DNA from: a virus | Lineage: Duplodnaviria > Heunggongvirae > Uroviricota > Caudoviricetes | Virus record (IMG/VR): IMGVR_UViG_3300045996_002451 | Coordinates: 19,172-83,171 of that record | Direction: 5' to 3' (one strand) | DNA length: 64,000 nt | Made by a program: the position numbers and the translations under genes | The notes under the pieces: model-generated | What the model was told of the DNA's origin: nothing | Databases searched by the model: none | Seen by the model: only the letters and a program-made list of their open reading frames with translations | Shown: piece by piece, positions 1 to 64,000 of the stretch | How the letters are laid out: each line of letters begins with the position of its first letter | Numbering within the stretch: the stretch's first letter is position 1

Positions 1-139
1 AGCACCGGACGTTGATCGACGAGCTGTCTCGGTTCGAAGTGACGCATGCTTCCGGCTCAGGCTCAGAATAAACAACGGTCTCGTAGACGGTGGTGGCAGT
101 AGCGGTTACCACTACCTTGGTATGGTTACAGTCCATGGA

Positions 140-385
140 TCACTCCTCTTTCGGCAACAAGGCTTCCACCGCATCAGAGGCTTCTTGCATGATGCGCTCG
201 ATGCGTTTAGGCATCTCGCTGCCATAGGACCACTCGTCCCCACATTCTGTGCAGCTCGCTGATTCGGCAAAGCTCTCGTATGGATCGGACATGTACGGAT
301 CAGGTGCACTGTGCGGACGAATCGTCACTTCGTACCTCGCCTCCACCTTGATAGCTACGGTGAACTCAGGATGGTTACAGGCCAT
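140..385 (-). CDS. hypothetical protein with CxxC
   Basis: 81-aa ORF packed in a minus-strand gene run; CTEC motif. Confidence 0.55.
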   Translation of the reverse strand: MACNHPEFTVAIKVEARYEVTIRPHSAPDPYMSDPYESFAESASCTECGDEWSYGSEMPKRIERIMQEASDAVEALLPKEE

Positions 386-388
386 GGG

Positions 389-781
389 TTATTCCTCGTC
401 TTCAAAGCTGTAGACCCGCTTGCCGGAACCGATCTCCGCTGAGGCGGGTTGGGCAAAGACTGGGGCAGGTGCCTTGTTAAGCCGCAGCGCGGCAAACGCC
501 TTAGGCGCGGCGCCATAGGTGCATGCAATGTCACTTGCGGATACTTCTTTGTAACCTTGCGCGAGTTGCTCCCGCACTTTAGCGGCATGGGCTTGTCGGG
601 CTTGTTCCCGGGTCGGGTAGTCCTTGACCTGCTCGGTCTTGGTACCGTAACGCTTTCCGTAAGCGTAGAAATGGAAGAAGGTACCGTTGGCTTCAATCAG
701 CTTGGAAAGGTAGCCCTTATCCGAGGTTCCCTTCTCGTAGTGCAGAAAGACCTCGTCATGAATCGTCACACCGTCGCTCAT
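389..781 (-). CDS. WGR-domain-like protein
   Basis: Pattern SDKGY...YGKRYG...QARQAHAAKVREQLAQGYKEV resembles the WGR domain; AGGAGG RBS upstream. Confidence 0.7.
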   Translation of the reverse strand: MSDGVTIHDEVFLHYEKGTSDKGYLSKLIEANGTFFHFYAYGKRYGTKTEQVKDYPTREQARQAHAAKVREQLAQGYKEVSASDIACTYGAAPKAFAALRLNKAPAPVFAQPASAEIGSGKRVYSFEDEE

Positions 782-804
782 GGCGACCTCCTGTTACACG
801 GGTA

Positions 805-1179
805 TCAAGTGTTGTACTCAGATCCTGCGACCGGTTGAAACGTCGCACAAATGCTTACGACTACTCCGCCCGCATCAAGATTAGGTAGATCGGTATATTC
901 CAACCGCGTAAACTGGGTAGGCGGTTCAAGCAGTAGGGTGCGCACGCGGTTGATTAGGCGCTCTACCGGCGAGGTAGCCTCGCGGTTTACCGCAGCCAGG
1001 GTGCTGCGCAGCGCTTCACCCCAGTCTGCGGTAGCAGTGATCTCGTAACAACCTTCACCCAGCGCACTGAGTTGAAAGAGCATGCCCTGGTCCTCGTACG
1101 GACGCAGGGCACGCAGAAACAGGTCTAAGCACTCGGCTCCGTAGAAACGGACCGCGGACCGTTCATCAGCGGGGTACAT
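805..1179 (-). CDS. hypothetical protein
   Basis: 124-aa ORF with AGGAG RBS. Confidence 0.6.
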   Translation of the reverse strand: MYPADERSAVRFYGAECLDLFLRALRPYEDQGMLFQLSALGEGCYEITATADWGEALRSTLAAVNREATSPVERLINRVRTLLLEPPTQFTRLEYTDLPNLDAGGVVVSICATFQPVAGSEYNT

Positions 1180-1276
1180 TGCAGTTCTACTCCTAGAGTT
1201 TCCGGGTGGGCGTACACGAGTTCCCCCAGGGCCTGGGACACGGTTTTCCCGTAGCCCCAGGCACCGGGCTTCTCTT

Positions 1277-2206
1277 TTACGTAGCTTCGGTAGTTGCCGT
1301 CCCCGAAGGGTTCGATGCAGATAATTGTGCGATCAGCTCTTTGATCGCCTGGCCCGCTAGTTGGTCGCATCGTTCGTTCTCCACATGACCGCGGTGTCCC
1401 CGCACGTGCTGGAAACGGAGGAGTCCGCAGCTCCTGACCAGGTCGACGACTGGTTGTAGGCGCTTCATACTTTCCGCTTGGAAGTTCTTGTAGGGAGCCT
1501 TGCCTTCGAGCGGAGGCCGTCCTAGTAAAGCATGCAGCGACATAATCGTCCACTCACTATCCGTAATGAGGTCCACAAAGAGCCGGGCGCGTAGCTCGGG
1601 GGCAAAGAACTGCAAGGCACGCGAGACGCACTCCAACTCGGCCCGGGGCGAGCCGACCTGTTCCAGCCACTCGGCAAAGCTGTACTCGTGGGTTTTACCG
1701 GCTGACCGGATCATGTACCCGTAGCCCTGCACCGAGTGCTTGAGAGAGACTCCGGCGTCCGTCCAGACCTGTACGTACTTCAGCAGCTTGCGCTCTGTTT
1801 CCGGCAGGTAAAACTTGTGCTCGTCTTTGGGGCAGTAGACCACCGTGATCGGCTGCTGTCCGTGTCCGCGCTCCCGAAGTAGCTTGAGCGTCGAAACGCT
1901 GAGGCCATCCCAGAACACCAGGAGCGCATGTGCCGAGGCGCTGATCTTCTGGATGCTCTCCTCTCGCGCCCGACTGCGGTTTTCGGGATGCTTTTCGTAG
2001 TCGGGGTAGTGTTCCCGGGCAGGTTTACCCAGGACACGTTCACTGTACCAGGACGCGAACGTGCTGATGCCATGCGCGTCGGGCTGCTTACCCGCGGTGA
2101 CCAGGGTCACATCCGGACCCAATTGCATCTGATCCAGGACCCGCTTGACGTACTCGTAGTCCTTGAAGTCGCGGGCGCCCCAAACAGCTAACAAACGTTC
2201 AGACAT
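1277..2206 (-). CDS. SLOG (YspA/DUF2493-like) domain fused to RNase HI
   Basis: N-term AVWGARDFKDYEYV...LLVFWDG; C-term RNase H motifs VWTDAG, RAELE, ITDSEW, HVRGHRGHVENERCDQLA. Confidence 0.85.
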   Translation of the reverse strand: MSERLLAVWGARDFKDYEYVKRVLDQMQLGPDVTLVTAGKQPDAHGISTFASWYSERVLGKPAREHYPDYEKHPENRSRAREESIQKISASAHALLVFWDGLSVSTLKLLRERGHGQQPITVVYCPKDEHKFYLPETERKLLKYVQVWTDAGVSLKHSVQGYGYMIRSAGKTHEYSFAEWLEQVGSPRAELECVSRALQFFAPELRARLFVDLITDSEWTIMSLHALLGRPPLEGKAPYKNFQAESMKRLQPVVDLVRSCGLLRFQHVRGHRGHVENERCDQLAGQAIKELIAQLSASNPSGTATTEAT

Positions 2207-2415
2207 TACGCCTCCTTGCGAAAGATGATCTCCTCGTTGCGCCGGATCTGGGCCAAATTACCTTTGACCAGGATGGCGTAGTACCAGGGAGAATGTTCGT
2301 CCGCAGCAGCGCGAACATCCACCACTGCTACCTCGTGGTCTTGCGAGTAGACCTGCAATACCAGGATGCAGGTCCCGTCCAAAAGCGTTACAAAGTCGCC
2401 GATTTTGATGTGCAT
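2206..2415 (-). CDS. hypothetical protein
   Basis: 69-aa ORF whose stop overlaps the next start. Confidence 0.5.
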   Translation of the reverse strand: MHIKIGDFVTLLDGTCILVLQVYSQDHEVAVVDVRAAADEHSPWYYAILVKGNLAQIRRNEEIIFRKEA

Positions 2416-2423
2416 GACTATTC

Positions 2424-2472
2424 AAAAAAGAAGACCGCCCTGCTGCCGAATGGGGCGAGCAAAGGCGGTCTT
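2424..2472 (-). terminator. intrinsic terminator
   Basis: AAGACCGCC...GGCGGTCTT stem with a U-tract on the minus strand. Confidence 0.55.
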
Positions 2473-2492
2473 TAACTATTCAGTATGACGCG

Positions 2493-2912
2493 TTATACCA
2501 ACGCGGGTTCCCGTACGTCGACGGGCTGCGTGAGGCACAGATCGCGATTGACGCGTTGCAGCAGTTCCAGGTTGCGCACGATCTGGATGTTGCGCGTATC
2601 GTGCTCGGAAGCGGGTAAGGTACGCAGTTCTTCACACAAGGTGTACTGCATCGTGGCGAGGAGCCCTTGCAGCAACTGGTACGGATGCAGCTCGGACGCG
2701 ATGAAGGGAAGTTCCCCGACCTGGCGGATCGCCTCGTTCCGGATCTGATTCTCGGAAGAGACCTGGTCCAGGAAGGAAACGTCGGGCATCTGGACGGAAA
2801 GTACGGCGCGCAACTCTTGACGCACGGAGATGAACAGGACAGAGATGGCACTCGGACCCGTCAACCCTACCTCGGCCAGTAGTTTGCGGACTTGTTCGGC
2901 TACATCAGTCAA
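2493..2912 (-). CDS. hypothetical protein
   Basis: 139-aa ORF, coding-like composition. Confidence 0.55.
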   Translation of the reverse strand: MTDVAEQVRKLLAEVGLTGPSAISVLFISVRQELRAVLSVQMPDVSFLDQVSSENQIRNEAIRQVGELPFIASELHPYQLLQGLLATMQYTLCEELRTLPASEHDTRNIQIVRNLELLQRVNRDLCLTQPVDVREPALV

Positions 2913-3002
2913 AATCGCGCCTCAGTTCTAAAGATTAACAAAGGGAGGGACAAGCAGGGTTAGTGTATCAGAAGTGCGCCTGCTTGTCCACCACGAAAGC
3001 GC

Positions 3003-3266
3003 TTAATCGTTGACCCGATCGATCGCATCCTGTACCGCACTTCGCATACGGTTTATTGTCGGTGTCACCGCTTCTTTGAGCGGTTCCGACTGCTCTTTTG
3101 TTGCGCTTGTAAACCCGTCTACCAGACCTCCCACCGCGCCGAACGCACCGCTGACCAGTGCGCAGACGCCTTTTACTGTACCGCGAGAAAGGGTGCGTGC
3201 CAGATGGTGGGTTGTCTGGTAAGCAGAGGCACTGACAGGTTTCTTGTTATCAGTTTCGGTAGACAT
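3003..3266 (-). CDS. hypothetical protein
   Basis: Likely start MSTET after AAGGA; glycine-rich hydrophobic segment. Confidence 0.55.
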   Translation of the reverse strand: MSTETDNKKPVSASAYQTTHHLARTLSRGTVKGVCALVSGAFGAVGGLVDGFTSATKEQSEPLKEAVTPTINRMRSAVQDAIDRVND

Positions 3267-3339
3267 CTTCAGTTTTCCTTTCGGTAACTTACTGCTTAAA
3301 GGCACCCGAGAGGGAGTGGGGCTAGCCCCACTCCCAGGG

Positions 3340-5280
3340 TTACTCGTCGTTGGCCACGCCGACGTAATCGTAGTAGAACGTGCTGATACTACGCACGGCC
3401 TCCCGATCTTCCGGCGATTCTGGAAACTGGAGCTGGATCATGTTGCGCCCGTGCTGATCCACGGCAACCCCGCGCGCAGCTTTGCTTTGGCGGCTTTCCG
3501 TTTCCACGGCCCGCATCACCCCAATGACGCCGGTAATACAGGAACCGATCTGTACCGGCAGCGTCCCCTTTTCCAACTCAAACCCCATGTCCAGGAGTTC
3601 CTGGGAGATCTGCGGAGGAAGGGCTTTGCCGGTGGCGTCGGTGTACGTCAACGCGTTGCAGAAGAGCGGCAGTTTACCGGTCTCCGGATCTTCGATTTGC
3701 CAATGTTCGAAGCCGCGCTTGCGCAAACCACAGGAGATGATGTGCACGAGCGTTGCCATGTCCCACTTGGGGTGGATCTTCTTCAGGCCCGCCGCCCATG
3801 CCAGCGCGGAAAGGTACGCATCGCGTGCGCCCTTACCCAACCCGGTCTTTTCCGAGACGACCAGGTCCACTTCGACGCGTTCTCCGTTCGGAAGATAGGT
3901 CCACAACTGACGCACGGGCCGGGTCACGGCTTTGATGCCGCCTGCGGCCAGTTTGATTTTGTCGTAGCCCATCTTTACCGGTACATCGTACCAGTAGCGG
4001 TACCGGATGCGGTAGATCGGCGTGGTGTCATCCAGCATCTCCGTCAACTCATAAATGGGTTGATGCTTGAAGCCGGGTAACAGCGCCAGTTCTTCGCGCC
4101 GTTCGTCCCATTCCTCCTGGGTAAGCTGCTCGCTCTTGGTGTGGTAGGCCACGAGCTTACGGCGTCCGGAAGGGGTGACTAGGAGGGCGTCTCCCGAAAC
4201 GATCTCGCCGTCAGCCAGATCTTCTGCAGCTACGCCCATACTTTCCAGCTCGGCGCGTTCAGTCGGGTCCGGCTCGAAGACGTTTTGTCCCTGGATGTTG
4301 ATGAACGCAACTACCAGGCCTTTCAGGCGACTACTCAAGATCGGCGGACGCGGATGTCCGATACTCTGGAGCAGGGGATGTCCGTCCTCTTGGGTGACGT
4401 ACGGAAAGCACGTCGGCCAGGCTCGCCCTTCACGGTGATCGCGCAGGGGGTTGGCATGACACCCAAACGGGTTGCGCGCCAGGACCTCATCCGGAACCGG
4501 CTGTTGGGTGACGAAGCTGAGCGGGTTACCGGGACGTACCCGCATGACATGCCGTCCCACGTCACTCTTACCGGTGTGCAGGACACACACGAACGGGTCC
4601 AGGTACTCGATGAACTTCAGCTTGATCGTCTCTGCCAGCAAGGTGTCTCCGGGTACCGCAGGGTACCCGAGTTCCACTTCGTGCATCTGGAAACAGAGGA
4701 GCGCGTCGTCGGTCAAAGGCATGCCGGAAAGATCGGGTCCGCCGTTGACTAGCTGGGAGATGGCCCGCTGCAGGTAGGAACGGCACAGCTTGGTGTCCGG
4801 TCTCCGAGTGCTGGAGACCAGTCCTTTCGCTTTGCCTTCCTGACGATCCTTCGGAGAACCGAAGAACGCCTCTACCAGGGCATCGAACAGCCGTCCGTAG
4901 AAGTTGTCCCACCGCCAGCCCCATTGTGCCAGCGGCGTCTGCCCAACTCGACTGCGCGTTGTGGGCAGGGCTTCGAGCGCCAACTGATCGGCTAACGTGG
5001 ACCGGAGCCGCGGATGGCAGAAGCGGAGGGCGCCTTTGGGCTGCTCCTGTTGCGGCCCCACAAACTGGATCAGGTGACCGTGGATCCCCGCGTCCCAGGC
5101 GTAGGGGATCGCTTTGACGGTAGGCAGATGCAGCGTCACATCCACGTAGTCCACAAAGCTGGACCAGAAGGTGTGCACCCGTACCAAGGCACGCTCCGTG
5201 TCGGTCCAGGAGAGCAGTTCCAGAATGGGAGCGCCGTCCGAGCCGCGCATGTTCAACGCTTCTTGGTAAGAACTGATCAC
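3340..5280 (-). CDS. divergent two-barrel RNA polymerase, beta-like (lysine barrel) subunit
   Basis: MGYDKIKLAAGGIKAVTRPVRQLWTYLPNGERVEVDLVVS resembles beta GDKxxGRHGNKGV...MPYLPDGTPVDIVLN; colinear similarity to the C-terminal half of 43943-47533. Confidence 0.7.
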   Translation of the reverse strand: MISSYQEALNMRGSDGAPILELLSWTDTERALVRVHTFWSSFVDYVDVTLHLPTVKAIPYAWDAGIHGHLIQFVGPQQEQPKGALRFCHPRLRSTLADQLALEALPTTRSRVGQTPLAQWGWRWDNFYGRLFDALVEAFFGSPKDRQEGKAKGLVSSTRRPDTKLCRSYLQRAISQLVNGGPDLSGMPLTDDALLCFQMHEVELGYPAVPGDTLLAETIKLKFIEYLDPFVCVLHTGKSDVGRHVMRVRPGNPLSFVTQQPVPDEVLARNPFGCHANPLRDHREGRAWPTCFPYVTQEDGHPLLQSIGHPRPPILSSRLKGLVVAFINIQGQNVFEPDPTERAELESMGVAAEDLADGEIVSGDALLVTPSGRRKLVAYHTKSEQLTQEEWDERREELALLPGFKHQPIYELTEMLDDTTPIYRIRYRYWYDVPVKMGYDKIKLAAGGIKAVTRPVRQLWTYLPNGERVEVDLVVSEKTGLGKGARDAYLSALAWAAGLKKIHPKWDMATLVHIISCGLRKRGFEHWQIEDPETGKLPLFCNALTYTDATGKALPPQISQELLDMGFELEKGTLPVQIGSCITGVIGVMRAVETESRQSKAARGVAVDQHGRNMIQLQFPESPEDREAVRSISTFYYDYVGVANDE

Positions 5281-5534
5281 AGGAAAACTCCTACTTTGGT
5301 CAGGTCCGCCACGCCGCGGATCTTCCGAAACTGCGAAAGCAGTTGCTCGCAGATGGTGTGCGCGCGGGGAGGCACATCGCCGATCGAGAACTCGCGCGTC
5401 CCCCAGACGTAGCTGTAGCTGGACTCGTCGGTGGGATCTTCCGCCTGAAGCATCAGCGGTAGTCCCGCTAACCCGCCAGGATACTGAAGGTACCAGATGC
5501 CGTACTGATCACGGGTTAACAGAAGCTTTTTCAT
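5277..5534 (-). CDS. hypothetical protein
   Basis: 85-aa ORF overlapping the start of the beta-like gene. Confidence 0.6.
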   Translation of the reverse strand: MKKLLLTRDQYGIWYLQYPGGLAGLPLMLQAEDPTDESSYSYVWGTREFSIGDVPPRAHTICEQLLSQFRKIRGVADLTKVGVFL

Positions 5535-5537
5535 GGC

Positions 5538-5795
5538 TTACTCCGGAAGAATGTCGAGGCGCGACCAGGTAATGAACTTGCCGCCGTGCTCAGATCTATG
5601 TGGTTCGAACTTCTTGTATCCTCCTCCAGGGAGGACTTCATACCACAGACTATCAATCAGCTCGGCCACGCGCGTCTCGCCGATAAAGATGACGTCTAAC
5701 TGGATGGAGATCGGTCCGTCGAGACCAGGCGTGTACGCATGGGGACGACTCCAGTCATGTGTGTCTTGTTGGGGGTTAGAAAAACGAATCTTCAT
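5538..5795 (-). CDS. hypothetical protein
   Basis: Likely start MKIRF; tightly packed. Confidence 0.55.
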   Translation of the reverse strand: MKIRFSNPQQDTHDWSRPHAYTPGLDGPISIQLDVIFIGETRVAELIDSLWYEVLPGGGYKKFEPHRSEHGGKFITWSRLDILPE

Positions 5796-5796
5796 G

Positions 5797-6153
5797 CTAG
5801 CTTTTCCCCCGCGCCGTACTAGACGGCTTGTTGTAGGCCAGCACTTCCTCGTCAAATTGGCGTGGTGTCAGTTGCAAGGTATGCAGCACGTCGCGAATGG
5901 CTTGCCCAATCTCGGAAAGATGTTGCGCCTCTCGGGCAAAAGCCACCTGCAGCATCGGACACGCCTTTTTGCGCAGTTCGGGAGAGTTCGCGCAGCGCTG
6001 CAACGCCTCAGTAAGGCTGGACACAGTTTCGTTTTTAGGCAACTCCAGCCACGAGATACCGCCGCGCCAGTGCGCCATCGCGCGTACGAGGACGGTGTTT
6101 TCAGCAGGGGTAAGTTGCGTACCGACTGGGACTGTGTGAGGATCAAGAGACAT
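5797..6153 (-). CDS. hypothetical protein
   Basis: Likely start MSLDP after GGAG. Confidence 0.55.
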   Translation of the reverse strand: MSLDPHTVPVGTQLTPAENTVLVRAMAHWRGGISWLELPKNETVSSLTEALQRCANSPELRKKACPMLQVAFAREAQHLSEIGQAIRDVLHTLQLTPRQFDEEVLAYNKPSSTARGKS

Positions 6154-6209
6154 GTTCGTTCTCCGGTACACGGGTAACGGTGGGGTAGCTCTTACCCCAC
6201 CGTTAACAC

Positions 6210-7871
6210 CTAGTATTGATACAGCTCGCTGAAGTCCGCGATATCCGCCAGGTCGTCCGACTGAGAGACGGGCCACTGGGTAACCGCGGCGCCGGTGAGG
6301 TCGGCGAGCATGGCGTCATAGACCCGTTCGGGTGGGATCTCTAACTGCATCATGGCGTCGAGCATCGCCAGGACACTCTTCTCCATGCTCTTGCGCTTCA
6401 GCACGAGAGCCCAATAGACCGGACTCTTGGCACAGAAGCTGCGGAGATTGCCTTCCGCGAGCCGCCAGGCAGTTTTCAGCACTTCCAGACTGTCCGGAGG
6501 GATCCCGATCTGTTCTAACCCTTCCCAGTCCAATTCACCGCCCTGGAGCAGGGTTTCCATGTGCGCGTACGGATCCCAGGTATGGTTGCTGGCAAACTGG
6601 GAGTTGCCTGCCCCTTTGCGCGCATCCATGCAGTTCTCCATGTACCACTCCAGCAGTCCGTACGAGAGTTCGTAGGCCCGCTTCATGGGTAGCCCGCCTT
6701 CCAGGCCCAGTACGCGACTGCACCACCAGCCAATGGCCATGGTGTAGACTGCGACGTGCTGCCGCGTGTCGGCGTTGTGGATCGCCTCTTTGCGCAGGTG
6801 GGTGGAGGAAAGGGCCGGAGGCATGAACTTATCCTGAACGGTCTTCTCTTTGACTCCGGCAGCAATGAGCTTTTCCGGATGGAGGAGACTGCCGAGGGAC
6901 ATCACGCTGTGGGTCTCGGTCCAGGTGTCGTACTCTTGGAGTGGCTCGAGCTTCAGCACTTCCAGCTCGCCGCTGAGGACTTCCTTGACGCGGAGGAACG
7001 CGAACGCACAATCGCCGTCCTCATCGCCTAGCCACAGCTTTTCCAGGTTCCAGGGGTTGGCCCAGATGACCTTGCCGTTACCGGGAACTATCCGTAGTGT
7101 CATAGCCTGGATACCGGAGGCGTTGGCCAAAGGAAAGCGGATGCACCAGCACGGCATCCCGTCGAGCAGTTCCCAGACTAGCTGGAGGTAGCGGTGTTTT
7201 TCAGTTTCACTGAGGGCACCCAGGCCCTGAGCAAATAACTGCGCCGCATCCGGGTAGGCTGCAAACAGCTCCGGATGTTCTTTGTAGACCCCTTTCAGGA
7301 TCTGCTTGGCAAACCCTTCCGTCACAGCGATCTGCCGCGGAGGAAGATTTTTGCGCGTCTGCACGTGCGCCATGAAACCGGGACGCTCCCGGACCTTGAT
7401 CATCCCACCCTTGAGCACGGACGCCAGTAACCGCCCCGAAGCCTCGACCATTTTGGCGATCTCGTAGCGGTAGTTGTAGTCCTCGTTCTGGGTGAGGTAA
7501 TTGGACAGGAGGTTGTTGGCCCGGACAAAGAGGTCCGGTACCCGAATCTGGATACCGAGGGGACGACCCTTCTCATCCCAGACCCGTTCTTCCATCAGTT
7601 CACTGCGACGCAGGGGCGGCAACTTTACCAGGTGATACGGCTCCGGTAAGAGCGTGGGTATCTGTACTTCCGTTTCAAAGTACGCCCCGGCAAGCACCGT
7701 GCGGTGCAGGTCCGTGAGTTGGAGCACGCGCCGATCCGAGGTGGAGCGGACGCTTTTTGGGTCACGTACGATGCACAGATGCTGCGACCCGCCGACCCAT
7801 GGGTAAGGTACGGAGGCCGTGATTAAGGACGTAGCGGAAGACGAAACAGGAGACGTATCTACGGTAGACAT
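6210..7871 (-). CDS. divergent two-barrel RNA polymerase, beta'-like catalytic subunit
   Basis: CIRFPLANASGIQAMTLRIVPGNGKVIWANPWNLEKLWLGDEDGD aligns by eye with beta' [41 protein letters not shown]; DEDGD at 7011-7025. Confidence 0.8.
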   Translation of the reverse strand: MSTVDTSPVSSSATSLITASVPYPWVGGSQHLCIVRDPKSVRSTSDRRVLQLTDLHRTVLAGAYFETEVQIPTLLPEPYHLVKLPPLRRSELMEERVWDEKGRPLGIQIRVPDLFVRANNLLSNYLTQNEDYNYRYEIAKMVEASGRLLASVLKGGMIKVRERPGFMAHVQTRKNLPPRQIAVTEGFAKQILKGVYKEHPELFAAYPDAAQLFAQGLGALSETEKHRYLQLVWELLDGMPCWCIRFPLANASGIQAMTLRIVPGNGKVIWANPWNLEKLWLGDEDGDCAFAFLRVKEVLSGELEVLKLEPLQEYDTWTETHSVMSLGSLLHPEKLIAAGVKEKTVQDKFMPPALSSTHLRKEAIHNADTRQHVAVYTMAIGWWCSRVLGLEGGLPMKRAYELSYGLLEWYMENCMDARKGAGNSQFASNHTWDPYAHMETLLQGGELDWEGLEQIGIPPDSLEVLKTAWRLAEGNLRSFCAKSPVYWALVLKRKSMEKSVLAMLDAMMQLEIPPERVYDAMLADLTGAAVTQWPVSQSDDLADIADFSELYQY

Positions 7872-7978
7872 AGGCCCTCCGGGACCGGGTCAAAGAGGCG
7901 TCTATATAAACCACCGTGAGGTGGGAAACCGGGTAGCCAGACGGTTAAGCCTGGCTACCCACGTACTACGGGCCTCTC

Positions 7979-8776
7979 TTAGGAGAGGTTGTCTTGCCAC
8001 GGGTTGTACGGTTCATCGGAACCGGCACCTGCGGGGGCCAGCTCACGCGGAGGCGGCGCATCCTGGTAGCTGCTGCTGGTCGGAGCGGAGACGCCCGGCT
8101 GCACGTTGCGGAAACGCTCACGTCGCTCTTCCGGAGTCTCGCGGTTCTTGCGGGCCGACTCGTACGGGAACTTTTCGGCGACCATGACCGCCGTCATCAC
8201 GCCTTCCATGTTCTGGAGGTTCTCCAGAGTGGCCAACCGATTCTTACGGGTAGCCGGACCGTTGGCCGTGGTGCGCACGAACGAGGTGTACAAGCGGCTG
8301 GCGAACTCCAGCTTGTACGTCTTGCCGTCGAAACCGAGGTCCACGGCCAGCACGAGCGCCTGGGAGTTCTCGCCGACCGTCTGCGGGATCACGAGCGCGT
8401 AGCTCCAGAACGTGCTGGAGCCGCTTTCCGTCGCGGTACCGAAGCGCTCGACGGCCACGAGGTACGCGGTCTGATCGGCGTTTTCGTCCAGCTCGATCTT
8501 GTACGCTTCGCGGTTCTGCGGCTTGACTTCCAGGTAGCCCTTGATGGAATCGACCAGGGCGCCCAGCTTCTCGAACGCGACCGCGGTCAGGTTGGCGATG
8601 TGGATGCGCGGAAAGCGGATGACCATCGGCGCGTTGTTGCCTTCGAACACGGCGCGCAGCTTGTTGGCGGAGATCGGATCCACGTTGTCGATCTCAACCG
8701 CCGCGGTGATGACCTGATCCAGGATGTCGGTGCGAGCGTCGCGCGGAGCCACACCATCTCGAGTAACGATATACAT
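7979..8776 (-). CDS. hypothetical protein with a flexible acidic/aromatic C-terminal tail
   Basis: 265 aa, strongly G/C-ending codons, ends SDEPYNPWQDNLS. Confidence 0.7.
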   Translation of the reverse strand: MYIVTRDGVAPRDARTDILDQVITAAVEIDNVDPISANKLRAVFEGNNAPMVIRFPRIHIANLTAVAFEKLGALVDSIKGYLEVKPQNREAYKIELDENADQTAYLVAVERFGTATESGSSTFWSYALVIPQTVGENSQALVLAVDLGFDGKTYKLEFASRLYTSFVRTTANGPATRKNRLATLENLQNMEGVMTAVMVAEKFPYESARKNRETPEERRERFRNVQPGVSAPTSSSYQDAPPPRELAPAGAGSDEPYNPWQDNLS

Positions 8777-9053
8777 TGGAAGCTCTCTTTCTGAACAGTG
8801 ACGAGGCTCTCTAGGAGCCGGGTTGTTACACGGGTATCAACAGTGGAAGGAGGGAACCCGTAACCCCAAACCTTCCCCAACCCTACACGCAATCTAGCGG
8901 TCCGCACCCTCTGAAAAGAGAACGGACCGCTTAACTTTCCTACCTGCACCTACTGTTCCAGCGAGGCTGTACGCGAACGCGCCTGCTTGTGCGGCCCACT
9001 TACCGCGGCCTTCTGGAAAAGGGATAGCCAGTATGAAGTTGTGAATGGCTTGG

Positions 9054-9407
9054 TTAAGCCGGAGAAAGCTTACGGTGATCCATTTCCGCTTCCATGGCTG
9101 CTCGGAGCAGCGCGTCCCCTGCGGCGTCTAGGTCGAGGGGCGTGGTGAACTGAAGGGACTTGCCGAGCAGGGACAGCATGCCGTGCTCCTTCAGGAGCGT
9201 GGTGACCGCATCTGCCGTCTCTTGGCAGGTCAGTCCGGTGCTGTCTATCTCCCAGCACTCTGCACCCACAGGCCGGGCGATATACCCGATGGGAGCTTCG
9301 ACTTCCTGAAGCTGACCGCTCTTCAGGTTGACTTCTGAGACGGTGCGGGTCACGAGGAACATCTCGCGGGTGCTGTTGTGCAGCGGTTTCAACTCAATTT
9401 GAGACAT
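9054..9407 (-). CDS. hypothetical protein
   Basis: Likely start MSQIE after AGGAG. Confidence 0.6.
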   Translation of the reverse strand: MSQIELKPLHNSTREMFLVTRTVSEVNLKSGQLQEVEAPIGYIARPVGAECWEIDSTGLTCQETADAVTTLLKEHGMLSLLGKSLQFTTPLDLDAAGDALLRAAMEAEMDHRKLSPA

Positions 9408-9585
9408 GGACGTAGCTCCTGACATAGTGAGTGTGATGGCAACGCTTCGGGTGTCATGTGGACACCCGTAATCTGGGAGAGGGCGAGCCTTAAACTCCAC
9501 CCAACCTCACCCCTACACGCAATCTCCTAAGCTGGCAGAATCTCCCAAAAGAGAGAACCTTCCCTCACTTTCCAGCCCTGACCAT

Positions 9586-9616
9586 AAAAATACCCCTGCC
9601 TGTAAGGCAGGGGTAT
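9586..9616 (-). terminator. intrinsic terminator
   Basis: ATACCCCTGCC/GGCAGGGGTAT stem followed by a U-tract, downstream of the helicase. Confidence 0.75.
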
Positions 9617-9641
9617 CTCTACGTAGGAGATCAGCTAGTAC

Positions 9642-11315
9642 TCAGCGGTTAGCGAGGACCGCACTGATCATACTGGAGGCTTCTCCCTTGGTCAACTTGG
9701 AGACCGCATCCGGGTTGAAGCCCGAACGCACCAGCATCTTGATCTGCCCCTCGGTAGGCGGATCTTTGCGCCAGCGCGCACCACTGTCCGCGATGTAGCC
9801 CACGCTGGGCCAGTAAGCGCGTACTTCCCGGTCCGCTATGCGGAGTACCGGTCCGATCTCCTGGTCGTAAGGACCGCGCCCGTCCACGACCACGCCGCCT
9901 ACCAGGAACTGCAGCACCCATTGACCCATCAGGTCCTGGCGCAGGTGCGCTTCCTGCTGGGGTCCGCGCACGGCGGGATCATCGGTACGCACGCTGCCGC
10001 AAGACAGCAAGTAGTGCTCCGCGTTGATCTTCACCCAGGTCATGGTGCTGTTCTCCTTCACCTCGGCAGCAGGTTCTACCGCGGCGAAGAGATCCACCTT
10101 TTCCAGCACGGTTTGCAGCTCGCTGAAGGTGCTTGGCATCTCTTCCTTCAGTAAGGAGAGCTTGGACTCCACCTGATCCATGTACTTCGCTGCTTGGGAA
10201 AGACTCTTGCCTTGCAGGTCGAGCCCCGGGGGCAGGTCGAGGATCGCCGGAACGCCCGCGAGGGAGTGTTTCCGGCAGTTATCGACCACATCGATCACGA
10301 TCAGGTCTTCTTTACCGTCACAGATGCGCGTACCGCGACCCGTCATCTGCATGTACAGCGACCAGCTTTTGGTGGGACGCATCATCAAGACGCAGGAGAG
10401 CGGAGGGTGGTCAAAGCCTTCCGTCAGGACCTCTACGTTGGTGAGGATCTGCGTCTCACCCTGCTTGAACCGCTCCAGGATGGCGCGGCGTTCCTCTTTC
10501 CCCAGGTTGCCGTGGATGCACTCGGCTTTGAAGTTTTTGGAGCGGAACGTTTCGGCTACCATCTCCGCATGTTCGACACTGGCGCAGAAGACCACCGTCT
10601 GCCGGTTACGCGCCACGCTCCACCAGTGGGAGAGCGCTTTACGCGTGCGGTTCTGGTCCATGACCGCGGCAGCCAGCTCGCCCTGGTTGAAGTCTCCGCC
10701 GAGCGTCTTGACCTTATCCAGGTTGACGTCGGAGCGGACCCGGTAACCGCGGATGTCGCAGAGGTAGCCCTCTTCGATGGCCTGGCGGATCGGGTAGTTG
10801 TACACCTGACGCTGGAAAACGGAGGCCAGGTTCAGTTTATCGAGACGCTTCGGCGTCGCCGTGCAGCCCACCAGTTTGACCTCACCTGGCTGCATGGCAC
10901 CATAGCGCTTGAAGATCTTCACGTAGCTTTCCGCCACCGCGTGATGGGCTTCATCCGTGATGATCAGGTTCGGACTGAACCAACCCAGTCGCTTACCGCG
11001 GGAAAGGGTCTGTACGGAGGCGATCACCACCGAGCAGTCTTTCTCGGCATACCGATCGCCTTGTTCGATCCCGACTACGGTGCCGGGAGCCGACCGTTCG
11101 AACATCCCAGCAGCTTGATCGAGCAGCTCTTCCCGGTGCGCCAGGACCAAGGTTTTGCCTGGTCGCTCTGCCTGGAGCGCGTTGTGGATCGCTCCGAACG
11201 TGACGGTCTTGCCGGTCCCAGTAGGTAGCGCGTAGAGCACGCTGTGGAGGTCGTCGGCGGTGAACGCTTTGACGACCTCGTCACGCGCTGCTAGTTGATA
11301 AGGTCTCAGTTCCAT
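9642..11315 (-). CDS. SF2 DEAD/DEAH-box helicase (Irc3/ResIII-like)
   Basis: LRPYQ, PTGTGKT, DEAHH, TATP, LTEGFD, QMTGRGTR motifs. Confidence 0.92.
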   Translation of the reverse strand: MELRPYQLAARDEVVKAFTADDLHSVLYALPTGTGKTVTFGAIHNALQAERPGKTLVLAHREELLDQAAGMFERSAPGTVVGIEQGDRYAEKDCSVVIASVQTLSRGKRLGWFSPNLIITDEAHHAVAESYVKIFKRYGAMQPGEVKLVGCTATPKRLDKLNLASVFQRQVYNYPIRQAIEEGYLCDIRGYRVRSDVNLDKVKTLGGDFNQGELAAAVMDQNRTRKALSHWWSVARNRQTVVFCASVEHAEMVAETFRSKNFKAECIHGNLGKEERRAILERFKQGETQILTNVEVLTEGFDHPPLSCVLMMRPTKSWSLYMQMTGRGTRICDGKEDLIVIDVVDNCRKHSLAGVPAILDLPPGLDLQGKSLSQAAKYMDQVESKLSLLKEEMPSTFSELQTVLEKVDLFAAVEPAAEVKENSTMTWVKINAEHYLLSCGSVRTDDPAVRGPQQEAHLRQDLMGQWVLQFLVGGVVVDGRGPYDQEIGPVLRIADREVRAYWPSVGYIADSGARWRKDPPTEGQIKMLVRSGFNPDAVSKLTKGEASSMISAVLANR

Positions 11316-11757
11316 TAGCGTCTTTCTCGTCTACGTAACTCCAGGTAGGCACCTGGTCATCTGGCAGTTGTAGCGCCGCCAACATCTCAGGAAGTAACCG
11401 AACCGGGATATATTGCGTGACCGTAAACGAGCACGCGTAGTCCGGGTTATACCAATTGACGACCCAGACTTCCGCGGTAACGCGCGTGTCACCCAGTAGA
11501 AAACGCCCCACGGCGGAGCTGGGTGCACAGCGCCGGAACAACTGCATGAAGAACTGCTGGTAGTCCGCGAACGTAGTGAAGATCAGGTAAGCGTTTCCCG
11601 TCTCTTTTCTGCCGGATCCGTTGAGGCAGTTCTGACAGGAATGGTTCGTCTGGATGCCAAGACGCCACAACTCAGCTAAGAGGGGAGCCATCCCCACATC
11701 AACGTGGACGTCACCCAACCAAGGGTTTAAGAGTTTGATCTGGGGATGGTGGGACAT
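11281..11757 (-). CDS. hypothetical protein
   Basis: 158-aa ORF in the gene run. Confidence 0.6.
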   Translation of the reverse strand: MSHHPQIKLLNPWLGDVHVDVGMAPLLAELWRLGIQTNHSCQNCLNGSGRKETGNAYLIFTTFADYQQFFMQLFRRCAPSSAVGRFLLGDTRVTAEVWVVNWYNPDYACSFTVTQYIPVRLLPEMLAALQLPDDQVPTWSYVDEKDANGTETLSTSSA

Positions 11758-11758
11758 G

Positions 11759-12070
11759 CTACTTCCTCTTGGGGGTGAACACGAAAAACGCTTCGTAAGT
11801 TTCGCAGTAACCGGGCTTGTCGTATGTGACTTTCCAGCCTGCCTCGCGGTAGATCGCTTCGATCTCCAGCCAACCTTGCTTGAAGACGTGCTGACGTGTA
11901 CAGTCCATCTTACTACACAGCGCGGCCACTACTTCGTTCTGCAATACGGTGCTGCTTCCATCACTCATATTCCGGGCGATGGCTTCGTTCCAGACCTCGA
12001 GGATCGGGTCCGGCAGCAACCGAACTTTTGCAGCTACAACTTCGTCGGGACGCAATGGTTGTACGGGCAT
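11759..12070 (-). CDS. hypothetical protein
   Basis: 103-aa ORF with GAGGTG RBS. Confidence 0.65.
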   Translation of the reverse strand: MPVQPLRPDEVVAAKVRLLPDPILEVWNEAIARNMSDGSSTVLQNEVVAALCSKMDCTRQHVFKQGWLEIEAIYREAGWKVTYDKPGYCETYEAFFVFTPKRK

Positions 12071-12118
12071 GGATCACCTCTTGAAGAGTGGGGACTCAGG
12101 TCCCCACTCGAGTTTGGC

Positions 12119-12877
12119 TCAGGATGTTTGGACGACTGTCTCCAAGGCGTTGTGAACTTCTTCCCAAACACGGCCCTCGGTATCATTCCAGCCGATGGTG
12201 AAGCCCGCTGCCTCCAACGCGTCTGACAGTCTGGTGCCCCAGTCCGGTCCGGCAATGTAGCGCGCTGCACCGTGCAGGCACACCTTGCACTGTCCGTTCC
12301 AAGCACCTTTCGGAGTTTCGATCCAGCCTCCGGCGAGCCACCGCTCGGGAGTTAGCCAGTCGCGCACCGCGATGGCAGCTTCCTTTAAGCTAGTAGGTTC
12401 TCGGATCCCTGGAAAGACCGGCATGATCACTGCCAGCAGGTTAGCTCCGGTAAAGCGAGTTTCCGTCAGATCAGCCCCCGAGAAGAGCGCATACACCAGA
12501 TCAGCACCCTGCAGATCCGTGCGCTGAAGATTTGCGCCTTGAAACGACGCGTGCTCACATCTAGTGTACACGAGCTTAGCACCACTGAGATTGGCGCCGT
12601 CTAACCGAGCGTAATCCAGATCCGCGTAGCTCAAGTCTGCGCCGCTCAAGTCAGCGCGCTGCAAGGAGGCGTGAGAAAGATTCGCCTCTCTTATCTGGGC
12701 ACCGGTCAGGTCGGCATCGTCCAGGTTAGCCCGCATCAGATCGATAGCGGAAAGATTCAGTCCTCGTAGATCAGCGCCTTGCAGCTGTTTATCAGCAAGA
12801 TCAAACCTACCTGATCTATCGCACGGAATGGTGTAAAGCAGCTCACCGGTGATTTTGTGTTTGATTTCGTATTTCAT
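12119..12877 (-). CDS. pentapeptide-repeat protein with a C-terminal domain resembling 22535-22906
   Basis: A(D/N)LxG pentapeptide repeats; C-term W..GGW...CLHGA...WND. Confidence 0.85.
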   Translation of the reverse strand: MKYEIKHKITGELLYTIPCDRSGRFDLADKQLQGADLRGLNLSAIDLMRANLDDADLTGAQIREANLSHASLQRADLSGADLSYADLDYARLDGANLSGAKLVYTRCEHASFQGANLQRTDLQGADLVYALFSGADLTETRFTGANLLAVIMPVFPGIREPTSLKEAAIAVRDWLTPERWLAGGWIETPKGAWNGQCKVCLHGAARYIAGPDWGTRLSDALEAAGFTIGWNDTEGRVWEEVHNALETVVQTS

Positions 12878-12920
12878 GACAACTCCTGGAAGGGAGGTGG
12901 TACTCTTACCGCCTCCCTTA

Positions 12921-14504
12921 TTAGGCAACGGGCAGTTCTTCGAGGCGATGACCATACTGCGCGTGTAGCCAGCGAAGTCCCGTCTCAGTATCACTGAAGT
13001 CACCGTTGAGCTGCGCTTCGTAGGCTGCCGCCACCGCTTCTCCGATGTGGGGACCGCCCTTGTACTCGAAGTAAGGCATCACGTGCCGTCCGAGTACCAG
13101 TTTGGCGGGCGGCTCGTAGTAGACGTTCAGCTTTTCGGCTAGCTCCAGCATGAAGAACGCGGCTACCGGCATCCCGGTTGGCAGCGGCGGTCGACCGCTG
13201 GCGTCTGCTTCCATCAGCCACGCAAGCATCTGGATGTTGGCCGGAGCCAGGCGCTTGGCCAGACGACGCACCACTGTCTCTGGTCGATCGCTGTTCAGGA
13301 TGTCCCGGTGGGCCAGGTGATCCTCAACCAATGGTACTACCTGCGCGGTGATCTGCGGATGCATCTTGGTGATCCCGATCCGGTCCAGGAACCGCTGGGC
13401 GATGGGACCGCCTGCGCGTTCATGCCCGTGACTGGTCCAGCGCAGCTTGCCCTTTTTCTCCAGTTGCGCGGTGACTACCGGCTTGGCGAAGTCGTGACAG
13501 AGGGCGGAAAACACGAGTACCGCCCTGGCTTCGGGTTCCAACTTTTCGCGGATAGCGATGTTGTTGGCCGCATCCACGACGTACCGGGTGTGCCGGTAGA
13601 CATCCCCTTCGGGATGCCACTCCGGGTCTTGTGGGCACCCATACATCCGGCGCAGTTCTGGGTAGAAAACGTCCCAGAGCGTGCTGGACAAGAACTCCAG
13701 TCCGAGGGAAGGACGGGTGCTCTTGGTGGCCCACTTCAGCCATTCTTCCGCTACTCGTTCCCGAGAGACACAGCGCCCTTTGTCGGTGAGTCGACTGAGG
13801 GCGAGGTAGTCGCCGGTGGCACGGTAGAAGTTGCGCCCGTGCCAGGTCTTTAACTCCGGGTATGCTCCCAGTTCCGGATCCGGCGCATCCTCGCGATACC
13901 GCTGGCGGATCTGGATGCCCAGGTTGTTGAGCAGATCCTCGGTCTGCACCTCGACGTCCCAACCAAAGCGGGAAACGAACTGCATCCCGCGTAGGGCCCG
14001 TAGTGGATCGTCCGCGAAGAGGTTCATGTCTACTGCACGCAGCAGGCCTTGCTGGATGTCTTCGACCCCGTCAAAGAAGTCGAGTAGCTCTCCGGTGAGA
14101 GGATCAAACAGGAGCGCGTTACACGTGTAATCGCGCCGCCGACAGGCTTCGCTAGGAAGCATCTGAGGATCGTACTCGACTACATAGTCGTGGCGGGTCG
14201 GATCGTTGCCCTGCCTGCTGTCTTTACGCGGTAGGCTGACGTCGTAGGTGGCGCCGTCCACGCGCCACTTGAGGACACCAAAGCTGGAACCTTCCAGTTG
14301 GACGGAGCCGGGCTGCTGTTCCAGAAGGTCCTGAAGAGCTGGAAAAGGGAGGCCGTAGACCTCGACGTCGATGTCCTTGGGTTCGAGTCCTAGGAGGGCG
14401 TCGCGGACACAGCCTCCGACCAGGTAGCCCTGAAGGCCTCTAGCCTTCAGGTCCAGTAGGAACTTCCGGAGTTGGGACGTCACCGGGATCTTTAGGGTCT
14501 GCAT
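12921..14504 (-). CDS. cca: CCA-adding tRNA nucleotidyltransferase with HD domain
   Basis: LVGGCVRDALLG..PKDIDVEV, RRDYTCNA, DDPLRALRGMQF, SRERVAEE, HPEGDVYRHT, LCHDFAK. Confidence 0.93.
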   Translation of the reverse strand: MQTLKIPVTSQLRKFLLDLKARGLQGYLVGGCVRDALLGLEPKDIDVEVYGLPFPALQDLLEQQPGSVQLEGSSFGVLKWRVDGATYDVSLPRKDSRQGNDPTRHDYVVEYDPQMLPSEACRRRDYTCNALLFDPLTGELLDFFDGVEDIQQGLLRAVDMNLFADDPLRALRGMQFVSRFGWDVEVQTEDLLNNLGIQIRQRYREDAPDPELGAYPELKTWHGRNFYRATGDYLALSRLTDKGRCVSRERVAEEWLKWATKSTRPSLGLEFLSSTLWDVFYPELRRMYGCPQDPEWHPEGDVYRHTRYVVDAANNIAIREKLEPEARAVLVFSALCHDFAKPVVTAQLEKKGKLRWTSHGHERAGGPIAQRFLDRIGITKMHPQITAQVVPLVEDHLAHRDILNSDRPETVVRRLAKRLAPANIQMLAWLMEADASGRPPLPTGMPVAAFFMLELAEKLNVYYEPPAKLVLGRHVMPYFEYKGGPHIGEAVAAAYEAQLNGDFSDTETGLRWLHAQYGHRLEELPVA

Positions 14505-14727
14505 GTTTGTTTCTCCGGGAGTGCAGGGCTGCGCGGATGCGTTCCGTGGCCAGTTCGCAAGTCAGGGTGCTGACCACCACGGTTTCAGCCAGGTGGCGAT
14601 CGATCGGGTCCAACTCCGCGTCCTCAAAGACTTGCAGCAGTTCTTTGACAAATTGCCGCGTCTTTCTTTCCAGGATCTTAGCGGTGAGTGAGTCCGCGGC
14701 CCCGTACTGGTTGAAGATCTTGCTCAT
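14440..14727 (-). CDS. hypothetical protein
   Basis: 95-aa ORF in the gene run. Confidence 0.5.
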   Translation of the reverse strand: MSKIFNQYGAADSLTAKILERKTRQFVKELLQVFEDAELDPIDRHLAETVVVSTLTCELATERIRAALHSRRNKHADPKDPGDVPTPEVPTGPEG

Positions 14728-15368
14728 CGCCGTGCTTCTCGTAGGAGCTGGTCTGCTTCTTCCGGCGTCAGGCGCTCCAAAGGCATCGTTGGTGCCTGGT
14801 TACTGGCCTTGGTCGCAACGGTTGCCGGATCGGGAGGGGTCAGGAGTTCGAGATCTTTACCAGTCAGTTTTTTGGCGAACTCGATGTTGAAACGTGTCCA
14901 GAAGAGTTGGGTAATGCACATCCCCACGTGCGTGGACGCGTAGAAAAACGCCATGAACACGTGCCCGTGTTGGGTCAGGGTTAAGGTTAACCCAAGTATC
15001 GACAGGTAGCTCACGCAGCTCAGTACTTGCGTTAACGCGTTGCTGCGGAGCTGCATCTCCAGCCAGCTTTGCAAGCCTTTGCCTCTTGTGGAACGGTCTT
15101 CGAGCTGTTTGGAGAGCCCGATGGCTGCCATGATGAGGATCGCGGGGAAGATCAGCCCGAGCAGTGCCGTCGTGGTCAGGAGCATGTACGAGAGCAGCAT
15201 CCCGTAGTTCTGGTAAGCCGGGAGGGTAAGTAGCCCTGCGGTTAACAGGTGGAGCAGGATACTGAACGTGGATGTCAAGTAGCGATTTGTTTTGATAGGC
15301 GGTCCCGCGGCATCCAGGTAAGCGCGGGTAAGTACGGGGACATCCTTGCTGGTATAAACGTTGGCCAT
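14724..15368 (-). CDS. multi-pass membrane protein
   Basis: About four hydrophobic segments. Confidence 0.65.
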   Translation of the reverse strand: MANVYTSKDVPVLTRAYLDAAGPPIKTNRYLTSTFSILLHLLTAGLLTLPAYQNYGMLLSYMLLTTTALLGLIFPAILIMAAIGLSKQLEDRSTRGKGLQSWLEMQLRSNALTQVLSCVSYLSILGLTLTLTQHGHVFMAFFYASTHVGMCITQLFWTRFNIEFAKKLTGKDLELLTPPDPATVATKASNQAPTMPLERLTPEEADQLLREARR

Positions 15369-15396
15369 GAGAAAGCACCTCTGGGAACGGGGAGGC

Positions 15397-15792
15397 TTAA
15401 GCCTCCGGAGAGTCTAACGTGCGCTGCGCCAGAAGGGTGCGCGCGTGTTCTTGTACTGCAGCTACGACGGTGTTTAGGTCCAGCGTACGGCACAGGTGAT
15501 CGAACGCGTTGTGAACAAAGAGCGTGTCGTCCAGGGTTACGGTGTGCACGCTTTTGACTGTACGCCGCTTTTGCTTTACGCGCGCTCTGCTTTGGTGATC
15601 GGACGTAGCGTAGTAAACACCGTCAGCGTGCCCGGTCAGACAGCACGCGCCTTCTTGGTTAATCGGTACGTACGCGGTCCACTTTTCGGCCTGGGCCACG
15701 TCCTGCAGGGCTTCAAGAGGCAACCCTTCCAGGTAGGTAAATACGGTTTCCCAGGCGGCTTGTGGCACGAGGTGTTCATCGATACTAAGCAT
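15397..15792 (-). CDS. paralog family B member (divergent)
   Basis: ALQDVAQA..W...CCLTGHADG. Confidence 0.6.
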   Translation of the reverse strand: MLSIDEHLVPQAAWETVFTYLEGLPLEALQDVAQAEKWTAYVPINQEGACCLTGHADGVYYATSDHQSRARVKQKRRTVKSVHTVTLDDTLFVHNAFDHLCRTLDLNTVVAAVQEHARTLLAQRTLDSPEA

Positions 15793-15840
15793 CAGCGGAA
15801 CTCCTTTCAATTGAGGGCACCCAGGCACAGCGCAACAATT

Positions 15841-15888
15841 AAAAAGGCGACCCTGAAGAAGACCGGAGTCTCCCTCAAGGTCGCCCTT
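15841..15888 (-). terminator. intrinsic terminator after Ro60
   Basis: GGCGACC...GGTCGCC stem with a U-tract on the minus strand. Confidence 0.6.
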
Positions 15889-15906
15889 ATCTAGGTCGGT
15901 AGGAAC

Positions 15907-17631
15907 CTAGATATTGCCCAGCGCAAATTGCCCCATGATGTTCGGTGTGGAGGCATCAAAACCCACACAATCGATCATTCCCCGATCTTTGGGATCGGCG
16001 ATGGTGAACCCGTTCGAGACCATACCGCACACGATCAGCTTGGCGTCGATGCCCATCTTCTCCCGGTACGCGCGCAGGGCCTGGACGGGCTGTACCGGTC
16101 CAGCGTACGTCTCGGAGTCCGTGTAGACCACGAAGACATCGAACGGGATCTTCTTTGCCAGCGCGTAACGCATCGGCAAGGAGCAGTCGGTGGAGCCGAA
16201 GGCAAGGTTGTTGACTTCGTTGCATGCATCGGTCAGCCGCTGGCGCGGACTGACTTTCAGCTCACTGATCCCATCGATCTCGTCCGCTGTTGCGCGGTTA
16301 CGCGCGTAGTAACCCCGGCTGCCTGCGGTGAAGCCCGTGATCATGTACTGGTCTTCGACGTTTGCCGTGACCAAGGCCATCGCCACGGAGCCCACGCGCG
16401 GGGAGAGCCCCTGCACGCCGCCGCACATTCCACCCGTCATCGAGCCCGAGACGTCCAGGGCCAGCATCCACCGCTTGCCGGTCGGCTCCACGTTCTTGAA
16501 CGCCAGGTAGAACGCCTTGTCCAGTCCGTCCACGATCTGACGCACAGGAGACCAGACGTTGTCCCCTTTCAGGGATCTGCCGGACTCGTACGTCTTCATC
16601 GCAGTGAGCACGGCGATCGGATGGATCCGCGAAGCCGCCAGTCCTGCCGGATCGGTCAGCTTGTTCACCACGAACTTGGTGGCGTCGGACATCGGTCCCA
16701 GGACTCCGTAGCGGGTCATGTTCGCCAGGTTGCGCAGCATCGCCGTAAGACCCATCTCCGGCAGCAAGGCCTCCCAGACAGCCGGGCTGGTCTTGTACTG
16801 CGTCGGGATGCACTCGTGCGGCAGCCGGAACTCCTTGAGGACCGTGATCACGTCCTTTTCGGTCGGTACCCGCTTGATCAGCTCGAAGCCCCGGATCATA
16901 TCCGGCAGGTGCTGCGAAAGATCTTCGTACATCACCGCACCGGTGGACAGCTCGCTGCCGCACTTGACGCCCTTCTTGCGCGAGACCGTACGCGTACCGA
17001 GATCGCCGCCCACGGACCAACGCATCGCCGCGTCCTTGCTCTTGCTCTCCGTGATCGGATGCGCGAGGCGCAAGACGTCGCGATGGCTCCAGCCGTCCCG
17101 CTGCTGATACTTGATCAACTGCAGGGCGAGGGAGTTGTCCGAGCGCTCCGTGTACCAGTTGGCCACGGCACGTCGCAGTCCTCGACCCCAGCCGCGCATG
17201 CCATCGACGTGCTCGCAGAACTGGAACAGGTGGGTGCCGATGCGACATACCTTGGGTAGTGCCGAGAGGGCAGCCGCCCGGGTCGGGTCGTCGCCATAGC
17301 TGGCCGCGATCGCCAGGACGAAGATCGCCTGGTCGTTCTTGGGTGCTCGCGCCTGATCCGAGACTTCCGTCACGATCTGTACGGTCCGGAGACCATCCGC
17401 CTTGACGCACTCCTGTGCCGCCTTCGCGTTCTCCAGGGTCAGCTTCTGCTGCGTGGCGTAGTAGGAACCGCCTTCACTTCCCAGGATGAGGAAGCGCTGG
17501 AGGCGGGTCCAGCAATCCACGCCAAAGACGACGCCTCCGGCACTGTTGGGGACCATGTCGGCTTCTCGGCCCGGGATCGCCCGCGTCTGCGGCGTCTTCT
17601 TGCTGCTCAATGTACCCTTCAGATAACTCAT
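15907..17631 (-). CDS. rsr: Ro60/TROVE RNA-binding protein (Rsr)
   Basis: NSAGG, RLQRFLILGSEGGSYY, GWGRGLRRAVANWY, KYQQRDGWSHRDVLRLAHP, vWA MIDAS LALDVSGSM, YTDSET, GFDAS. Confidence 0.96.
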   Translation of the reverse strand: MSYLKGTLSSKKTPQTRAIPGREADMVPNSAGGVVFGVDCWTRLQRFLILGSEGGSYYATQQKLTLENAKAAQECVKADGLRTVQIVTEVSDQARAPKNDQAIFVLAIAASYGDDPTRAAALSALPKVCRIGTHLFQFCEHVDGMRGWGRGLRRAVANWYTERSDNSLALQLIKYQQRDGWSHRDVLRLAHPITESKSKDAAMRWSVGGDLGTRTVSRKKGVKCGSELSTGAVMYEDLSQHLPDMIRGFELIKRVPTEKDVITVLKEFRLPHECIPTQYKTSPAVWEALLPEMGLTAMLRNLANMTRYGVLGPMSDATKFVVNKLTDPAGLAASRIHPIAVLTAMKTYESGRSLKGDNVWSPVRQIVDGLDKAFYLAFKNVEPTGKRWMLALDVSGSMTGGMCGGVQGLSPRVGSVAMALVTANVEDQYMITGFTAGSRGYYARNRATADEIDGISELKVSPRQRLTDACNEVNNLAFGSTDCSLPMRYALAKKIPFDVFVVYTDSETYAGPVQPVQALRAYREKMGIDAKLIVCGMVSNGFTIADPKDRGMIDCVGFDASTPNIMGQFALGNI

Positions 17632-17694
17632 TGCACACTCTCTTTCGGCCCGTTTACGGGCGTTACACGTGTATCACACGTCATACAACACTAC

Positions 17695-17848
17695 AGGGGA
17701 GGTAGGAGTCGAACCTACACGACACACTGCCAAGTCGTTATCTCAACAGTAGCAGACGGGAAAGCTAACGACACTCGACCGTACTGCTTATTACCGTGTC
17801 TGACCCAGGGTTGGTCCACTGGCGCTCTGACCATTAAGCTACTCCCCT
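17695..17848 (-). ncRNA. YrlA-like Y RNA (tRNA mimic)
   Basis: AGGGGAG/CTCCCCT acceptor, D arm, T arm GTAGG-TTCGACT-CCTAC; ~100-nt insert in place of the anticodon with a GGTCGAGTG stem. Confidence 0.7.
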
Positions 17849-17973
17849 AAGAAACCATGTCCGGGGTAGGACTCTCACCTATTTGATTTCAAGCAAGAAC
17901 GGGTGGCCACCCGTCTTCCTGCCCTCTCCGACTATACGGTCCCGAACTCTACCGAGCTGTTTCCAGCTCAACT

Positions 17974-18050
17974 CAACGTAGGGGGAGTTGAACACCCCGA
18001 CCTCAATCACGGTTTCCGTGACTGCGCTCTTACCCCTGAGCTATACGCCG
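17974..18050 (-). ncRNA. tRNA-like RNA without an anticodon loop
   Basis: D and T arms present; anticodon arm is the long hairpin CAGTCACG-GAAAC-CGTGATTG. Confidence 0.6.
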
Positions 18051-18087
18051 TGCTTAACTTAGTGGTCTCCACTGAGTTAAGGGGGGC

Positions 18088-18160
18088 CGATCGTGGTAGG
18101 AGTTGAACCTACGACCTCCAGGTGTACATCCTGGCGCTCTACCAACTGAGCTACACGATC
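18088..18160 (-). ncRNA. atypical tRNA or tRNA mimic (GTA in loop)
   Basis: Full cloverleaf, but the loop ATGTACA has A32/C37 and there is no long variable arm. Confidence 0.6.
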
Positions 18161-18167
18161 GACATTA

Positions 18168-18230
18168 GGACAGGCAAGTTGATTGAAGTGGGGAGTTCAT
18201 GCGAGATAACCCACCTCATTCGGCCCGTCT
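18168..18230 (-). ncRNA. minimal Y RNA-like hairpin
   Basis: 5' GACGGGCCGAATG...GGTTATC...ACTTGCCTGTC 3', a bulged Ro-binding-type stem. Confidence 0.72.
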
Positions 18231-18237
18231 TAAAAGT

Positions 18238-18615
18238 TTACTGGGTTGTGAAGCGGCAGTTGCTTTTACGCGTATGCTCCTTCAAGTTGACCTTGATCGG
18301 GCAGCGCTTGGAGTTCAAGCGTGCCAGGATGTGTCCCTCGTGCGGGTTGTAGTAGTGCAGCGGTGGATAGTCCCAGATCGCAACCTCAGTCTTGCTCCAG
18401 TCCATCACGAAGCTGCGCTCGGCAAAGCCCCAGATGACGCCATGGTTGTCCCGTTTGAGCAGCACGTAGCGGCGCCAGCGGGGGATCGGGATCTTTTCTG
18501 AAGACAGGGCACGTTGGACGCCCCGCTTATTGAACGGACTACCCCCGGTGACATCAGTGCCTGTGTTCCACATGGCGCGTTGGATGCGCGCGCGTTTGGT
18601 GGTCAGTTTAGGCAT
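18238..18615 (-). CDS. basic hypothetical protein
   Basis: 125 aa, AAGGAGG RBS, K/R-rich. Confidence 0.6.
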   Translation of the reverse strand: MPKLTTKRARIQRAMWNTGTDVTGGSPFNKRGVQRALSSEKIPIPRWRRYVLLKRDNHGVIWGFAERSFVMDWSKTEVAIWDYPPLHYYNPHEGHILARLNSKRCPIKVNLKEHTRKSNCRFTTQ

Positions 18616-18639
18616 GACAGCCTCCTTGGGGTAAATGTT

Positions 18640-18904
18640 GCGGCCTGCGGGAATCTAACCCACACTCGTTAGGTGTACTGCGCTTACTCGCTTGCTTGAA
18701 CATCCCGTCTGGAATGGCGTGAAGGAAGACGGGCCTACCAGGTCTGCACTGAAGCGCACATAGAGGCCGCTTAGTCCGCACGAATGAGTCCCCGTGCCAT
18801 ACGGCAACTCAGTCATTGTACCAAGCGGTGATCTCTAGACAGGGACCTCGGACGATTTGCAGTCGCCCTCTTAGCCTGTGCTACCAACTCTGCTCTCGGG
18901 CCGC
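18640..18904 (-). ncRNA. 265-nt RNA with a tRNA-like frame
   Basis: GCGGCC/GGCCGC terminal stem, T-arm-like GTGGG-TTAGATT-CCCGC, Cys-type hairpin GGCGA-CTGCAAA-TCGTC. Confidence 0.55.
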
Positions 18905-18922
18905 ACGAAATTGTTTGACTAC

Positions 18923-19065
18923 GCCAGGGGATGGACTCGAACCACCGACCCGTAGTGTATGGTAACCTTCAAACGCCGACCCCGACCAGGGTAGTTAGCC
19001 CTCGCTGAGATAAGTGTGTAAGAAGACATGTTGGACTGCTGCTCTACCAACTGAGCTACCCTGGC
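18923..19065 (-). ncRNA. YrlA-like Y RNA
   Basis: GCCAGGG/CCCTGGC acceptor, D and T arms; insert with a pyrimidine tract and GGGGTCGGCG...GGTTACC. Confidence 0.75.
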
Positions 19066-19072
19066 AAGGGAG

Positions 19073-19137
19073 TCCGGGCAAGTGGTTGCGGCGAGGGGTG
19101 TTACTTGAAAGGGTAACCCTCATTGCTCCGGCCCGAA
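19073..19137 (-). ncRNA. minimal Y RNA-like hairpin
   Basis: TTCGGGCCGGAG...GGTTACC...ACTTGCCCGGA. Confidence 0.7.
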
Positions 19138-19144
19138 CAAAAAC

Positions 19145-19263
19145 TTTGAAGAGGACAAGGGAGTTAACCTCGACTGAAACGGCCACCAAGGCAGCGCCCG
19201 ACTCGAACGGGCTTCGTCTTGTTTTGTAAGCAAGATAACCGAAGTCATCCGGCCCTCTTCAAA
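19145..19263 (-). ncRNA. Y RNA-like with an internal T arm
   Basis: TTTGAAGAGGGCCGGATG...GGTTATC...GCCCG-TTCGAGT-CGGGC...CTTGTCCTCTTCAAA. Confidence 0.75.
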
Positions 19264-19345
19264 TGAAGGTGGTTGCTGCGACCTGCCTAGCGGTATCCCC
19301 ACCGGTATGGAGATATGGTTCCGCGGTCTGCGCTCTCACCACCAG

Positions 19346-19444
19346 GATACACCGTGGGACTCGAACCCACCCGTATGACACTTTTCAGGTCATCGCCGTC
19401 CCTGGTTCTTCACCAGGCGCTCTGCCAACTGAGCTACGTGCATC
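19346..19444 (-). ncRNA. tRNA-like RNA with a non-canonical loop and long variable arm
   Basis: D arm, CCTGG-TGAAGAA-CCAGG, extended variable region, T arm GTGGG-TTCGAGT-CCCAC. Confidence 0.6.
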
Positions 19445-19563
19445 ACACCAACTATTTAGTTGTAAGGGAGGCAGGGAACATCAGCTAGTCGCGCTTTGCT
19501 GACTCTTCTAGGGGCTTTGTATCTGTACGTCTACTCGGGTAACCATCCCCTTACACCTGCCAA

Positions 19564-19635
19564 GCTGCAACGTGGGACTCGGACCCACACAAACCAAGCG
19601 TACTTAGTTGCTCTACCAGTTAAGCTAGTTGCAGC
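19564..19635 (-). ncRNA. tRNA-like RNA with a UACG tetraloop in place of the anticodon
   Basis: GCTGCAAC/GTTGCAGC stem, D arm, AACTAAG-TACG-CTTGGTT, T-like arm. Confidence 0.6.
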
Positions 19636-19680
19636 TCTCTGAAAACTGAAAGGACTCTCACCCACTCAGTTGCCAGAAAA

Positions 19681-19992
19681 TCAGTCGGACCAGGTAATCT
19701 GGGCGTCATCCCAGCGCACGTTGTACTCGACCGGGGAGACGGTGGGCCACTCGCCGACCCAGAGGATCTGAGTCTGCTCTTCGGAAGGCCCGTCGGAGTA
19801 AGCCGAGAACTCCTGTCCAGTCTGGGGACCCGTCAGGTTCTGCGCCGTGGTGAACCCGGTCCACGGATCGTAGGACCGCACCGCGCACGTTTCTACTGTG
19901 GTCGCAGTGGGTTCCGCGCGGCTCTGGGTGCCTGGAAAAAGAAGACTGGCTGCGAGGGCCAGGATCAGGGCGAACAGTACTGGGAACTTCAT
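19681..19992 (-). CDS. secreted hypothetical protein
   Basis: Signal peptide MKFPVLFALILALAASLLF; GGAGG RBS. Confidence 0.7.
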   Translation of the reverse strand: MKFPVLFALILALAASLLFPGTQSRAEPTATTVETCAVRSYDPWTGFTTAQNLTGPQTGQEFSAYSDGPSEEQTQILWVGEWPTVSPVEYNVRWDDAQITWSD

Positions 19993-20050
19993 GGAAACCT
20001 CCGTTCAGGTAAAAGATTACGAACTGCTCAGGTTACCCGAGCGTGGTTAG

Positions 20051-20170
20051 GTGGGGAAGCAGGAATCGAACCTGCGTCTCGATCTCCTCAAGATAAACCT
20101 TCAACACCGGCCCATTGCTGGACAAAAAAGAAGAAGGGTTTACGCGCCTTGCCACTAGGCCATTCCCCAC
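20051..20170 (-). ncRNA. YrlA-like Y RNA
   Basis: GTGGGGAA/TTCCCCAC stem, D and T arms; insert CCCTTCTTCTTTTTTGTCCA...TGGGCCGGTG...GGTTTATC. Confidence 0.78.
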
Positions 20171-20381
20171 ATGTGATCCGCTATGAAATTGAAACAGTCT
20201 GGGTAGGGACGGAGGTGCTGACGCCCCCACCCCGACTGCGCTAGGACCAACTACCTCGATTACGCCAGGCAGCCCACGAGAAGGCACTTCCGGTCTAGGG
20301 AGCACAGCGATCCCTCGCTGTTCCGGTCACCCGTTCTGGGTGGAGACAGTAACTCCCACCTGTTTACCTGCTAGTCCAATA

Positions 20382-20454
20382 GAGCGGGAGAGGGACTTGA
20401 ACCCTCAGTCTTTGGGTTATGAGCCCAACGTTTTACCAATTACACTATCCCGCA
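20382..20454 (-). tRNA. tRNA-Met(CAT), initiator-like
   Basis: TTGGG-CTCATAA-CCCAA with three G-C pairs; 1:72 mismatch. Confidence 0.88.
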
Positions 20455-20464
20455 ACAAATGAGG

Positions 20465-21070
20465 GTTAGGTAGGGGACGACCACCCGTTGTCTTGATCTG
20501 TCCCCTACCGTTCTCCAGAGTTAGACATCCCCGATTACAGCAGGCACCACACGGGAAGGCGCGTCCGGTCAGAGTGCAAAGGCATCCCTGCCCTTTCCGA
20601 CCTCTGTTCTAGAGGTTAGATACGTTAACACTCACCTGTTTGCCTTGTCTAACTCTTCCGTAGCTACTTCCTGACGGCTATCGCTTTTCGAACCTCACGG
20701 GAAGTGATCCCTTCGTCAACATTCAACCTACCCCGTATTAAACGGATCGATCTAGTTAACCACGCAGTAAACTGCGCCGGAGGAACGTGTCCGGTCTTGC
20801 GCTGGACGAACCTAGCTCAGACTACCCCACAAGGGTGGTTATCAGGTGGCCCGACTGCGTCTTGCGACGTCACCACGGTTGGGCCTTCTTCAGGTGTTAC
20901 CCCGAAGCCGTTATTTAGTTGTGATTGCGTCAACCTACACATTCAGGGACCACGGGACTAGCCCCCTGAACCCTTCCTGCGCCCCAGTTCCCGATTCCGG
21001 GCGCAGCTCTCCACGGTACCTCGCTGTTTGCACGTTCAAGAAAGTTCGTGCTCCAGCTTCCCTCGGTTGA
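20465..21070 (-). ncRNA. candidate large structured RNA(s), ~600 nt
   Basis: No credible ORF; many stems, e.g. 20469-20478/20500-20509, 20517-20527/20646-20656, 20848-20857/20876-20885. Confidence 0.5.
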
Positions 21071-21077
21071 CACAGCT

Positions 21078-21213
21078 TAGATGGACAAGGAGTTTTTGTT
21101 TGGGGGTTAGGTGGGACTCGAACCCACAACCTCCGGGCTATGCACCCGGCGCTCTACCGATTGAGCTACTCGTGCAGTGTGAGCGCGATAACCCAAACAA
21201 CACGGCCCATCTA
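21078..21213 (-). ncRNA. Y RNA-like stem enclosing tRNA D, anticodon and T arms
   Basis: TAGATGGGCCGTG...GGTTATC...D arm, CCGGG-TGCATAG-CCCGG, T arm...CTTGTCCATCTA. Confidence 0.72.
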
Positions 21214-21220
21214 GAAAATG

Positions 21221-21397
21221 AAGTCGAGCAAGTTAGCGCAGTCGGAGGTTTATGGCCGTGCGTACAGGGTCCCGAAGGCTGACCTGCCGTTTACACGAGT
21301 ACCTTCACCCAAAGGGCACCAGTACCCTCGCTGTGCCAGTTGCCTGGCCTGAGCTACCTTAGGACCATTAGATTACCGAAATGCTTCGGCTCGACTT
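21221..21397 (-). ncRNA. long Y RNA-like RNA with a non-tRNA insert
   Basis: AAGTCGAGCCGAAGC...GGTAATC...ACTTGCTCGACTT. Confidence 0.7.
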
Positions 21398-21747
21398 AAA
21401 ACTACCAGAGCGGTCCGTATACCGCTCTGGTCGCGGTAGTGCTTTAGTGCCTACCTCACTTCTCCCAGTCTCGTTGGGAGTTCCCGCCGACCTTATCTTT
21501 TAGCAGGTCAGTCGCTGCAGATTATGACGCTATCTGCGATCGTTGCGCAAGAGTCGTTATACGGCGTCTCTCCTGCCCTAAAGCTGGGCAGTTGCGCTCC
21601 AGGAAGCAACACGCTGCAACTGTTGTAACTAACGGTCTGTAAACGGTTTCGGAGTAAGCCCTTCCGCAGCCTAGGTACCCTCTGCGGTGCTTGTTTACAA
21701 ACGGTTGTCCCGTCACAGCGGACGGTGTGTCGCTTACCTGGCTTCCG

Positions 21748-22194
21748 TTAGGAAGTCGGTTCGGAAAGGTTGGTGCGCAGCAAATGAAGCATCCGCTTTG
21801 CTGGCAAGGACAAGGCGCCGAGATCGGTCAAGGCGCAGCGCAGCCGGATCTTCTGGTAGTTTTCCAGCAAGGCGCGCATGTAAGACTGACCTTCCGGGAG
21901 TTTCCCGTAGATACGCTTGATGACCAGAAACTTGTTCAAGGCCACGGCGGTACCCAGTTCGAAGTGGCAACCTCGAGAGGTCTCATCCCAGAAGACGTGC
22001 ACCACGTCCGCGTCCACCATGGCTCCCAGGTGACCGAACAGGATCTCTGCTCCTGTCGGGCAGGCTTCCATGGGAGTGTCCCAATAGGAGAAGACCGTGT
22101 GACCCTCGTCGCGAAGACCCGCTATGTGGGCCTTGATCAGCAACGTACGACCGGGTTCAGCAGCACGTACCGGACAGATCACAACGATCTTCAT
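21748..22194 (-). CDS. nucleoside 2-deoxyribosyltransferase-like protein
   Basis: VVICPV...ADVVHVFWDETSRGCHFELGTAVALNK. Confidence 0.6.
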   Translation of the reverse strand: MKIVVICPVRAAEPGRTLLIKAHIAGLRDEGHTVFSYWDTPMEACPTGAEILFGHLGAMVDADVVHVFWDETSRGCHFELGTAVALNKFLVIKRIYGKLPEGQSYMRALLENYQKIRLRCALTDLGALSLPAKRMLHLLRTNLSEPTS

Positions 22195-22225
22195 GCTTTA
22201 CCTCACGATGAAGTTGTCAAAGATT

Positions 22226-22294
22226 GAGCAGGCAAGTTAAGCGGGGCTGGGGGTGATCGTTAACAGTGATAACCCAATCCCATTCGGCCCGATC
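22226..22294 (-). ncRNA. minimal Y RNA-like hairpin
   Basis: GATCGGGCCGAATG...GGTTATC...ACTTGCCTGCTC. Confidence 0.72.
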
Positions 22295-22331
22295 AAAAAA
22301 CTGGAGAAAGCGCGCTGGCGATCTTTGCTAT

Positions 22332-22360
22332 AGCTTAAGCTACAAACAAACGCCTGTCAA
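22332..22360 (-). promoter_or_regulatory. sigma70-type promoter heading the Y RNA/Ro60 cassette
   Basis: TTGACA-17 nt-TAAGCT on the minus strand. Confidence 0.75.
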
Positions 22361-22534
22361 GGTCTTTCTTCCCAAAAGGCACCCTAAGCTAACAGGACGT
22401 GGCGATAGCTACAGGTAGGTTCGTCCAACAGCGCGTTAGGGCACGTAAGCGTCAAGAGATAACCGCGCGGCGTCACGTACTGGAGCACCGAGACTAGCTC
22501 GGCCTCACAGTACGGACACCGTCCCAGGGGCGCC

Positions 22535-22906
22535 TCAGGCCGAGGCTGGGTTTCCATCTGAAACCTCTGCTGCTTGGCGTAGTACGCGCGCCACGTTTTC
22601 TGCCGTCTGGTCCTGGCGGTCATTGAACATGGACAACGAGAAACCAGGCAGCAACGGACGTACGGTTTCCATGGCATCAGACACCAGGTTTGCCTGAGCG
22701 AACCCGTTCTGCTCATTGCACAGTTCATAAGCAGCCCGGGTCATTGCCCCGAGCATGCAGAATCTACACGCCTGGGGGTTAACCGCAAAGACCGGCTTGC
22801 CCGTGGCGTCAACCGCCATCGAGCCTTGATGCCACCCGGTTTCGATCAGGTCCGCAGCCTGGAGCAGTACCTGGCGCACACTTACGTTGTTCTCGAGACT
22901 CATCAT
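22535..22906 (-). CDS. hypothetical protein (DUF6197-like pattern)
   Basis: AADLIETGWHQG...FCMLGAM...FND..QTAENVARVL. Confidence 0.6.
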   Translation of the reverse strand: MMSLENNVSVRQVLLQAADLIETGWHQGSMAVDATGKPVFAVNPQACRFCMLGAMTRAAYELCNEQNGFAQANLVSDAMETVRPLLPGFSLSMFNDRQDQTAENVARVLRQAAEVSDGNPASA

Positions 22907-22914
22907 GACTCCTG

Positions 22915-23760
22915 TTACACGGGTACTCGGCGCGTGAGTTCCTGCCGGATCTCTTCCAGCATGGCGCCCATATGATTCTGGCCCTGTTCATCCGGCCCAT
23001 CGCCCCAGTACGCATCCCACGGTGCCGCATGAATGAGCGTTCTGCCCCCCGTAGCGAGGAGACGTTCTGCCAGCAGTGGGTGCTGATCGAACTTGGCCCA
23101 TAAGAGCTGAGCCATCACGTGTCCGCGTAAGGTGTCCCAGTCCGGGATCGCTTCGACCTTACCACCCAGCTTCTTCGCCGCTTCCGGGGTCGGAGCTAGC
23201 TCTACTTTGGTCCGCTCCTTCGGGTCTGCGCACTTGGCACCCTGATAGGCGTGCTCCGCAGTCAGCCAGAGCGTTCCCTCGAAGATCACGGGGTGTGAGC
23301 TGAAATTACTCAGCCAACTCCACTCCGGCGTCTTGCTGTTGAACCGAATGGCGTCATCCGGCTGAAACCGGTGGGGCCAGCGCTGCGCGGCTTCCTGGAT
23401 CAAGAGATGCGTGTGACAGAACTGATTGTCGGCACAATAGCAACAGAGCACCGCGCGGCCCTTCTTTTCCAGACCAAAGAGATAGAGCTGTCGCCAGGAG
23501 GCTCCGGCAGACCGCATGATCGCCTGGTACTGCTCAGTATACTCGGCGTCGCTCAGCGGTGGGTAGCCTGGGTACGGCATCGGGAGACCGCGCTGGAGCG
23601 CCGTGTGATTCTTGTGTCCCAGGACCATCGGCCAGTTAGGCGCGAAGCCGCGGGCCCAGTCTTTACCGCTCTTGACCGTCACGTCCACGTAGTGGTCTAG
23701 CAGTGGGGTGGAGCCGCGTAGTTGGGCCCGGCGTAATTGGACTACCTGGATCTCACTCAT
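22915..23760 (-). CDS. NADAR (YbiA) domain protein with an N-terminal Cys/His domain
   Basis: WLSNFS, TAEHAYQGAK, AKFDQH, LLATG, DAYWG, GQNHMG..LEEIR; N-term LCCYC...CH. Confidence 0.88.
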   Translation of the reverse strand: MSEIQVVQLRRAQLRGSTPLLDHYVDVTVKSGKDWARGFAPNWPMVLGHKNHTALQRGLPMPYPGYPPLSDAEYTEQYQAIMRSAGASWRQLYLFGLEKKGRAVLCCYCADNQFCHTHLLIQEAAQRWPHRFQPDDAIRFNSKTPEWSWLSNFSSHPVIFEGTLWLTAEHAYQGAKCADPKERTKVELAPTPEAAKKLGGKVEAIPDWDTLRGHVMAQLLWAKFDQHPLLAERLLATGGRTLIHAAPWDAYWGDGPDEQGQNHMGAMLEEIRQELTRRVPV

Positions 23761-23870
23761 CAGCGCGTCTCCTTCTTAGTAGAGGTGGGAGCCTGGACTT
23801 AACCCTCTCCCACCCCTACACGCAATCTTCCCTAAAGGCACCCCTTACCAAAAGAGGGTCACTGCGCCTT

Positions 23871-24317
23871 CTACGTTCGGGGAAGCTTGAGATTCTTTCG
23901 TAAGGCAAACCCCCGAAGACGATGTTCCACCTGGACGTGATAGGTCTCGAGATTGCTAGACATAGCGGCGTCATCGTGTAACTTTTGCAACTCTTCTAGG
24001 AAGGCGAGCCGGTTCTTCTCCGCGGTTAAACCGAAGCATGCGTTCAACTGCGGAAAGCTGCGACAAAGAAGGTCAAGCGAACTGGCTTTCTCCATCTCGG
24101 GAACATAGAGTTCGTCCGGGATCAAGGCGCCGACAAAGCAGCGAACCGGATCCGCTGCTTTTAACGAAGCCCGGAAGGTACAGACTCCGGTTTCACCAGA
24201 GGGGTCTTGAGATAGGCTGGGCGGGGTGCGCTTGACTACTGCCAGGTCCCAGACCTTGTCGAAGATCTCTTGCTGGGTCAGCGGCGTTTCAGGCAGCTTG
24301 TAGTTGTTCTGGCTCAT
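23871..24317 (-). CDS. paralog family A member
   Basis: QEIFD...CTFR...RCFVGALIPDELYVPEME...LQKLHD. Confidence 0.7.
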   Translation of the reverse strand: MSQNNYKLPETPLTQQEIFDKVWDLAVVKRTPPSLSQDPSGETGVCTFRASLKAADPVRCFVGALIPDELYVPEMEKASSLDLLCRSFPQLNACFGLTAEKNRLAFLEELQKLHDDAAMSSNLETYHVQVEHRLRGFALRKNLKLPRT

Positions 24318-24678
24318 CGCTAAGTCCTTCGACGGGGTTGGTCAGTGCGTCCATACGCTGGCGATCATGCTGGGTAGCATACTCGCCAAGAAAGTACGAG
24401 TTGGAAAAGGTGACGTTCCAGTCGCTGAAGAAGATGAACAACAAGCTGCCGTTCTGCTGACGCAGTACGTAGCCTTCGTGGTTGTCGGGTCGACTATTCG
24501 CACGCTTGGCCAACGTCTGGTGCAGCTTCTGAAAGTCGCTCTGTCCATTATACTTGATGCGCAGGAACGCATCCTGGGGCCAGGCGTGGCGGTAGGTGAA
24601 GTGGTGGCCGATCTCGGCATCGTACAGCTCTACGTCAAACTCGGGCATGCTACCCTCCAAAAACAGGTAATTAGCAGT

Positions 24679-25263
24679 CTAGGACCTGCTTTGATGAATG
24701 ATTTCCGCAAACAACTGGCGCAGCCGCTCGGGATCCAACGGTTGGTGGTACTCCGCTTCCGCCACCTCTAGCAGGGCACGATCCGTATGGTAGAGCTGGT
24801 GCAGGCCCTGCTCCGTGATGATGACCGGAGGCTGCGCTGCTCCCTTTAACCGTGCCGCATCTTCCTGGTTAACACGCACCATCTGCTCACCGAGATGTCG
24901 CCACAGAATGTTTAACCCGTGCAAGGCTTCGGCGGGCGTTTCGCCGGTGCTATTGAGCGCGTTGATACCTAGTTGGGGGATCGTGGCCGTGTAGCCGCCG
25001 CCTTCTTCCGGGGTCAACCGACGCACCGCGACCAGGTAGGGATGTTCAAACGGTGAACACGCCAGCTTTTCCAGCTCCGCAATGTAGTCGCCTTGCTTAA
25101 CGTTCTGGATCCGAAGATTTTCCAGCGTCTTGGCGATCGAGAACAGGCGATCCAGCAGTTGCTCCTGCTTGGCGCCTGCCTTGCTTTGCTGCTGTTGGAT
25201 GAGGTACGCCAGGAGCAGTAGCAAGGCGGCACAGAAAAGCTCCACGACTAAGGTCACACTCAT
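24679..25263 (-). CDS. membrane-anchored protein with a HicB-like segment
   Basis: N-terminal TM helix; EEGGGYTATIPQLG...GETPAEAL. Confidence 0.55.
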   Translation of the reverse strand: MSVTLVVELFCAALLLLLAYLIQQQQSKAGAKQEQLLDRLFSIAKTLENLRIQNVKQGDYIAELEKLACSPFEHPYLVAVRRLTPEEGGGYTATIPQLGINALNSTGETPAEALHGLNILWRHLGEQMVRVNQEDAARLKGAAQPPVIITEQGLHQLYHTDRALLEVAEAEYHQPLDPERLRQLFAEIIHQSRS

Positions 25264-25628
25264 GGTGAGGCTCGCAGTTCTTGTAAGAGGCTGCGAACTT
25301 GCAGCGCGGTGAGTTGATTGTCGTGGTCCTGGCTGCGTTTGTCCAGGAGCTGGATGAACGACTGGAACTGGGGGTCCAGTCGGTAGTGCTGACCGTCGGC
25401 GCAGAACTTGTCGTAACCGACTTCTGCACGGGGGAAACCGTGTTGCCGCAGGAACGTTGCGACCACGCACCGATGCGGTGCTTGCGGATGGGTCCAGCGT
25501 ATCGGCAAGTAGAGCAGCGCTTCTTCCGGCTGGGTGTACACCCATTGCTCCAAGGCCGCAAAAGAAACCGTAGCCGGAGCAGGCACGACGCGTGCCCGAC
25601 CGGTTAGCGAGTGAGTTTGTTCAGGCAT
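25260..25628 (-). CDS. hypothetical protein
   Basis: 122 aa, GGAG RBS. Confidence 0.55.
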   Translation of the reverse strand: MPEQTHSLTGRARVVPAPATVSFAALEQWVYTQPEEALLYLPIRWTHPQAPHRCVVATFLRQHGFPRAEVGYDKFCADGQHYRLDPQFQSFIQLLDKRSQDHDNQLTALQVRSLLQELRASP

Positions 25629-25703
25629 CCACGTACTCCAGGTAGTCCCTAGCGTAGTACCCGACCCATCTTGCAGGTCGCCGGGTACTACGCTAGGAAA
25701 GGG

Positions 25704-26087
25704 TCAGGCCGCGTCTTTTCGTTGGTCCAGAACGGCTTGAGCGTAGCTTTGCAAGTAGGGGACCAGTACTTCCAGTCCTACCAGCGCACCTAAGAGGTCA
25801 AATGAGAGCGCGATGAACACCTGATCCTCCGGATCAGGGCGTGCGCAAAAGTCATTGCAGATGGTGTAGTCGCCATTTGCCATGTACTTGTAGTCACCGA
25901 CGTGTCCAAGCAAGCAGCGCCGTTGAAGCGCGTCACAACGGCTCTCACGACGCCAGCTTGGTAAGGGCGCATCGATCACACGCTGTAAGGCTGCAGGGCT
26001 GGTCTTATCGAGCAGCCTCTCCAGCCGGAGTAAACGCGTTTGGTTGGTTGCTGATAGTTCCCCGATTGCGGTCGGTTTAGTTACCAT
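25704..26087 (-). CDS. paralog family B member
   Basis: ALQRVIDAP...RCLLGHVGDY. Confidence 0.7.
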   Translation of the reverse strand: MVTKPTAIGELSATNQTRLLRLERLLDKTSPAALQRVIDAPLPSWRRESRCDALQRRCLLGHVGDYKYMANGDYTICNDFCARPDPEDQVFIALSFDLLGALVGLEVLVPYLQSYAQAVLDQRKDAA

Positions 26088-26461
26088 CCAAGAAAACTCC
26101 TTAACGCGGCATCCGAGACGCAGCCATCTAAGATGTCGTCCAGTAGGTGCACGATGCGCAGGTGACTCAAGCGTACCTTGTCGTGGGTTTGCTTGGCTTG
26201 CTCGGCGTGGTGCGTGCGTTCTCGCACCAGGTTTTTCCGCGGTTCGGACCACGTCTTTTCCGGATCAAGCGGTTGAACGTAGCTGCTCTTGCCCGCATCA
26301 TCCAGAAACGGGCAGTGGACTGTGCCGTCAGGACGGATCCGACTGGCATGCACGCGATGCGGCGCGGCACCATCCAGTTGGAGCGTGAACGCATGGACGC
26401 GCGTGCCGCGGAGGATGTAACCGGGATGGTTCCCGTCTTCGAAAATGATCTGCTCCAACAT
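26081..26461 (-). CDS. hypothetical protein
   Basis: 126 aa, AGGAG RBS. Confidence 0.55.
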   Translation of the reverse strand: MLEQIIFEDGNHPGYILRGTRVHAFTLQLDGAAPHRVHASRIRPDGTVHCPFLDDAGKSSYVQPLDPEKTWSEPRKNLVRERTHHAEQAKQTHDKVRLSHLRIVHLLDDILDGCVSDAALRSFLGW

Positions 26462-26497
26462 GGTAGCAACTCCTGTATGACGTGTGTTACACGGGTA

Positions 26498-26887
26498 TCA
26501 ACGCGAGCCCCGTCGCTTGGCCTCAAACCACTCCAACTCCAGCTCTTGTAGGCTGACCGGACGGAGTTCTGGAAAGAACAGCGTCGGATCCCAAGGCTCT
26601 TCGTAGCGGAGCAGTTCCTCGGCGCGCTGCTTCAGCTCCCAGTTACCGCTGTAACCATTACACACGTAGGCCAGTTCACAGCCGGTGGTGTGAGGGTTGA
26701 CGAACAGGTGAATGTCCGTCTCGATGCGGGTAGCGAGGAGACGTAGGGAACAACGCAGGTACGTCATCATCTCGGCGTCGGCATCCGCCAACTCGATCGC
26801 CAGGTCTAACGCGCGCGCCTGGAGAGGGTCGTTGTTCCAGGATCCCAGCACGTACAGCGTGTTGAGGCGTAGTTTAATGTTCTTCAT
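26498..26887 (-). CDS. hypothetical protein
   Basis: 129 aa, GAGGTG RBS. Confidence 0.6.
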   Translation of the reverse strand: MKNIKLRLNTLYVLGSWNNDPLQARALDLAIELADADAEMMTYLRCSLRLLATRIETDIHLFVNPHTTGCELAYVCNGYSGNWELKQRAEELLRYEEPWDPTLFFPELRPVSLQELELEWFEAKRRGSR

Positions 26888-26896
26888 TCGGCACCT

Positions 26897-27289
26897 CTAT
26901 GGAGCAGGGATCGACAACTGCTGTTTTGCGGCGAGCGTCTCAAGTCTACGCTGCAAGGTCTCTCTGAACGCTTTGTGAGAAGCAGCAGTATGACTATCAT
27001 CCTCGTTAAAAGCAGCTTGATCGTGCTGAACCTGAAGCTCCGACAGCAGCTCCTTCAGCGGCAGCAGATCCGCCAGGACTTCCGGATAGTGCTCGAAGAG
27101 ATCAAAGGCGACGTAGCCTTCCATCTCAGGATCGTACTGCTCATCGGGAATAAACAGTCCCAAGGCACAGCGCCGACCATCAGACATTCGGTACCGGCAG
27201 ACACCCAGCTCGTGGATGCTGGGTGGGTGGTTTTCGTGGATGAAGTGCCGGTAGACACGGTTAAAGGCTTCTTGTGCAGTGATAACCAT
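26897..27289 (-). CDS. paralog family A member
   Basis: CRYR...RCALGLFIPDEQYDPEME...LQVQHD. Confidence 0.72.
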   Translation of the reverse strand: MVITAQEAFNRVYRHFIHENHPPSIHELGVCRYRMSDGRRCALGLFIPDEQYDPEMEGYVAFDLFEHYPEVLADLLPLKELLSELQVQHDQAAFNEDDSHTAASHKAFRETLQRRLETLAAKQQLSIPAP

Positions 27290-27292
27290 CGC

Positions 27293-27736
27293 TTAGCCCT
27301 CCGGGTGGGGTGGTAACGTAAAGCCAAAGAGCTTGGCAAGGCTGTTAAGCCTACAGGCTACCCGATCGGTGAAATCGTTCTCTGCGTAGCGTGCGCCTAG
27401 GTAATGCGAACTCTCGACAGCCGAGGTGTCGTGCACACACTGCAGTTCTCGTAAAAGCTGCTTGTACGGCTTTAAGAACGCCAGCTCCGAAAAGGACTCA
27501 AGCAAGCTATTGGAGTCGTTACACTCCATCTCAGGTTTGTACAACACGTCAGGGATGTGTAGCCCCAAAGCACACCGGCTGCCGTTCGGGCCACGATAAA
27601 GACAAGCAGACAATACTCCCGAAGGTGTATAGAGTGCGGCAGGTGCGCTGCGCTCGTAAACAAACGCGGTGTATGTGCGATCGAACAGGAGCTGCGCGTA
27701 AGCCCGCTCCTCGGAAGTCTCAAACGAGGTGCTCAT
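27293..27736 (-). CDS. paralog family A member
   Basis: CLYRG...RCALGLHIPDVLYKPEME...LQCVHD. Confidence 0.72.
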   Translation of the reverse strand: MSTSFETSEERAYAQLLFDRTYTAFVYERSAPAALYTPSGVLSACLYRGPNGSRCALGLHIPDVLYKPEMECNDSNSLLESFSELAFLKPYKQLLRELQCVHDTSAVESSHYLGARYAENDFTDRVACRLNSLAKLFGFTLPPHPEG

Positions 27737-27739
27737 GGG

Positions 27740-28183
27740 TTATCCCTCCAAACATGGCGGCAGCGTGAGTTTGAACTGCATCGCCACCACGCGGAACTCG
27801 GTTTCAATCGCCTGGGTGAAATCTACCTGTCCCTCAGCAACAACTTCGGGACAGTACTTGTAATGTGCCGCGCGGTCGTGTGCTGATTGCAAGCTTTGCA
27901 TGAGTAGGATGACAGGTTGCAGGAACGCCAGGCCTGCATACTTATGGATCACAGCGTCGGCGTTAACGCTTTCCATCCGACTGTCATAAACCGCATCGGG
28001 GATGTGCAGCCCCAGCGCGCAACGTTCCCCCTTATGGCCCCGGTAGAGACAGACGACTTCTCCAAGGTCGACGTTGCCATCAAACGAAGGCGGATACCGA
28101 TCATACACGAAAGCGATGTACGTGCGGTCAAAGAAGAGCTGATCAAGCTCCTGCTGCGTCAGTTGGGAGAGCTGGTTCATCAC
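27740..28183 (-). CDS. paralog family A member
   Basis: CLYRG...RCALGLHIPDAVYDSRME...LQSAHD. Confidence 0.72.
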   Translation of the reverse strand: MMNQLSQLTQQELDQLFFDRTYIAFVYDRYPPSFDGNVDLGEVVCLYRGHKGERCALGLHIPDAVYDSRMESVNADAVIHKYAGLAFLQPVILLMQSLQSAHDRAAHYKYCPEVVAEGQVDFTQAIETEFRVVAMQFKLTLPPCLEG

Positions 28184-28192
28184 ACACTCCAG

Positions 28193-28576
28193 TTATACCG
28201 GCAAGGTATCAGGCAAGACGTACGGATCATGTTGATCGAGCTGGAAAAGGTGGTCGAACTCATCCTGCTCGGAGACGCCTGCGTCCGGATCGGTCTCGAC
28301 CATGTCTACGACCTGATTGATCTGCTCTGGCAGCCGGACGGCGATGTAGTACTCGCCGGTCGAGAGGTCCTCGACCATGATGCGCAGGCACGGCTCTACT
28401 TCGCTGTCCGCGAAGTCGCGAGAGGTTGACTGGAACACCGGCATGGGCGTGTCCTGAAACATGATGCATGCTTCGCCATTGACCGTGACCCAGTTGCCGT
28501 CGCTATCGCCGCGGGTTGATGCGTTGAAGAAGTTCATAGTTTTCTCAAAGGCTAGCAAGTAGGCGCTAGCAACCAT
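28193..28576 (-). CDS. acidic hypothetical protein
   Basis: ORF in the gene run; start uncertain. Confidence 0.55.
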   Translation of the reverse strand: MVASAYLLAFEKTMNFFNASTRGDSDGNWVTVNGEACIMFQDTPMPVFQSTSRDFADSEVEPCLRIMVEDLSTGEYYIAVRLPEQINQVVDMVETDPDAGVSEQDEFDHLFQLDQHDPYVLPDTLPV

Positions 28577-29229
28577 TTAGCACGCGCCAAGGGGTCACCC
28601 CAGTACGCTAAAGGGATCTCTGTCTTGGAGCTAAGCTCAGCTTGCCAACAACCTAACCAGTCCAACCATTCCAGCTCTGCCGTGCGCTGAGCATAGACTT
28701 CTTCACGAAGCAGGTGCTTTAACTCAGCCCAGCTTTGGTTGGACCAATAGTTTTCTTGAAAGGCGAAACGTTCTTCGTATTGCTCCCGCAAGTTGTTGCT
28801 GTAGCCTGCGTAGGCCAACCGCTGCTCTTCGAGCTTCTGCTCGTAGGCTGCGTACAGCTCGATGTGAGCGTCTTGTTGACCTTCCTGATAAGCTAGCTTT
28901 CGCTCTCTTTCTAACTGTGTCTCAAGGTGCTTAGGTGTTGCTGTCCGTTCGATGACACCTTCTTCGAAGTTCCACGTCAAGCGTCGCGTTAACTCGAGCA
29001 AGTCTGCTTCGGGGAGTTCGAACCACTCACCTTGCTTGCGGTACTCTGCGTACTTGAAATGTAGGTAGCGCTCCAAGGCAGACATCGCATCCGTGCGAAT
29101 GGTGTGGATGATCTCTGCGTAAAACGGCGCGCGCTCAAAAGACTTGACCCGCTCTCGTGGAGTGCGGCTCTTACCGATTTTAGTTAAGCCGAGTCGAGAA
29201 CTGAACAAATAGATATAGCCCGCGTCCAT
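28552..29229 (-). CDS. GIY-YIG superfamily (T5orf172-like) protein
   Basis: GYIYL...TKIGKS..PRERV...LERYLHFKY...GEWF. Confidence 0.8.
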   Translation of the reverse strand: MDAGYIYLFSSRLGLTKIGKSRTPRERVKSFERAPFYAEIIHTIRTDAMSALERYLHFKYAEYRKQGEWFELPEADLLELTRRLTWNFEEGVIERTATPKHLETQLERERKLAYQEGQQDAHIELYAAYEQKLEEQRLAYAGYSNNLREQYEERFAFQENYWSNQSWAELKHLLREEVYAQRTAELEWLDWLGCWQAELSSKTEIPLAYWGDPLARAKWLLAPTC

Positions 29230-29239
29230 GCTTGCTCCC

Positions 29240-29743
29240 TTACTTGAAACCAGGTGGTAAAACCACCGCGTGTCGATCGCTAGGCAGGTGCTTGACCATT
29301 AAAGGTTCGATCTCGAGCGTCCAGTCCCGTCCGCCATGTCCGCAACCCAAGGGTGGCCAGGCCACGTACGGCCCTTCATTGACACACCGGTTGAAGCGGT
29401 CATCGACAAACTCTCGCCAGAGATCGCGAAAGATGAGCAGGTTGCCCCGGATCAGGTCGAGTGGAGACGGAGCGCGCCAATCGCGCTTGGTGGGAAAAAG
29501 AATGAGCCGGTGGTCTTCTACCAGGTAAGGATGTTCCGGGTGGCCTTCGTTGTTCGGATCCTGCTCTTGCAGATAGAGACCATAACGGGCAGGCAAGTCC
29601 GGGAAACGTAGTGCGGCTTGCTGGGCGAGGCCCGCACCCATGATCGCGGTGCCGTCCTTGCGGGTCTGGGTATTCGTGGTAACCACTACCCACGCCCCGC
29701 GCTCGTAGTACTTCCAGATGTCGGAGTTTGGTAATAGCTGCAT
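29240..29743 (-). CDS. macrodomain (ADP-ribose processing) protein
   Basis: VVTTN...MGAGLA.QAA.RFP...LFPTK.DWR...PPLGCGHGG.DW. Confidence 0.85.
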   Translation of the reverse strand: MQLLPNSDIWKYYERGAWVVVTTNTQTRKDGTAIMGAGLAQQAALRFPDLPARYGLYLQEQDPNNEGHPEHPYLVEDHRLILFPTKRDWRAPSPLDLIRGNLLIFRDLWREFVDDRFNRCVNEGPYVAWPPLGCGHGGRDWTLEIEPLMVKHLPSDRHAVVLPPGFK

Positions 29744-29825
29744 GTCAGTCTCCTAAGAGGGGTGGGGCTTAACAAGACTCCCTACACCCTTACACGCAAC
29801 CCTACGTGAAAAGACCCAGGGCGCG

Positions 29826-30029
29826 TTAACGCGCCCTGGGTCTGAACCATTGCGAGGACTGCTCGGGAGTCCGATGCTTTTCTAAGTACTCTTCCCGGTA
29901 CCGGTAAGCGCACTTTTCCGAGCAAAAGGGCCCCACGTCGGATAAGAGGAGCTTGAACGCTTGCTCAGGACGTTCAATGTACTTACTGCAAGCAGGCAGG
30001 CTGCACACAAGGCGTTGTGATTCAGGCAT
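29826..30029 (-). CDS. small zinc-finger protein
   Basis: CSLPAC...FCSEKC. Confidence 0.55.
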   Translation of the reverse strand: MPESQRLVCSLPACSKYIERPEQAFKLLLSDVGPFCSEKCAYRYREEYLEKHRTPEQSSQWFRPRAR

Positions 30030-30566
30030 CTACTTACCTCGGTCGAAGACCGCGTTGTGGATGTTCCGATCCCAGCAGGCTTGTTGTGACAACCAGCGCA
30101 ACTGGGCCAGGTACTCACTGCCACAGTATACGCGCCCGGACGGCTCGTCGACATAGATCTGCTCAGCCGGAAAGTACCGGTGGTAGTGCGTCTCGGCCAG
30201 ATGCATGGTCGTCTCAACGTCCAACGGACCGTAGGTCTTGCGCGGATGCCGGATCCCCAGACGTTCGGCAAGGAGGGTTGCGTCTCGCAGGCTGACCTCC
30301 AGGTGATGCTGAGCTGCTACGCTGCGGACGTGCTTGATGGCTTCAATGATGTGGACGCCCTTTTCGATCTGCTGCGTCAGGAGCAGGCCTACATCTTCGA
30401 GGGTCATCGTGACTGCGTTGATGCAGCCCAGGGTTATTACCTGCTGGACTTCGTCCACATCGATTAGCTCGATGTGGTACAGCTTGCCTTCAAGCTGTAC
30501 CTGTACGGTCATTGCGGAGTTAGCTGGTTTCGTCCAGATCTGCTCTTGGAGTTGTTCGAGATTCAT
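30030..30566 (-). CDS. hypothetical protein
   Basis: Likely start MNLEQ after GGAG. Confidence 0.55.
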   Translation of the reverse strand: MNLEQLQEQIWTKPANSAMTVQVQLEGKLYHIELIDVDEVQQVITLGCINAVTMTLEDVGLLLTQQIEKGVHIIEAIKHVRSVAAQHHLEVSLRDATLLAERLGIRHPRKTYGPLDVETTMHLAETHYHRYFPAEQIYVDEPSGRVYCGSEYLAQLRWLSQQACWDRNIHNAVFDRGK

Positions 30567-30924
30567 CAGGGTTCTCCCGGCGAGCTTTCGCCGCCCGTGC
30601 GCGAACACGCACCGCTTCGATGCGCGCGTGGTATTTGCCGTGCGCGTACGCGCTGTCGTAGCTGACCGGTAGCTCCGGGTCGCTGTACACAAAGTCATCG
30701 ATGTTCAGGCAGTAGATATCTACCTTGGGCTGACCTGCGCAGAAGCGCCCACCCACGATGCGTTCCGGGTCGTTTGGATCCCGTTCCAGGATCTGGAGGC
30801 ACCCATCCCAGTAGCCCACGTTAATCACGTTGATCTCTACGATATCCATGTTGGCTACGCATGCCTGCATCTCGCCGCTGGGATCGGCCTCTTGTAACAG
30901 GCGAATCACGTCTTTAGTCTTCAT
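30520..30924 (-). CDS. hypothetical protein
   Basis: 134-aa ORF in the gene run. Confidence 0.6.
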   Translation of the reverse strand: MKTKDVIRLLQEADPSGEMQACVANMDIVEINVINVGYWDGCLQILERDPNDPERIVGGRFCAGQPKVDIYCLNIDDFVYSDPELPVSYDSAYAHGKYHARIEAVRVRARAAKARRENPDESRTTPRADLDETS

Positions 30925-30929
30925 CGGTG

Positions 30930-31475
30930 CTAGCCTTCAAGTCGCTTGGGCCGTTCCATCCGAGGTATCCGGTCCAGGGAGACCAGGAGCAGGTAGACTA
31001 CCGTCCAGAGCTGGCAGTTGTTCTGGATCTCCGCCGACCACTCCCGAATGTTCTCCGTGTAGTAGCTACGGATGAGTTCTTTTGGGAAGCCTTCGAAGTA
31101 GCAGTCCGCCAGCTCGTTACCCGTGTACTCCGGATCGAGGGGCGGGGTGACAAAGCACAACCGACTGAGGTCCGCGACGATGGGCTGCTCGGAGAGCACC
31201 GTCAACTTCCAGTTGTAGAAGTTATTGCGCAGGATCAGTCGGAGTCCCCAGTCCGGACGGTACAGCTCAAAGACCGGCAGCACGATGCTGCACGACCGGT
31301 GTTCGCCCACGATGTGGATCAACTGATCCCGGCGCAGTTGGTAGTCCATGCCGATACCCATCAGGGCGGCAATGTCCGACCGGATGAACGCGACTTGTTG
31401 AGTAGCGCCGTCTTGATGGTCAGCCGGTTTACTCAACCAACGTGCGGCCCACCATTCAGTCAGAGGTATTCTCAT
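30930..31475 (-). CDS. hypothetical protein
   Basis: 181 aa, GAGGA RBS. Confidence 0.65.
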   Translation of the reverse strand: MRIPLTEWWAARWLSKPADHQDGATQQVAFIRSDIAALMGIGMDYQLRRDQLIHIVGEHRSCSIVLPVFELYRPDWGLRLILRNNFYNWKLTVLSEQPIVADLSRLCFVTPPLDPEYTGNELADCYFEGFPKELIRSYYTENIREWSAEIQNNCQLWTVVYLLLVSLDRIPRMERPKRLEG

Positions 31476-31726
31476 TAGCTAGGTCCTCTTTCTCAGTATC
31501 AGAAAAGCCGAGGCTTTCCAGCCTCAAATGGAGCCGGACGTTGGGGAGCCGCTGGGGCAGGTGGCTTAGGTCCACGATCTTACCGCGTTCCAGTCCGGGT
31601 CCCAGGTGAACTTGGTCAAGTGCGACATCCAGTCGCGTCAGGAAGTCCTGGGCCTCGGCTTTGGCCAGCGGGGTAGCAGGGGTCTGCAGCACTTCGTCGT
31701 CATCCAAGGGAAAGGACACAGCGCAC

Positions 31727-32092
31727 CTACGCTTTCTGGTTCAAGAGTTCCCGAGCGTATTCACGTACGGCCTGGATGGCCGCTTTCTGACCGCAGTGCA
31801 GGGTGAGGGAGACAAAGTAGCTGGAGATCTCCATCATTGCTCCATCCCGGAAATAGAAGCCAGGCAGGTACTGGTATCCTTCTTTGAAATCACCTTTCGG
31901 CTGCACGTGCTGGTACTTACCAAGATGACCCACCAGACAACGTTGCGTGTTGTCTGGTGTGACGTACTGCAGAGCACACCAAGCAGACTCCGGCGCATCG
32001 ACGACGCGTTGTAGCGCGGCGCGTGGCTGCTCGGCGAGTAGCGCTTTCAAGAGCTGGAAAGTGAGGACCTGAGCGGGTTGACAAAAGGCCAT
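31727..32092 (-). CDS. paralog family B member
   Basis: ALQRVVDAP...RCLVGHLGKY. Confidence 0.72.
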   Translation of the reverse strand: MAFCQPAQVLTFQLLKALLAEQPRAALQRVVDAPESAWCALQYVTPDNTQRCLVGHLGKYQHVQPKGDFKEGYQYLPGFYFRDGAMMEISSYFVSLTLHCGQKAAIQAVREYARELLNQKA

Positions 32093-32093
32093 C

Positions 32094-32477
32094 TTAGTCC
32101 GCTTTCTGTAAGAGCTTCCGGGCGTCATCCTGGATCGCCACGATCAAGTCGTGAGTGTCGTAGCGTTGTCCAAGATGGATCGCCAGGCTGGAAAAACGCA
32201 TCATCGCGGGTTCATAGGTCTCGAACCCGGGCAGTTGGATGGTCCGCCTGCCATCAGGATGCTCTTGATAATCGCCGAGATGCCCTACCAGGCAGCGGGT
32301 ACCAGTGTCGCTACTGAGGTAAAACGACAGGTTCCAACTCTCTAAGGGCGCCGAGACCACCCGCTGCAAGGCGTCTGCGGGTTGTAGGCGGAGCAAGGAC
32401 AGCAGTTCCTGATACTGCTCGGTTAAACGGAACGGAGGCTGTTGTGTTTCAGCATGGATGCGCTTAAGCTTGAACAT
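32094..32477 (-). CDS. paralog family B member
   Basis: ALQRVVSAP...RCLVGHLGDY. Confidence 0.72.
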   Translation of the reverse strand: MFKLKRIHAETQQPPFRLTEQYQELLSLLRLQPADALQRVVSAPLESWNLSFYLSSDTGTRCLVGHLGDYQEHPDGRRTIQLPGFETYEPAMMRFSSLAIHLGQRYDTHDLIVAIQDDARKLLQKAD

Positions 32478-33184
32478 CAGAATACCTCAGTGGTAGGAAC
32501 GCAGGAGTCGACCATCGGGTTGTAGACTGTCGGGATGTCAACTGCCGAAGTGCGCCCTGCTAAAAGACAGCGGGCAGTGTGTTGAACCGCCCTCACCACA
32601 TTCGGCGTGGTGTGGGTCGTGGTGTTCAGGATGAAGTTGAACGAGAGGTTGTGCGTATGGTAGTTAGCCGGGCTGAAAGGGCTGTAGCCCGGCTCAAAAT
32701 CATAAACAACGTCGGCGTTCGAGGGCGCATATCGGTAGTTGCCCAGGTGTCCGACCAGGCAGCGATGGCCCAAGCGATCGCAGTAGGCCATCGGGTTCCA
32801 CTTGTTCAAGGGTGCATCCAGGACGCGTTGTAGCGCCTCGTTGGACTGCTGGGACAAGCCGTTTGCCAGGGGCACATAAATCGGGTCGTCCAATACCTTT
32901 AGCACCGAAGGGTTCAGGAGCGGACGAGCCAGCTCCTCATAACCCTGCTGGGGATCCGGGCCATAGACGGCGTCATTGCCGGGGTAAGAGACGCGGACGG
33001 ACAGCCCGTTGATCAGGTGCGTCTCGGTGGCATCGCCCCGATCGACATTGCGGACGATGTGCCATTCTTCCAGCTCGCCGTAGGTGCGGCCACACAGGCT
33101 GGCGAGCACCTGATCCAGGTAGACGTGGTCCGGATCGTTCAGCGTGCAATCATCCTCTATCCAGTACGGAATCAAAGTGTGCAT
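32477..33184 (-). CDS. paralog family B member with an N-terminal extension
   Basis: ALQRVLDAP...RCLVGHLGNY. Confidence 0.72.
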   Translation of the reverse strand: MHTLIPYWIEDDCTLNDPDHVYLDQVLASLCGRTYGELEEWHIVRNVDRGDATETHLINGLSVRVSYPGNDAVYGPDPQQGYEELARPLLNPSVLKVLDDPIYVPLANGLSQQSNEALQRVLDAPLNKWNPMAYCDRLGHRCLVGHLGNYRYAPSNADVVYDFEPGYSPFSPANYHTHNLSFNFILNTTTHTTPNVVRAVQHTARCLLAGRTSAVDIPTVYNPMVDSCVPTTEVF

Positions 33185-33195
33185 CGAGTTACCTC

Positions 33196-33537
33196 TTACG
33201 TGTTGGCGACGCCGATTCCGGCGATCAGGAAGTCGGCGTAGCTAAGGACGCGCATGAACGCTACGTCCCACGTTACGTTTTTTCCCGGGTCAGGCGGGTT
33301 GGTGAGTACCGAGATCTTGTACAGCAACTGCCAGTTACCGTCCGTGGACAGGCGTTGCAGCACCACGGTGTGCTTGGTGTCGCCGCGTAACACCTGGGTA
33401 GGCATGACGCGCCAGACAATGTTGCGCTCCCGATCGAAGCGGTGTAGCGCTGACAGCTCGCTGTTAAACACCTTCCAATTTCCATTGGCAAAGTGCAGCA
33501 TGCTTTGGATCCCTTCATCTAGCGTAGTCAATGGCAT
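33196..33537 (-). CDS. hypothetical protein
   Basis: 113 aa, AAGGAG RBS. Confidence 0.6.
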   Translation of the reverse strand: MPLTTLDEGIQSMLHFANGNWKVFNSELSALHRFDRERNIVWRVMPTQVLRGDTKHTVVLQRLSTDGNWQLLYKISVLTNPPDPGKNVTWDVAFMRVLSYADFLIAGIGVANT

Positions 33538-33548
33538 CGAACTGCTCC

Positions 33549-33806
33549 TTATTCGAAATGGATCATGCGCTGAGGACGTCCCAGGTTGTCGCGCTCTTCA
33601 CCATCGTAGCTGATTTTGGGTCCGGAGAGAGCGGTCAACGCGAAGTAAGGCGGGGAGATCTCAGCCTTCAGCTCACCTGATTGGATGCGGGCCAGGACCT
33701 CTTCCGGCGTCAGGCCTGCGTACTGTTCGCGCACCTGGGTGGCTTGTGCATCGTCCGGGACCTCAATGGTCACACACTGTCGAATCTGCGTATACAGCTT
33801 GCCCAT
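33549..33806 (-). CDS. hypothetical protein
   Basis: Likely start MGKLY after AGGAG. Confidence 0.55.
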   Translation of the reverse strand: MGKLYTQIRQCVTIEVPDDAQATQVREQYAGLTPEEVLARIQSGELKAEISPPYFALTALSGPKISYDGEERDNLGRPQRMIHFE

Positions 33807-34095
33807 AGGTTGGCTCCTGCTTAAAAAGGATGCGGGGCTTGAGCCACCCCGCCGAGAGTTGTTCGTCTTACGCACCGTCTCAGGCAGTCGTTCACACCGA
33901 CTGGTAAGTTCGTCCACAACTCAGGCGCCACTGGTTTCTTTCCCGTGGCCGGAAACGCTATGCCCTGTCTTTCCTGGAGAGGTGGTAGCCGTGGCTACGC
34001 TCCAGTGTCTCGAGGCCCGTGGTAGCGCTGCCCGCGCCTGCCCGTTCACGTCGCAGGTGTATGTAGTTGTAGCTTGGCCCGCCACAGCCAAGGGG

Positions 34096-34491
34096 TTAGG
34101 ACGCGGACTTAACCCGCGCCTTCAAGATCTGCTGCGCGGCTGTCTGTAGCGCAGCGACAATCACCGGCGTAACGTACCGGTCTTCCAGTTCGAGCGCCCA
34201 GTCCGAGTAGTCGTACATCCGGGGAAGGTGGCTTTCATAGCCAGGTTCGATGAGACGACCCCACCTGCCTTCAATGAGCGCGTACCGGTAATCACCCAGG
34301 TGTCCTACCAGACAGCGGCGCGTGTCTACCGTGTTGAGGTAGTGACCGAAGTCCCACATCCCCACGGGGTTGTCTACGACGCGCTGGAGGGCGGCATCCG
34401 GCTCTTCCTGGAGGTAAGTCACGATCTTCTGGAAGGTTGGATCTTGCTCGATCGGTGGCGTCTCTGGGGTTGCACTTAGGGTCTCAGCCAT
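34096..34491 (-). CDS. paralog family B member
   Basis: ALQRVVDNP...RCLVGHLGDY. Confidence 0.72.
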   Translation of the reverse strand: MAETLSATPETPPIEQDPTFQKIVTYLQEEPDAALQRVVDNPVGMWDFGHYLNTVDTRRCLVGHLGDYRYALIEGRWGRLIEPGYESHLPRMYDYSDWALELEDRYVTPVIVAALQTAAQQILKARVKSAS

Positions 34492-34933
34492 CGTTCGGTT
34501 CCTTTCGTAGATCGAGCAGCGTTTGCGCCGCCTGGCGTAGCGCAGCGATCACTAACTGTTCGTCGTGTCCCTCGATTAGCCTAAAGCACAGGCTGGAGAG
34601 TTTGCCTGGAATCTGCTGGAACGGTTCGTAAAGCGGCAGCCCGCTGAGGAGCCACTGGTCGTCTACACGCTTAAGCGTAAGGTCGCCCAGGTGTCCGACC
34701 AGACAACGTGGACCAGCAGCGTTGAGGCTGCGGTACTGATCGAAGTTCCATTTGCCGGGTTCAGCCTGAACAACCCGCTCCAGCGCCTCGGCAGGCGCCG
34801 TGGAGATCAGTTCGAGCACTTCCTGGAACACGGGGTCCAGATAGAGCGGGTGCAGAAAGTATTCGGAGCTGTCCAGTAGTGGACGTAGGGCCTGTTCTGC
34901 GGTTTCGGTTAGGGGGAAAGACGTTTGTTTCAT
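34484..34933 (-). CDS. paralog family B member
   Basis: ALERVVQAEP...RCLVGHLGDL. Confidence 0.72.
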   Translation of the reverse strand: MKQTSFPLTETAEQALRPLLDSSEYFLHPLYLDPVFQEVLELISTAPAEALERVVQAEPGKWNFDQYRSLNAAGPRCLVGHLGDLTLKRVDDQWLLSGLPLYEPFQQIPGKLSSLCFRLIEGHDEQLVIAALRQAAQTLLDLRKEPNDG

Positions 34934-34963
34934 GGCAGCACACCTCTTAAAAGAAAACGAGGG

Positions 34964-35326
34964 TTAACGGTAGAGACGCTCCCCGCAATGACTACAAAAG
35001 TGGTCCGTACAGAGTGTGCTCTGTTTACAGACCGGACACGTAGAGTCTGTGCGTGCGCCACACTCCGGGCAATAGGATGTCAACCCACCGGAATGGAAAC
35101 GGTTGATCTGATGTTGATTCAAACACTGGACAGGAGTTTGAACCAACGCGTTGAGTTGGGACAACAGTTCGGAAGCCACTTGGGGTTGGAGTGCGTCGTT
35201 TTCTAGCTTATTCAGCAAGCTGGCGCTTTTACCGATCAGGGAAGCTAGATCTTTCTGGGTAAGTCGCATGCGTGTCCTAAAACGCACCACTGCTTCACTG
35301 TTGTCCAGCTCGAAGTTAGTGTTCAT
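34964..35326 (-). CDS. XRE-type HTH regulator with a double zinc ribbon
   Basis: LTQKDLASLIGKSASLLNKLEN; four CxxC motifs. Confidence 0.8.
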   Translation of the reverse strand: MNTNFELDNSEAVVRFRTRMRLTQKDLASLIGKSASLLNKLENDALQPQVASELLSQLNALVQTPVQCLNQHQINRFHSGGLTSYCPECGARTDSTCPVCKQSTLCTDHFCSHCGERLYR

Positions 35327-35358
35327 GGCAGCACACCTGTTACACGGGTAACTCCTGG

Positions 35359-35856
35359 CTAGAGCGCCAGGAGCACGTTCGGGTCAAAGTACAGGGGATA
35401 CTCGAAGTACCCTAGATAGTCCAAGCGGCCAAAGCCGTAGGTCATGCTGCCGCAGATGCCGGTGGAGCAGCTCCAACGCTCGCCCGCGTAAAGACGGCGC
35501 AACGCTTCTTGTTCGTCATCTACGGGGGTAGCGCACAGGCGGCAGCAGCCATCCGAGCAACAGATCGGCGCGTCTGCATCCAGTATGGCTCCGTTCCGCA
35601 CCTGAAAGAGGAAGTACTGCATCAACCAGCGACCATTGCATCCGGAGTAGACATTGAAGCCGTACCCGCTGGTGTGCATCAAGAAATCGACCGGATCCCG
35701 GTAGTAGTCATCGGTGGCCTGGTCTTTGGCGTCCTGGAGCACCTGCTCTTTGGACTCGCCGTAGATGGCACCGAGTACATCCAAGTACTTATCCTCGTCG
35801 GCGGGCACCGCAACCCACTGAACCACGGGCGTGACTGTTTGAGACTCGTTGGGCAT
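35359..35856 (-). CDS. Cys-rich hypothetical protein
   Basis: Likely start MPNES after AGGAG. Confidence 0.55.
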   Translation of the reverse strand: MPNESQTVTPVVQWVAVPADEDKYLDVLGAIYGESKEQVLQDAKDQATDDYYRDPVDFLMHTSGYGFNVYSGCNGRWLMQYFLFQVRNGAILDADAPICCSDGCCRLCATPVDDEQEALRRLYAGERWSCSTGICGSMTYGFGRLDYLGYFEYPLYFDPNVLLAL

Positions 35857-35913
35857 CGAAGTAGCTCCTGGAAAAGAGGAGGCAGGCACCCCGCAGGGCA
35901 CCTGCTGCGTAGC

Positions 35914-36501
35914 TTAGATAACGGAGACGCGGTGCGTGAGAGGGTCCAGATTGTACAGGGTCCGCTCCAGCTTGCGCGCGACCGCGACACAGTTTCCGGT
36001 GCCGCCACGTGTACCATCCCAACAAGATAGGACGCGCTTACTCCGCTCGACCATCCAGGTGTTGCGCGCGTTCAGCAAGGCCGGTGCGTTCGGCTCTTTC
36101 TGCTCCTGCGCCGCGGCCTCATTGAGCCGCACCATCAATTCGGAGAAGGTGATCTGCTCATCCCGATCGGTCAGCCAGATCTCGTCCGCCTGCTGCACGA
36201 TGTTGCGCCAGCGGATCTGCGACTCCAGCGGCCAGATCAAGGGCTGGGTCAGGAACGGCACCGCGGCGATGAGGCGCACGTCCGGGTGAATCGACTTGAG
36301 CTGCAAGACTGCCTCGGCAGCCCACGTGTCCCAACCCAGCGCCATCCCCGACACACAGGTCCGCATCGACACGTTGTAGAAGCGCTCCAGGGTCTGGTAG
36401 AGGACCGGGTAGAGCACGGAATGGAAATTGGTCTGGTCGTTATACCCGCCGAGTTTGACTGGGCGGTGGCCTGTAAAGCACAGATGGTACCGAGGAGTCA
36501 T
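35914..36501 (-). CDS. SLOG family protein (YspA/DUF1273-like)
   Basis: CFTGHRP, SGMALGWDTWAAE, RNTWMV, WDG..GGTGNCV. Confidence 0.88.
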   Translation of the reverse strand: MTPRYHLCFTGHRPVKLGGYNDQTNFHSVLYPVLYQTLERFYNVSMRTCVSGMALGWDTWAAEAVLQLKSIHPDVRLIAAVPFLTQPLIWPLESQIRWRNIVQQADEIWLTDRDEQITFSELMVRLNEAAAQEQKEPNAPALLNARNTWMVERSKRVLSCWDGTRGGTGNCVAVARKLERTLYNLDPLTHRVSVI

Positions 36502-37456
36502 TGCACCGTCTCCAGGAGAGAGCACCCACCCCGCCTTGCTCCAGTGTAAGGACTACCAAGTAGAGTAAAACTTAGTAGTAGGAACAGGAGTAGTAGCAGC
36601 GGTACGTAGGTCCGTATGGAAGTGAGGGTAGAGGAAGAGGTAGTAGATCTCTTCCCAGAGGGAGAGCTGCACCCCTTTAGCGCACCGCATGCGTAGGATC
36701 CGAAAGTCCTCGGAATGAGCAGCAGTAAGGGTATCAGTAGGCTTCAGAGCCATGAATCGTTCTCGCACGGTGGACACTCCAGTCGTAGTGAAGGGAAGTT
36801 ATTCAGTTGTAGGGACCTAAACGTTACATAGTAGCCTCCTAGGTGAGTGGTAACTCAAGAACCTTTACCCACACCCCTACCCGAAATCTTCCGGGTTTTA
36901 TCAACAATGTATAAGAAGATCACACTTCGTGCCTAAAACAGGCCCATACACCCTCAGATACACCCCTAAAAGAGGGATCTATACGCTTTCTGAACCTACT
37001 ATATCGCCTTTACACTAGGTACTTTTACGTCCAAGGGACGAGGGAAACGGCGAGCGTTTCTTAAGTTAAATGTAAGGGGAATGACTCCGTACACTCCCCC
37101 TACGACCCCTACGTGGTTACTTCCCTACTACTCCCGCTACATCCGAGTTGTTCTCTCTACTACTACGGGAAACGATAACTCCTGGAGCATAGTGGGGCGG
37201 GCGCAGCCTACTACGAGGCGGGCCACGCCCTTGTGATCCAGGAGATCCTTTACTCTTCCTAGTAGTAGAGAGTACTGGAGGTAGAGAGACCGGTGGGTAC
37301 ACGGGTAACGGAGTACCTCGGGTACTCCTGGGAGGAGACCGGAGAGCCTTACTCTGCAGCGTTCCAGAACGATCCATCAGCGGAGCATGATGCAGGGTAA
37401 GGGTAAGGAGAGTCCAGTAGTAGGAGAGTGCGCTCGCTTCGCTCGCGCCTTCGGCG

Positions 37457-37654
37457 CTACCGGATGCCGTGCTTCTCCAGCATCTGGGCGTAGTCCAGGA
37501 TGCCGCGGAGGTCGATGGTGGTCGCCTCCTTGATGTGTATCGAGCCGGAGAGGTTCCAGCGCTCCAGGGCAATCTGGGCGGCAGCCTGCTCATTCGGCGC
37601 TACTACCAGGTGGTGTCGCTCTTGCTCGTCGGTGAGCACATAGATATAAAGCAT
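37457..37654 (-). CDS. small hypothetical protein
   Basis: 65 aa, AAGGA RBS. Confidence 0.5.
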   Translation of the reverse strand: MLYIYVLTDEQERHHLVVAPNEQAAAQIALERWNLSGSIHIKEATTIDLRGILDYAQMLEKHGIR

Positions 37655-38400
37655 GCCGTTCCTTTCTAGTGAGGGAGCTTTCGCTCTACTACTACGGGAA
37701 AGAAGAGATGCGCTCGCTACGCTCGCGCCAGCGCGACGAGCTGGGTGACCTTGTCCAGCTCCTTAGTAGTAAGCTGAAAGTCTTGCAGGGTTTCGCCGTC
37801 CTTCATCAGGGACAACTCACACAGCTCGGGATGGTCGGTGTCGATCACCAGGTTGAGGTGACCATACTCCCGGTTGCCGCCATACGGACAGGGCAGGACG
37901 GCAGGCAGTGAGAACTTGATTTCCATAGAGGGCACCTATCTATGCGCAGGAAAAGGTGGGCCCCGGGAAGGGGCCGGTTAAAACAGGGAGAGTTGGGAAA
38001 GGGACGCGCTCGCTGACGCTCGCGCTGCGCGCGCCTCCCGGCTACGCCGGGCTAGCTCTTGCGCTAGCTCTTTCCGCGGCAGGGCCTCTTCGCGGGCCAG
38101 GTGCGTCAGCACCCGTCCGGCATCGAAGCCAAGCCGAATACGCCGGGCAGCTTCCGTCGCGACGCGCTGAAGGCGCAGTTGGTACGGAGACGGTCCGGAC
38201 TCGCTCATTTGCGGTTCCCCGCGGCCAGGCCCTTCAGGGCCACGACGCAGAGGACGATGACTGCCACGAAGGCGAAGCCGAGCAGATATAAGATGCCGCC
38301 GATCAAGGCTGCCATGTCTTCTTACTCCAGACGAAAAAACACCCCGCCCTCTACTACTAGGTAGAGAGCAGGGTGTCTGGTTGGTCCTACGCGTTACCGA

Positions 38401-38820
38401 CTACTCGTTGAAGTCGTTGTCCAGGCCGCCGTCATCGTAGTTGGCGCTGGTCTGGGCTTCCGGTCGTGCAGTTGCCGCCGCACGGTTGTCGCCCTGGCCG
38501 TCTTTCGGCTTGTCGATCAGCTTGATGTTGTCGGCCACGAACTCGACGGCACGGCGCTTGTTGCCTGCCTGGTCCTTGTACTCGCGGACCTGGACCTTGG
38601 ACTCGACCGAGACCATCCGGCCCTTGGAGCCGTAGTTCGCGATGTACTCGGCGGACGTGCGCCAGATCACGAAGTCCAGGAAGTCGGCCTCGTAGACCCC
38701 TTCCTTGTTCTTGTAATCGCGCGTGAAGGCGATCCGCACGTTCACGTAAGCGACCCCGCCCGACGTGTACTTCAGTTCCGGATCGTTCGCCAGTCGGCCT
38801 ACGCCACAATGCTTGTTCAT
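38401..38820 (-). CDS. ssb: single-stranded DNA-binding protein
   Basis: MNK..VGRLANDPELKYT...ADF...W...AE...SKGRMVSVE; acidic tail. Confidence 0.93.
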   Translation of the reverse strand: MNKHCGVGRLANDPELKYTSGGVAYVNVRIAFTRDYKNKEGVYEADFLDFVIWRTSAEYIANYGSKGRMVSVESKVQVREYKDQAGNKRRAVEFVADNIKLIDKPKDGQGDNRAAATARPEAQTSANYDDGGLDNDFNE

Positions 38821-38973
38821 GTCTCTATTCTCCGTCGTTAAAAAGAGCCGAAGCTCCCCGGTGTTTTGGGAATCTCTCCCCCACACCCCTACACGCAATC
38901 TTTCGGATCAGGTCAGCCTTACGCTTTCCAGCCCCTCAAGGCACCACGTGTAGGGGAAATCTTACGCCTAATG

Positions 38974-39597
38974 TTACCCTTTTTCAGCGTCGAAGTGACC
39001 TACCGACAGCAGCGTAGCCCCCTTCATATCGGTGTCCTGCGTCTGGGACTCCGGCGCGGTGACCCGCTTCAGGGACGCCCCGCGGAAGTGCATGCTGTAG
39101 CACTGGGAGAAGTAGAAGCAGACGTCCGCCAAGTTAGCGGCGTTGAACTTCGCGTAGCTGAGGTCGCAGCGGCGGAAGTGGCACTTGATCCAGAGGCTGA
39201 CCTCGCACCGGGTCCCGGTCAGGTCGCAGCCTTCGAACTCGCACTGCTCCCACTGGGTGCTGGACAGGTCGGTGGTGTAGAACTTGCACCCGAAGAAGAT
39301 GCACCGTTCGAACTTCACGCCCCGAAGATCCTGGTTGCTGAAGACCAGGCCGTAGAAGCTTTCGCCCCGCACGGTGCCTTGCTTGCGGAGGCGCGCCGCC
39401 AGGCGGTCCATCTTGCGGGCCGCAGCCCACTGGCGGTTCCACTCGCGGCGGCTCTGCCGCTCTTGCGGGGTGCCGCAGCAGAGCGTGTACAGCTGGCTGG
39501 GATGCAGCGCGTAGAACACGATCAGGCACAGCCAGTGCCAGGCGCCTTCCCAGAGGCTCGTCTCGTTGTGGTTGGTATTCAAAATAATAGCGCTCAT
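38974..39597 (-). CDS. pentapeptide-repeat protein
   Basis: F/L-x-x-C/A-x pentapeptide repeats after an N-terminal hydrophobic segment. Confidence 0.8.
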   Translation of the reverse strand: MSAIILNTNHNETSLWEGAWHWLCLIVFYALHPSQLYTLCCGTPQERQSRREWNRQWAAARKMDRLAARLRKQGTVRGESFYGLVFSNQDLRGVKFERCIFFGCKFYTTDLSSTQWEQCEFEGCDLTGTRCEVSLWIKCHFRRCDLSYAKFNAANLADVCFYFSQCYSMHFRGASLKRVTAPESQTQDTDMKGATLLSVGHFDAEKG

Positions 39598-39690
39598 GGA
39601 GATACTCCTGGAAAGGGAAAGAGAGAACCGAGGATGATGAGGCAAGCGGGCCCGACCGGGGCCAGACCCGCTTGCGTAGAGAGACACGGA

Positions 39691-40041
39691 CTAGCCGGGG
39701 AGCTGCGGGTTCGGGACGTGCACCACAGTGGCTTGCGGAGCCTGCTGCGGTTTGGCCTGAGCCTGACCGGCAAGTCCCTGGAAGAGGCCACCCACAAACG
39801 CGGTAGCGCCCGAGATCACCGAGTTGCCTACGGTACCGACCACTTTGCCTGCGGAGTCCAGGAACTCCCGACTCTGGGCCGGATCGAACCAGTTGATGCC
39901 TGGCTTGTTCTGGAGCGCCGCCATGAGCTGAGCGTTCTGCTGCGCGAGCATCTGCTGCTGGGCCAGGAGCTGCTGGATCTGCTCGTTGGTGAGCGCGGGA
40001 GCGGAAGCCTGGGCTACGGGAACCTGATTCGCGTCTTGCAT
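39691..40041 (-). CDS. Gln-rich hypothetical protein
   Basis: 116 aa, AAGGTG RBS. Confidence 0.6.
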   Translation of the reverse strand: MQDANQVPVAQASAPALTNEQIQQLLAQQQMLAQQNAQLMAALQNKPGINWFDPAQSREFLDSAGKVVGTVGNSVISGATAFVGGLFQGLAGQAQAKPQQAPQATVVHVPNPQLPG

Positions 40042-40135
40042 GGAACACCTTTCGTTACACGTGTAACCGTTTTACGCTAGAGACAGGGTTGCTGGGTAGA
40101 GGGCTAGCGCACCCCCTACCCAACCCTACACGCAG

Positions 40136-40744
40136 CTACTTGACTTTGATGCCGAGATTGCTCAGCACGCGCTCCTTCGGCACGTGGCACGCAATCATCT
40201 TCGAGGCCTTGAACGCCACCGGGCAGAGGTGCTCGGCGTTGCCATACTGACCGTGCTGGTTGCACTTCTCGCCCGCGGCCAGCGGGGTGCCACACGAGCA
40301 GCGCTCGAACGTCGGCAGCGCGCGGACTTGCGCCCACACATCGTTGCTCTCGATCTTCCGCTCGAACTGGCTGCGGGCGCTCTTCTTGGCCACGTGGCCA
40401 TCCGCCAGCACCTGGAGCACGTCCAGGATGAACATCGGTCCCGTCAGCTCATCGATCGAGGCGTCTTCCGGCAAGGTCATCCCGAGCGTGTGGGCCAGCT
40501 TGGTGACGCGGGCTAGCGCAATGATCCGCACCTGGTCGGATGCACTGCTGACCGGCACCTGCTCTACCGGAGCCGAAGGCTCCACGGTGGTGCTCACCGA
40601 CTCCAGGACCGCACCCGCGGCCTCGGCTGTCGCCACCGCTGCTTCATCCAGCTCATCGACAAACGGGTTCTCCAACTCCACGGGCGGCGGAACCATCTCG
40701 TCCGTCACGGCAACCTGCGGGTCGTTCTTCGTCTTCGTCTTCAT
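40136..40744 (-). CDS. hypothetical protein with a Cys/His cluster
   Basis: GAGGAG RBS; CSC...CNQH...HLC...CH. Confidence 0.65.
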   Translation of the reverse strand: MKTKTKNDPQVAVTDEMVPPPVELENPFVDELDEAAVATAEAAGAVLESVSTTVEPSAPVEQVPVSSASDQVRIIALARVTKLAHTLGMTLPEDASIDELTGPMFILDVLQVLADGHVAKKSARSQFERKIESNDVWAQVRALPTFERCSCGTPLAAGEKCNQHGQYGNAEHLCPVAFKASKMIACHVPKERVLSNLGIKVK

Positions 40745-40910
40745 GTCAAGCTCCTCTTAGTACGCAAGTCAACTGGGACCCATGTCCCCACACCCCTGCA
40801 CGCAATCTCTCGAGCCGGTACCCGTAGACGTGGAGCGGACCAGGCTGAACGGGATGAACGCTCAGCCGGGCACACTCCACGCCCCAGGTCGGGTGGGGTG
40901 CCGAAGGCAC

Positions 40911-41147
40911 CTAGCTCTTCAAGGTCCAGGTTTTGGGATCACGAGGCACAATGAGCCCCTCTTGCTTGAGACGCTGCACAATCTCGTTAGCAGGCCGACC
41001 TAGCCGGTTAGTGCCACTTTGGGTGTACAGCTCCCAACTCTCGAGGTAAGGCCCTTCCGGGGCATCGTAGCGCAGTACAGCGCCACCCTTGAGAAGGCGC
41101 ACGACCGCGTCGTACGGGATGTTGCTCTTGCTAGCTCTCTTAGTCAT
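40911..41147 (-). CDS. hypothetical protein
   Basis: Likely start MTKRA after AAGGAG. Confidence 0.55.
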   Translation of the reverse strand: MTKRASKSNIPYDAVVRLLKGGAVLRYDAPEGPYLESWELYTQSGTNRLGRPANEIVQRLKQEGLIVPRDPKTWTLKS

Positions 41148-41157
41148 CTGTATCTCC

Positions 41158-41649
41158 TTAGCGTGCGTACAGTTCGTCGTACGCAATGTTGCGGTTGTCG
41201 TCGCGCTGGGTCTGCTCACCCTTACCATCACAGCGGAAACACTTGTCGGTGCGGCCATCCCGGAACTTGAACAGTCCGGTGCCTGCACACTTCCAGCAGA
41301 CAACCCGGGCATCTTTGTCCAGCTTGGACCATTCGATCGGTTCCGGATCAGCAGGCTTCCAGTCATCGGCGGGGCGATGGTCAAACTCAATCTCCAGCGT
41401 CCAACCGGTGTCTGGCGGCAGCGTGCTCGCCGGATCTTTCTTGATATGCAAGGAGATCAGGTGTGCGTAGTACGTGGCCTTTCCACCCCGAGCGTTAATC
41501 GCGGCCTCTTTCTTCTGCAGCCACGCACTGGCCGCTTCAGCACTCTCGAACGTGCGTGTGTACATGGGCTTGTAATCCTGCAACCAGCACGGGTAGCCCA
41601 TCCCGTGATCCTTGTAGGTCGTACGGAAGCACTCAACAATGACACTCAT
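41158..41649 (-). CDS. protein with a DnaJ-type zinc finger
   Basis: CWKCAGTG and CFRCDGKG (CxxCxGxG). Confidence 0.65.
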   Translation of the reverse strand: MSVIVECFRTTYKDHGMGYPCWLQDYKPMYTRTFESAEAASAWLQKKEAAINARGGKATYYAHLISLHIKKDPASTLPPDTGWTLEIEFDHRPADDWKPADPEPIEWSKLDKDARVVCWKCAGTGLFKFRDGRTDKCFRCDGKGEQTQRDDNRNIAYDELYAR

Positions 41650-41669
41650 CTCTAGTTCCTCCTGTCTTC

Positions 41670-43493
41670 TTAGCGCATCGCGTAGGCCGACCACCGCGCA
41701 CGGTGAGCCTGGCGTCGTTCTTTCCAACCACTCTTGCTGCTCTCGAACACCTCAGGCACCGCGACCGGCTCACCGGCCACGACCGGAACCTCAAGCTTCA
41801 CTACTTGCGTCCGGCAGCAGTCACACACTCCACAACCCAGGATGGAGCGATCGAACAGCAACTGACCGTTCGTGCTGTCCTGGATCTCGAAGTAATCAGA
41901 GATCACCTGCTGTCGGCATCCCTGAGCCTGCACGTAGGTACGCAGACCCTGGATGCGACGGCGCTCAGCCAGCGAGAGCTGGAGCGTGAGGGTCTTGACT
42001 ACCTGCTTCACCTCCACCACTTCCGTGAGCTTGATGTGCAGACCGATCGGACCCGGCACCGCCTTGAGCGCGCCTTTGTTCTGCGCGATCTCCATCGCCC
42101 GCTGCAGTTGCACAGTGGGCTTCTTGAGCTGGCTGCAGAGCATCATCGTCGAGAGGTGATACTCCTTACCCACCACCAACGTGTTGAGGGAGGCCACCGG
42201 TCGTTGCAGCGTCAGGCTGTAACCGATCGGCAGGTCATAACCGCGGGTGATTGCTCCCACCTTTTCCAGGTGAGACAGCATCACGCGCACCTGAGTCTCA
42301 TCACCCCCGGTCTGGGCAATCAGCTCGGCCATGGAGAGCACCCCCTCACGGCGCTTACCCAGCTTGACCACCAGCGTTTCGTACAGCTTGGCAATCTGCG
42401 CGGACGACACCTTACCGTGATCTGCCCGTAGCTCCATCGAGAGCAGGTCAGACTGGGAAAGGAGAAGGACACACTTGCTCGGTAAGCCATCCCGTCCAGC
42501 ACGGCCTGCTTCCTGGGTGTACGCTTCCAGGCTGCGGCTCGGGGACCAATGGGCGACCAGACGTACGTTCGGCTTATCCACACCCATCCCAAACGCGATG
42601 GTGGCGATGATGACCTTCAGCTCATCCTTGATGAACGCATCCTGGGTAGCCGCACGCTCTTCCTTACCCATACCGGCGTGGTAATGGGCCGCGTTGACTC
42701 CCAGCTCCTGGAGCCGTGTGGCCAGCGTCTCACATGCCTGGCGCGTATCGGCGTAGATGATCGAGGCACCACCCTTGGCTTCTTCGAGCAGTTCCAGGAT
42801 GCGCACCATCTTCAGCTCATCGTGATTCACCACCTCGACGCTGTAGCGCAGATTACCGCGGCGTACCCCGTGGTTGATGGTGTGCCACTCTCCACCAAAG
42901 CAGGAGGTGATGGCTTCCTGCGTACCCGGCGTAGCGGTAGCCGTCAGGGCGAGTACACGGGTAACACCCAGCTCGCGGGCCACCTCACCCAGGAACAGGT
43001 AATCCGGACGGAACTCGCTACCCCACAGGGAGAGGCAGTGTGCTTCATCCACAACCAGGAAGTCCACCTTAGCCTGCTTGAGGGTGTTGATGAACTTGGC
43101 CTGGCGCAACCGCTCCGGCGCCACGTACAGCACGTCGACCTGCTTCAGGTCATCGAAGCCTTCTTCGCCGTCCTGCATGTTGAAGCGGGAGATCACCTCC
43201 TTGATCTCCTCCGCGCTCATCTGCGAGTTGACGCACGCTACCCGGTCACGCAGGGTGGTCGGGATGCCTTCGACCTGATCCTTCTGCAAGGCGATCAGGG
43301 GCGAGATCACGATGGTCTTCCAACCCTGAGCCAGGGCAGGCACCTGATAGATGCGGCTCTTACCACCACCCGTGGCAAGCAGTACGAGCGTGCGGCTGTT
43401 CTCTTCCAGCACCTTACCAATGGCTTCAGCCTGAGCCGGGCGGAAACTGTCTGCGCCCCAATGGGCCTTGTGAAACGCGTTAACGGTATTCAT
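41670..43493 (-). CDS. recQ: RecQ-family helicase
   Basis: FRPAQ, ATGGGKS, VDEAHCLSLWGSEFRPDY, LTATAT, YHAGM, ATIAFGMGVDKPNVR, YTQEAGRAGRDG, CRQ...CGVCDCC. Confidence 0.95.
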   Translation of the reverse strand: MNTVNAFHKAHWGADSFRPAQAEAIGKVLEENSRTLVLLATGGGKSRIYQVPALAQGWKTIVISPLIALQKDQVEGIPTTLRDRVACVNSQMSAEEIKEVISRFNMQDGEEGFDDLKQVDVLYVAPERLRQAKFINTLKQAKVDFLVVDEAHCLSLWGSEFRPDYLFLGEVARELGVTRVLALTATATPGTQEAITSCFGGEWHTINHGVRRGNLRYSVEVVNHDELKMVRILELLEEAKGGASIIYADTRQACETLATRLQELGVNAAHYHAGMGKEERAATQDAFIKDELKVIIATIAFGMGVDKPNVRLVAHWSPSRSLEAYTQEAGRAGRDGLPSKCVLLLSQSDLLSMELRADHGKVSSAQIAKLYETLVVKLGKRREGVLSMAELIAQTGGDETQVRVMLSHLEKVGAITRGYDLPIGYSLTLQRPVASLNTLVVGKEYHLSTMMLCSQLKKPTVQLQRAMEIAQNKGALKAVPGPIGLHIKLTEVVEVKQVVKTLTLQLSLAERRRIQGLRTYVQAQGCRQQVISDYFEIQDSTNGQLLFDRSILGCGVCDCCRTQVVKLEVPVVAGEPVAVPEVFESSKSGWKERRQAHRARWSAYAMR

Positions 43494-43629
43494 TACAGGA
43501 CTCCCTTCACGAGGTTGATCAGGAACAGCGCAGTGTTCCAAAGCTGTTGCACCAACATCACCACCAACACGTAGCCGATACACCGGCCCACGATCTGTGC
43601 CCACTGGGGCAGCTCCTCTTCGGTCTTCT

Positions 43630-43866
43630 TCATTGCGCCTCGTTCATTACGTCGTAATGGAGCGTGTGTTCGACGCCCGTGCTAGTGATGGCGGTAACCC
43701 CCTGGCGATGCAGGAGTACGCCGCCCCCATTGCGGAGGATACGGGTTACGATGTTCACGATGTACTGACGCACTTCAGTCTCATCTCCGAACCAGTCTGC
43801 GTCATTCAGCTCAGGCAGTTCACCTGCAGCCTGAACGTGCCATTGATAGCCGTAAAGAGTTTGCAC
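43630..43866 (-). CDS. hypothetical protein
   Basis: 78 aa, AGGAG RBS. Confidence 0.5.
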   Translation of the reverse strand: MQTLYGYQWHVQAAGELPELNDADWFGDETEVRQYIVNIVTRILRNGGGVLLHRQGVTAITSTGVEHTLHYDVMNEAQ

Positions 43867-43942
43867 TTCTGTCTCCTAAACAAGCGTGAGGGCCAGGGTG
43901 TTACCCCTGACCCCCAGCACACGTGGTGTCTAAGCCTCGTGT

Positions 43943-46900
43943 TTAGTCCAGCGCTTTGAGCTGCGTCATCACCGCTGCGAGTCCCATTCCGATCTCTTCC
44001 AGTTCGGCAGAGACCTCGGAGAACTCACGGCTGCTGACGTCCGGCCAGATCCCTGCGAACAGGGCTGCGTGCAGCTCTACCTTGACCTGAGCGTCGACGT
44101 TGCTCGTGATCTCCACCGTCTGGCTCGGACGGTAGCACGGCATCGGAACCACCACTGCTCGTCCCAGTTCGTGGCGATCCACGTCCGGGTTGAGGCAGCG
44201 TCCGATGTTGCGCGTATCGCCCGGGGTGTAGATCCCCTCTTCGTAGAGGTTGGCCCAGGTTACGTCGCGTACGCAGTCCTGATCCAAGCCCTTGGCGACG
44301 AGCTTGGCGCGGATGTGCGTGACGTACTGTTCAGCGGTAGCCGTGGTGTCCTTGATGGACTTGATGCCCGCTTCAGCAGCCATCCCACTACCTACCGCAC
44401 CCAGGGCTTCCTTTCCAGCCTTGACCGCCGTATCCTTAGGGAACACGACGTCGACCGGTTGCTGGTTGCCCTTCTCATCCGTGTACCAGAACTGGATCGG
44501 GATGATGTTCAGCGTCCCTTTGAAGGGGCTGAGGAACTTCACCTTACCAGCGTCCAGTCGCGGCCAGGTGACCGTGACTCGGTACTTGGGCACCATCAGA
44601 CCCGGATGCTTCTCGATTGGGCGCTCTTCGATGACGAACACCCCCGGGAAGTCCACCGGTACTCCGTGGTGGATCAAGGTCTCGCGGTAGCTTTCCACAC
44701 GCTCCATCGTGGCCAGGTCCTCATGGGTTTGGATGAGGGCTAGCTTCAGCAGCGCGCTCGGGCAAGCCGCGATCGTATCCAGACACGCGCCATTGTAGAT
44801 GGTCACGTTCTCGATGTTGGCCACCATGGTGTTGACGACGGTCTCGTGGTTAGCCAGAGACTGGGCTCGACCGGCGCCAGTTACGTGGAGCGGGCTCGAG
44901 GTCGGTTCCACCAGGTGCTCTACCCACGCCACGTTCTTGCGGACGTGGAGGGGCAGTTGTGCCAGCAGAGCGGACAGGTTCTCGCGATTGATCTCGCAAT
45001 CGAGAGGTACGTTGCCCTTGACCGCACGCCAGATGCTCTCGAAGCACTTGGACAGTGTGGCCAGCTCTACTGCGTCCGAGTAGTCGTACTCTGCCCAACG
45101 CTTGGGAGAAGCAGCGTCGAGCGTGATTAACGGATGGTACTCCTTTACGTACTTGGGCTGACCGGTCGCATCCACGAAGGCGAACTGCTGACCAGGCTTG
45201 CTCTTGTTGGTGTAGCCCACACCCACACCGATGCACTCCAACTTGGAGGCCCAGCGTAGGCACTGGCTCAGGCGGCTCAGGCGCACGTCAAGCGGCACCT
45301 TACGGCCTGCGTAGTCTTCCGGGTCCACGATCACCCCACGGTTGAGGTGTACGTGGGTGTAGCCAGGGGTAGCTACCGGGAGCTTGACCAACTCCTGGAT
45401 GATCTCGTAGTTCAGCTTGTCGCTGATCTCTTGGTCCGGAGTCTGACCGTGCTGCAGGCTCTCCACAGTCGAGACCGTGGTGAGAGCGGTGCAAACGATC
45501 TCCTGGTACCATTCCTGGAAGCTCATCCAGCGAGGACCACCGGAGAAGCGTGGGTTGCTACCTTTCTTGTTGTCAGTGCACTTCGGATCCCAGACGATGC
45601 GGGGATGCCAGAAGAACTTGCGATTACCGACCGTGAGCACCACGTGACGGCGCTCCTGGTCCTGAGAGAACGGACCCACGAACTCTACCTTCGGCAGGTC
45701 CAGTCGTACTTTGCGTACCTGCGCGTAGGTGCCCCAGACCTGGTGGAGCTTGGCCGAGAAGACCACCCGGGGATCCTCTGCGGTGCCCACGTTGCTGATC
45801 GTGACCTCGGAGAAGACTGGGAACTCCTGGTACGTCCCATCTTCCATCTTCTTGGAGAAGACGATTCCGGTGTACCGACCCACGAGCATCTCAGCCTTTG
45901 CCCAGTCGTACTGTTCTCGCCAGGCTTTCGGCCCAGCGATGCGGAACGACTTCGGCAGATCACGGAAGGGCTTGAGGTCATCCTCGTACTCCTTCGGCTC
46001 TTCCTCTTCCAACTCTTCGAGCCAGAACGGTTTGATCCCGTAGCAGTCGAAGAGCAGGTCCTGGCAGAAGTTCTCAGGCTGACCACCGACCGCGGTGTAA
46101 CGATTCCAGATGGCCATAAACCGGGTAGCTTGCGCATCCGGGCTACGACCAGCGGAGATCATCATCCCAGCCAGCGTCTTCTGCATCGGCTTCAGGGAGA
46201 GCATCCCATCCTTATCCGAGCACGCCTGCATGATGGCTTCGAGCAAGCGCAACGGTTCAGGCTTCAGGAACTGGGAGAAGGTCTTGACGAACTTCCCTGC
46301 AGGCAAGCCACCTTTCAGTAGCTCACCAATAGCGCAGCTCATCGACATCAGGGCCAACAGACCGCAACCGGCCTTCTTCCCTGCATCCATCTCCTCTTCC
46401 AGAACTTCCTGGAAGCACACGCCCACCGTCTCTTGTGCAGCACGCAGGAGTCGGTAAGCCTGTGCATCGAAGTCCGGGAACGTCTCGGTTAGCTCATTCG
46501 GGAGCGGGTTGGTCATCGCAGCGTGCGCCGCAGCCGGGAGTGCAAATCCCGGGGTCACGCCACCCTGTTCCCACCACTGAATCGCGAGCATCCGAGCCAG
46601 GCAGTAGTTCAGCGAGTAGGTGCTGATCCCTACCAGGTACTTCGCCATCATCCCTTCGACACTGTTGAGGGTGTCGTCGAGCAGCTTGGTACCAGAGCGC
46701 TGAGCCGTCCACATCCCCACGAGCTTGTCGATGAAGGGTGAACCATCCAGCAGCACGGGAGCCGGGAACTTACCTGCTACTGAGACCTTGAGGATCTTCG
46801 GAGCACGGCCACCTACTGGCACGGCAAAGAAGACCACACCACCATCCCCGTCCTCATCCCCTAGGGCCTTGTCGGACAGGTCCACGTGGTTGAGGTAGAT

Positions 46901-47533
46901 TTTACCAGCCTCGCGATCATTGAGGATCACGATGGACTTGGGCAGACAACCGCCACGACCACCCACCGGGTAGCGCATGCGGTAGACTTCGACGAACGTG
47001 CCGTCTTCCAGCGTGTCGATCATCTTCGCGTACTGCTTGCGAAGGCGCTTCGGCAGCGTGAGGAAGTCCGCCTCGTTCAGACCCACCTGATGGGCCTTGA
47101 CCCGAGGATCAGTCTGGAGCTGCCCGTAGATGCCAATGACCTTGAAGCGTCGAAGCCAGGCTGCCCAGCGCTTAGCCGCGAGCTTGCACATCGCGAGAGC
47201 CACTTCCGTCAGCAGCCGCTTCTTGTTGTAGGTCTTGCGGGCTTCGGCGAACTGCAGCTTGGTGATCGCGCTCTCCAGCTCGATGACCGTGACGGGTGTT
47301 CCGTTGTACGTAGCCTGCATCGTCTTGTACATCCCAGCCGGAATGTAGAAGGTGCAGTTGTGCATCTCCTTGAAGCCACCACCAGAGACCGCCATCGCGA
47401 GGACGGACTCGGGCTCTTGCTCCAGCTTGCTCAGTAGCTCATCCTCGGTGTGCTCACCTGGGAAGACCCAAGCGTTGCCACCCAGGCAGAAGCGTGTTAA
47501 GGTTTCAGTGTTCATAGTGTAGGACCAACTCAT
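43943..47533 (-). CDS. single-chain two-barrel RNA polymerase candidate (beta'-like barrel first, beta-like barrel second)
   Basis: RMRYPV...GKIYLN...LGDEDGD at aa ~226 (46844-46858); AGKVKFLSPFKGTLNIIP...TDEKGNQQPVDVVFP at aa ~1000. Confidence 0.75.
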   Translation of the reverse strand: MSWSYTMNTETLTRFCLGGNAWVFPGEHTEDELLSKLEQEPESVLAMAVSGGGFKEMHNCTFYIPAGMYKTMQATYNGTPVTVIELESAITKLQFAEARKTYNKKRLLTEVALAMCKLAAKRWAAWLRRFKVIGIYGQLQTDPRVKAHQVGLNEADFLTLPKRLRKQYAKMIDTLEDGTFVEVYRMRYPVGGRGGCLPKSIVILNDREAGKIYLNHVDLSDKALGDEDGDGGVVFFAVPVGGRAPKILKVSVAGKFPAPVLLDGSPFIDKLVGMWTAQRSGTKLLDDTLNSVEGMMAKYLVGISTYSLNYCLARMLAIQWWEQGGVTPGFALPAAAHAAMTNPLPNELTETFPDFDAQAYRLLRAAQETVGVCFQEVLEEEMDAGKKAGCGLLALMSMSCAIGELLKGGLPAGKFVKTFSQFLKPEPLRLLEAIMQACSDKDGMLSLKPMQKTLAGMMISAGRSPDAQATRFMAIWNRYTAVGGQPENFCQDLLFDCYGIKPFWLEELEEEEPKEYEDDLKPFRDLPKSFRIAGPKAWREQYDWAKAEMLVGRYTGIVFSKKMEDGTYQEFPVFSEVTISNVGTAEDPRVVFSAKLHQVWGTYAQVRKVRLDLPKVEFVGPFSQDQERRHVVLTVGNRKFFWHPRIVWDPKCTDNKKGSNPRFSGGPRWMSFQEWYQEIVCTALTTVSTVESLQHGQTPDQEISDKLNYEIIQELVKLPVATPGYTHVHLNRGVIVDPEDYAGRKVPLDVRLSRLSQCLRWASKLECIGVGVGYTNKSKPGQQFAFVDATGQPKYVKEYHPLITLDAASPKRWAEYDYSDAVELATLSKCFESIWRAVKGNVPLDCEINRENLSALLAQLPLHVRKNVAWVEHLVEPTSSPLHVTGAGRAQSLANHETVVNTMVANIENVTIYNGACLDTIAACPSALLKLALIQTHEDLATMERVESYRETLIHHGVPVDFPGVFVIEERPIEKHPGLMVPKYRVTVTWPRLDAGKVKFLSPFKGTLNIIPIQFWYTDEKGNQQPVDVVFPKDTAVKAGKEALGAVGSGMAAEAGIKSIKDTTATAEQYVTHIRAKLVAKGLDQDCVRDVTWANLYEEGIYTPGDTRNIGRCLNPDVDRHELGRAVVVPMPCYRPSQTVEITSNVDAQVKVELHAALFAGIWPDVSSREFSEVSAELEEIGMGLAAVMTQLKALD

Positions 47534-47579
47534 GGACTAGGGGCTTAGGGAGCGGCAACTCTCTAAGCCCTGCTTACTC

Positions 47580-47987
47580 TTAGGCGCTGACGTAAACCAT
47601 TCGGGATCCAGCCTGCTGGAAACCCATCTTGGTGAAAAGATTGACGCGGTGCTGCTGCATCCCATCCTCATCGTAAGGGAAACAGTCCAGCTTCCATTCC
47701 GGGTGACGCTGCACCCAGAGCTTCCATTCTCGAAGCGCTTTCTTCAGCTCACCGAGGCAGGGGAAAAGGTTCTGACCGTTGTACTCCTGGGTGCCTTTTA
47801 CCGACAGGATGACGGTCCAGGTACGACCATCCTCACTCACTGCTTCCAACCACACCGTCTCGCCGTAGTAGATCGGCTCACACAACCCGTCACTGTCATC
47901 CCAGAAGGTATCTGGGGCTTCATCCTGGATCTGGGGAGTCAAACGGTTCAACATCTCGTTGATGTCGTAGTTGAAGTTGTTGCTCAT
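47580..47987 (-). CDS. hypothetical protein
   Basis: Likely start MSNNF. Confidence 0.55.
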   Translation of the reverse strand: MSNNFNYDINEMLNRLTPQIQDEAPDTFWDDSDGLCEPIYYGETVWLEAVSEDGRTWTVILSVKGTQEYNGQNLFPCLGELKKALREWKLWVQRHPEWKLDCFPYDEDGMQQHRVNLFTKMGFQQAGSRMVYVSA

Positions 47988-48022
47988 TGGACCTTTCCTT
48001 GTGTGGAGATGTAGTGACTGCG

Positions 48023-48232
48023 TTACGGGAGGCGCCATTCGCCCAGCATCGGGTGACCGTCGGTGTCGGTGTGCGGCGTCGGGGTGTACGGGCTCAAGGT
48101 CTCGGACGGCTGTTCGTCAATGGGATCGAACGTTGTGGGATAGGTCGACGCGTAGGGATCTTCGTAGGGATCCACGTACGGGGTGTAGTGGGTAGGGGTG
48201 TCGAACAGTTCAGCGATAAAGAAGTCGAACAT
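48023..48232 (-). CDS. small Pro/Thr/Tyr/Asp-rich protein
   Basis: 69 aa with DPY repeats. Confidence 0.5.
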   Translation of the reverse strand: MFDFFIAELFDTPTHYTPYVDPYEDPYASTYPTTFDPIDEQPSETLSPYTPTPHTDTDGHPMLGEWRLP

Positions 48233-48270
48233 TGAAGTTACCTTTCTGGGTGTAGGACGTAGTAGGTAGC

Positions 48271-48711
48271 CTAGGCGGTGAGGGTACGTGCCTGTACCAG
48301 GAGCGCTTCCAGGTAGTAGGCGTTGTTCTTCTCGACGTTAGCCTTGGCGATCAGGTCATTCAATTCGGCGTGGTAGGGCTTACCTACGTGCCGGTCCGGG
48401 TGGTAGGTACGGATCAGGGTGCGGTACAGGGCCTGGCTGTCTGCTGCGGTCGCTGCCTGGTAGTCCGGGATGTAGTCAGCGTAGCACTCACTGGCGTCAT
48501 CGTAGTACTCACTGTCATCGTACTGTGCACGGTACTGTGCGTAGAAGGCCTCACGTCGGGCCTGCTGTGCTGCGTTAGCCTCCTTCTCTGCTGCCCAGGA
48601 CTTCTTCATACCAGGGGTGACACCTTCACGTAGGTAATCCACTAGGGCATCACCGAGGTCACTGATCAGGTCACATACCTGATGGAGGGTGTTGAGGATC
48701 TTCATTGACAT
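48271..48711 (-). CDS. protein with a C-terminal J-domain-like segment
   Basis: LYRTLIRTYHPDR (HPD motif); AGGAG RBS. Confidence 0.6.
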   Translation of the reverse strand: MSMKILNTLHQVCDLISDLGDALVDYLREGVTPGMKKSWAAEKEANAAQQARREAFYAQYRAQYDDSEYYDDASECYADYIPDYQAATAADSQALYRTLIRTYHPDRHVGKPYHAELNDLIAKANVEKNNAYYLEALLVQARTLTA

Positions 48712-48736
48712 ATCTCCTAGGGGTGTAGGTGGGTGC

Positions 48737-49021
48737 TTAGCGTGCAACGTTGATGAGGGAGTAGAACTGTGTGAGACCACAAGACTCAGCCATTAGGACA
48801 ATGGTCTTACCATACACAGGTGTTACGCCTACCCAGGCACGTTCTGTGCGTAGGTAATGTACTGACTGATCTACTACCTCTTGCTTAGTACCAGTGAACT
48901 TAGGTAGTTCGTACAGCTCATAGCTGTTATCTGTGTTGGGGTTGTACATACACATCTGGTAGGTAGCTACGGGTGTAGGTAGGGGTGTGAGATCAGGTAC
49001 GATACCGTGTAGTCGTTTCAT
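48737..49021 (-). CDS. hypothetical protein
   Basis: 94 aa, AGGAG RBS; first gene of the leftward block. Confidence 0.55.
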   Translation of the reverse strand: MKRLHGIVPDLTPLPTPVATYQMCMYNPNTDNSYELYELPKFTGTKQEVVDQSVHYLRTERAWVGVTPVYGKTIVLMAESCGLTQFYSLINVAR

Positions 49022-49399
49022 TGCTATCTCCTATACGTGTGTGGGTGTATACCAGGATGTACCTGGTAAAGCTTAGGGCTAGAGTTGCACTAGCCTGTAG
49101 GTATAGGTATCTATATCTACTAACTATCTAAGCTTGCAGGGTACTTGGGTAATCGTTACGGGATAGATCTTTAGCCCTATCCTGATTACTTAATGCTGCT
49201 ATGTGCACATCAATGCGTCTTCCATTGAATGTAGCTATCCACCTTAGCACTACGTGTCACTAAGATAGGTATCTACTTGGCTATTGCCTCGCTATCTCGA
49301 CCTGCGTATCCCTCAATCAATTGAGTGTGATTCCGCTTAGCTAATGCTAATTACCAGGTCTACTTCATCGCGTGGAAGAAGATCGCTCGTGTTGTGTGT

Positions 49400-49626
49400 G
49401 AGAGAAGGGGGTGGGCTAAAACAAACCCTAGCCCCCTTCACCTATTACATGTAGTGCTCATGAAATGGATCATTTTTTGGAAGGTCCCTTTAGGCCCGGT
49501 ACTCCGTTCAGGTAGCACGTCCGGACCGGTGGAAAGTGTGGGTGGAGAGAGGGGGTGGGCTCAGAAAAAAGAGAGCCCCTCTTGATTGATTCATGTAGTG
49601 CTCATGAACCGGATCAAGTTTTGGAA
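49400..49626. repeat. two imperfect ~80-bp direct repeats, period 144 bp
   Basis: GGGGGTGGGCT at 49407 and 49551; CATGTAGTGCTCATGAA at 49448 and 49592. Confidence 0.8.
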
Positions 49627-49969
49627 CTCTCTTTAGGGCCCGGGAGATCGTTGGGGAAGGAATAGTGGGAGGGGTAGGTTGCTTAGGTAAATAGCCACTG
49701 AGTATGACGGGTCATACAAAAATCTTGTTTAGCAGACGTACTGTGGCGGTAAACAGGAATAGGTCAGGTGAAGTGGGTCTCAAGAAGACCCACCCACATC
49801 CTTGGTGTCACGAAGGCCGTCCTTCTCCAGCTCGCTTCCTTTGTGATACGCTTTCTCTTAGCGCGCATATAATACTGGAAAGAGAAAGAGGGTGCGCGGT
49901 TACCCGTGTATCAATAATGTCCCAAAAGGGACTGCGTGAAGTGTTCTTGTATGTTTCAGGAGTTGTTAG

Positions 49970-50980
49970 ATGTCTAAGAAGACGAGTTCCACGATTGACG
50001 TTCAGGATCCCACCAATACCATCCTGGCTCGGTTAGAAGACGGGGCGGATCGTTTGGACCAGGTCATCGCGCCGATCGAAGTCGATCGACTGCTGCCCGA
50101 TCCTTGTCAGCCGCGCAAGTCTTTTAATCGGATCGACGAGTTGGCGAAGAGCATGAGTGAGCACGGACTCCAGGAAGCCCTGGTGATTCGTCCGGCACAG
50201 GGAGCCGCCAACCGTGGGAAATACTGGGTTGTCTCCGGAGAACGGCGCCTAAGAGCCGCCAAGGAGTTGGGGTGGGATAAGGTAGACTGCCGGATCAAGA
50301 CGCTGGACCCCACCAAGTCGGCGATCCTGGCATTAGCCCTGAACATCCACCGAGAAGATCTCTCCGAGATCGAGAAGGGCGAAAGCTGCAAGCGCATCAA
50401 GACCATGATCGATGGCACGTGGGATGAGGTGGCGGCACTGGTCGGCATCAGTCCGATCTACGCGCGCCAGCTCGGCAGCTTGCTGAACGTCACGGATAGT
50501 GTGAAGGAACGGGTACGCAATGGTACTCTACCGACCCGCACGGCGATCGCCTTGAAGGCTCTCCCGGACAAGGACCAGGAAGAGTGGGCGAAGAAGGCGG
50601 TGGAAGAGCACCTGACGGCAGAGCAGGTCCGGACCCAGACGCAGCATCTGGCCCGACCCCGGATGACCCGTCACGTCCCGGATCTCCAGGTACCGACCCG
50701 CATCGAGCAGACCCCGGTCGAGGCGCCGGTCAATACCGGACGCGCCGGTACCAAGACTAAGCTACTAGAAGACAGTGGAGTGGCCCTTACAAACATCCGC
50801 AAACTGATCGAGCGCCAGAGCTGGTCACCTTCCGAGGTGACACCCCGCCAACAGGAACTCCTCAAGGACCTGTACCGCGAGGTCGCAGCCCTCCATCAGG
50901 AGATCTCGGACATCTATCTACCGTTCCGCCCGGACGCTAAAGCCGAAGCAAAGAAGTTGGCCACGGCCCTTCCCTTCTAA
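49970..50980 (+). CDS. parB: ParB/Spo0J-family CTPase DNA-binding protein
   Basis: PDPCQPRKSF, ELAKSM..HGLQEALVIR, VSGERRLRA, NIHREDLS.IE, HTH WDEVAALVGIS. Confidence 0.92.
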   Translation: MSKKTSSTIDVQDPTNTILARLEDGADRLDQVIAPIEVDRLLPDPCQPRKSFNRIDELAKSMSEHGLQEALVIRPAQGAANRGKYWVVSGERRLRAAKELGWDKVDCRIKTLDPTKSAILALALNIHREDLSEIEKGESCKRIKTMIDGTWDEVAALVGISPIYARQLGSLLNVTDSVKERVRNGTLPTRTAIALKALPDKDQEEWAKKAVEEHLTAEQVRTQTQHLARPRMTRHVPDLQVPTRIEQTPVEAPVNTGRAGTKTKLLEDSGVALTNIRKLIERQSWSPSEVTPRQQELLKDLYREVAALHQEISDIYLPFRPDAKAEAKKLATALPF

Positions 50981-51008
50981 GGAAGTCGCAGCCAACTAAA
51001 GAAGCGCT

Positions 51009-51034
51009 AGGCCCCGGGAGACCGGGGCCTTTTT
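51009..51034 (+). terminator. intrinsic terminator
   Basis: AGGCCCCGG-GAGA-CCGGGGCCT then a T-tract. Confidence 0.85.
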
Positions 51035-51080
51035 CGTTTTAGGTTGAGTATGACGCGTCATACCCGTTTATACTGTCTAC

Positions 51081-51896
51081 GTGATCGTCGACGCTTACGT
51101 AGCCTACCCTGCCCTCGAAAGAGTGGCCCTCAACCGCAAAGACCCCCGCCTTAAACCCGCGTGGTTGTTACGTTACTGGTACCTGGTCCAGGAACTGGAA
51201 CCACTGGTCAGTCGGGAGCAGCTCTTTGCGGCATGGGCCGTGCTTGGAGTAACTCGCGGGAATATGCGCCAAGCGCTGGTGCGCGGGGACGGTGTCTATT
51301 GGGACAATCACGGAAAGGACGTCACGGTCTATTCTGCCGAGCAGCTGCACGCCTGCCTGGAGTTCCGGGTAGAGCGCCGGATCCGTCCGTCAGCGCAGCT
51401 ACTCCTGAGTACCGCGGCGTGGCATCAAAGCATGGCGGAGGACGCCATCCTTTCCTATAAGCTGCACAACGGCAAGACGGACCCGATCACCCACGCCCAG
51501 ATTGCCCAGCGTACGGGTTTGTCCCGGAAGACCGTGCAGCGCCACGTACGTCGGAGCCGTAAGGTCAACGCGGTGAAGCAGTGGATCACCATCCCCCTAA
51601 GCCCGACCCCCGAGAACTTGGAAGCTGTCCAGAAGATCCACCCTCGCGTCCATTTCCAGTTTCTGTTTCATCGCCAGAGGAAACACCTGGTGCAGCGGGT
51701 AGCGAACCGGTATCGTACGGGAGATCGGATCCTGGATCCAGGAGAGCGGGAGACACCACTAGGAGTGCGTCTACGCGCGCATGCAGCAGTACACGAGACT
51801 GGTGTGGAACGGGTGGGAGATCTGTGGGATGGCCAGGGTCTTGCGCACCTAGAAAAAATCTGTTACAGTGTGAGTACGGAAGGGGTATACTCCTAA
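51081..51896 (+). CDS. HTH DNA-binding protein, probably leaderless
   Basis: ITHAQIAQRTGLSRKTVQRHV; TATACT lies 6 nt before the GTG. Confidence 0.65.
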   Translation: MIVDAYVAYPALERVALNRKDPRLKPAWLLRYWYLVQELEPLVSREQLFAAWAVLGVTRGNMRQALVRGDGVYWDNHGKDVTVYSAEQLHACLEFRVERRIRPSAQLLLSTAAWHQSMAEDAILSYKLHNGKTDPITHAQIAQRTGLSRKTVQRHVRRSRKVNAVKQWITIPLSPTPENLEAVQKIHPRVHFQFLFHRQRKHLVQRVANRYRTGDRILDPGERETPLGVRLRAHAAVHETGVERVGDLWDGQGLAHLEKICYSVSTEGVYS

Positions 51897-51918
51897 CGTA
51901 ACTAGGGGGCGACGGTTA

Positions 51919-52302
51919 GTGATTAAGGAAAGTCGGGTCAATAAAGGAAGAATAGGGGTCTATGCCCCTGATCATCCTGGCGCGAACAACCGAGGGTACA
52001 TACCGCGCTCCCGCTACACGATGGAACAGCATCTTGGCCGATACCTAAGGTCGGATGAAGAGGTCCATCACAAGGATGGCGATAAGCTAAACGACCAGCT
52101 AGAAAACCTGGAGATCTTGACCAAAGCTGAACACGCACGCAGACACCAGAGGGCGAAAAGTCCATTGGACTACAACCTTCTAAGTCAGCTACGAGAAAAC
52201 GGTTTGGGTTACAAGAAGATCGCCAAGGAGACGGGGTATGCCCTGTCTAGTGTCAAAGCAGCGTGTAAGCTTATCAATTTGGGGGCGATGGGTGTCGACT
52301 GA
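51919..52302 (+). CDS. HNH homing endonuclease with a C-terminal HTH
   Basis: MEQHLGRYL..DEEVHHKDGDKLND.LENL...EHARRH; GLGYKKIAKETG. Confidence 0.9.
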   Translation: MIKESRVNKGRIGVYAPDHPGANNRGYIPRSRYTMEQHLGRYLRSDEEVHHKDGDKLNDQLENLEILTKAEHARRHQRAKSPLDYNLLSQLRENGLGYKKIAKETGYALSSVKAACKLINLGAMGVD

Positions 52303-52739
52303 GGTACTGCAAGCCCGAGATGCGAGCCCCGGAGCTGTTGGCCGGGTCATCAAGCAGCAAAAACACAAACGCGAATAACAACGTGAACGTGACCGACGAC
52401 ATGATTGCTCCTGGCATCCTCGCTCAACTGAGCGGGATGGAGAGTGGTCTGGCCCTCGCGGCCTAATCGGCAGGGAACCTACTGCCCTGTTAACCCAAGT
52501 GTAGGCAGCCAAGCCGTGGAGACGGTCACCCAAAGCCAGGAGAAAGACCTGACCACCCCCTGGTCGTGGGGATTACAATAGCGACCTGTGCCGGTGGCAA
52601 ACATCGGATAGTGTGTAGGACCGCGACAGGTGTCCTATCTTCCGCTCTAGAAGAGTAGCGGCCAGCTACAAGCAGAGCTACGCTCGTAGAGTCTCAGGTG
52701 AACTATCTTAGGACCCGGGTTCAACTCCCGGCGCCTCCA
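52281..52739 (+). ncRNA. ssrA: tmRNA
   Basis: 5' GGGGGCG..TCGAC; 3' GACCCGGGTTCAACTCCCGGCGCCTCCA; G3:U70 pair; tag ORF 52371-52466 ending LALAA*. Confidence 0.95.
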
Positions 52740-52812
52740 TTGGGGAGTGTTTGGTGATGCAGACGACGCTGGACTTCTTGTAGGTGCACGAACGCACTTA
52801 CAAGGAGACACG

Positions 52813-53133
52813 ATGGCACGAAACCGTGCATGGCGACGTTATCAGACGGAGAAGATCCACCGCAGGTTGAACCGCTACGCGGTGGAAGCGGTGCGCTTCT
52901 GGGAACTGGAAGCGCTGCACACAGGGCGCATCCTCTCTCGCTTCCAACACCTTCGCTATTGGCTGGGCTACTATCGAAGGGGAGAAGGGAACGGGATCAA
53001 GCCGTACAAGCCCTCCTGGGGATGTCGGTGCAGTTGGTGTATCGGTACCTACAAGACCCGGGAAGCTTCCGACCTGAAGGCTGCCAAGCAAGAGCTACGG
53101 GAATGGGAGTTGGGTGATCAGGATGTCTGTTGA
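52813..53133 (+). CDS. basic hypothetical protein
   Basis: AAGGAG RBS; CRCSWC. Confidence 0.6.
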   Translation: MARNRAWRRYQTEKIHRRLNRYAVEAVRFWELEALHTGRILSRFQHLRYWLGYYRRGEGNGIKPYKPSWGCRCSWCIGTYKTREASDLKAAKQELREWELGDQDVC

Positions 53134-53458
53134 AAAACCTGACTACCACCGTATTGGACAAGCGCTAGGTCTACCGGTCGGTTCGTTCTGGTCACTACCT
53201 ACGGAAAATCTAGCAATGAACTTAGAATTTGAGCCGATCTCGCCGACCGTACTGGATGTGAAGGAGTACGAGTTCCACTTCGGGCCGTACCGTCACACGG
53301 TGCGTACGTCGATCAAGGGCACCGAGCACCAGACCTTTCTGGGTGAGGCACGGCTCGGAGGCACCAGTTCTTCCCGGCAGCAATCGGAAGCAGATGTACT
53401 CGCAGACGTAATCAGTTTCGCGCGCATCTACGGCTACCAGCCGAAGGAGTCTTCGTAA
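53123..53458 (+). CDS. hypothetical protein
   Basis: Coupled ORF. Confidence 0.55.
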   Translation: MSVEKPDYHRIGQALGLPVGSFWSLPTENLAMNLEFEPISPTVLDVKEYEFHFGPYRHTVRTSIKGTEHQTFLGEARLGGTSSSRQQSEADVLADVISFARIYGYQPKESS

Positions 53459-53727
53459 TGGGAAATTGGGCTGTCATCATTGAAGGGGTCGGCTGTCACC
53501 ACAACGGTCAGCCGTACGACATCGAGGCCGTAGTGGGCCGTACGCTGGATGACCTGGAAAAGAGTGGTCATACCGTCAACCACGTGCAGATCACTACGGG
53601 TGGCACCGTCAAGCCGGTGCGGGTCCCGGCTGAGCTGAAGGTTCCGGAAGGTACCGTGCTCCCGGATCTGCCCGAGCTGACCGAGGCCGAAAAGCTGGAT
53701 CGCTCCGTAGTTAGCGGCTCTGTGTAG
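53458..53727 (+). CDS. hypothetical protein
   Basis: AAGGAG RBS; TAATG coupling. Confidence 0.6.
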   Translation: MGNWAVIIEGVGCHHNGQPYDIEAVVGRTLDDLEKSGHTVNHVQITTGGTVKPVRVPAELKVPEGTVLPDLPELTEAEKLDRSVVSGSV

Positions 53728-53781
53728 ACCGGGCAAGAAACCGGGTATACTGTAGGTAGATACTTTTCCGCACTCACTCCG

Positions 53782-54291
53782 ATGCACGTAACCGCCATGA
53801 ATTATTGCCAAGAAGCGCTCACCCGCATTGGTGGAGTTCATGGTCTGGACGTCCTGGAGATCGGAAGTCACAACGTGAACGGCAGCGTGCGCGAGCTATG
53901 CGCCGAAGCACGTTGTTACACGGGTATCGATCCTTGGCAGGGTCCCGGGGTGGATCTGGTCATCGAAGCCGCCAACTTTAATGGCAACGGGCAGTACGAC
54001 GTGGTCTTCTCAACGGAAGTCATGGAGCACGCGCCCCGACCGGAAGAAATCGTAGAGTGCGCGTGGCGCTCCTTACGACCCGGTGGCTATCTGGTGGTGA
54101 CCGCGGCAGGCGACCAGCGTCCGGTACACAGTTGCGACGGTAGTAAGAAGCTCAAACAGGGCGAGCACTACCAAAATATTACAACCGAAGAGATGGCATC
54201 CTTTCTCCAGGGATGGAATGTCATGGATCTATCCTATCTTCCGGGCGCGTGCGACGTTCGCGCCATCGCCCAGAAGCCAGGTGGACTGTAA
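53782..54291 (+). CDS. class I SAM-dependent methyltransferase
   Basis: VLEIGS.NVNG, YTGID...GVD, YDVVFSTEVMEH, LRPGGYL. Confidence 0.88.
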   Translation: MHVTAMNYCQEALTRIGGVHGLDVLEIGSHNVNGSVRELCAEARCYTGIDPWQGPGVDLVIEAANFNGNGQYDVVFSTEVMEHAPRPEEIVECAWRSLRPGGYLVVTAAGDQRPVHSCDGSKKLKQGEHYQNITTEEMASFLQGWNVMDLSYLPGACDVRAIAQKPGGL

Positions 54292-54321
54292 GGAAGAGTC
54301 AGTAAACTGACCAACTTTTAC

Positions 54322-54357
54322 AGCCTCACCTGGGAAACTAGGTGAGGCTTTCTTTTT
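54322..54357 (+). terminator. intrinsic terminator
   Basis: AGCCTCACCTGG-GAAA-CTAGGTGAGGCT then a T-rich tract. Confidence 0.8.
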
Positions 54358-54411
54358 GTACGATGGGTGTTCGCGCACCAAAGAGACAGGCGGTCGACTC
54401 CCCTGTCTTGA

Positions 54412-54483
54412 TCCTAGGTAGCTCAGTGGTAGAGCAACTCGCTGTTAACGAGAAGCGCGCTGGTTCGAACCCAGCCCTAGGAG
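54412..54483 (+). tRNA. tRNA-Asn(GTT)
   Basis: Cloverleaf; loop CTGTTAA. Confidence 0.9.
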
Positions 54484-54555
54484 TCTCGGGTAGCTCAATG
54501 GTGGAGCAACTGGTTCTGACCCAGTAGGATGCAGGTTCGAGTCCTGTCCCGAGTG
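54484..54555 (+). tRNA. tRNA-Gln(CTG)
   Basis: Cloverleaf; loop TTCTGAC. Confidence 0.8.
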
Positions 54556-54560
54556 TTTGC

Positions 54561-54631
54561 TCCAGTGTCGTCTAGCGGTAGGACAGCGGCCTTTGAAGCC
54601 GAGTACCAAGGTTCGATTCCTTGCACTGGAA
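54561..54631 (+). tRNA. tRNA-Gln(TTG)
   Basis: Cloverleaf; loop CTTTGAA. Confidence 0.9.
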
Positions 54632-54652
54632 TACATTGACAAGTTCATACAT

Positions 54653-54730
54653 GGGGTGGCTGCTGGGACAGATTAAGGTCTGTAAAATCTTAGCGCTTGC
54701 GCTACCAGGGTTCGATTCCCTGACACCCCA
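54653..54730 (+). tRNA. tRNA-Tyr(GTA)
   Basis: Loop CTGTAAA; long variable arm; reduced D arm. Confidence 0.8.
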
Positions 54731-54798
54731 CTGAGAAGCTCCAATGGTTGTTGAACAGCCTAGATCCGTCCACGGGAGGTGCGTGGAGGCTTCTCTAA

Positions 54799-54870
54799 GC
54801 CGAGGTAGCTCAACGGCAGAGCAACAGATTCATACCCTGTAGGTTGAGAGTTCGAGTCTCTCCCCCGGCA
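54799..54870 (+). tRNA. tRNA-Met(CAT), elongator or Ile2
   Basis: Cloverleaf; loop TTCATAC. Confidence 0.82.
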
Positions 54871-54875
54871 TCGAC

Positions 54876-55118
54876 ATGAAGAAATACACACACCAAGAAG
54901 AAGAGACGGAACGTCCGGAGCGGCTCAGCAAGAAAGACTTCTACTGGGCAGCCATGGTCCGCCTGGAAGAGGAAACCGGACTCACCCGTTTCCAGATCTT
55001 CGGGATCCGGAACAAGTCGCGGATCGGCGTGAACATCAAGAAGCTCGCTGAGCGTTACGATCGACCGGTGTGGTTGATTCAAGAAGTACTGGACGCCCAG
55101 CTCATGGCAGGTGCCTAG
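54876..55118 (+). CDS. hypothetical protein
   Basis: 80-aa ORF filling the gap between two tRNAs. Confidence 0.6.
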   Translation: MKKYTHQEEETERPERLSKKDFYWAAMVRLEEETGLTRFQIFGIRNKSRIGVNIKKLAERYDRPVWLIQEVLDAQLMAGA

Positions 55119-55125
55119 TCGAGAT

Positions 55126-55197
55126 GCCGACGTAGCACAAGGGCAGTGCACATTCTTGGTAAGAATGAGGTTGTGGGTTCGAGTCCCACCGTCGGCT
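55126..55197 (+). tRNA. tRNA-Thr(GGT)
   Basis: Cloverleaf; loop TTGGTAA. Confidence 0.92.
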
Positions 55198-55261
55198 TCC
55201 TAAAATAACCAGCAAGTAGGTGTTTACTTCCTTGGTAAACTGGTTATACTTAGAGAGACCT

Positions 55262-55333
55262 GCTGCGGTAGCTCAGTGGTAGAGCTTTGGCCTGAAAAAC
55301 CAAGAGTCGAGGGTTCGACTCCCTCCCGCAGCA
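55262..55333 (+). tRNA. tRNA-Phe(GAA)
   Basis: Cloverleaf; loop CTGAAAA. Confidence 0.9.
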
Positions 55334-55336
55334 CTT

Positions 55337-55421
55337 GGAAGGTTGGCCGAGTGGTAAGGCGCCAGTTTGCTAAACTGAGGTCTGGGTCAAACCAGCAGGG
55401 GTTCGATCCCCTTACCTTCCG
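55337..55421 (+). tRNA. tRNA-Ser(GCT)
   Basis: Loop TTGCTAA; long variable arm. Confidence 0.9.
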
Positions 55422-55538
55422 TACGCTCGCAAGGAAAGAACTTGCTTGTGGCTTTGACAATTACATAAGGTAGAACTGTATAGATCGAGCCGGTATGCCG
55501 ACGATAACTGCGTAGGGAACTACCCAGGAGGAGTCAAG

Positions 55539-55898
55539 ATGCCGCTCGATACACAGAAAGCTTTACAGACCGCCGCTGCCGCAGCGCTGCTGGTAACCGG
55601 GGTGTCCTTAGGGACGCTCCTACCCAAGTCGCGTACGGAACCCTTGGAAAAGCCCTCCAAGCTTGTACAGGGAAGGATCTTTTCCGCGGACGGTGTTCCC
55701 ACGGGTAGTGCGCAGGTACTCATCCACAGCGCAGGCCGAGAGATCGGTCAAGCGAAGGTCGATGCCAACGGGTACTACGCGGTGACCTTTACGGAACCGA
55801 TGATCGAACTGCAGCCGAAAGCTGCGGGTACGCGCTTCGAGCCTGTATTTGTCCAAGAGACCACCCGCCTGGACTTCAGGGGCGTGTCGGTAAAGTAA
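55539..55898 (+). CDS. membrane-anchored protein with a carboxypeptidase-regulatory-like beta-sandwich
   Basis: AGGAGG RBS; TM helix; VQGRIFSADGVP...DANGYYAV. Confidence 0.65.
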   Translation: MPLDTQKALQTAAAAALLVTGVSLGTLLPKSRTEPLEKPSKLVQGRIFSADGVPTGSAQVLIHSAGREIGQAKVDANGYYAVTFTEPMIELQPKAAGTRFEPVFVQETTRLDFRGVSVK

Positions 55899-55926
55899 TC
55901 AAAGTCTCCCGCAAGGGAGACTGCAT

Positions 55927-56009
55927 GGATGCGTCCCGCAATGGTGGCGGAACTGTCTCGAAAACAGTCAGGTGTAAAAGCCTTGGAGGTTCGACTCCTC
56001 TCGCATCCG
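55927..56009 (+). tRNA. tRNA-Ser(CGA)
   Basis: Loop CTCGAAA; long variable arm. Confidence 0.9.
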
Positions 56010-56156
56010 TGCTGAAGAAGATAGATACCCTCCTGGGGTCAGTCCTACGGGGCCAGTCTGAGGACCAGCGTCTAAGGATCGGACGGGGTAGCCCCTCTCG
56101 CGCAAGCGGGGTACGCGGGTAACTCATGAACTAAGAGCCGTCTTCTTCAGCTACAT

Positions 56157-56237
56157 GGATGGATCGACATTGGTATGTCAGACAGTCCTGAAAACTGTTA
56201 CGCCTTGGCAGTAGGAGTTCGACTCTCCTTCCATCCG
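56157..56237 (+). tRNA. tRNA-Ser(TGA), atypical C33
   Basis: ACAGT-CCTGAAA-ACTGT; long variable arm. Confidence 0.75.
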
Positions 56238-56242
56238 TTTCT

Positions 56243-56314
56243 GGCCGGGGTGGTCCACGGTGGGCCATCGCTCTGCAAAAGCGACCCTAGAGGGTTCGAC
56301 TCCCTTCCCGGCCT
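56243..56314 (+). tRNA. tRNA-Cys(GCA)
   Basis: Loop CTGCAAA; U73. Confidence 0.88.
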
Positions 56315-56458
56315 TGTCTGTTACACGGGTAACTTATATGAAGTTCTTCTCAGTACGCGTCGGAGATGAGATCTACCTCTACTACGGAGGTGAACTCGTC
56401 TACAAGCGCTGGCTTCGACTAGGTTACGGTCGAGTCTACAACGACTGGTAACCCAAAC

Positions 56459-56532
56459 GCCCTGGTACTCCAACTGGTAGAGGGACTACGTTCAGACCGT
56501 AGATAGTGCGAGTTCGAATCTCGCTCAGGGCA
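56459..56532 (+). tRNA. tRNA-Leu(CAG), short variable loop
   Basis: Loop TTCAGAC. Confidence 0.85.
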
Positions 56533-56543
56533 TGTTAGTTTAC

Positions 56544-56616
56544 GCGGCTGTAGCTCAATGGTTAGAGCACCTGATTGCCAATTAGGATGTTGAGGGTTCG
56601 AGTCCCTTCAGCCGCA
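56544..56616 (+). tRNA. tRNA-Gly(GCC)
   Basis: Loop TTGCCAA. Confidence 0.92.
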
Positions 56617-56689
56617 TGCGGGATGGACAAATGGTTAAGTCGCTGGGCTCATAACCCAGAGAATAGGGGTTCAAGTCCCTTTCCCGCTC
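56617..56689 (+). tRNA. tRNA-fMet(CAT)
   Basis: CTGGG-CTCATAA-CCCAG; 1:72 mismatch. Confidence 0.88.
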
Positions 56690-56694
56690 TTTAT

Positions 56695-56765
56695 GCGCGT
56701 GTAGCACAAGGGTAGTGCAACAGTCTTCCAAACTGAGGACGCAGGTTCGAGTCCTGTCACGCGCA
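56695..56765 (+). tRNA. tRNA-Gly(TCC)
   Basis: Loop CTTCCAA. Confidence 0.92.
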
Positions 56766-56856
56766 ATGTGTGAAACAATGTCGCAAACTGACCTTCAATG
56801 TCTGTACTTAGTCGCTGCGGCACTAGGTCTGTGGTTTATCACCCGGCGATAGCTTC

Positions 56857-56930
56857 GCTCAAGTAGCCCAATCGGTAGAGGCACCGGCTTCAAGTCCCGG
56901 ACAGTGAGGGTTCGACTCCCTCCTTGAGCA
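56857..56930 (+). tRNA. tRNA-Leu(CAA), short variable loop
   Basis: Loop TTCAAGT. Confidence 0.85.
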
Positions 56931-56971
56931 TGAGTCAAGCGACTCACCCGGGGATCTCCGGATCCCCTTAT

Positions 56972-57045
56972 GCCCTTGTGGTCCAACTGGCAGAGGCACA
57001 TGGTTGAGGGCCATGACGGTGCGAGTTCGAATCTCGCCAAGGGCA
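56972..57045 (+). tRNA. tRNA-Leu(GAG), short variable loop
   Basis: Loop TTGAGGG. Confidence 0.85.
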
Positions 57046-57047
57046 CT

Positions 57048-57452
57048 ATGGACAAACCTTTCTATACCGTAAGCGAAACAGCACAAACTTACTTCTGTTT
57101 CAGTGCAAGTAAGTCAAACGTCCACTTGTTAGGAAGTCGTTTTCAGGAACACTACCGCTACCAGGTAGGGGGTCCGGACATCCGCCTCTTACGTAAACCG
57201 GTAGTCCTCTCTGGAGAGCTTACACTAAGCACCAAGGTATTACCTGGATGGGAAGTGGACGTTAGTTTAGTGGTAACCGGTGTGGATGCGCACGGAAACG
57301 CTTCCTTTGCGATAATTGAGTCGCTGGAGTTAGGGGAACCCTCTCCGCTAACAAAGGGGTTTCAGTACCCCTTAAAAGCGTATTCCTTCTTCCCTGGAAG
57401 CGCTCTGGATAAAGGGTTACTCTTCACGTTAGCCGACGTGGTGGAATGGTAG
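57048..57452 (+). CDS. hypothetical protein
   Basis: ATG just after tRNA-Leu(GAG); stop falls inside the next tRNA. Confidence 0.5.
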   Translation: MDKPFYTVSETAQTYFCFSASKSNVHLLGSRFQEHYRYQVGGPDIRLLRKPVVLSGELTLSTKVLPGWEVDVSLVVTGVDAHGNASFAIIESLELGEPSPLTKGFQYPLKAYSFFPGSALDKGLLFTLADVVEW

Positions 57453-57514
57453 ACGCGGTCGCCTTAAAAGCGAAGGAGCGAAAGCTCGTGGGAGTTCGAG
57501 TCTCCCCGTCGGCA
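57432..57514 (+). tRNA. tRNA-Leu(TAA)
   Basis: Loop CTTAAAA; long variable arm. Confidence 0.92.
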
Positions 57515-57524
57515 TGTTAGTAAT

Positions 57525-57609
57525 GGATGCGTGTCAGAGCGGCTATTGAGCTAACCTGGAAAGTTAGTAGGGGCGCAAGCCTCCGTGGGTTCGAGTCCCA
57601 CCGCATCCG
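57525..57609 (+). tRNA. tRNA-Ser(GGA)
   Basis: Loop CTGGAAA; long variable arm. Confidence 0.92.
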
Positions 57610-57623
57610 CTTAGGAGTACTCG

Positions 57624-57890
57624 ATGAAAACATGGTGTATAGTACCGAGACGCTGGTTAGCCAGTCTGCTTACCGCCCCGTTCGCCGAGGCGGACTGGAA
57701 AGTGGCAGAAAGCAGCATGTTTGAGTGGCGCGCGGACGGCTCGGAGTATCTCCCGAAGACGTATACGCTTTGCTTGCTGGGTGTCTTCAACGGCGTCTTG
57801 GCAAAGTTCGATCGCGCCCTGGTGCTCTTGAACGAGAAAGCAAACTGGAGACTAAGACTGGTAAAACGGTCGGCGATCTTCGGTGGTTGA
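57624..57890 (+). CDS. hypothetical protein
   Basis: AGGAG RBS; fills the gap between tRNAs. Confidence 0.55.
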   Translation: MKTWCIVPRRWLASLLTAPFAEADWKVAESSMFEWRADGSEYLPKTYTLCLLGVFNGVLAKFDRALVLLNEKANWRLRLVKRSAIFGG

Positions 57891-57905
57891 GCACTAGCGC
57901 AACGT

Positions 57906-57976
57906 AGGTGTGTAGCTCAATGGTAGAGCAGCGGTCTCCAAAACCGAGTATGCGGGTTCGATTCCTGTCACACCTG
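57906..57976 (+). tRNA. tRNA-Trp(CCA)
   Basis: Loop CTCCAAA. Confidence 0.92.
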
Positions 57977-58062
57977 TGCTTCATCCATCTCGAAGGCGCG
58001 AGGAAACGGCTCGCGGGTAGCGCACGACTAAACACCGGATGCAGCCATGGATGCGGGTGTAC

Positions 58063-58135
58063 GGGGTCATAGCTCAATTGGGAGAGCATCTGTATGGCAT
58101 ACAGAAGGTTTGGGGTTCGATTCCCCATGACTCCA
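58063..58135 (+). tRNA. tRNA-Ala(GGC)
   Basis: Loop ATGGCAT; G3:U70. Confidence 0.92.
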
Positions 58136-58258
58136 TCGACGAGCCGAAGGCTTTGGGTTACCAGGACAAAGCGGCGAGATAGCATCAAGCTGTGAGGTGG
58201 GTTCAAGCCCTGCCACCCGCGCAAGCGGTTTTACCCAGTTCCATCCCTTGCTCGTTGA
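58136..58258 (+). ncRNA. Y RNA-like with an internal T-like arm
   Basis: TCGACGAGCCGAAGG...GGTTACC...GTGGG-TTCAAGC-CCTGC...CCCTTGCTCGTTGA. Confidence 0.72.
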
Positions 58259-58261
58259 TAC

Positions 58262-58334
58262 GGGGCCGTAGCTCATCTGGGAGAGCATCTCATTCGCACC
58301 GAGAAGGTACGGGGTTCGAGTCCCCGCGGCTCCA
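58262..58334 (+). tRNA. tRNA-Ala(CGC)
   Basis: Loop TTCGCAC; G3:U70. Confidence 0.9.
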
Positions 58335-58358
58335 TGCTACTTACGGATACTGAATGGA

Positions 58359-58895
58359 ATGACTTTGGAAGAACGCCGGGTACCGGTTGCCTTGACCGCG
58401 TACAACCTGAAACTCGCTCTGGAGCTTGCTGGACAACGTAATGGTAAGGAACGGCGCTACGGCGCCATGACTTACGGCGGCAAGCAGTCCGGACTAGGAG
58501 CCCACACCGTGGGGATCCTGGCAGAGATGGCGGTGGCGCAGCACTACGGAGTGCAGGTAGATCAAACCATTTACCAGACGCACGGAGACAATGGCATCGA
58601 CCTCCAGAACGTGGCCCAGTACGGGCGCGTGGGCGTGAAGTGCACGACTTACACCCGGCAGCCGCTGCTCAGGGTGGAGAAGGAACACTTTTCCCAGGAG
58701 ATCGACACCTACGTACTTTGTTGCCTTGACGAGAAACAACCAAGCGTTGTATACTTGGTTGGGTCAGCAAGTAAGGAGCACGTCGCACAGGCTCCGGTAA
58801 AACGGTTACTGCAAAGCGGACCGCTGAACTACCTGCTCAGCGAAGCGGACCTGAGTCCGATGCAGCCGCACCTGTGGGACCCCTGGCTTCATTGA
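58359..58895 (+). CDS. PD-(D/E)XK-like nuclease-fold protein
   Basis: GILAEMAVA...GDNGIDL...VGVKCT. Confidence 0.55.
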   Translation: MTLEERRVPVALTAYNLKLALELAGQRNGKERRYGAMTYGGKQSGLGAHTVGILAEMAVAQHYGVQVDQTIYQTHGDNGIDLQNVAQYGRVGVKCTTYTRQPLLRVEKEHFSQEIDTYVLCCLDEKQPSVVYLVGSASKEHVAQAPVKRLLQSGPLNYLLSEADLSPMQPHLWDPWLH

Positions 58896-58912
58896 CAACC
58901 ACATACAGTTCA

Positions 58913-59035
58913 CGGGGAGGTAGTTTAATGGCAAAACCCTAAACCCTTCTTCCACTCTTTGCCCGGAACCGGGCCGTCGGCAGCAGGTTATCTACTGTTA
59001 ATAGAGTGATGGACGTTCGAATCGTCCCTTCCCCG
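58913..59035 (+). ncRNA. YrlA-like Y RNA
   Basis: CGGGGAGG/CTTCCCCG stem, D arm, CCCTTCTTCCACTCTTTGCCCGG-AA-CCGGGCCGTCG...GGTTATC, T arm GGACG-TTCGAAT-CGTCC. Confidence 0.78.
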
Positions 59036-59039
59036 CTAT

Positions 59040-59113
59040 GGATCGCTAGCTAAATGGTTACAGCAGCTGCCTCTTAAGCAGAAGACTTCCGAGTTCGAGT
59101 CTCGGGCGATCCA
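59040..59113 (+). tRNA. tRNA-Lys(CTT)
   Basis: Loop CTCTTAA. Confidence 0.9.
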
Positions 59114-59117
59114 CTTT

Positions 59118-59190
59118 GGCCGTGTCGTCTAGTGGTTAGGACATCTGGCTCTCATCCAGAAAATCGTGGGTTCGAGTCCCATCGCGGCTA
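59118..59190 (+). tRNA. tRNA-Glu(CTC)
   Basis: Loop CTCTCAT. Confidence 0.9.
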
Positions 59191-59191
59191 T

Positions 59192-59428
59192 ATGACTATT
59201 CGTCTTTGGAAGTTTCCTAACAACAAAGAAAGCCCGGCGCCTTGTGCCGGGGCAGTGTGGACGGAACACCCGAAAGGGTCGTTCTGGGCCATTCAGGTAG
59301 AAACGCTGGAAGGGCTGCACACGCTCATGCTGAATACCTGCACTGATTACGGAATGATGTCTGCGGACCCCCCAGGATATGGTTACGACTTTTCCCTGGA
59401 AGTGGATCACGACTGCTACGATCGGTAG
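59192..59428 (+). CDS. hypothetical protein
   Basis: ATG directly after tRNA-Glu; fills the gap. Confidence 0.5.
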   Translation: MTIRLWKFPNNKESPAPCAGAVWTEHPKGSFWAIQVETLEGLHTLMLNTCTDYGMMSADPPGYGYDFSLEVDHDCYDR

Positions 59429-59435
59429 CAGATAA

Positions 59436-59507
59436 CCACGGATAGCTCAGTGGTAGAGCCATCAGCTGATAACTGATAGGTCGGGGGTTCGACTCCCTCT
59501 CCGTGGA
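59436..59507 (+). tRNA. tRNA-Ile(GAT)
   Basis: Loop CTGATAA. Confidence 0.92.
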
Positions 59508-59618
59508 CTGACGATTACCGTGCAGTGATGCCGGACGGTGCGGGACGCTGCACCGAGGGGTCTACCGGGTGAGCTTTCTAGAGGCGCTACCCAGTAACAA
59601 CGACCTCATCCGAGACCC

Positions 59619-59690
59619 CGCCCTGTGGCTCAGCGGTAGAGCACTTCGTTGACATCGAAGAGATGGAAGGTTCGATTCCTTCCAGGGCGA
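59619..59690 (+). tRNA. tRNA-Val(GAC)
   Basis: Loop TTGACAT. Confidence 0.92.
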
Positions 59691-59695
59691 CTTAC

Positions 59696-59767
59696 GGATC
59701 TGTAGCACAATGGTAGTGCAGCCGCCTTTTAAGCGGAGGGTTAGGGGTTCGAACCCCCTCGGATCCA
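59696..59767 (+). tRNA. tRNA-Lys(TTT)
   Basis: Loop CTTTTAA. Confidence 0.92.
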
Positions 59768-59770
59768 TCT

Positions 59771-59842
59771 CACCCGGTGGCGCAATGGTAGCGCGGCTGT
59801 TTTACACGCAGTAGGTTGGGGGTTCAAGTCCCTCTCGGGTGA
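59771..59842 (+). tRNA. tRNA-Val(TAC)
   Basis: Loop TTTACAC. Confidence 0.92.
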
Positions 59843-59846
59843 CTGT

Positions 59847-59918
59847 GCCGACGTAGCTCAACGGTAGAGCACCTGTTTTGTAAACAGTATGTTGCGGGTT
59901 CAACTCCTGTCGTCGGCT
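59847..59918 (+). tRNA. tRNA-Thr(TGT)
   Basis: Loop TTTGTAA. Confidence 0.92.
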
Positions 59919-59921
59919 TGT

Positions 59922-59993
59922 GGCCCTGTCGTCTAATGGTAAGGACGCCACTCTTTCAAGGTGTGAACGAGGGTTCGATTCCCTTCAGGGCTA
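59922..59993 (+). tRNA. tRNA-Glu(TTC)
   Basis: Loop CTTTCAA. Confidence 0.92.
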
Positions 59994-60008
59994 TGACTGG
60001 AAAACGAG

Positions 60009-60194
60009 ATGAAAGACGTACGGAAGGTGGCGGAGCTGTTCGCGACAGCCACCCTGGACAGCTTCATTGAGCAGCTTGAGACGATCAAGAAGGATGCCGA
60101 AGAACTGGGCGTGACCAACCTGACCATCGAGCCTACCGCGCTCGTGGCAGACGACATGCTAACTGTTTACGGAGAATGGCCCGACGTAAAGTAA
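60009..60194 (+). CDS. small hypothetical protein
   Basis: 61 aa, coding-like composition. Confidence 0.5.
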   Translation: MKDVRKVAELFATATLDSFIEQLETIKKDAEELGVTNLTIEPTALVADDMLTVYGEWPDVK

Positions 60195-60210
60195 GGCACG
60201 TACCTAAACC

Positions 60211-60501
60211 ATGGCGACTAAAGAGTTAGTCATCGGGTCAGCGATCCTGCTCAAAGACCTGCTGATCGAGGAAGGGTTTGCGGTAGGCTCTCTCGGAGCG
60301 ATCAAGTTGATCCGCTCGGGGGTGGTCCAGTTGGGCGATGAGGTCATCACCGATCCCAACTACCAGGTAGATCCCTTTACTCGTGATATTTTAGTGGTGA
60401 ACGGGGAGCAGCGGCGCCTAATGTTCGTGTCCCACTACAAGCGCTCGTTCGAGGTAGAGTACGAGTGGGAAAGCCCCGCCTGCGTGGCTTGGGCTTCGTA
60501 A
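60211..60501 (+). CDS. stand-alone S4-like RNA-binding domain protein
   Basis: LKDLLIEEGFA.GS..AIKLIRSGVVQLGDEVITDP resembles the TyrRS C-terminal S4 domain. Confidence 0.65.
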   Translation: MATKELVIGSAILLKDLLIEEGFAVGSLGAIKLIRSGVVQLGDEVITDPNYQVDPFTRDILVVNGEQRRLMFVSHYKRSFEVEYEWESPACVAWAS

Positions 60502-60512
60502 GACAGTATGAT

Positions 60513-60584
60513 GCCGGGGTAGCACAACGGTAGTGCAGACGCTTCGTAAGCGTAAGGTTAGGGGTTCGATTCCCCTCTCCGGCT
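60513..60584 (+). tRNA. tRNA-Thr(CGT)
   Basis: Loop TTCGTAA. Confidence 0.92.
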
Positions 60585-60622
60585 TGTTACGTGCTCACAG
60601 ATGTGATACACTGTAACTACTT

Positions 60623-60695
60623 GGGGATGTGGCGTAGTGGCTAACGCACTTCACTGTCACTGAAGAGACCGCGGGTTCGAGTCCCGTCATCCCCG
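60623..60695 (+). tRNA. tRNA-Asp(GTC)
   Basis: Loop CTGTCAC; G73. Confidence 0.92.
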
Positions 60696-60699
60696 CTTT

Positions 60700-60772
60700 G
60701 GGACCGTAGCTCAACGGACAGAGCATCTGGCTTCTACCCAGTTAGTTGGGGGTTCGAGTCCCTCCGGTCCCA
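60700..60772 (+). tRNA. tRNA-Arg(TCT)
   Basis: Loop CTTCTAC. Confidence 0.88.
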
Positions 60773-60776
60773 TTTT

Positions 60777-60849
60777 GGATGTGTGGCGCAACGGATAGCG
60801 CACTGGCCTGCGAAGTCAGAGGTTGTGGGTTCGAGTCCCGCCACGTCCA
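60777..60849 (+). tRNA. tRNA-Arg(GCG)
   Basis: Loop CTGCGAA; GGA in the D loop. Confidence 0.88.
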
Positions 60850-60861
60850 CTGGTGTAACCA

Positions 60862-61113
60862 ATGGAAACTTTAGCTACCTTCTTGTGCGAAGAACAGGAC
60901 GCGGACTACGCGTTCTACCTGCTGGCAGTTACTTTAGGTATCTGCGAGCACAGTATGGACGCTTGGTACAAGAACAAGGCAGAGTTCTGTTCGAACACCG
61001 AGCTGAACCAGTTACTACACAGCATCATGTTCAAGCTGGTGGATGCTGGTTTGGTGCTTTGGCAGAATGGTGGGTTCAGATGGAACCCTGATGTGAAGCC
61101 ACTGAGCAGTTAG
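60862..61113 (+). CDS. hypothetical protein
   Basis: 83-aa ORF filling the gap between tRNAs. Confidence 0.6.
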   Translation: METLATFLCEEQDADYAFYLLAVTLGICEHSMDAWYKNKAEFCSNTELNQLLHSIMFKLVDAGLVLWQNGGFRWNPDVKPLSS

Positions 61114-61117
61114 GTTT

Positions 61118-61189
61118 CGGGGTGAAGTCCACTGGCTGGACGCATGCCTTGGGAGCATGAGGTAGCAGGTTCGATTCCTGTCACCCCGA
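61118..61189 (+). tRNA. tRNA-Pro(TGG)
   Basis: Loop CTTGGGA; C1-G72. Confidence 0.9.
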
Positions 61190-61306
61190 TTGGCGAAGCG
61201 CGGAAGGGCCGGGCGTGTTTCGCTTAATGGTGAACCATGGCCCCAGAGCGCAAGCCGGAAGCGGCGCCTTCGGGCGAAAAATGAGTGCAGCCGGTATCAC
61301 CACCCT

Positions 61307-61379
61307 CGGGACGTAGCTCAATGGACAGAGTACCTGGCTTCGAACCAGTTGGCTGAGAGTTCGAGTCTCTCCGTCCCGA
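61307..61379 (+). tRNA. tRNA-Arg(TCG)
   Basis: Loop CTTCGAA. Confidence 0.9.
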
Positions 61380-61433
61380 TCGATCGCGTTACACGGGTAA
61401 CATGATCTACTTGACAACCGCATAGCGATGTAT

Positions 61434-61505
61434 GGTGGCCGTAGCTCAATGGTAGAGCACTAGGTTGTGGCCCTAGAAACGCGGGTTCGATTCCCGTCGG
61501 TTACC
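61434..61505 (+). tRNA. tRNA-His(GTG)
   Basis: Loop TTGTGGC; encoded G-1:C73. Confidence 0.92.
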
Positions 61506-61788
61506 CTTTGGAACGGTTAGGTCTGGATCTGGGATGGCGGCTCCCGGAGAAATACCTACCCGTCCCATTTTTTAGCGCCTCCGTGGCCCTCTTTTCAAGG
61601 GAGACCATGGGGGCGCTAATTTTTGGGACCCCTTACCAGGAGGTACTGGATATAGATGGATAGGCTTACTAATAGAGGCAGTAGCTTACTAGTTAGAACG
61701 CTGCTTCTTGGTTAACAGTAGAGGCAGTAGCCTTGCATGCGTGCATGGGCCTCACGCACAAGGGAAAGCACGTGATTCACAAAAGTAC

Positions 61789-61817
61789 TTGTATGACGCG
61801 TCATACTAGGGTAAACT
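61789..61817 (+). promoter_or_regulatory. sigma70-like promoter overlapped by the palindrome GTATGACGCGTCATAC
   Basis: TTGTAT-17 nt-TAAACT; palindrome at 61791-61806. Confidence 0.6.
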
Positions 61818-61882
61818 CCTAGTGAGCTTGGTACTCCGCCCGCCAGTGGGGTACTGAGTCCTCCTTATCCAGCCAGAAACCC

Positions 61883-62116
61883 ATGCCTGAACGACGCTAC
61901 AAGATTTGTGACTGCCCAACAGAAGTAGGTGCCATCACGTGCTTCTGCCTGATCCCAACCGCCGACGAACTCAAGATTTTCTGGCCGGTGAGTGAAGATC
62001 TGGATCCGGACGCACATGCGGCCCTGGTTCGAGAAGCACAACGCTTGGAACGCTCCGAGCAAGACGCTTACCGCAAGCAGCCCACGGTCTCCTGGGCAGA
62101 AGCCACCCAGCTATGA
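61883..62116 (+). CDS. hypothetical protein
   Basis: 77 aa, ATGA overlap with the next gene. Confidence 0.55.
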   Translation: MPERRYKICDCPTEVGAITCFCLIPTADELKIFWPVSEDLDPDAHAALVREAQRLERSEQDAYRKQPTVSWAEATQL

Positions 62117-62805
62117 GCACTCCCCGCGTCACGGTCATCATGACCCACTACAATCAGCCGAAGTTCGCGCTAGAGGCGCAGCACTCGGTGGTGGGACAGA
62201 CGTTCCAGGACTGGGAGCTGCTTCTCTACGACGACGGTTCTGCCGCCACAAAGCAGCCGACGATCGTAGACGACCCGCGCATCAAGGCGCACTTTATGCC
62301 GGAGCTGGCGCCGCTGGAGCGCAAGTCCAGGACGCGGTACGCGGTCCTGAACAACCTGGGACTGCACGCTGCCCGCGGCGGGTTGATCACCTACCTCACC
62401 CAGGATGATCTGTACTTCCCGGACCGGCTAGAGCGGATGGTGCGCTACATGGATCAGCACCCGACCTGCAATAGCTGCTACGGCCCACAGGCGCTCTGGT
62501 ACTGGGAAAACGGGCGCTGGGTCAGCAAAGGCCTCCGGATCGCGCCTACGCTCGTTCTAGACCCCTTAAACGTCATCGATCACGACTCGGTGATGCACCG
62601 CGCCGCGGTCGGTCGTCAGTGCGGGGGTTGGCCGGAAGGCCCGGAGTTCTGGCGCAAGGCGGACGGCTACTTCTTCCGGGAGCTGATCAAGCTGGGCGGT
62701 CCGCTCCAGCGCATCGACGGTTACGAGCCGACCGATGTCCACCGCTTCCATCGCTCCAACCTGACGGATCACCTGGCCAAGAACGAGCTGGAAAAAGCGT
62801 TCTAA
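62113..62805 (+). CDS. GT2 glycosyltransferase (SpsA-like)
   Basis: VTVIMTHYN, QTFQDWELLLYDDGS, ITYLTQDD.YFPDRL, IDHDSVMHR. Confidence 0.9.
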   Translation: MSTPRVTVIMTHYNQPKFALEAQHSVVGQTFQDWELLLYDDGSAATKQPTIVDDPRIKAHFMPELAPLERKSRTRYAVLNNLGLHAARGGLITYLTQDDLYFPDRLERMVRYMDQHPTCNSCYGPQALWYWENGRWVSKGLRIAPTLVLDPLNVIDHDSVMHRAAVGRQCGGWPEGPEFWRKADGYFFRELIKLGGPLQRIDGYEPTDVHRFHRSNLTDHLAKNELEKAF

Positions 62806-62828
62806 CCGGCGTTACCCGTGTAACAACT

Positions 62829-63563
62829 ATGTCTTTACTCCACGAACGCTACAAGCGAGACGGCTTCCTGATCCTGGACTCCGGCCTGTCCGACGCCCTG
62901 TTGGATGCTGCCGTTGCCGAGATGGAAGCGATCTATGCCACGCGTCTCCACGCCGCCACAGGCGGCACGCGCCCTAACCGGGTGCAGGACGCCTGGGAGA
63001 TCTCCCCTGCCGTCCGCGAGATCGCGCTGGCGCCAGGTATCCTGGACCTGCTTACCGTGCTTTACGAAAACACGCCGAAACCCTTCCAAACGCTCAATTT
63101 TCCGATCGGTACCGAGCAGAAGTGCCATTCCGACACGATCCACTTCAATAGTGATCCTGCCGGGTTCATGACCGGAGTCTGGTTGGCGCTGGAAGACATC
63201 GATCCCGAGAACGGTCCGCTGGTCTACTACCCCGGTAGTCACCAGTTGGAAGAGTTCACGATGCAGAGCTTCGGACTACGCCCCACTTCCGAAGACTACC
63301 CCAAGTACGAAGAGCAGATCGAAAACGTACTCGAGTTCGAGATGCAGTACAACGGGTTGCAGCGTGAGTACGCCCTCCTCCAGCGCGGGGAGATGCTGAT
63401 CTGGGATGCGAACCTTCTTCACGGTGGTAGTTTCCAACTGGACAAGACGCGTTCGCGTCACAGTATGGTCACCCACTATTTCTACGAGGGCTGCAAGTAC
63501 TACACGCCGATGTTCAGCACACCGACGCAGAAGTTCTGGCGCTCGCCACACTGGATCGTGTGA
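62829..63563 (+). CDS. PhyH-family 2OG-Fe(II) dioxygenase
   Basis: HSDTIHF, GVWLALEDIDPENGPL.YYPGSH, LLHGG, R.S. Confidence 0.9.
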   Translation: MSLLHERYKRDGFLILDSGLSDALLDAAVAEMEAIYATRLHAATGGTRPNRVQDAWEISPAVREIALAPGILDLLTVLYENTPKPFQTLNFPIGTEQKCHSDTIHFNSDPAGFMTGVWLALEDIDPENGPLVYYPGSHQLEEFTMQSFGLRPTSEDYPKYEEQIENVLEFEMQYNGLQREYALLQRGEMLIWDANLLHGGSFQLDKTRSRHSMVTHYFYEGCKYYTPMFSTPTQKFWRSPHWIV

Positions 63564-63895
63564 TGCTGGATCATGACCGAGAGCCGATTACGGTCTCTCT
63601 TTACGATCGGGTTCCCGGTACGGACGTTTGTTATACGGACCTCCTGGAAGACCCGACCGCCCGCTTTGAAACAGAGTTAGTAGGACGAGTCGCCCTGCAG
63701 CAAGAGTGGGCGCGACTCACCGTTTTCCAGCGTTGTTTGTTACGCCGGATCGTACACCAATCTCCTCCGGAGGTTGCCCGTACGTTAGAGTTGATTGCCG
63801 CAGAGCAGGGCAGCGACCTTGCTCAGGTAGTTACCGAATACCAACAAGCACTCAAGCAGTTAAGGGTGATTTTGGATGGAACCAACGAATCGTGA
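63560..63895 (+). CDS. sigma70 region-4-like HTH protein
   Basis: LTVFQRCLL...RTLELIAAEQG...V....QQALKQLR. Confidence 0.55.
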   Translation: MMLDHDREPITVSLYDRVPGTDVCYTDLLEDPTARFETELVGRVALQQEWARLTVFQRCLLRRIVHQSPPEVARTLELIAAEQGSDLAQVVTEYQQALKQLRVILDGTNES

Positions 63896-64000
63896 AGCGC
63901 TGATCGAGAAGTATGCCTACCTGGTGCACACCACCTGCAACATGATGACGCGCGGTAAGCCGCAAGCTCGACAACGAGAGGAAGGCGTCAAGACGTCGGG
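63876..64000 (+). CDS. possible sigma factor N-terminus (truncated by the window end)
   Basis: Open frame MEPTNREALIEKYAYLVHTT resembles the start of FliA/WhiG-type sigma region 2. Confidence 0.45.
   Translation, partial: MEPTNREALIEKYAYLVHTTCNMMTRGKPQARQREEGVKTS

Follow-up and report, generated by a model that had tools for sequence, protein, structure and literature searches.

The plasmid RK2 carries about a dozen KorB sites on 60 kb, and the plasmid-prophage N15, whose plasmid prophage state is proven, combines a few dispersed SopB centromere sites with the SopA ATPase. In the cluster O mycobacteriophages (Corndog and Ryadel), a ParB-like protein is accompanied by more than 30 copies of TGTTCGGNNNCCGAACA; these phages look lytic and have neither an integrase nor parA, and their dyad repeats occur genome-wide, about one-third of them in genes and in an orientation independent of transcription (PMC4351075). 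KorB of RK2 is a DNA-stimulated CTPase that works with KorA (PMC11790492). The sites of Noc (NBS) are told from parS by the base at position 6 (PMC7383237), and Caulobacter ParB carrying the E135A substitution binds CTP with hydrolysis abolished (PMC8367383).

Here we describe a ParB protein and a parS-like palindrome, motif 1, in a jumbo tailed phage (a myovirus with about 40 tRNAs, a terminase, and a tail sheath). The window, that is, the whole stretch of 64,000 nt that was analyzed (G000:C1:19172-83171), lies within the 211,171-bp virus record IMGVR_UViG_3300045996_002451, a linear contig with a CheckV completeness estimate of 98%, so that about 2% lies outside the sequence. With a probability that we put at about one-half, the motif 1 copies are sites at which the ParB encoded by this phage is loaded, in a system that would be derived from partition and would serve genome-wide occupancy rather than ParA-driven segregation.

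Results

A parS-like palindrome is tiled across the phage genome

Motif 1 has the core TACMCGKGTA and the full 16-bp form tGTTACACGGGTAACa, which agrees with canonical parS (TGTTNCACGTGAAACA) at 13 to 14 of 16 positions, the weak outer T/A included. Its information content is limited to 14 bp plus the flanking T/A, and no conserved promoter-like or T-run flanks were found around the sites. The exact pattern GTTACACGKGTAWC occurred at 10 positions in the window (11 strand matches; 0 expected from 100 shuffles), and allowing up to 2 mismatches gave 19 positions versus 0.85 matches expected. The core was intact in 17 of the 19, and these 17 are exactly the positions for which the earlier note had claimed at least 17 copies:

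793..806: motif 1 GTTACACGGGTATC, stop/RBS junction
6165..6178: motif 1 GGTACACGGGTAAC, intergenic
8825..8838: motif 1 GTTACACGGGTATC, intergenic
14118..14131: motif 1 GTTACACGTGTAAT, within a gene of 527 aa
17662..17675: motif 1 GTTACACGTGTATC, intergenic, overlapped by a motif-2-like site (17671-17686)
22914..22927: motif 1 GTTACACGGGTACT, gene junction, core intact
26486..26499: motif 1 GTTACACGGGTATC, stop/RBS junction
31116..31129: motif 1, top strand GTTACCCGTGTACT, within a gene, core intact
35339..35352: motif 1 GTTACACGGGTAAC, intergenic, upstream stop codon 6 bp before
37296..37309: motif 1 GGTACACGGGTAAC, intergenic
40054..40067: motif 1 GTTACACGTGTAAC, perfect palindrome, intergenic, RBS downstream
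42952..42965: motif 1 AGTACACGGGTAAC, within a RecQ-like helicase gene, core intact
49899..49912: motif 1 GTTACCCGTGTATC, parB leader, starting 25 bp past the end of a TATAAT (49868-49873)
53915..53928: motif 1 GTTACACGGGTATC, within a methyltransferase-like gene (53782-54291)
56320..56333: motif 1 GTTACACGGGTAAC, 6 bp past the tRNA-Cys 3' end
61388..61401: motif 1 GTTACACGGGTAAC, 7 bp past the tRNA-Arg 3' end
62811..62824: motif 1 GTTACCCGTGTAAC, intergenic, in a gap of some 23 bp, 5 bp past a stop and 4 bp before the next start

Two site sets were used for the whole genome: the 41 best sites, with no more than 2 mismatches from GTTACACGTGTAAC, and the 46 sites with the exact core, compared to about 0.8 expected in Markov-3 simulations. 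The center reads ACGG/CCGT in 42 of the 46 core sites, ACGT in 4, and CCGG in none, a near-universal asymmetry not usually seen with symmetric dimers. Gaps in the 46-site set ranged from 1,423 to 8,982 bp (coefficient of variation [CV], 0.39), about 4.5 kb being typical. Spacing in the 41-site set had a CV of 0.43, against a mean of 0.98 under uniform random placement, with the largest gaps lying where the five weaker core sites fall; equal regularity was reached in 0 of 20,000 simulations, and keeping the observed intergenic/genic split in the simulations did not change this. Clustering in one region had been named earlier as a finding that would refute the proposed genome-wide ParB clamp, but genome-wide the sites did not cluster and were spread evenly over the 211 kb.

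Intergenic DNA held 30 of the 41 sites, yet by gene calls noncoding sequence makes up just 13.6% of the genome (binomial p = 7e-18). These sites usually lie directly 3' of a stop codon or tRNA 3' end, 18 of 30 co-directional intergenic sites beginning no more than 12 bp past the upstream stop codon, and some sites finish 2 to 12 nt ahead of a start codon. About a third of the core sites (approximately 16 of 46) are inside genes. Gene calls agreed with the earlier placement of the sites at 14118, 31116, 42952, and 53915 within genes and of those at 793, 26486, and 62811 at junctions behind stop codons, and the site said to lie some 60 bp upstream of parB (49899-49912) finishes 57 bp ahead of the ATG at 49970.

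This placement could also be expected of an RNA hairpin (5-bp stem, 4-nt loop) acting in RNA processing or termination, or of a phage RNA polymerase promoter, since most sites directly follow stop codons or tRNA 3' ends and the stem can form in either orientation. We consider such a role most improbable: the hairpin, at -1.8 to -2.5 kcal/mol, is weak and has neither a T-run nor a conserved flank, a third of the sites are genic, and those just ahead of start codons leave scant room for a 5' UTR. Furthermore, the loop changes with orientation, yet orientation relative to transcription is unbiased (18:19), which fits the expectation for a dimeric DNA binder.

The phage ParB has a canonical fold and an altered catalytic residue

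The region around parB contains the following features:

48706..49969: noncoding strand-switch region, 1.26 kb, separating the leftward gene block from the rightward one
49970..50980, + strand: parB, 336 aa
51081..51896, + strand: gene for a helix-turn-helix (HTH) protein, 271 aa, directly downstream of parB

ParB was analyzed by Pfam, alignments to solved Noc/Spo0J chains, a clade alignment, AF2, and Foldseek. It matched ParB_N (PF02195; 5e-16) and HTH_ParB (PF17762; 1.5e-11), and its layout comprises a ParB_N CTPase domain, a ParB HTH, a disordered linker (about aa 230-259), and, in the model, a C-terminal helical hairpin. The AF2 model (pLDDT 77, with the N terminus at low confidence) aligned with the Caulobacter ParB-parS structure 6T1F at a TMt of 0.86 and an rmsd of 2.4 Å, and the best matches in both sequence and fold were Noc structures. 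The GERR CTP box (SGERRLRAA), Q47-P48-R49, N125, and R128 are all kept. The earlier identification as ParB thus stands, with a canonical ParB/Noc-type fold and an intact CTP-binding box.

Several features depart from this pattern. In the ENxxR box, the alignment places Leu124 at the position of the catalytic Glu; Leu is likewise present in the ParB homologues P0002 and P0003, whereas bacterial members of the clade have Glu in the clade alignment. With Leu in place of the catalytic Glu, CTP would be expected to be hydrolyzed more slowly and clamps to stay longer on DNA. The C-terminal dimerization domain PF23552, found in canonical hits, is absent in every member of the clade. No LG[KR]GL-like ParA-stimulating N-terminal motif is present in the phage ParB, and in the alignment it is without 13 N-terminal residues found in the ParA-linked relatives P0002 and P0003, whose segment (R..MDLSAL) aligns to LGRGLSAL (MAFFT). 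The recognition helix reads GISP where the canonical one has GKSR, and RTAI in place of GHAR, at parS-reading residues.

ParA is absent and was probably lost

Searches of the phage genome (98% complete by CheckV) found no parA: PF13614 had no match, PF01656 matched a CTP synthase only, and tblastn with a relative's ParA returned nothing. The CbiA-like match was rejected as a ParA because it is this CTP synthase. The absence of parA beside parB, as first described, therefore extends to distant positions in the genome, and no parA remnant was detectable in the strand-switch region (48706..49969), which matches the place of parA in relatives.

In two related contigs, L003 and L006, parA lies directly upstream of parB, the ParB proteins are 60 to 61% identical to that of the phage, and motif 1 is also present. 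Since these relatives keep parA-parB together with motif 1, we read the absence of ParA as a secondary loss; the description of ParB as an orphan holds for this genome and is refined in its history. Tiling was judged on the longer contig, L003, which has 8 motif 1 copies in 21 kb, tiled, the other contig being shorter; tiling would thus predate the loss of ParA. Site positions are not orthologous between the phage and L003, which argues for selection on density and not on particular genes.

The parA-parB pair of the relatives also bears on whether the phage might persist as a low-copy extrachromosomal plasmid-prophage, with motif 1 sites as dispersed centromeres on which a ParA from the host, or one that escaped detection, would act. 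No integrase was found in the phage genome, which would leave persistence outside the chromosome as the only option, and N15 offers a precedent with its few dispersed SopB sites. This is nevertheless quite unlikely, given a genome with no ParA-type ATPase, a ParB that has lost the N-terminal segment kept in relatives, 46 evenly spaced sites (more than partition needs), and the look of a large virulent-style myovirus.

A second palindrome and an HTH neighbor complicate the picture

A second dispersed palindrome, motif 2 (GTATGACGCGTCATAC; n = 16 sites), lies 13 to 155 bp upstream of start codons. Its sites in the window include the following:

2483..2498: motif 2 GTATGACGCGTTATAC, intergenic
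49702..49717: motif 2 GTATGACGGGTCATAC, strand-switch region upstream of parB
51048..51063: motif 2 GTATGACGCGTCATAC, parB-HTH intergenic gap, 17 bp upstream of the HTH gene start
61791..61806: motif 2 GTATGACGCGTCATAC, intergenic

The 271-aa HTH protein, which has weak sigma-70 region 4 and wHTH matches at aa 134-162, is a candidate binder of motif 2. The parB-HTH gene pair is kept in L003 (43% identity for the HTH protein), as are both motifs, and motif 2 lies upstream of parA-parB in L003 and L006. The phage also has a separate, strand-specific promoter-like motif. Together, motif 2 and the conserved HTH neighbor complicate the pairing of ParB with motif 1.

Two palindrome families with a conserved parB-HTH pair recall KorB and KorA, and motif 1 may instead represent operators at transcription-unit boundaries in a global control of transcription. 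ParB clamps would then slide to promoters and be locked there by the HTH protein on motif 2, with the phage gene blocks timed or silenced as a result. KorB acts in such a manner on RK2 (PMC11790492), an operon length of about 4.5 kb is plausible, motif 2 sits close upstream of starts, including that of the HTH gene here and parA-parB in the relatives, and 5 of 16 motif 2 sites lie within 150 bp of motif 1, compared to 2.1 expected. However, this adjacency is marginal and barely above chance (p = 0.046), and the many sites within genes, the sites behind tRNA genes, the nonorthologous site positions of relatives, and the lack of conserved promoter-like flanks where a separate promoter-like motif exists all fit poorly. 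Transcription control of this kind is possible, if on the unlikely side.

It is also conceivable, though unlikely, that another protein, such as the HTH protein, binds motif 1, with ParB acting on motif 2 or near its own gene only. Two loci, L125 and L127, encode homologues of the HTH protein and carry a motif-1-like palindrome (GTTACGCGCGTAAC), and no ParB was seen within the 9 to 21 kb read, which is part of each locus, so that the HTH protein could be the motif 1 binder. Moreover, a related palindrome in bacterial homologues (GGTACGCGTACC, present four times in a 9.1-Mb genome, three of these within 8 kb around parB) shares with motif 2 the center ACGCGT, aligned in one register, and the recognition helix of the phage ParB is noncanonical. 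However, L125 and L127 also have a motif-2-like sequence (12/16) and therefore do not separate the two binders, and parS likeness belongs to motif 1, not motif 2. A further locus, L007, has a ParB homologue and a motif-1-type palindrome (GGTTACGCGCGTAACC), and neither a homologue of the HTH neighbor nor a motif-2-like site was found there; we count it in favor of ParB as the binder of motif 1.

Discussion

The dense, regular, parS-like sites suggest that this phage loads ParB along its entire chromosome and not at one centromere. From the likeness of motif 1 to parS and its co-occurrence with ParB, we infer that ParB binds these sites. The motif 1 copy in the parB leader also speaks for this reading, as do the bacterial homologues, in which three of the four copies of the related palindrome GGTACGCGTACC surround parB. 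An origin in a ParABS partition module is proposed because related phages keep parA-parB with the same sites; ParA and the N-terminal ParB segment would have been lost in this phage. ParB dimers may nucleate at each motif 1 site, bind CTP, close as clamps, and slide outwards. With a spacing of about 4.5 kb that never exceeds 9 kb, neighboring spreading zones would overlap and place ParB over the whole 211 kb, and the purpose of such overlap is read as genome-wide occupancy, which might serve compaction, organization, or positioning of phage DNA and possibly its shielding. Of the genome-wide ParB clamp put forward in the earlier note, the evenly placed parS-like sites, the canonical ParB, and the lack of ParA were found as described, while the clamp's use of these sites stays at the level of a proposal. 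Several observations weigh against it. One operator for each transcription unit would likewise give evenly spaced, mostly intergenic sites, and the ParB recognition helix departs from the canonical one at the residues that read parS. The asymmetric site center, motif 2 with the conserved HTH neighbor, and the HTH-encoding loci L125 and L127 count against it as well.

Among known systems, N15 resembles the phage in having ParB-family sites at several separate places in the genome, but its sites are few and SopA is present. Chromosomal ParABS (Spo0J/ParB) shares the fold, the GERR CTP box, HTH_ParB, most site positions, and, in the relatives, an adjacent parA. However, chromosomal parS clusters near the origin whereas the phage sites are tiled, and the phage is without ParA, LG[KR]GL, and ParB_C, with the catalytic Glu and recognition helix altered. 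The cluster O phages likewise combine dozens of dispersed dyad repeats and a ParB-like gene with no ParA. Their repeat has a 3-bp spacer, unlike motif 1; the 35 repeats of Ryadel are unevenly spaced (CV, 1.03, versus 0.39 for motif 1), and the Ryadel protein has ParB_N only, with no ParB HTH, whereas the phage ParB has both.

Noc of the Firmicutes is, like the phage protein, an orphan member of the ParB family that plays no part with ParA and has many dispersed 16-bp palindromes, and most phage sites have C at position 6 in one half (GTTACCC), as in NBS, making them parS/NBS hybrids. Noc differs in its replicon, a chromosome, and in its C-terminal domain, and the phage ParB, the N terminus of which has low model confidence, shows no obvious N-terminal membrane-targeting sequence of the Noc kind. 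Compared with the KorB/OB and KorA/OA system of the IncP plasmid RK2, the phage is without a counterpart of the ParA IncC with which KorB is paired, has Leu for the catalytic Glu where KorB is an active CTPase (PMC11790492), and tiles 46 sites evenly on 211 kb, whereas even tiling is not known for RK2. In both, a ParB-family protein is combined with palindromes dispersed over the replicon. Motif 2 and the HTH protein encoded next to parB are candidate counterparts of the second set of palindromic operators in RK2 and of its small HTH partner, and RK2 sites in or near promoters, that of its own operon included (PMC11790492), have their parallel in the motif 1 site of the phage parB leader.

Sequence and distribution of the parS-like site

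The repeated parS-like site is a solid observation that holds genome-wide. Its invariant core, TACMCGKGTA, occurs 46 times across the phage genome, where Markov-3 simulations give 0.8 copies; 17 of these lie within the window, all exactly at the positions that an earlier note, made from the sequence alone, had listed as tiled sites. The exact form GTTACACGKGTAWC is found at 10 window positions, where none is expected, and at 19 when up to two mismatches are allowed. When the 41 best sites were aligned, information was confined to 14 bp and, more weakly, to the preceding T and following A, and the element was therefore defined as the 16-mer tGTTACACGGGTAACa (motif 1), which matches canonical parS, TGTTNCACGTGAAACA, at 13 positions in its common form and at 14 in its palindromic form. 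The center reads ACGG/CCGT in 42 of the 46 sites and ACGT in the other 4, with no instance of CCGG; the same rule is obeyed by 8/8 sites of L003, a related phage contig. The common site joins a parS-like half (GTTACAC) to a half with C at position 6 (GTTACCC), the base that tells the NBS of Noc from parS (PMC7383237). Avoidance of the palindromes CACGTG and CCCGGG was considered as the cause of this asymmetric core; genome-wide counts showed only mild underrepresentation (48 versus 67 expected and 59 versus 98, respectively). An exact scan of IMG/VR for motif 1 returned only single chance matches among the matches listed.

The dispersal proposed earlier extends well beyond the window, as a whole-genome scan placed evenly spaced sites across the entire 211 kb. 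The 46 core sites are separated by gaps of 1.4 to 9.0 kb (mean, 4.5 kb; CV, 0.39). For the 41-site set, the gap CV was 0.43 versus 0.98 for random placement; 0/20,000 simulations were as regular, also with the intergenic/genic split preserved, and the five weaker core sites land in the largest gaps of this set. Orientation alternates almost perfectly (+-+0+-+-+-+-+-) between 138.9 and 198.0 kb of the genome, outside the window. Alternation in this right third was not retained as a real pattern, with 20 runs by hand count versus approximately 18 expected genome-wide (not significant).

Thirty of the 41 sites are intergenic, though just 13.6% of the genome is noncoding (p = 7e-18). Among sites between codirectional genes, 18/30 begin at most 12 bp past the stop codon of the upstream gene, and two sites lie 6 to 7 bp past tRNA 3' ends. 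Orientation relative to local transcription divides 18:19, the 41 aligned sites show neither a conserved promoter-like flank nor a following T-run, and folding as an RNA hairpin yields only about -2 kcal/mol. Collectively, position, free orientation, bare flanks, and a weak hairpin argue for a site for a dimeric DNA-binding protein over a promoter, terminator, or RNA element.

Genomic context

The window covers bases 19,172-83,171 of a single IMG/VR virus record (211,171 bp, linear ends, 58.8% G+C, CheckV completeness estimate of 98%). The phage can be classed as a jumbo myovirus from the large terminase and tail sheath that PHROGs matches place farther along the genome. No integrase was found in the genome, and megablast searches of isolated phages gave tRNA matches only. 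ORF-based calls divide the genome into a leftward block (1 to 67.9 kb, genome coordinates), a rightward block (69.1 to 195.8 kb), and a second leftward block that runs to the end. The rightward block opens with parB, which adjoins a 1.26-kb noncoding strand-switch region of lower G+C. Two imperfect direct repeats of ~100 bp, about 144 bp apart, lie in this region (window 49370-49640), each of which includes a G-rich hairpin (gggggtgggct...agccccc) as well as the block catgtagtgctcatgaa; possible roles are as origin iterons or small RNAs. Within the window, ARAGORN called 41 genes for tRNA or tmRNA, and the features of interest are as follows.

Window 52281-52739, + strand: putative tmRNA-like gene with the tag GREPTALLTQV*, shortly after the HTH gene (ARAGORN call)
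Window 59921-59994, + strand: putative tRNA-SeC(tca) within the tRNA array (ARAGORN call)
Whole record G000:C1:200029-201681 (L010:4030-5682), outside the window, - strand: full-length CTP synthase (CTP_synth_N, 1.7e-92, plus GATase)
Window 8881, 9511, 23814, 29788, 36875, 38887, and 40794, - strand: strand-specific motif AGATTGCGTGTAGGGGTG, 7 copies, all in the leftward block

The last of these is a candidate phage promoter, distinct from both palindromes described here. The best matches of the CTP synthase are 57% identical and of mixed taxonomy; its presence is notable next to a CTP-dependent ParB, and a simple nucleotide-supply role is also possible.

ParB and the apparent loss of ParA

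The 336-aa ParB, encoded at window 49970-50980, carries ParB_N and HTH_ParB domains, and its best solved-structure matches are Noc and Spo0J. Superposition of an AF2 model (pLDDT 77) on the Caulobacter ParB-parS complex gave a TMt of 0.86, and the sequence conserves QPR, GERR, N125, and R128. In place of the Glu of the ENxxR box, this protein and two phage relatives have Leu (position 124), and bacterial members of the clade retain the Glu. Since Caulobacter E135A, altered at the equivalent position, binds CTP without hydrolyzing it (PMC8367383), we infer that CTP hydrolysis is impaired in the phage ParB. The ParB_C domain is absent across the clade, its place being taken by a disordered linker and a helical hairpin, with a conserved LPF at the C terminus. 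In alignments A1 and A2, LPF or LPY ends every clade member but P0010, following a hairpin with a W-PS-V..Q motif, and could be a short docking peptide for a partner. A ParB-dependent thymine dioxygenase system is a less favored reading: the ParBs of those systems have no DNA-binding domain (PMC13229309), and a Tet_JBP search gave no match either in the phage or in its controls.

The recognition helix reads GISPIYARQL...RTAIAL versus the canonical GKSR...GHAR, and thus the parS-likeness of the DNA site is not matched residue for residue in the protein. A different protein might bind motif 1, a reading that we consider improbable.

That no parA accompanies parB, as first noticed within the window, held across the whole record: AAA_31 and CbiA models found no ParA, the sole weak CbiA match being the CTP synthase, and tblastn with the ParA of a relative gave no match, even in the 1.26 kb that precede parB. 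The ParB homologues form a small clade, well apart from chromosomal ParBs; a search of IMG/VR for relatives found none. In the related phage contigs L003 and L006, ParB is 60 to 61% identical, parA lies directly upstream of parB, and the second palindrome (motif 2, below) lies upstream of parA. L003 also has the HTH gene downstream of parB and 8 motif 1 copies in 21 kb (7/8 intergenic), at positions not orthologous to those of the phage genome; hence, density is conserved, not place. The ParA-linked ParBs have an N-terminal R..MDLSAL, aligned by MAFFT to the canonical LGRGLSAL, in a segment of which 13 residues are missing from the phage ParB. ParA thus appears to have been genuinely, and secondarily, lost.

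Bacterial clade members are orphan genes whose products are about 40% identical to the phage ParB. In a 9.1-Mb bacterial genome, GGTACGCGTACC occurs 4 times, 3/4 within 8 kb around parB, and is thus clustered, not tiled. The clustered copies around orphan parB genes are as follows.

L002 4418, 8037, and 11961: GGTACGCGTACC
L008 919 and 3814: GGTACGCGTACC
L005 9922: GGTACGCGTACC

A sigma-70 family gene sits beside parB in L002 and L008. A further locus, L007, encodes a ParB with 38% identity and lacks an HTH homologue; there, GGTTACGCGCGTAACC precedes parB by about 570 bp. The bacterial proteins may represent an uncharacterized ParB-type local regulator.

A second palindrome and the HTH neighbor

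A second dispersed palindrome, GTATGACGCGTCATAC (motif 2), has 16 copies within 2 mismatches, and its genome-wide count is put at 16 to 20. It is almost always intergenic, at 13 to 155 bp from the start codon that follows, and in places directly adjoins motif 1, as at window 17662-17686. Of the 16 copies, 5 are located within 150 bp of a motif 1 site versus 2.1 expected (p = 0.046).

Window 2483, 17671, 49702, 51048, and 61791: motif 2

Motif 2 is conserved in L003 and L006, and the gene after parB, encoding a 271-aa HTH protein, is conserved in L003. Among the matches listed, an exact motif 2 scan of IMG/VR returned unrelated contigs of ~20 to 46 kb with one copy each. L125 and L127, bacterial-looking loci with other homologues of the HTH protein, both contain GTTACGCGCGTAAC and a 12/16 motif 2-like sequence, and no ParB was found in the stretch read of each. 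GTTACGCGCGTAAC in L125 lies inside two 26-bp perfect palindromes (8933-8958 and 15065-15090), whose flanks differ yet are self-complementary, and one of which adjoins a TnpB-like gene; these covarying flanks suggest a hairpin element there. Homology of the HTH neighbor to the sigma-70 gene beside the bacterial orphan parB was rejected, as only the HTH stretch aligns (E = 0.15).

Motif 2, the conserved HTH neighbor, and the L125/L127 pattern together leave room for a KorA/KorB-like pairing or for an exchange of binder and site. KorB-type transcriptional control is possible and, in our estimation, rather unlikely.

Proposed model and implications

The most likely reading, to which we assign a probability of about 0.5, is that the phage has a ParA-less system derived from ParABS, with ParB loading at parS-like sites set at even intervals to occupy the entire chromosome. 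A more ambitious extension of this reading is a long shot: a naturally hydrolysis-impaired ParB clamp would load from about 46 evenly spaced sites, and the loaded protein would coat and condense the phage chromosome into a ParB-CTP body. Such a protein-based compartment would organize replication and packaging and shield the DNA from host nucleases or SMC-type defenses, with CTP supplied by the phage's own CTP synthase. If true, a virus would here be using the ParB CTP switch genome-wide and independently of ParA.

The system is also a natural example of apparent selection on the spacing of sites: one site occurs every ~4.5 kb over 211 kb, and the pattern, not the positions, is kept in relatives. 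The combination of even sites, ParA loss, and a replaced hydrolysis residue opens questions that can be tested with few purified components and short DNA: how far a clamp travels from its loading site, whether nature makes use of hydrolysis-poor clamps, and what advantage ParB occupancy of its whole genome gives a virus.

Comparison with known systems

ParB-CTP clamps are known to act from one centromere region in partition, from about a dozen operators in the case of KorB, or from dispersed chromosomal sites in the case of Noc. KorB/OB with KorA and Noc/NBS are the closest functional models for the phage system. Our literature search turned up no paper that describes tiling of this kind in a phage. 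Among phages, the nearest precedent comes from the mycobacteriophages of Cluster O, in which more than 30 dyad repeats of unknown function occur alongside a ParB-like protein (PMC4351075), and the present system suggests a possible function for those repeats. In a direct check, the 35 repeats of Ryadel showed random spacing (CV 1.03), and a ParB HTH was missing from its ParB-like protein. Three features thus set the present case apart from this precedent: the full ParB, the parS-like sequence of the site, and tiling that is statistically even.

Follow-up and report, generated by a model that had tools for sequence, protein, structure and literature searches.

Two cell-like minimal RNA polymerases, a two-chain enzyme and its single-chain paralogue, encoded by an uncultured jumbo phage

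An uncultured jumbo phage with a 211-kb genome, rated 98% complete, encodes two cell-like minimal RNA polymerases. One (S) is a two-chain enzyme composed of A, a compressed beta'-like chain of 553 aa (6210-7871, minus strand), and B, a compressed beta-like chain of 646 aa (3340-5280, minus strand). The other (F, 43943-47533, minus strand) is a one-chain paralogue of 1196 aa in which a beta'-like half precedes a beta-like half. Coordinates refer to the window, the 64,000-nucleotide stretch of DNA that was analyzed. We propose that A and B form a heterodimer, that F is its ancient paralogue, and that the two act in a transcriptional relay, F before S; we give this account as a whole a probability of roughly 0.57. 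An earlier note on this DNA had described a fused and a split version of one polymerase family. All three reading frames lie where it placed them, with every motif that it quoted, and profiles, structural modeling of the chains and of their complex, and two more genomes support the coexistence of fused and two-chain paralogues. The word 'split' is misleading, as each chain is a complete, if compressed, subunit: beta' in A and beta in B.

Chain A comprises a clamp region, a catalytic barrel (R245, P247 and D283/D285/D287, the aspartates within LGDEDGD), and bridge-helix-like and trigger-helix-like segments (E412, M415, D416 and K419; trigger segment M-D-x-x-K), and these key residues are invariant in 23 of the 23 alignment rows that cover them. 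Its profile matched Pol IV NRPD1 (E 1.8e-4) and bacterial beta' (E 6.5e-4) in the PDB. The top fold matches of its AF2 model (pLDDT 86.8) were all beta'/Rpb1 (Z 11.4, 265 residues aligned, rmsd 4.8), with residues 160-297 matching DPBB domains as well as beta'/Rpb1, as expected of double-psi barrel A. As a single chain, A aligns from the N-terminal region through residue 1252 of Mtb beta'. Chain B, whose GTG start is backed by alignment to the N-terminus of an orthologue, consists of N-terminal lobes and a second barrel in which D364, K441 and K450 are invariant in all seven rows. Its assignment as barrel B in a beta/Rpb2-like chain derives from the fold of the C-terminal half of F, transferred through a profile match at E 8e-49. 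The model of F 553-1148 aligned with beta/Rpb2, N-terminal lobes included (Z 17.1, 429 residues, rmsd 5.2); beta/Rpb2 matches of this half reached Z 14-17 over about 430 residues, and the region shared with B covers Rpb2 57-1050. In F, the aspartate barrel (R187, P189, D226/228/230) comes before the lysine barrel (D919, K997, K1005), i.e. beta' first, and its catalytic lysines are 8 residues apart rather than the 9 seen in S. Two-barrel polymerases share eight invariant residues, namely R-x-P and DxDxD in barrel A and an aspartate and two lysines in barrel B (PMC2919709); all eight are conserved in every S and F member. Searches of A, B, F and the neighboring protein U against Pfam, PHROG and NCBIfam returned zero matches, and PF00562 did not match either chain of S.

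Modeling of the A-B complex, which the earlier note had suggested, placed the catalytic residues of both chains at one predicted interface (A282-286 with B361-365, 441 and 450-452). The model of A45-530 with B130-640 scored 0.80, compared with 0.19 for the best of three controls, and passed a mark that solved complexes attain in 58 of 80 cases and mismatched pairs in 2 of 110; runs shared no fewer than 88% of their contacts, and partner pLDDT was at least 77. This pass may stem from resemblance to solved beta/beta' pairs. The two barrels are thus predicted to meet in one active site, where three aspartates from A would join an aspartate and two lysines from B in a two-metal center. Sequence and models together indicate that S is very probably an active heterodimeric, DNA-dependent RNA polymerase of about 1200 residues, which would amount to the cellular beta'+beta core minus most insertions.

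Pairwise BLAST alone is insufficient to establish the homology of A and B with F (E 3e-4 and 3e-3); family profiles do establish it, reaching F with E=3.5e-8 (A family) and E=2.2e-11 (B family). In profile-profile alignments, A matched the N-terminal half of F (E=6.1e-31, 413 columns) and B, colinearly, the C-terminal half (E=8.1e-49, 481 columns), confirming the shared blocks and the agreement between gene order and fused domain order that had been read from the sequence. As a control, a fused-family HMM run against all ORFs of the genome retrieved A (E 4e-25) and B (E 9e-23), with the next ORF at E 0.88. The near-equal lengths of A+B and F (1199 and 1196 aa), which the earlier note had pointed out, are a coincidence: the corresponding values in relatives are 1104 versus 1012 and 1146 versus 1057 aa. 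Identity between F and A+B of the same genome is only 25-33%, and equal length was rejected as evidence of a recent fission. Two further phage contigs carry both enzymes: a JGI contig of 250 kb, where 13 kb separates them, and one assigned by binning to Armatimonadota, where the distance is 4.7 kb. In unrooted trees of the halves, F and S form distinct clades (SH-aLRT 99/95 and 97/100), and since they separate in this way across genomes, F and A+B almost certainly represent an old, retained duplication.

A and B neighbor each other in all six related loci, and two-chain forms dominate the 72 matches of the wider family. The division between A and B falls where beta' and beta are normally separate, so it is the fusion with beta' first that is unusual. 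Although the trees are unrooted, this canonical boundary and the dominance of two-chain members point to fusion rather than fission. The family to which F belongs also has two-chain and beta-then-beta' members, and fused beta'-beta has apparently arisen more than once. The fused relatives were reached only through the A-family profile, a word-based search with F having returned none. Viral and metagenome contigs scanned by pattern likewise yielded no relatives, and tblastn gave no sequence match among cultured phage records.

The three small ORFs that had been noted between A and B are genuine frames of 118 aa (5797-6153), 85 aa (5538-5795) and 85 aa (5277-5534), all on the minus strand, the stop of the last overlapping the GTG start of B. 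We considered them as polymerase subunits and rejected this, since they lack homologues in every related locus compared, where the gap holds nothing, one unrelated small ORF or an AAA ATPase; they are lineage-specific and unlikely to be subunits. The conserved neighbor is instead U (265 aa; 7979-8776, minus strand), directly upstream of A. Its homologue occupies the same place in all five related loci with upstream DNA and was not detected upstream of two distant fusions (P0080 and P0064). U has no family, sequence or fold match, and we infer from its position that it may be a third subunit or a factor that gives promoter specificity.

The order of action that we propose, F and then S, is somewhat better than an even bet. 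F sits near the head of the leftward gene arm, with the same placement in two related loci (L017 and L027); in three genomes, a strand switch is followed by a few small genes and then F. Eight copies of an intergenic motif (core TGCGTGTAGGGGTG) lie on the minus strand (8878, 9508, 23811, 29785, 36872, 38884, 40121 and 40791), against a chance expectation of 0.52 +/- 0.67. All eight are downstream of F and none upstream, and one (8878-8891) precedes U-A-B by about 100 bp. Genome-wide, the PWM of the motif left a gap from 23 to 14 bits, with recovery in leave-one-out runs, and de novo discovery in the arm ranked this motif first (7 forward, 0 reverse). In relatives it is not kept in full; a short TAGGGG core alone stands upstream of U in four of five loci. 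We consider it a candidate phage promoter, although it may be an RNA element, given that a hairpin follows each copy. Gene position and this strand-specific motif make successive stages plausible. F would be produced first from the arm head, probably by the host polymerase, and would read the motif to transcribe middle genes, including U-A-B; a later class would then fall to S, for which U is the probable specificity factor. The DNA upstream of F showed no sigma-70 consensus promoter, and motif searching gave no convincing candidate for a second, late promoter. The motif could also be read by S itself, and late genes could instead use the host polymerase together with the two sigma-70-type proteins encoded in this genome.

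The best-surviving alternative, still unlikely, is that the virion carries F and injects it for transcription of the first genes, while S, a non-virion enzyme, reads the motif. The two-polymerase phages phiKZ and P23-45 follow such a plan (PMC10770324, PMC7824862), F diverges faster than S (27-30% versus 36-46% identity between the same genomes), and a single chain would presumably suit ejection. Searches of the structural arm with family HMMs and for DxDGD revealed no third, virion-type polymerase, although a very divergent one could escape them. Yet F lacks a tape-measure fusion, lies among small non-structural genes on the strand opposite to the terminase, capsid and tail genes, and occupies the position of the non-virion gp64 of P23-45. 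Since neither polymerase gene is among virion genes, the two are not obviously a virion/non-virion pair.

It is less probable again that one enzyme serves a plasmid-like prophage state and the other lytic growth. A ParB gene and at least 31 parS-like palindromes scattered across the genome suggest a partitioned episome, but that lifestyle is only putative, both loci share one arm and the minus-strand orientation, and no repressor switch was identified. Rather improbable, too, is a replicative role for one paralogue, as a primase or PolD-like DNA polymerase. The genome encodes a DnaB-like helicase and an SSB with no match to PolA, PolB, PolC or DnaG, and the two-barrel core can make DNA, as PolD shows (PMC7708050). 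Both enzymes nevertheless retain features typical of transcription (a clamp region, bridge and trigger helices, beta lobes), their best fold matches are all RNA polymerases, with PolD absent among the matches listed, and many tailed phages without a DNA polymerase use that of the host (PMC11348598). A division of labor between transcription and replication, one paralogue making primers or DNA, is marginally less credible still; if true, it would provide an extant intermediate linking RNA polymerase to PolD. Separately, a 1955-aa protein was rejected as a DNA polymerase, having an exonuclease-like domain only and no polymerase motifs. It is very hard to credit that S is a leftover of the fused gene, either decaying or redundant: unrelated small ORFs do separate A and B, but the catalytic residues are invariant, S is better conserved than F and is retained in several genomes, and two-chain forms prevail in the family.

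If active, A+B would rank with the smallest beta+beta' polymerases of cellular type (about 1100-1200 residues, without alpha or omega) and a tractable model for the minimum transcription core. Separate chains, fused beta'-beta and fused beta-beta' within one family make the much-debated fusion and fission history of two-barrel polymerases directly testable. As Pfam, PHROG and NCBIfam all miss the family, this clade of 210-250-kb phages seems to depend on the host for transcription, yet it has two enzymes of its own, along with a putative promoter and a putative specificity subunit. We found no paper describing the A+B/F family in the literature searched, within which the family and its gene layout appear undescribed.

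Two RNA polymerases in one phage are already known from phiKZ and P23-45 (PMC10770324, PMC7824862). Like gp64 and gp96 of P23-45, the present pair consists of two minimal two-barrel enzymes derived from an ancient duplication; each of the former is proposed to have its own promoter motif, and one gene starts the early region, as here (PMC10770324). In P23-45, gp64 is non-virion and gp96 is a virion protein fused to the tape measure, both being one chain with the beta-like barrel first (PMC10770324), whereas here one enzyme has two chains, the other is beta'-first, and neither is fused to a virion protein. A also appears to fold nearer to cellular subunits, although the differences are modest (beta'/Rpb1 Z 9-11.4, with beta' at 11.4, versus 8.2 for gp96, 6.9 for gp62 and 6.0 for QDE-1 and RDR2). 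The resemblance to phiKZ that the earlier note saw, shared with AR9, extends to a jumbo phage with two paralogous cellular-type polymerases without alpha or omega (PMC7824862, PMC2919709), though not to a polymerase gene among virion genes; subunits of both phages were among our fold matches (Z 9-14). A phage-specific extra subunit may set promoter specificity in phiKZ/AR9, and U is a possible analogue. In those phages at least two polypeptides make up each of beta' and beta, for 4-5 chains in all, whereas here each is undivided, with 550-650 aa, and the second enzyme consists of a single polypeptide. The cellular beta+beta' core and mReC (PMC7481178) have two chains divided at the same boundary and, by our model, the same order of elements. 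Subunits of that type have at least 800 aa, carry NADxDGD and are detected by standard HMMs (PMC7481178); A and B are about half as long (553 and 646 aa) and match no standard HMM, and A has LGDEDGD in place of NADFDGD and an M-D-x-x-K trigger segment unlike the cellular sequence. Finally, YonO, QDE-1, crAss gp66, pGKL2 Orf6 and NCgl1702 are likewise minimal and fast-evolving and carry the eight catalytic residues, and F shares their single-chain form. These proteins run beta-then-beta' (PMC2919709, PMC10770324), whereas S has two chains and F places the aspartate barrel first, running beta'-then-beta.

The polymerase genes lie on the minus arm of a tailed jumbo phage (record of 211,171 bp, rated 98% complete), among small, largely non-structural genes, while the plus arm carries terminase, capsid and lytic tail genes. 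A beta'-like chain of 553 aa (A, 6210-7871) and a beta-like chain of 646 aa (B, 3340-5280) probably form a two-chain RNA polymerase, and a 1196-aa paralogue (F, 43943-47533) joins a beta'-like to a beta-like half. Their reading frames, lengths and motifs were all as quoted in the earlier note, and no family library scanned names any of the three. Direct pairwise similarity of A and B to F is marginal only. After relatives were gathered, the profile check proposed beforehand bore out colinearity with F, aligning the fused family with the A family at E 6e-31 (413 columns) and with the B family at E 8e-49 (481 columns). Across the whole genome the fused-family HMM retrieves A and B, the next match being at E 0.88. 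The length agreement of 1199 versus 1196 aa is chance; other genomes have 1104/1012 and 1146/1057.

The eight residues invariant across two-barrel polymerases (PMC2919709) are invariant in both paralogues. Against solved structures, the A profile matches exclusively Rpb1/beta' at E below 0.01. The A model (pLDDT 86.8; closest Atlas cluster a viral RNAP family, TM 0.56) resembles beta'/Rpb1 throughout: the match starts in the N-terminal region, takes in the barrel and runs up to M. tuberculosis beta' residue 1252. A is therefore a whole, compressed beta' and no fragment, contrary to the idea of "split" halves. A helix at A 357-390, which we take to be bridge-helix-like, precedes a trigger-helix-like segment whose E412, M415 and K419 are presumably in register with Q929, M932 and H936 of the E. 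coli beta' trigger helix; the structural range supports both only broadly. In the F model (pLDDT 65.8), residues 553-1148 match beta/Rpb2 at Z 14-17 (unrelated rows, Z 6), marking B out as a compressed beta. The anticipated heterodimer was also predicted, with a score of 0.80 against 0.19 for the best control (the complex-score mark is attained by 58 of 80 solved complexes and by 2 of 110 mismatched pairs), contact agreement of at least 88%, partner pLDDT of at least 77 and catalytic residues from both chains at the interface. Because beta'/beta halves can pass through likeness to solved polymerases, this model supports, rather than shows, binding of A to B.

A and B are adjacent in the same order in six related loci, with either nothing, a single small ORF or an AAA ATPase gene between them. 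The three small ORFs at this place in the present genome lack homologues in the loci retrieved and are unlikely polymerase subunits. A homologue of U, the 265-aa gene preceding A (7979-8776), occupies this position in every one of the five relatives whose sequence extends upstream. An AAA ATPase gene separates the two chains in two distant phages (L006:11670-13430; L029:9476-11104), and the beta-like gene of the latter (12814-14799) was overlooked by the gene caller. One locus (L008:12668-13189, G001:C69) has a partial second copy of the B C-terminal part (~170 aa, lysine motif included) downstream of a DnaJ-domain gene; one relative (L007:6821-7405) has a gene matching the RNA polymerase alpha C-terminal domain immediately after B. 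RNA-handling genes lie close to the A-B operon, encoding CCA/poly(A) polymerase-HD (12921-14504), Ro60 (15907-17631) and RNase H (1277-2206), the last downstream of B in several relatives too.

F and A+B also occur together on a 250-kb contig (236 kb in a second assembly) and on one binned within an Armatimonadota genome, which may be a mis-binned phage. In trees of both halves, the F proteins of these genomes form one clade and A+B another, pointing to an old duplication after which F has evolved faster. In most of the 72 members of the wider family the beta'-like chain stands alone, with a beta-like gene next after it. The family holds two further, distant beta'-beta fusions, and a sister subfamily has beta-beta' fusions (P0058, P0084; 30% identity to a stand-alone beta gene); both chain orders occur inside one family. 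Since stand-alone chains prevail, the two-chain state is probably ancestral and F derived, although the trees are unrooted.

In three genomes the strand switch is followed by a few small genes and then by F, a position expected of an enzyme made first. At the head of the F arm (49380-49700) are two tandem ~120-bp repeated elements, possible first promoters, with a similar pair at L017:7780-7960. A candidate promoter motif occurs in 8 coding-strand copies in gene gaps from 8.9 to 40.8 kb, every one downstream of F and one ~100 bp ahead of U-A-B; no copy above background was found elsewhere in the genome. The simplest reading is a relay in which F would be produced first, the motif would drive middle genes including U-A-B, and A+B, perhaps with U, would transcribe a later class. 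The analysis establishes the homology of the chains, their fold, the conserved catalytic residues, the co-occurrence and the motif, whereas enzyme activity, promoter function, the order of use and the part played by U are inferred. A hairpin follows every copy, so the motif may instead act as RNA. As to the last step of the relay, no convincing late promoter motif was found; besides the two polymerases, the phage has two sigma-70-type genes, one on either side of the plus arm (genome 83047-83763 and 193816-194460; L020, L025), whose products could serve late genes. Three very large structural-arm proteins (genome 120610-126858, 132444-138311 and 141606-148673), with PD-(D/E)XK nuclease-like, exonuclease-like and transglycosylase domains, are probably ejected virion proteins.

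Packaging of F itself in the virion is unlikely, its gene lying among largely non-structural neighbors. A division of the two polymerases by lifestyle would find support in the ParB gene (49970-50980) and parS-like sites, and is improbable. These sites, a 14-bp near-palindrome, are tiled genome-wide (at least 31, e.g. 793, 8825, 22914 and 35339), with one between the candidate promoter and U and another, at 6165, separating A from the small ORFs. A second palindrome, a candidate operator with core TATGACGCGTCATA (51048, 61791 and about 5 more sites, mostly on the plus arm), often adjoins one of them. A replication role for one polymerase, to which we give little credence, draws on the lack of a recognizable DNA polymerase or primase: neither a DNA polymerase of family A, B or C nor a DnaG primase was detected in the 98%-complete 211-kb genome, which does encode a DnaB-like helicase and SSB. 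Decay of the two-chain copy, whose catalytic residues are invariant, is barely credible.

Within the literature searched, we came across no account of a two-chain family of 550+600 residues, of a single chain with its beta' half first, or of the two together in one phage. The paired-polymerase observation is real, and two two-barrel RNAPs in one phage are already established: phiKZ and AR9 each have two multi-chain enzymes, virion and non-virion (PMC7824862), P23-45 has two single-chain enzymes from an ancient duplication, and many viruses carry two (PMC10770324). A+B falls outside mReC. The A+B/F system may work like those of phiKZ/AR9 and P23-45, but it differs in architecture from both, from the multi-chain enzymes that define the former and the two single chains that define the latter.

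Follow-up and report, generated by a model that had tools for sequence, protein, structure and literature searches.

The window analyzed here, a stretch of 64,000 nucleotides from the 211,171-bp genome of an uncultured phage, carries an 18-base signal, M1 (AGATTGCGTGTAGGGGTG), in exactly eight copies. This raises the question of what kind of signal M1 is and, if it is a promoter, which RNA polymerase (RNAP) reads it. A sequence-only reading of the window had proposed a middle-gene promoter, read by a fused phage RNAP and switching on a second, split one.

The distribution of M1 was explored over the whole genome. When the complete 211,171 bp were scanned on either strand with a position weight matrix (PWM), eight sites scored 22 to 36 bits and no other exceeded 14.2 bits, the level of shuffle noise, so that there are no degenerate copies. 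A pattern search allowing up to three mismatches found seven copies, against 0.10 expected from shuffles, and the eighth (40121-40138) emerged once five mismatches were allowed. Eight copies lie on the reverse strand and none on the forward strand, an orientation that is not random, and all eight sit in gaps between minus-strand genes; both scans thus bear out the eight minus-strand copies at gene gaps described at first. Given that about 14% of the genome is non-coding, the chance of finding 8/8 copies between genes is approximately 1e-7. The copies are spread over the 32 kb downstream of the gene for the 1196-aa fused RNAP, and the whole-genome scans found none in the plus-strand structural/late block and none upstream of the 1196-aa gene, which extends to the entire genome what had been noticed in the window. 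Three of the copies (2, 3, and 6) are identical, and the TGGG extension originally given to the motif is present in 3/8 copies only. Among the repeated motifs of the genome, only M1 is both non-palindromic and strand-specific. The search for a second strand-specific promoter class in the M1-free gaps and in the plus-strand block revealed none, only two palindrome families, and the TAGGGG core alone, counted beyond the M1 copies, showed no enrichment on the sense strand (8 sense versus 7 antisense).

All eight copies are read from the minus strand. First in transcription order is copy 8 (40791..40808, one mismatch), located 46 nt upstream of a 202-aa gene (40136-40744). The first three bases of copy 7 (40121..40138, 22.4 bits, five mismatches at positions 1-5 and 16 only) are the TAG stop codon of this same gene, and the copy lies 79 nt upstream of a 116-aa gene (39691-40041). 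Copy 6 (38884..38901, exact) precedes the SSB gene (38401-38820) by 63 nt. Between copy 5 (36872..36889, two mismatches) and the GTG of the 74-aa ORF that it precedes (36553-36777) there are 94 nt, and a YpsA/SLOG gene follows this ORF. This copy had been assigned to a block at 36.8 kb; it is present there, and its target could be refined to the 74-aa ORF. Copy 4 (29785..29802, three mismatches) precedes by 41 nt a 167-aa gene (29240-29743), for which the earlier label "macrodomain" is not borne out, the gene having no Pfam match and matching only PHROG 335, "phosphatase" (E 2.9e-15). Copy 3 (23811..23828, exact) is 50 nt upstream of a NADAR-domain gene (22915-23760), copy 2 (9508..9525, exact) is 100 nt upstream of a 117-aa gene (9054-9407), and copy 1 (8878..8895, one mismatch) lies 101 nt ahead of the ATG of a 265-aa gene, the first in the split-RNAP gene row. 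Two parS-like palindromes of the M2 family, possible operators, are located between M1 and the ribosome-binding site, one at copy 1 (8824..8839) and one at copy 7 (40053..40068).

The spacing between M1 and the start codon that follows varies little, from 41 to 101 nt (72 ± 23), and a Shine-Dalgarno sequence is present at the start codon downstream of every copy. The distance from the preceding stop codon is loose, ranging from −3 to 567 nt (160 ± 167). On average M1 lies near the middle of the gap, and placement alone would therefore also suit a signal directed at the upstream transcript. Such a signal could be one of termination or pausing for a phage polymerase, comparable to the conserved 26-nt motif at which the P23-45 virion RNAP terminates or to the class II signal of T7. 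Conserved terminator motifs have a precedent in P23-45, M1 is intergenic and co-oriented with the genes, and copy 7 overlaps the stop codon of the gene upstream. However, it is to the next start, far more than to the preceding stop, that M1 keeps its distance. Moreover, neither M1 nor the hairpins that follow it lead into the T run of an intrinsic terminator, apart from a weak one at copy 6, terminator-like hairpins, where present, lie upstream of M1 rather than within it, and a P23-45-like terminator family (GGGGCTAGCCCC) was sought in this genome and is absent. We consider a terminator very unlikely.

Two of the upstream hairpins deserve attention. A perfect, GC-rich hairpin of 14 bp followed by TTTT (29812..29843, minus strand; z −6.45, 0/200 shuffles) ends approximately 10 nt upstream of copy 4, and together they form a putative terminator-then-promoter layout. 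A second hairpin (8896..8931, minus strand; z −3.97) abuts copy 1 on its upstream side. These two copies stand directly behind highly significant hairpins, one of which ends in a T run about 10 nt upstream, and this leaves no space there for another promoter. As a general feature of M1 an upstream terminator was rejected, given that it is significant at 2/8 copies only.

A signal that is strand-specific and intergenic is also what would be expected of RNA. M1 might be a single-stranded site in polycistronic transcripts, used by a nuclease or an RNA-binding protein to make or protect downstream 5' ends, and would combine processing with a 5' hairpin. The 5' end of M1, AG/AUU, would be compatible with the loose preference of RNase E. 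Folding of the downstream sequences showed, at 3/8 copies, a very stable hairpin that surpasses shuffles (z −4.1, at copy 3, −3.2, and −2.3) and takes its 5' arm from the 3' half of M1. The remaining five copies gave z values of −0.44 to +0.52, no better than shuffled sequence, and a conserved hairpin downstream of M1 was rejected as a general feature. No complementary arm is conserved with the M1 strand across the copies, contrary to what a structured RNA element or an RNase III-type processing site would show, and the Rfam search returned tRNAs and tmRNA only, with M1 matching no family. With 41 to 101 nt to the start codon, M1 does not cover the ribosome-binding site as a translational operator would, and copy 4, approximately 10 nt past a near-perfect terminator-like hairpin, would be carried by little read-through RNA. 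Recognition of a linear 18-nt RNA would also be unusual among phages. Taken with the folds, this makes a site in RNA quite unlikely.

The geometry of the motif itself was analyzed next to its placement. Conservation is limited to positions 1 to 18, with a weak KGG at positions 19 to 21, and its edges are sharp. The sequences flanking the copies are mutually unrelated, and the copies are therefore not remnants of a segmental duplication. From −30 to +60 around M1 no second conserved element was found, the information content outside the block staying below about 1 bit. M1 is thus a contiguous block of 18 to 21 nt, and two elements at the 15- to 18-bp spacing of sigma-type promoters are absent. 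The remark in the sequence-only reading that no consistent −10 box follows TTGCGT holds, there being no consistent hexamer 16 to 18 bp downstream. As judged from the alignment of the copies, this geometry is unlike that of sigma-70-family promoters and like that of promoters of sigma-independent phage RNAPs.

Strand-specific consensus sites of M1-like length are known for the nicks found in phage DNA, and M1 could in principle be a DNA site outside transcription, either a strand-specific nick of the T5 or phiKMV type or a place where a structural or replication protein binds. Neither would give a reason for the strict intergenic placement, for the 41 to 101 nt before starts, or for the confinement to one temporal block, and this reading is barely credible.

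The host RNAP has to be weighed with more care. It could be redirected to M1 by a phage factor. Candidates are a FliA/WhiG-like sigma and an early protein that would act on a −30 box in the manner of MotA of T4. The phage does encode a sigma-70-family protein of 238 aa with regions 2, 3, and 4 (plus strand, 63876..64000, the gene extending beyond the end of the window), whose best match, to FliA/WhiG, falls short of the trusted cut-off. In addition, several genes of the early operon code for small proteins without assigned function, and TTGCGT within M1 looks like a −35 hexamer. On the other hand, nothing is conserved at −10 spacing: the positions from +22 to +60 carry less than 1 bit of information, and neither a TAnnnT box nor one resembling GCCGATAA occurs there. 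The block of 18 to 21 nt is also too short for both contacts of a sigma-70-family factor, and the sigma gene lies in the plus-strand block just ahead of the terminase and capsid genes, a position that suggests a late role. A scan with the sigma-70 consensus found no enrichment, and between 30 and 50 kb matches of the E. coli type are rarer than expected (0 versus 5.8 ± 2.2). A host promoter or activator box is in our judgment unlikely.

The phage has polymerases of its own that could read a compact block. The fused RNAP (1196 aa; 43943..47533, minus strand) has a beta'-like N-terminal half, which carries the RxP...GDEDGD barrel, and a beta/Rpb2-like C-terminal half. Its AF2 model (pLDDT 76) gave RNAP second-largest subunits as all of the top Foldseek and VIA matches, and the C-terminal half aligned with such subunits at Z 16 to 18 over approximately 400 to 440 residues. 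The modeled fold identifies the 1196-aa protein as a genuine RNA polymerase of the two-barrel kind. The split RNAP consists of a beta'-like chain of 553 aa (6210..7871, minus strand) with the motif LGDEDGD, which matches the fused-RNAP profile at E 3.5e-11 (E 2e-4 in a further search), and a beta-like chain of 646 aa (3340..5280, minus strand), which matches it at E 1.2e-23. These chains are paralogues of the N-terminal and C-terminal halves of the fused RNAP, respectively. Both polymerases named in the sequence-only reading are therefore real, as judged by motif, profile, and structure-model matches. The fused RNAP has no Pfam or PHROG match, its profile found no match among PDB sequences, and our literature search found no paper on its family. 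A single-subunit RNAP was not detected by Pfam and PHROG scans of 37 ORFs of at least 280 aa, a set without the largest ORFs that cross the locus borders, and a PF00940 search of the genome, run without a working positive control, was empty.

Relatives of the fused RNAP were found by one route. An exhaustive HMMER search recovered 24 homologues, as proteins from Logan/JGI contigs, among them one from a Logan contig of 235,730 bp, one from a JGI contig of 250,471 bp, and one from a contig of 47,822 bp, and a word-based protein search found nothing. Neither megablast nor tblastn found related DNA among GenBank phages, and scans of IMG/VR, JGI metagenomes, and GTDB genomes, with the fused-RNAP protein, an alignment, and three homologues as queries, found no related DNA. 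The single match to an exact 17-mer in IMG/VR (L009) was discarded as chance, being a lone site, antisense inside a 1090-aa ORF, on a contig without an RNAP homologue.

The reading that we favor, with a probability of approximately 0.45, is that M1 is a compact, contiguous, phage-specific promoter for one of the phage's own two-barrel RNAPs, recognized without a bipartite contact of the sigma type. M1 would then be a transcription start signal at the DNA level, heading eight units of early/middle genes that include SSB, the NADAR and macro-like ADP-ribose enzymes, the SLOG protein, a row with Ro60, Y-RNA, and a CCA enzyme, and the split-RNAP row. We infer that RNA starts at M1, the place of the start, and the enzyme that reads it. 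Transcription may begin in the G run at motif positions 13 to 16, following the logic of T7, or approximately 10 to 12 nt beyond M1, following that of P23-45 gp64. Gene order points to the fused RNAP as the most likely reader: its gene has no M1 upstream and belongs to an M1-free operon that borders the strand-switch region and directly precedes the first copy, copy 8. The split RNAP could be the reader instead. Orientation, intergenic placement, distance to the starts, and occurrence only after the fused-RNAP gene all fit the promoter first proposed, as do the contiguous 18- to 21-nt block without a sigma-type partner and the inconsistent RNA folds. A 10-bp hairpin between the M1-headed 265-aa gene and the beta'-like split-RNAP gene weakens the further proposal, in which M1 turns on the split RNAP.

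A larger version of the promoter reading is possible, if on the doubtful side. According to it, M1 would be the sigma-independent promoter of an undescribed family of minimal single-chain two-barrel RNAPs (beta'-like half first, GDEDGD) and would stand midway in a cascade of three to four polymerases. The TAGGGG core that M1 and the P23-45 gp64 promoter have in common would then go back to an ancient mode of reading DNA that these enzymes have kept. The cascade would run from an early signal to the fused RNAP at M1, then to the split RNAP, and finally to the host RNAP with the phage sigma.

Signals of this kind are themselves well known; here the signal would most likely serve an enzyme family without a known promoter. 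Should M1 be the promoter of the fused RNAP, it would supply a defined 18-bp template element for an RNAP family without Pfam, PHROG, or PDB-sequence match. The recombinant enzyme and an M1 template would allow a direct in vitro test of sigma-free promoter recognition by a minimal two-barrel RNAP, and the two might serve as an orthogonal expression pair. The analysis also lays out a regulatory map for an uncultured jumbo phage with two two-barrel RNAPs and a sigma factor.

Comparison with known systems places M1 among several types of phage promoter. The middle promoters of T4 are similar in that a phage-specific box marks a temporal gene class after the early genes, and different in that a host-type −10 element follows the MotA box by 11 to 13 bp, whereas M1 has no such partner. 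In phages with two RNAPs of the two-barrel kind, conserved motifs precede the early operons (Sokolova et al. 2020, PMC7598289). As in the jumbo phages phiKZ and AR9, which have two non-canonical RNAPs (PMC7598289), a motif of the early operons can be detected by sequence alone, and later promoter classes are invisible to sequence analysis there and here. However, the virion-RNAP motifs of phiKZ and AR9 are approximately 10 nt long, AT-rich, and centered at −10, while M1 has 18 nt and is GC-rich. Their enzymes consist of four or five split chains, in contrast with the one single chain, beta'-like half first, and the one two-chain enzyme of this phage.

P23-45 offers a parallel in both motif and genome plan. 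The promoters of its non-virion two-barrel RNAP, gp64, are GC-rich with the core CTAGGGGC, and their starts were mapped experimentally (Chaban et al. 2024, PMC10770324). In both phages a short, contiguous, GC-rich motif precedes early/middle genes and there are two anciently duplicated two-barrel RNAPs; the early genes, the RNAP gene among them, point away from a strand-switch region, and the packaging/structural block on the other side begins with a ParB-like gene. The gp64 promoter core (...TCTAGGGGC...) has the hexamer TAGGGG in common with M1, a post hoc coincidence of six bases, expected in about 0.4% of comparisons, that is suggestive only. Outside TAGGGG the motifs are unrelated, and M1 is longer (18 to 21 nt), far better conserved, and known here from sequence alone. 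Between gp64 and the fused RNAP, hhalign gave E 0.056, over the catalytic DxDGD loop only.

In its form, M1 resembles the promoters of T7, T3, and SP6, which differ in being read by Pol-I-like single-subunit RNAPs. These are contiguous, nearly invariant, and strictly oriented blocks of approximately 18 to 23 bp ending in a G run, with TATA-GGGA at the end in T7 and GTA-GGGG in M1. They too are located 40 to 100 nt before genes, sometimes just past terminators, and some of their transcripts have a 5' stem-loop. Between M1 and the T7-class promoters this is a resemblance only.

The 18-base motif M1, AGATTGCGTGTAGGGGTG, was found seven times at three or fewer mismatches, where dinucleotide shuffles predict 0.10, and an eighth copy, whose bases 1 to 3 form the TAG stop of the upstream gene, emerges at five mismatches. 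Numbered by rising window position, copies 1 to 8 lie at 8878..8895, 9508..9525, 23811..23828, 29785..29802, 36872..36889, 38884..38901, 40121..40138, and 40791..40808. In a scan of both strands of the whole genome with a weight matrix derived from all eight, these sites scored 22 to 36 bits and the next best 14.2, and shuffled genomes gave the same low background as the non-M1 sites. This wide gap indicates that the M1 family is complete at eight, with no tail of degenerate sites. Each of the eight sits on the minus strand and in a gap between genes of that strand (window 8,878 to 40,808). The sequence-only reading, which had placed eight minus-strand copies at gene gaps and proposed a full-genome scan, is borne out as to this observation, the orientation not being random. 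M1 is the sole nonpalindromic strand-specific repeated motif found in the genome. Its one exact match in IMG/VR lies within an ORF, antisense to it, and was dismissed as chance, and a search for related-phage DNA in viral, metagenome, and genome collections gave no match.

High information content is restricted to positions 1 to 18 of M1, with a weak KGG at positions 19 to 21. Between −30 and +60, the sequences flanking the motif are unrelated among copies, which indicates that the copies are individually conserved and were not swept along by duplications. Copies 4 and 7 differ mostly in positions 1 to 5, and the core is therefore taken as TTGCGTGTAGGGGTG. Counted from the 3′ end of M1, the next start codon is 41, 46, 50, 63, 79, 94, 100, or 101 nt away, with a Shine-Dalgarno sequence at every downstream start, and the preceding stop codon lies −3 to 567 nt from the motif. 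The gene after copy 5 is a 74-aa ORF absent from the codon-model gene calls; before it, about 30 nt past M1, is a start-stop mini-ORF (36836-36841, minus strand) consisting of AGGAGG, six bases, and ATG TAA. Several minus-strand genes, the fused RNA polymerase (RNAP) gene among them, start in the context (T/A)ACACTATG (47513-47519, 37188-37194, and 9423-9429, minus strand, and others outside the window), without a clear Shine-Dalgarno sequence.

Immediately 3′ of M1, a G-rich stretch gives way to a C-rich one, and in some copies this DNA pairs with the 3′ half of the motif; three of the eight downstream segments fold unusually well (z of −4.1, −3.2, and −2.3 versus shuffles), and the other five do not. 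On the upstream side, two hairpins are very significant: one abuts copy 1 (z of −4.0), and the other, a 14-bp stem followed by TTTT, ends about 10 nt before copy 4 (z of −6.5). At copies 1 and 7 (2/8), a parS-like palindrome, a possible operator, lies between M1 and the ribosome-binding site. The family of this palindrome, TGTTACACGGGTAACA, has about 45 sites genome-wide, mostly intergenic and in both gene blocks (for example 792-807, 8824-8839, 26485-26500, 35338-35353, 40053-40068, 49898-49913, 56319-56334, 61387-61402, and 62810-62825). Another palindrome family, GTATGACGCGTCATAC, numbers about 18 sites genome-wide, nearly all intergenic and some next to a parS-like site; those in the window are at 2483-2498, 17671-17686, 49702-49717, 51048-51063, and 61791-61806.

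The phage record is 211,171 bp long, with an estimated completeness of 98%, and the window covers its bases 19,172 to 83,171. Gene calls made with a codon-usage model trained on long ORFs placed one minus-strand block at genome bases 10 to 67,876 and a second at 196,365 to 210,592, with a plus-strand block at 69,141 to 195,775 separating them. The plus block opens with a ParB-like gene (49970-50980, plus strand), a tmRNA, and about 38 tRNAs, followed by a FliA/WhiG-like sigma factor and then by terminase, major capsid, and virion proteins, and this content marks it as the late block. The major capsid protein (15784-16962, plus strand, of locus L002) has 30 to 35% identity to those of the Bacillus jumbo phage 0305phi8-36 and its relatives and of Acinetobacter phage ME3; tblastn of both RNAPs against the records of the 0305phi8-36 group and ME3 gave no match.

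The first genes of the minus block, next to the strand-switch region, form an operon encoding a 1196-aa protein (43943..47533) and a RecQ-like helicase, and the first M1 copy in transcription order directly follows this operon. Farther along are genes for SSB, a pentapeptide protein, a SLOG protein, a NADAR protein, Ro60, a CCA-adding enzyme, and another helicase, and then for a 553-aa (6210..7871) and a 646-aa protein (3340..5280), RNase H, and nucleotide metabolism. Downstream of Ro60 (15907-17631), large noncoding stretches with tRNA-like elements (17632-22383, minus strand) fall within the transcription unit headed by copy 3. An adenylosuccinate synthase homologue (9618-10982, minus strand, in genome coordinates, of locus L001), adjoining ribonucleotide reductase and NAMPT genes, belongs to a PurZ-type family according to PHROGs and scores higher as PurA than as PurZ in NCBIfam.

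We consider M1 a probable promoter, at roughly 65%, because this reading explains together the strict co-orientation, the all-intergenic sites, the narrow window before the starts, and the confinement to one temporal block. It is also favored by the two cases in which M1 follows a hairpin, where no other promoter could fit. The motif is a contiguous block of 18 to 21 nt with no second element at 15 to 18 bp, in keeping with the earlier remark that no consistent −10 box follows. Such a block does not match what a sigma-70-family factor would read, the FliA/WhiG-like sigma of the phage included, and does match the promoters of sigma-independent phage polymerases. E. coli-type promoter matches showed no enrichment anywhere in the minus block, and sigma-70 matches of this type were depleted in window 30001-50000 (0 versus 5.8 ± 2.2 in shuffles), a desert that takes in the 1.26-kb strand-switch region. 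In this AT-richer region, two direct repeats, each about 105 nt long and arranged in tandem (49390-49645, minus strand), share ...TTCCAAAA..TGATCC..TTCATGAGCACTACATG..., each ending in a G/C-rich hairpin, and have no other occurrence in the genome. Their orientation toward the fused-RNAP operon makes them candidate early promoters or small RNA genes.

None of the 1196-aa, 553-aa, and 646-aa proteins had a match in Pfam, PHROG, or NCBIfam. An RxP...LGDEDGD segment common to the 1196-aa and 553-aa proteins resembles the catalytic barrel found in the largest subunit of RNAPs. An exhaustive HMMER search gave 24 homologues of the 1196-aa protein, none of them named, in which GDxDGD, E..MD..K, and D.GK.K...PFKG are invariant; a literature search on the family returned no paper. 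An AlphaFold model built from the homologue alignment had a mean pLDDT of 76, and the best 50 of its 121 Foldseek matches (E of 0.001 or better) were all second-largest subunits of cellular and viral multisubunit RNAPs, with VIA-align Z scores of 16 to 18 over 400 to 440 residues of the C-terminal half. When the family profile was run against the genome, the C-terminal half matched the 646-aa protein (E of 1.2e-23) and the N-terminal half the 553-aa protein (E of 3.5e-11), with no match beyond these. The phage therefore carries two two-barrel RNAPs, the first fused and the other split, and the profile and structural matches confirm what had been proposed from the sequence.

That a phage two-barrel RNAP reads M1 is a tentative assignment, a little short of even odds. 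Between the two, the fused enzyme is the likelier reader. Its gene sits in the M1-free operon heading the minus block, and the gene row with the split RNAP is headed by one M1 copy, so that the simplest order is the fused enzyme first and then the M1 genes, including the split enzyme. In that order, the fused RNAP would switch on the M1-headed genes, the split RNAP among them. The sequence-only reading, which had M1 as a promoter read by the fused RNAP, is partly supported: the geometry and placement fit the promoter part, and the choice of reader is drawn from gene order. Read-through into the split RNAP genes from the 265-aa gene heading their row is not certain, given the 10-bp hairpin and following AT-rich stretch in between (7872-7978, minus strand). 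This interval also has a second short hairpin and TTTATATAGA, and through its elements the split RNAP genes may be controlled separately. Alternatively, host RNAP could be redirected to M1 by an early protein or by the phage sigma factor, whose gene (63876-64000 and beyond, L002:47-763, plus strand) has regions 2, 3, and 4, is nearest to FliA/WhiG but scores below the trusted cutoffs, and is flanked by the tRNA array and the terminase gene. The lack of a second element at sigma-70 spacing speaks against the sigma version, and we regard host RNAP as an unlikely reader.

In phiKZ-type jumbo phages, one conserved motif ahead of early operons is detectable by sequence and the later promoter classes are not (PMC7598289); here, likewise, one motif is detectable by sequence analysis. 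The closest published case is the Thermus phage P23-45, in which the virion RNAP gp96 uses an AT-rich motif, TTATTCCTTTA, and the nonvirion RNAP gp64 a GC-rich motif with the core CTAGGGGC, about 10 to 16 nt before mapped starts (PMC10770324). The fused RNAP aligns with gp64 only over the catalytic loop, and the loop DEDGD is absent from the list of viruses with two RNAPs in PMC10770324. TAGGGG is present in both M1 and the gp64 motif core, a likeness that is suggestive but was drawn post hoc, the chance of a given hexamer inside an 18-mer being about 0.4%; TAGGGG alone, in sense orientation, showed no enrichment beyond M1. Moreover, a ParB-like gene heads the block opposite the early genes in P23-45, as it does in the present phage.
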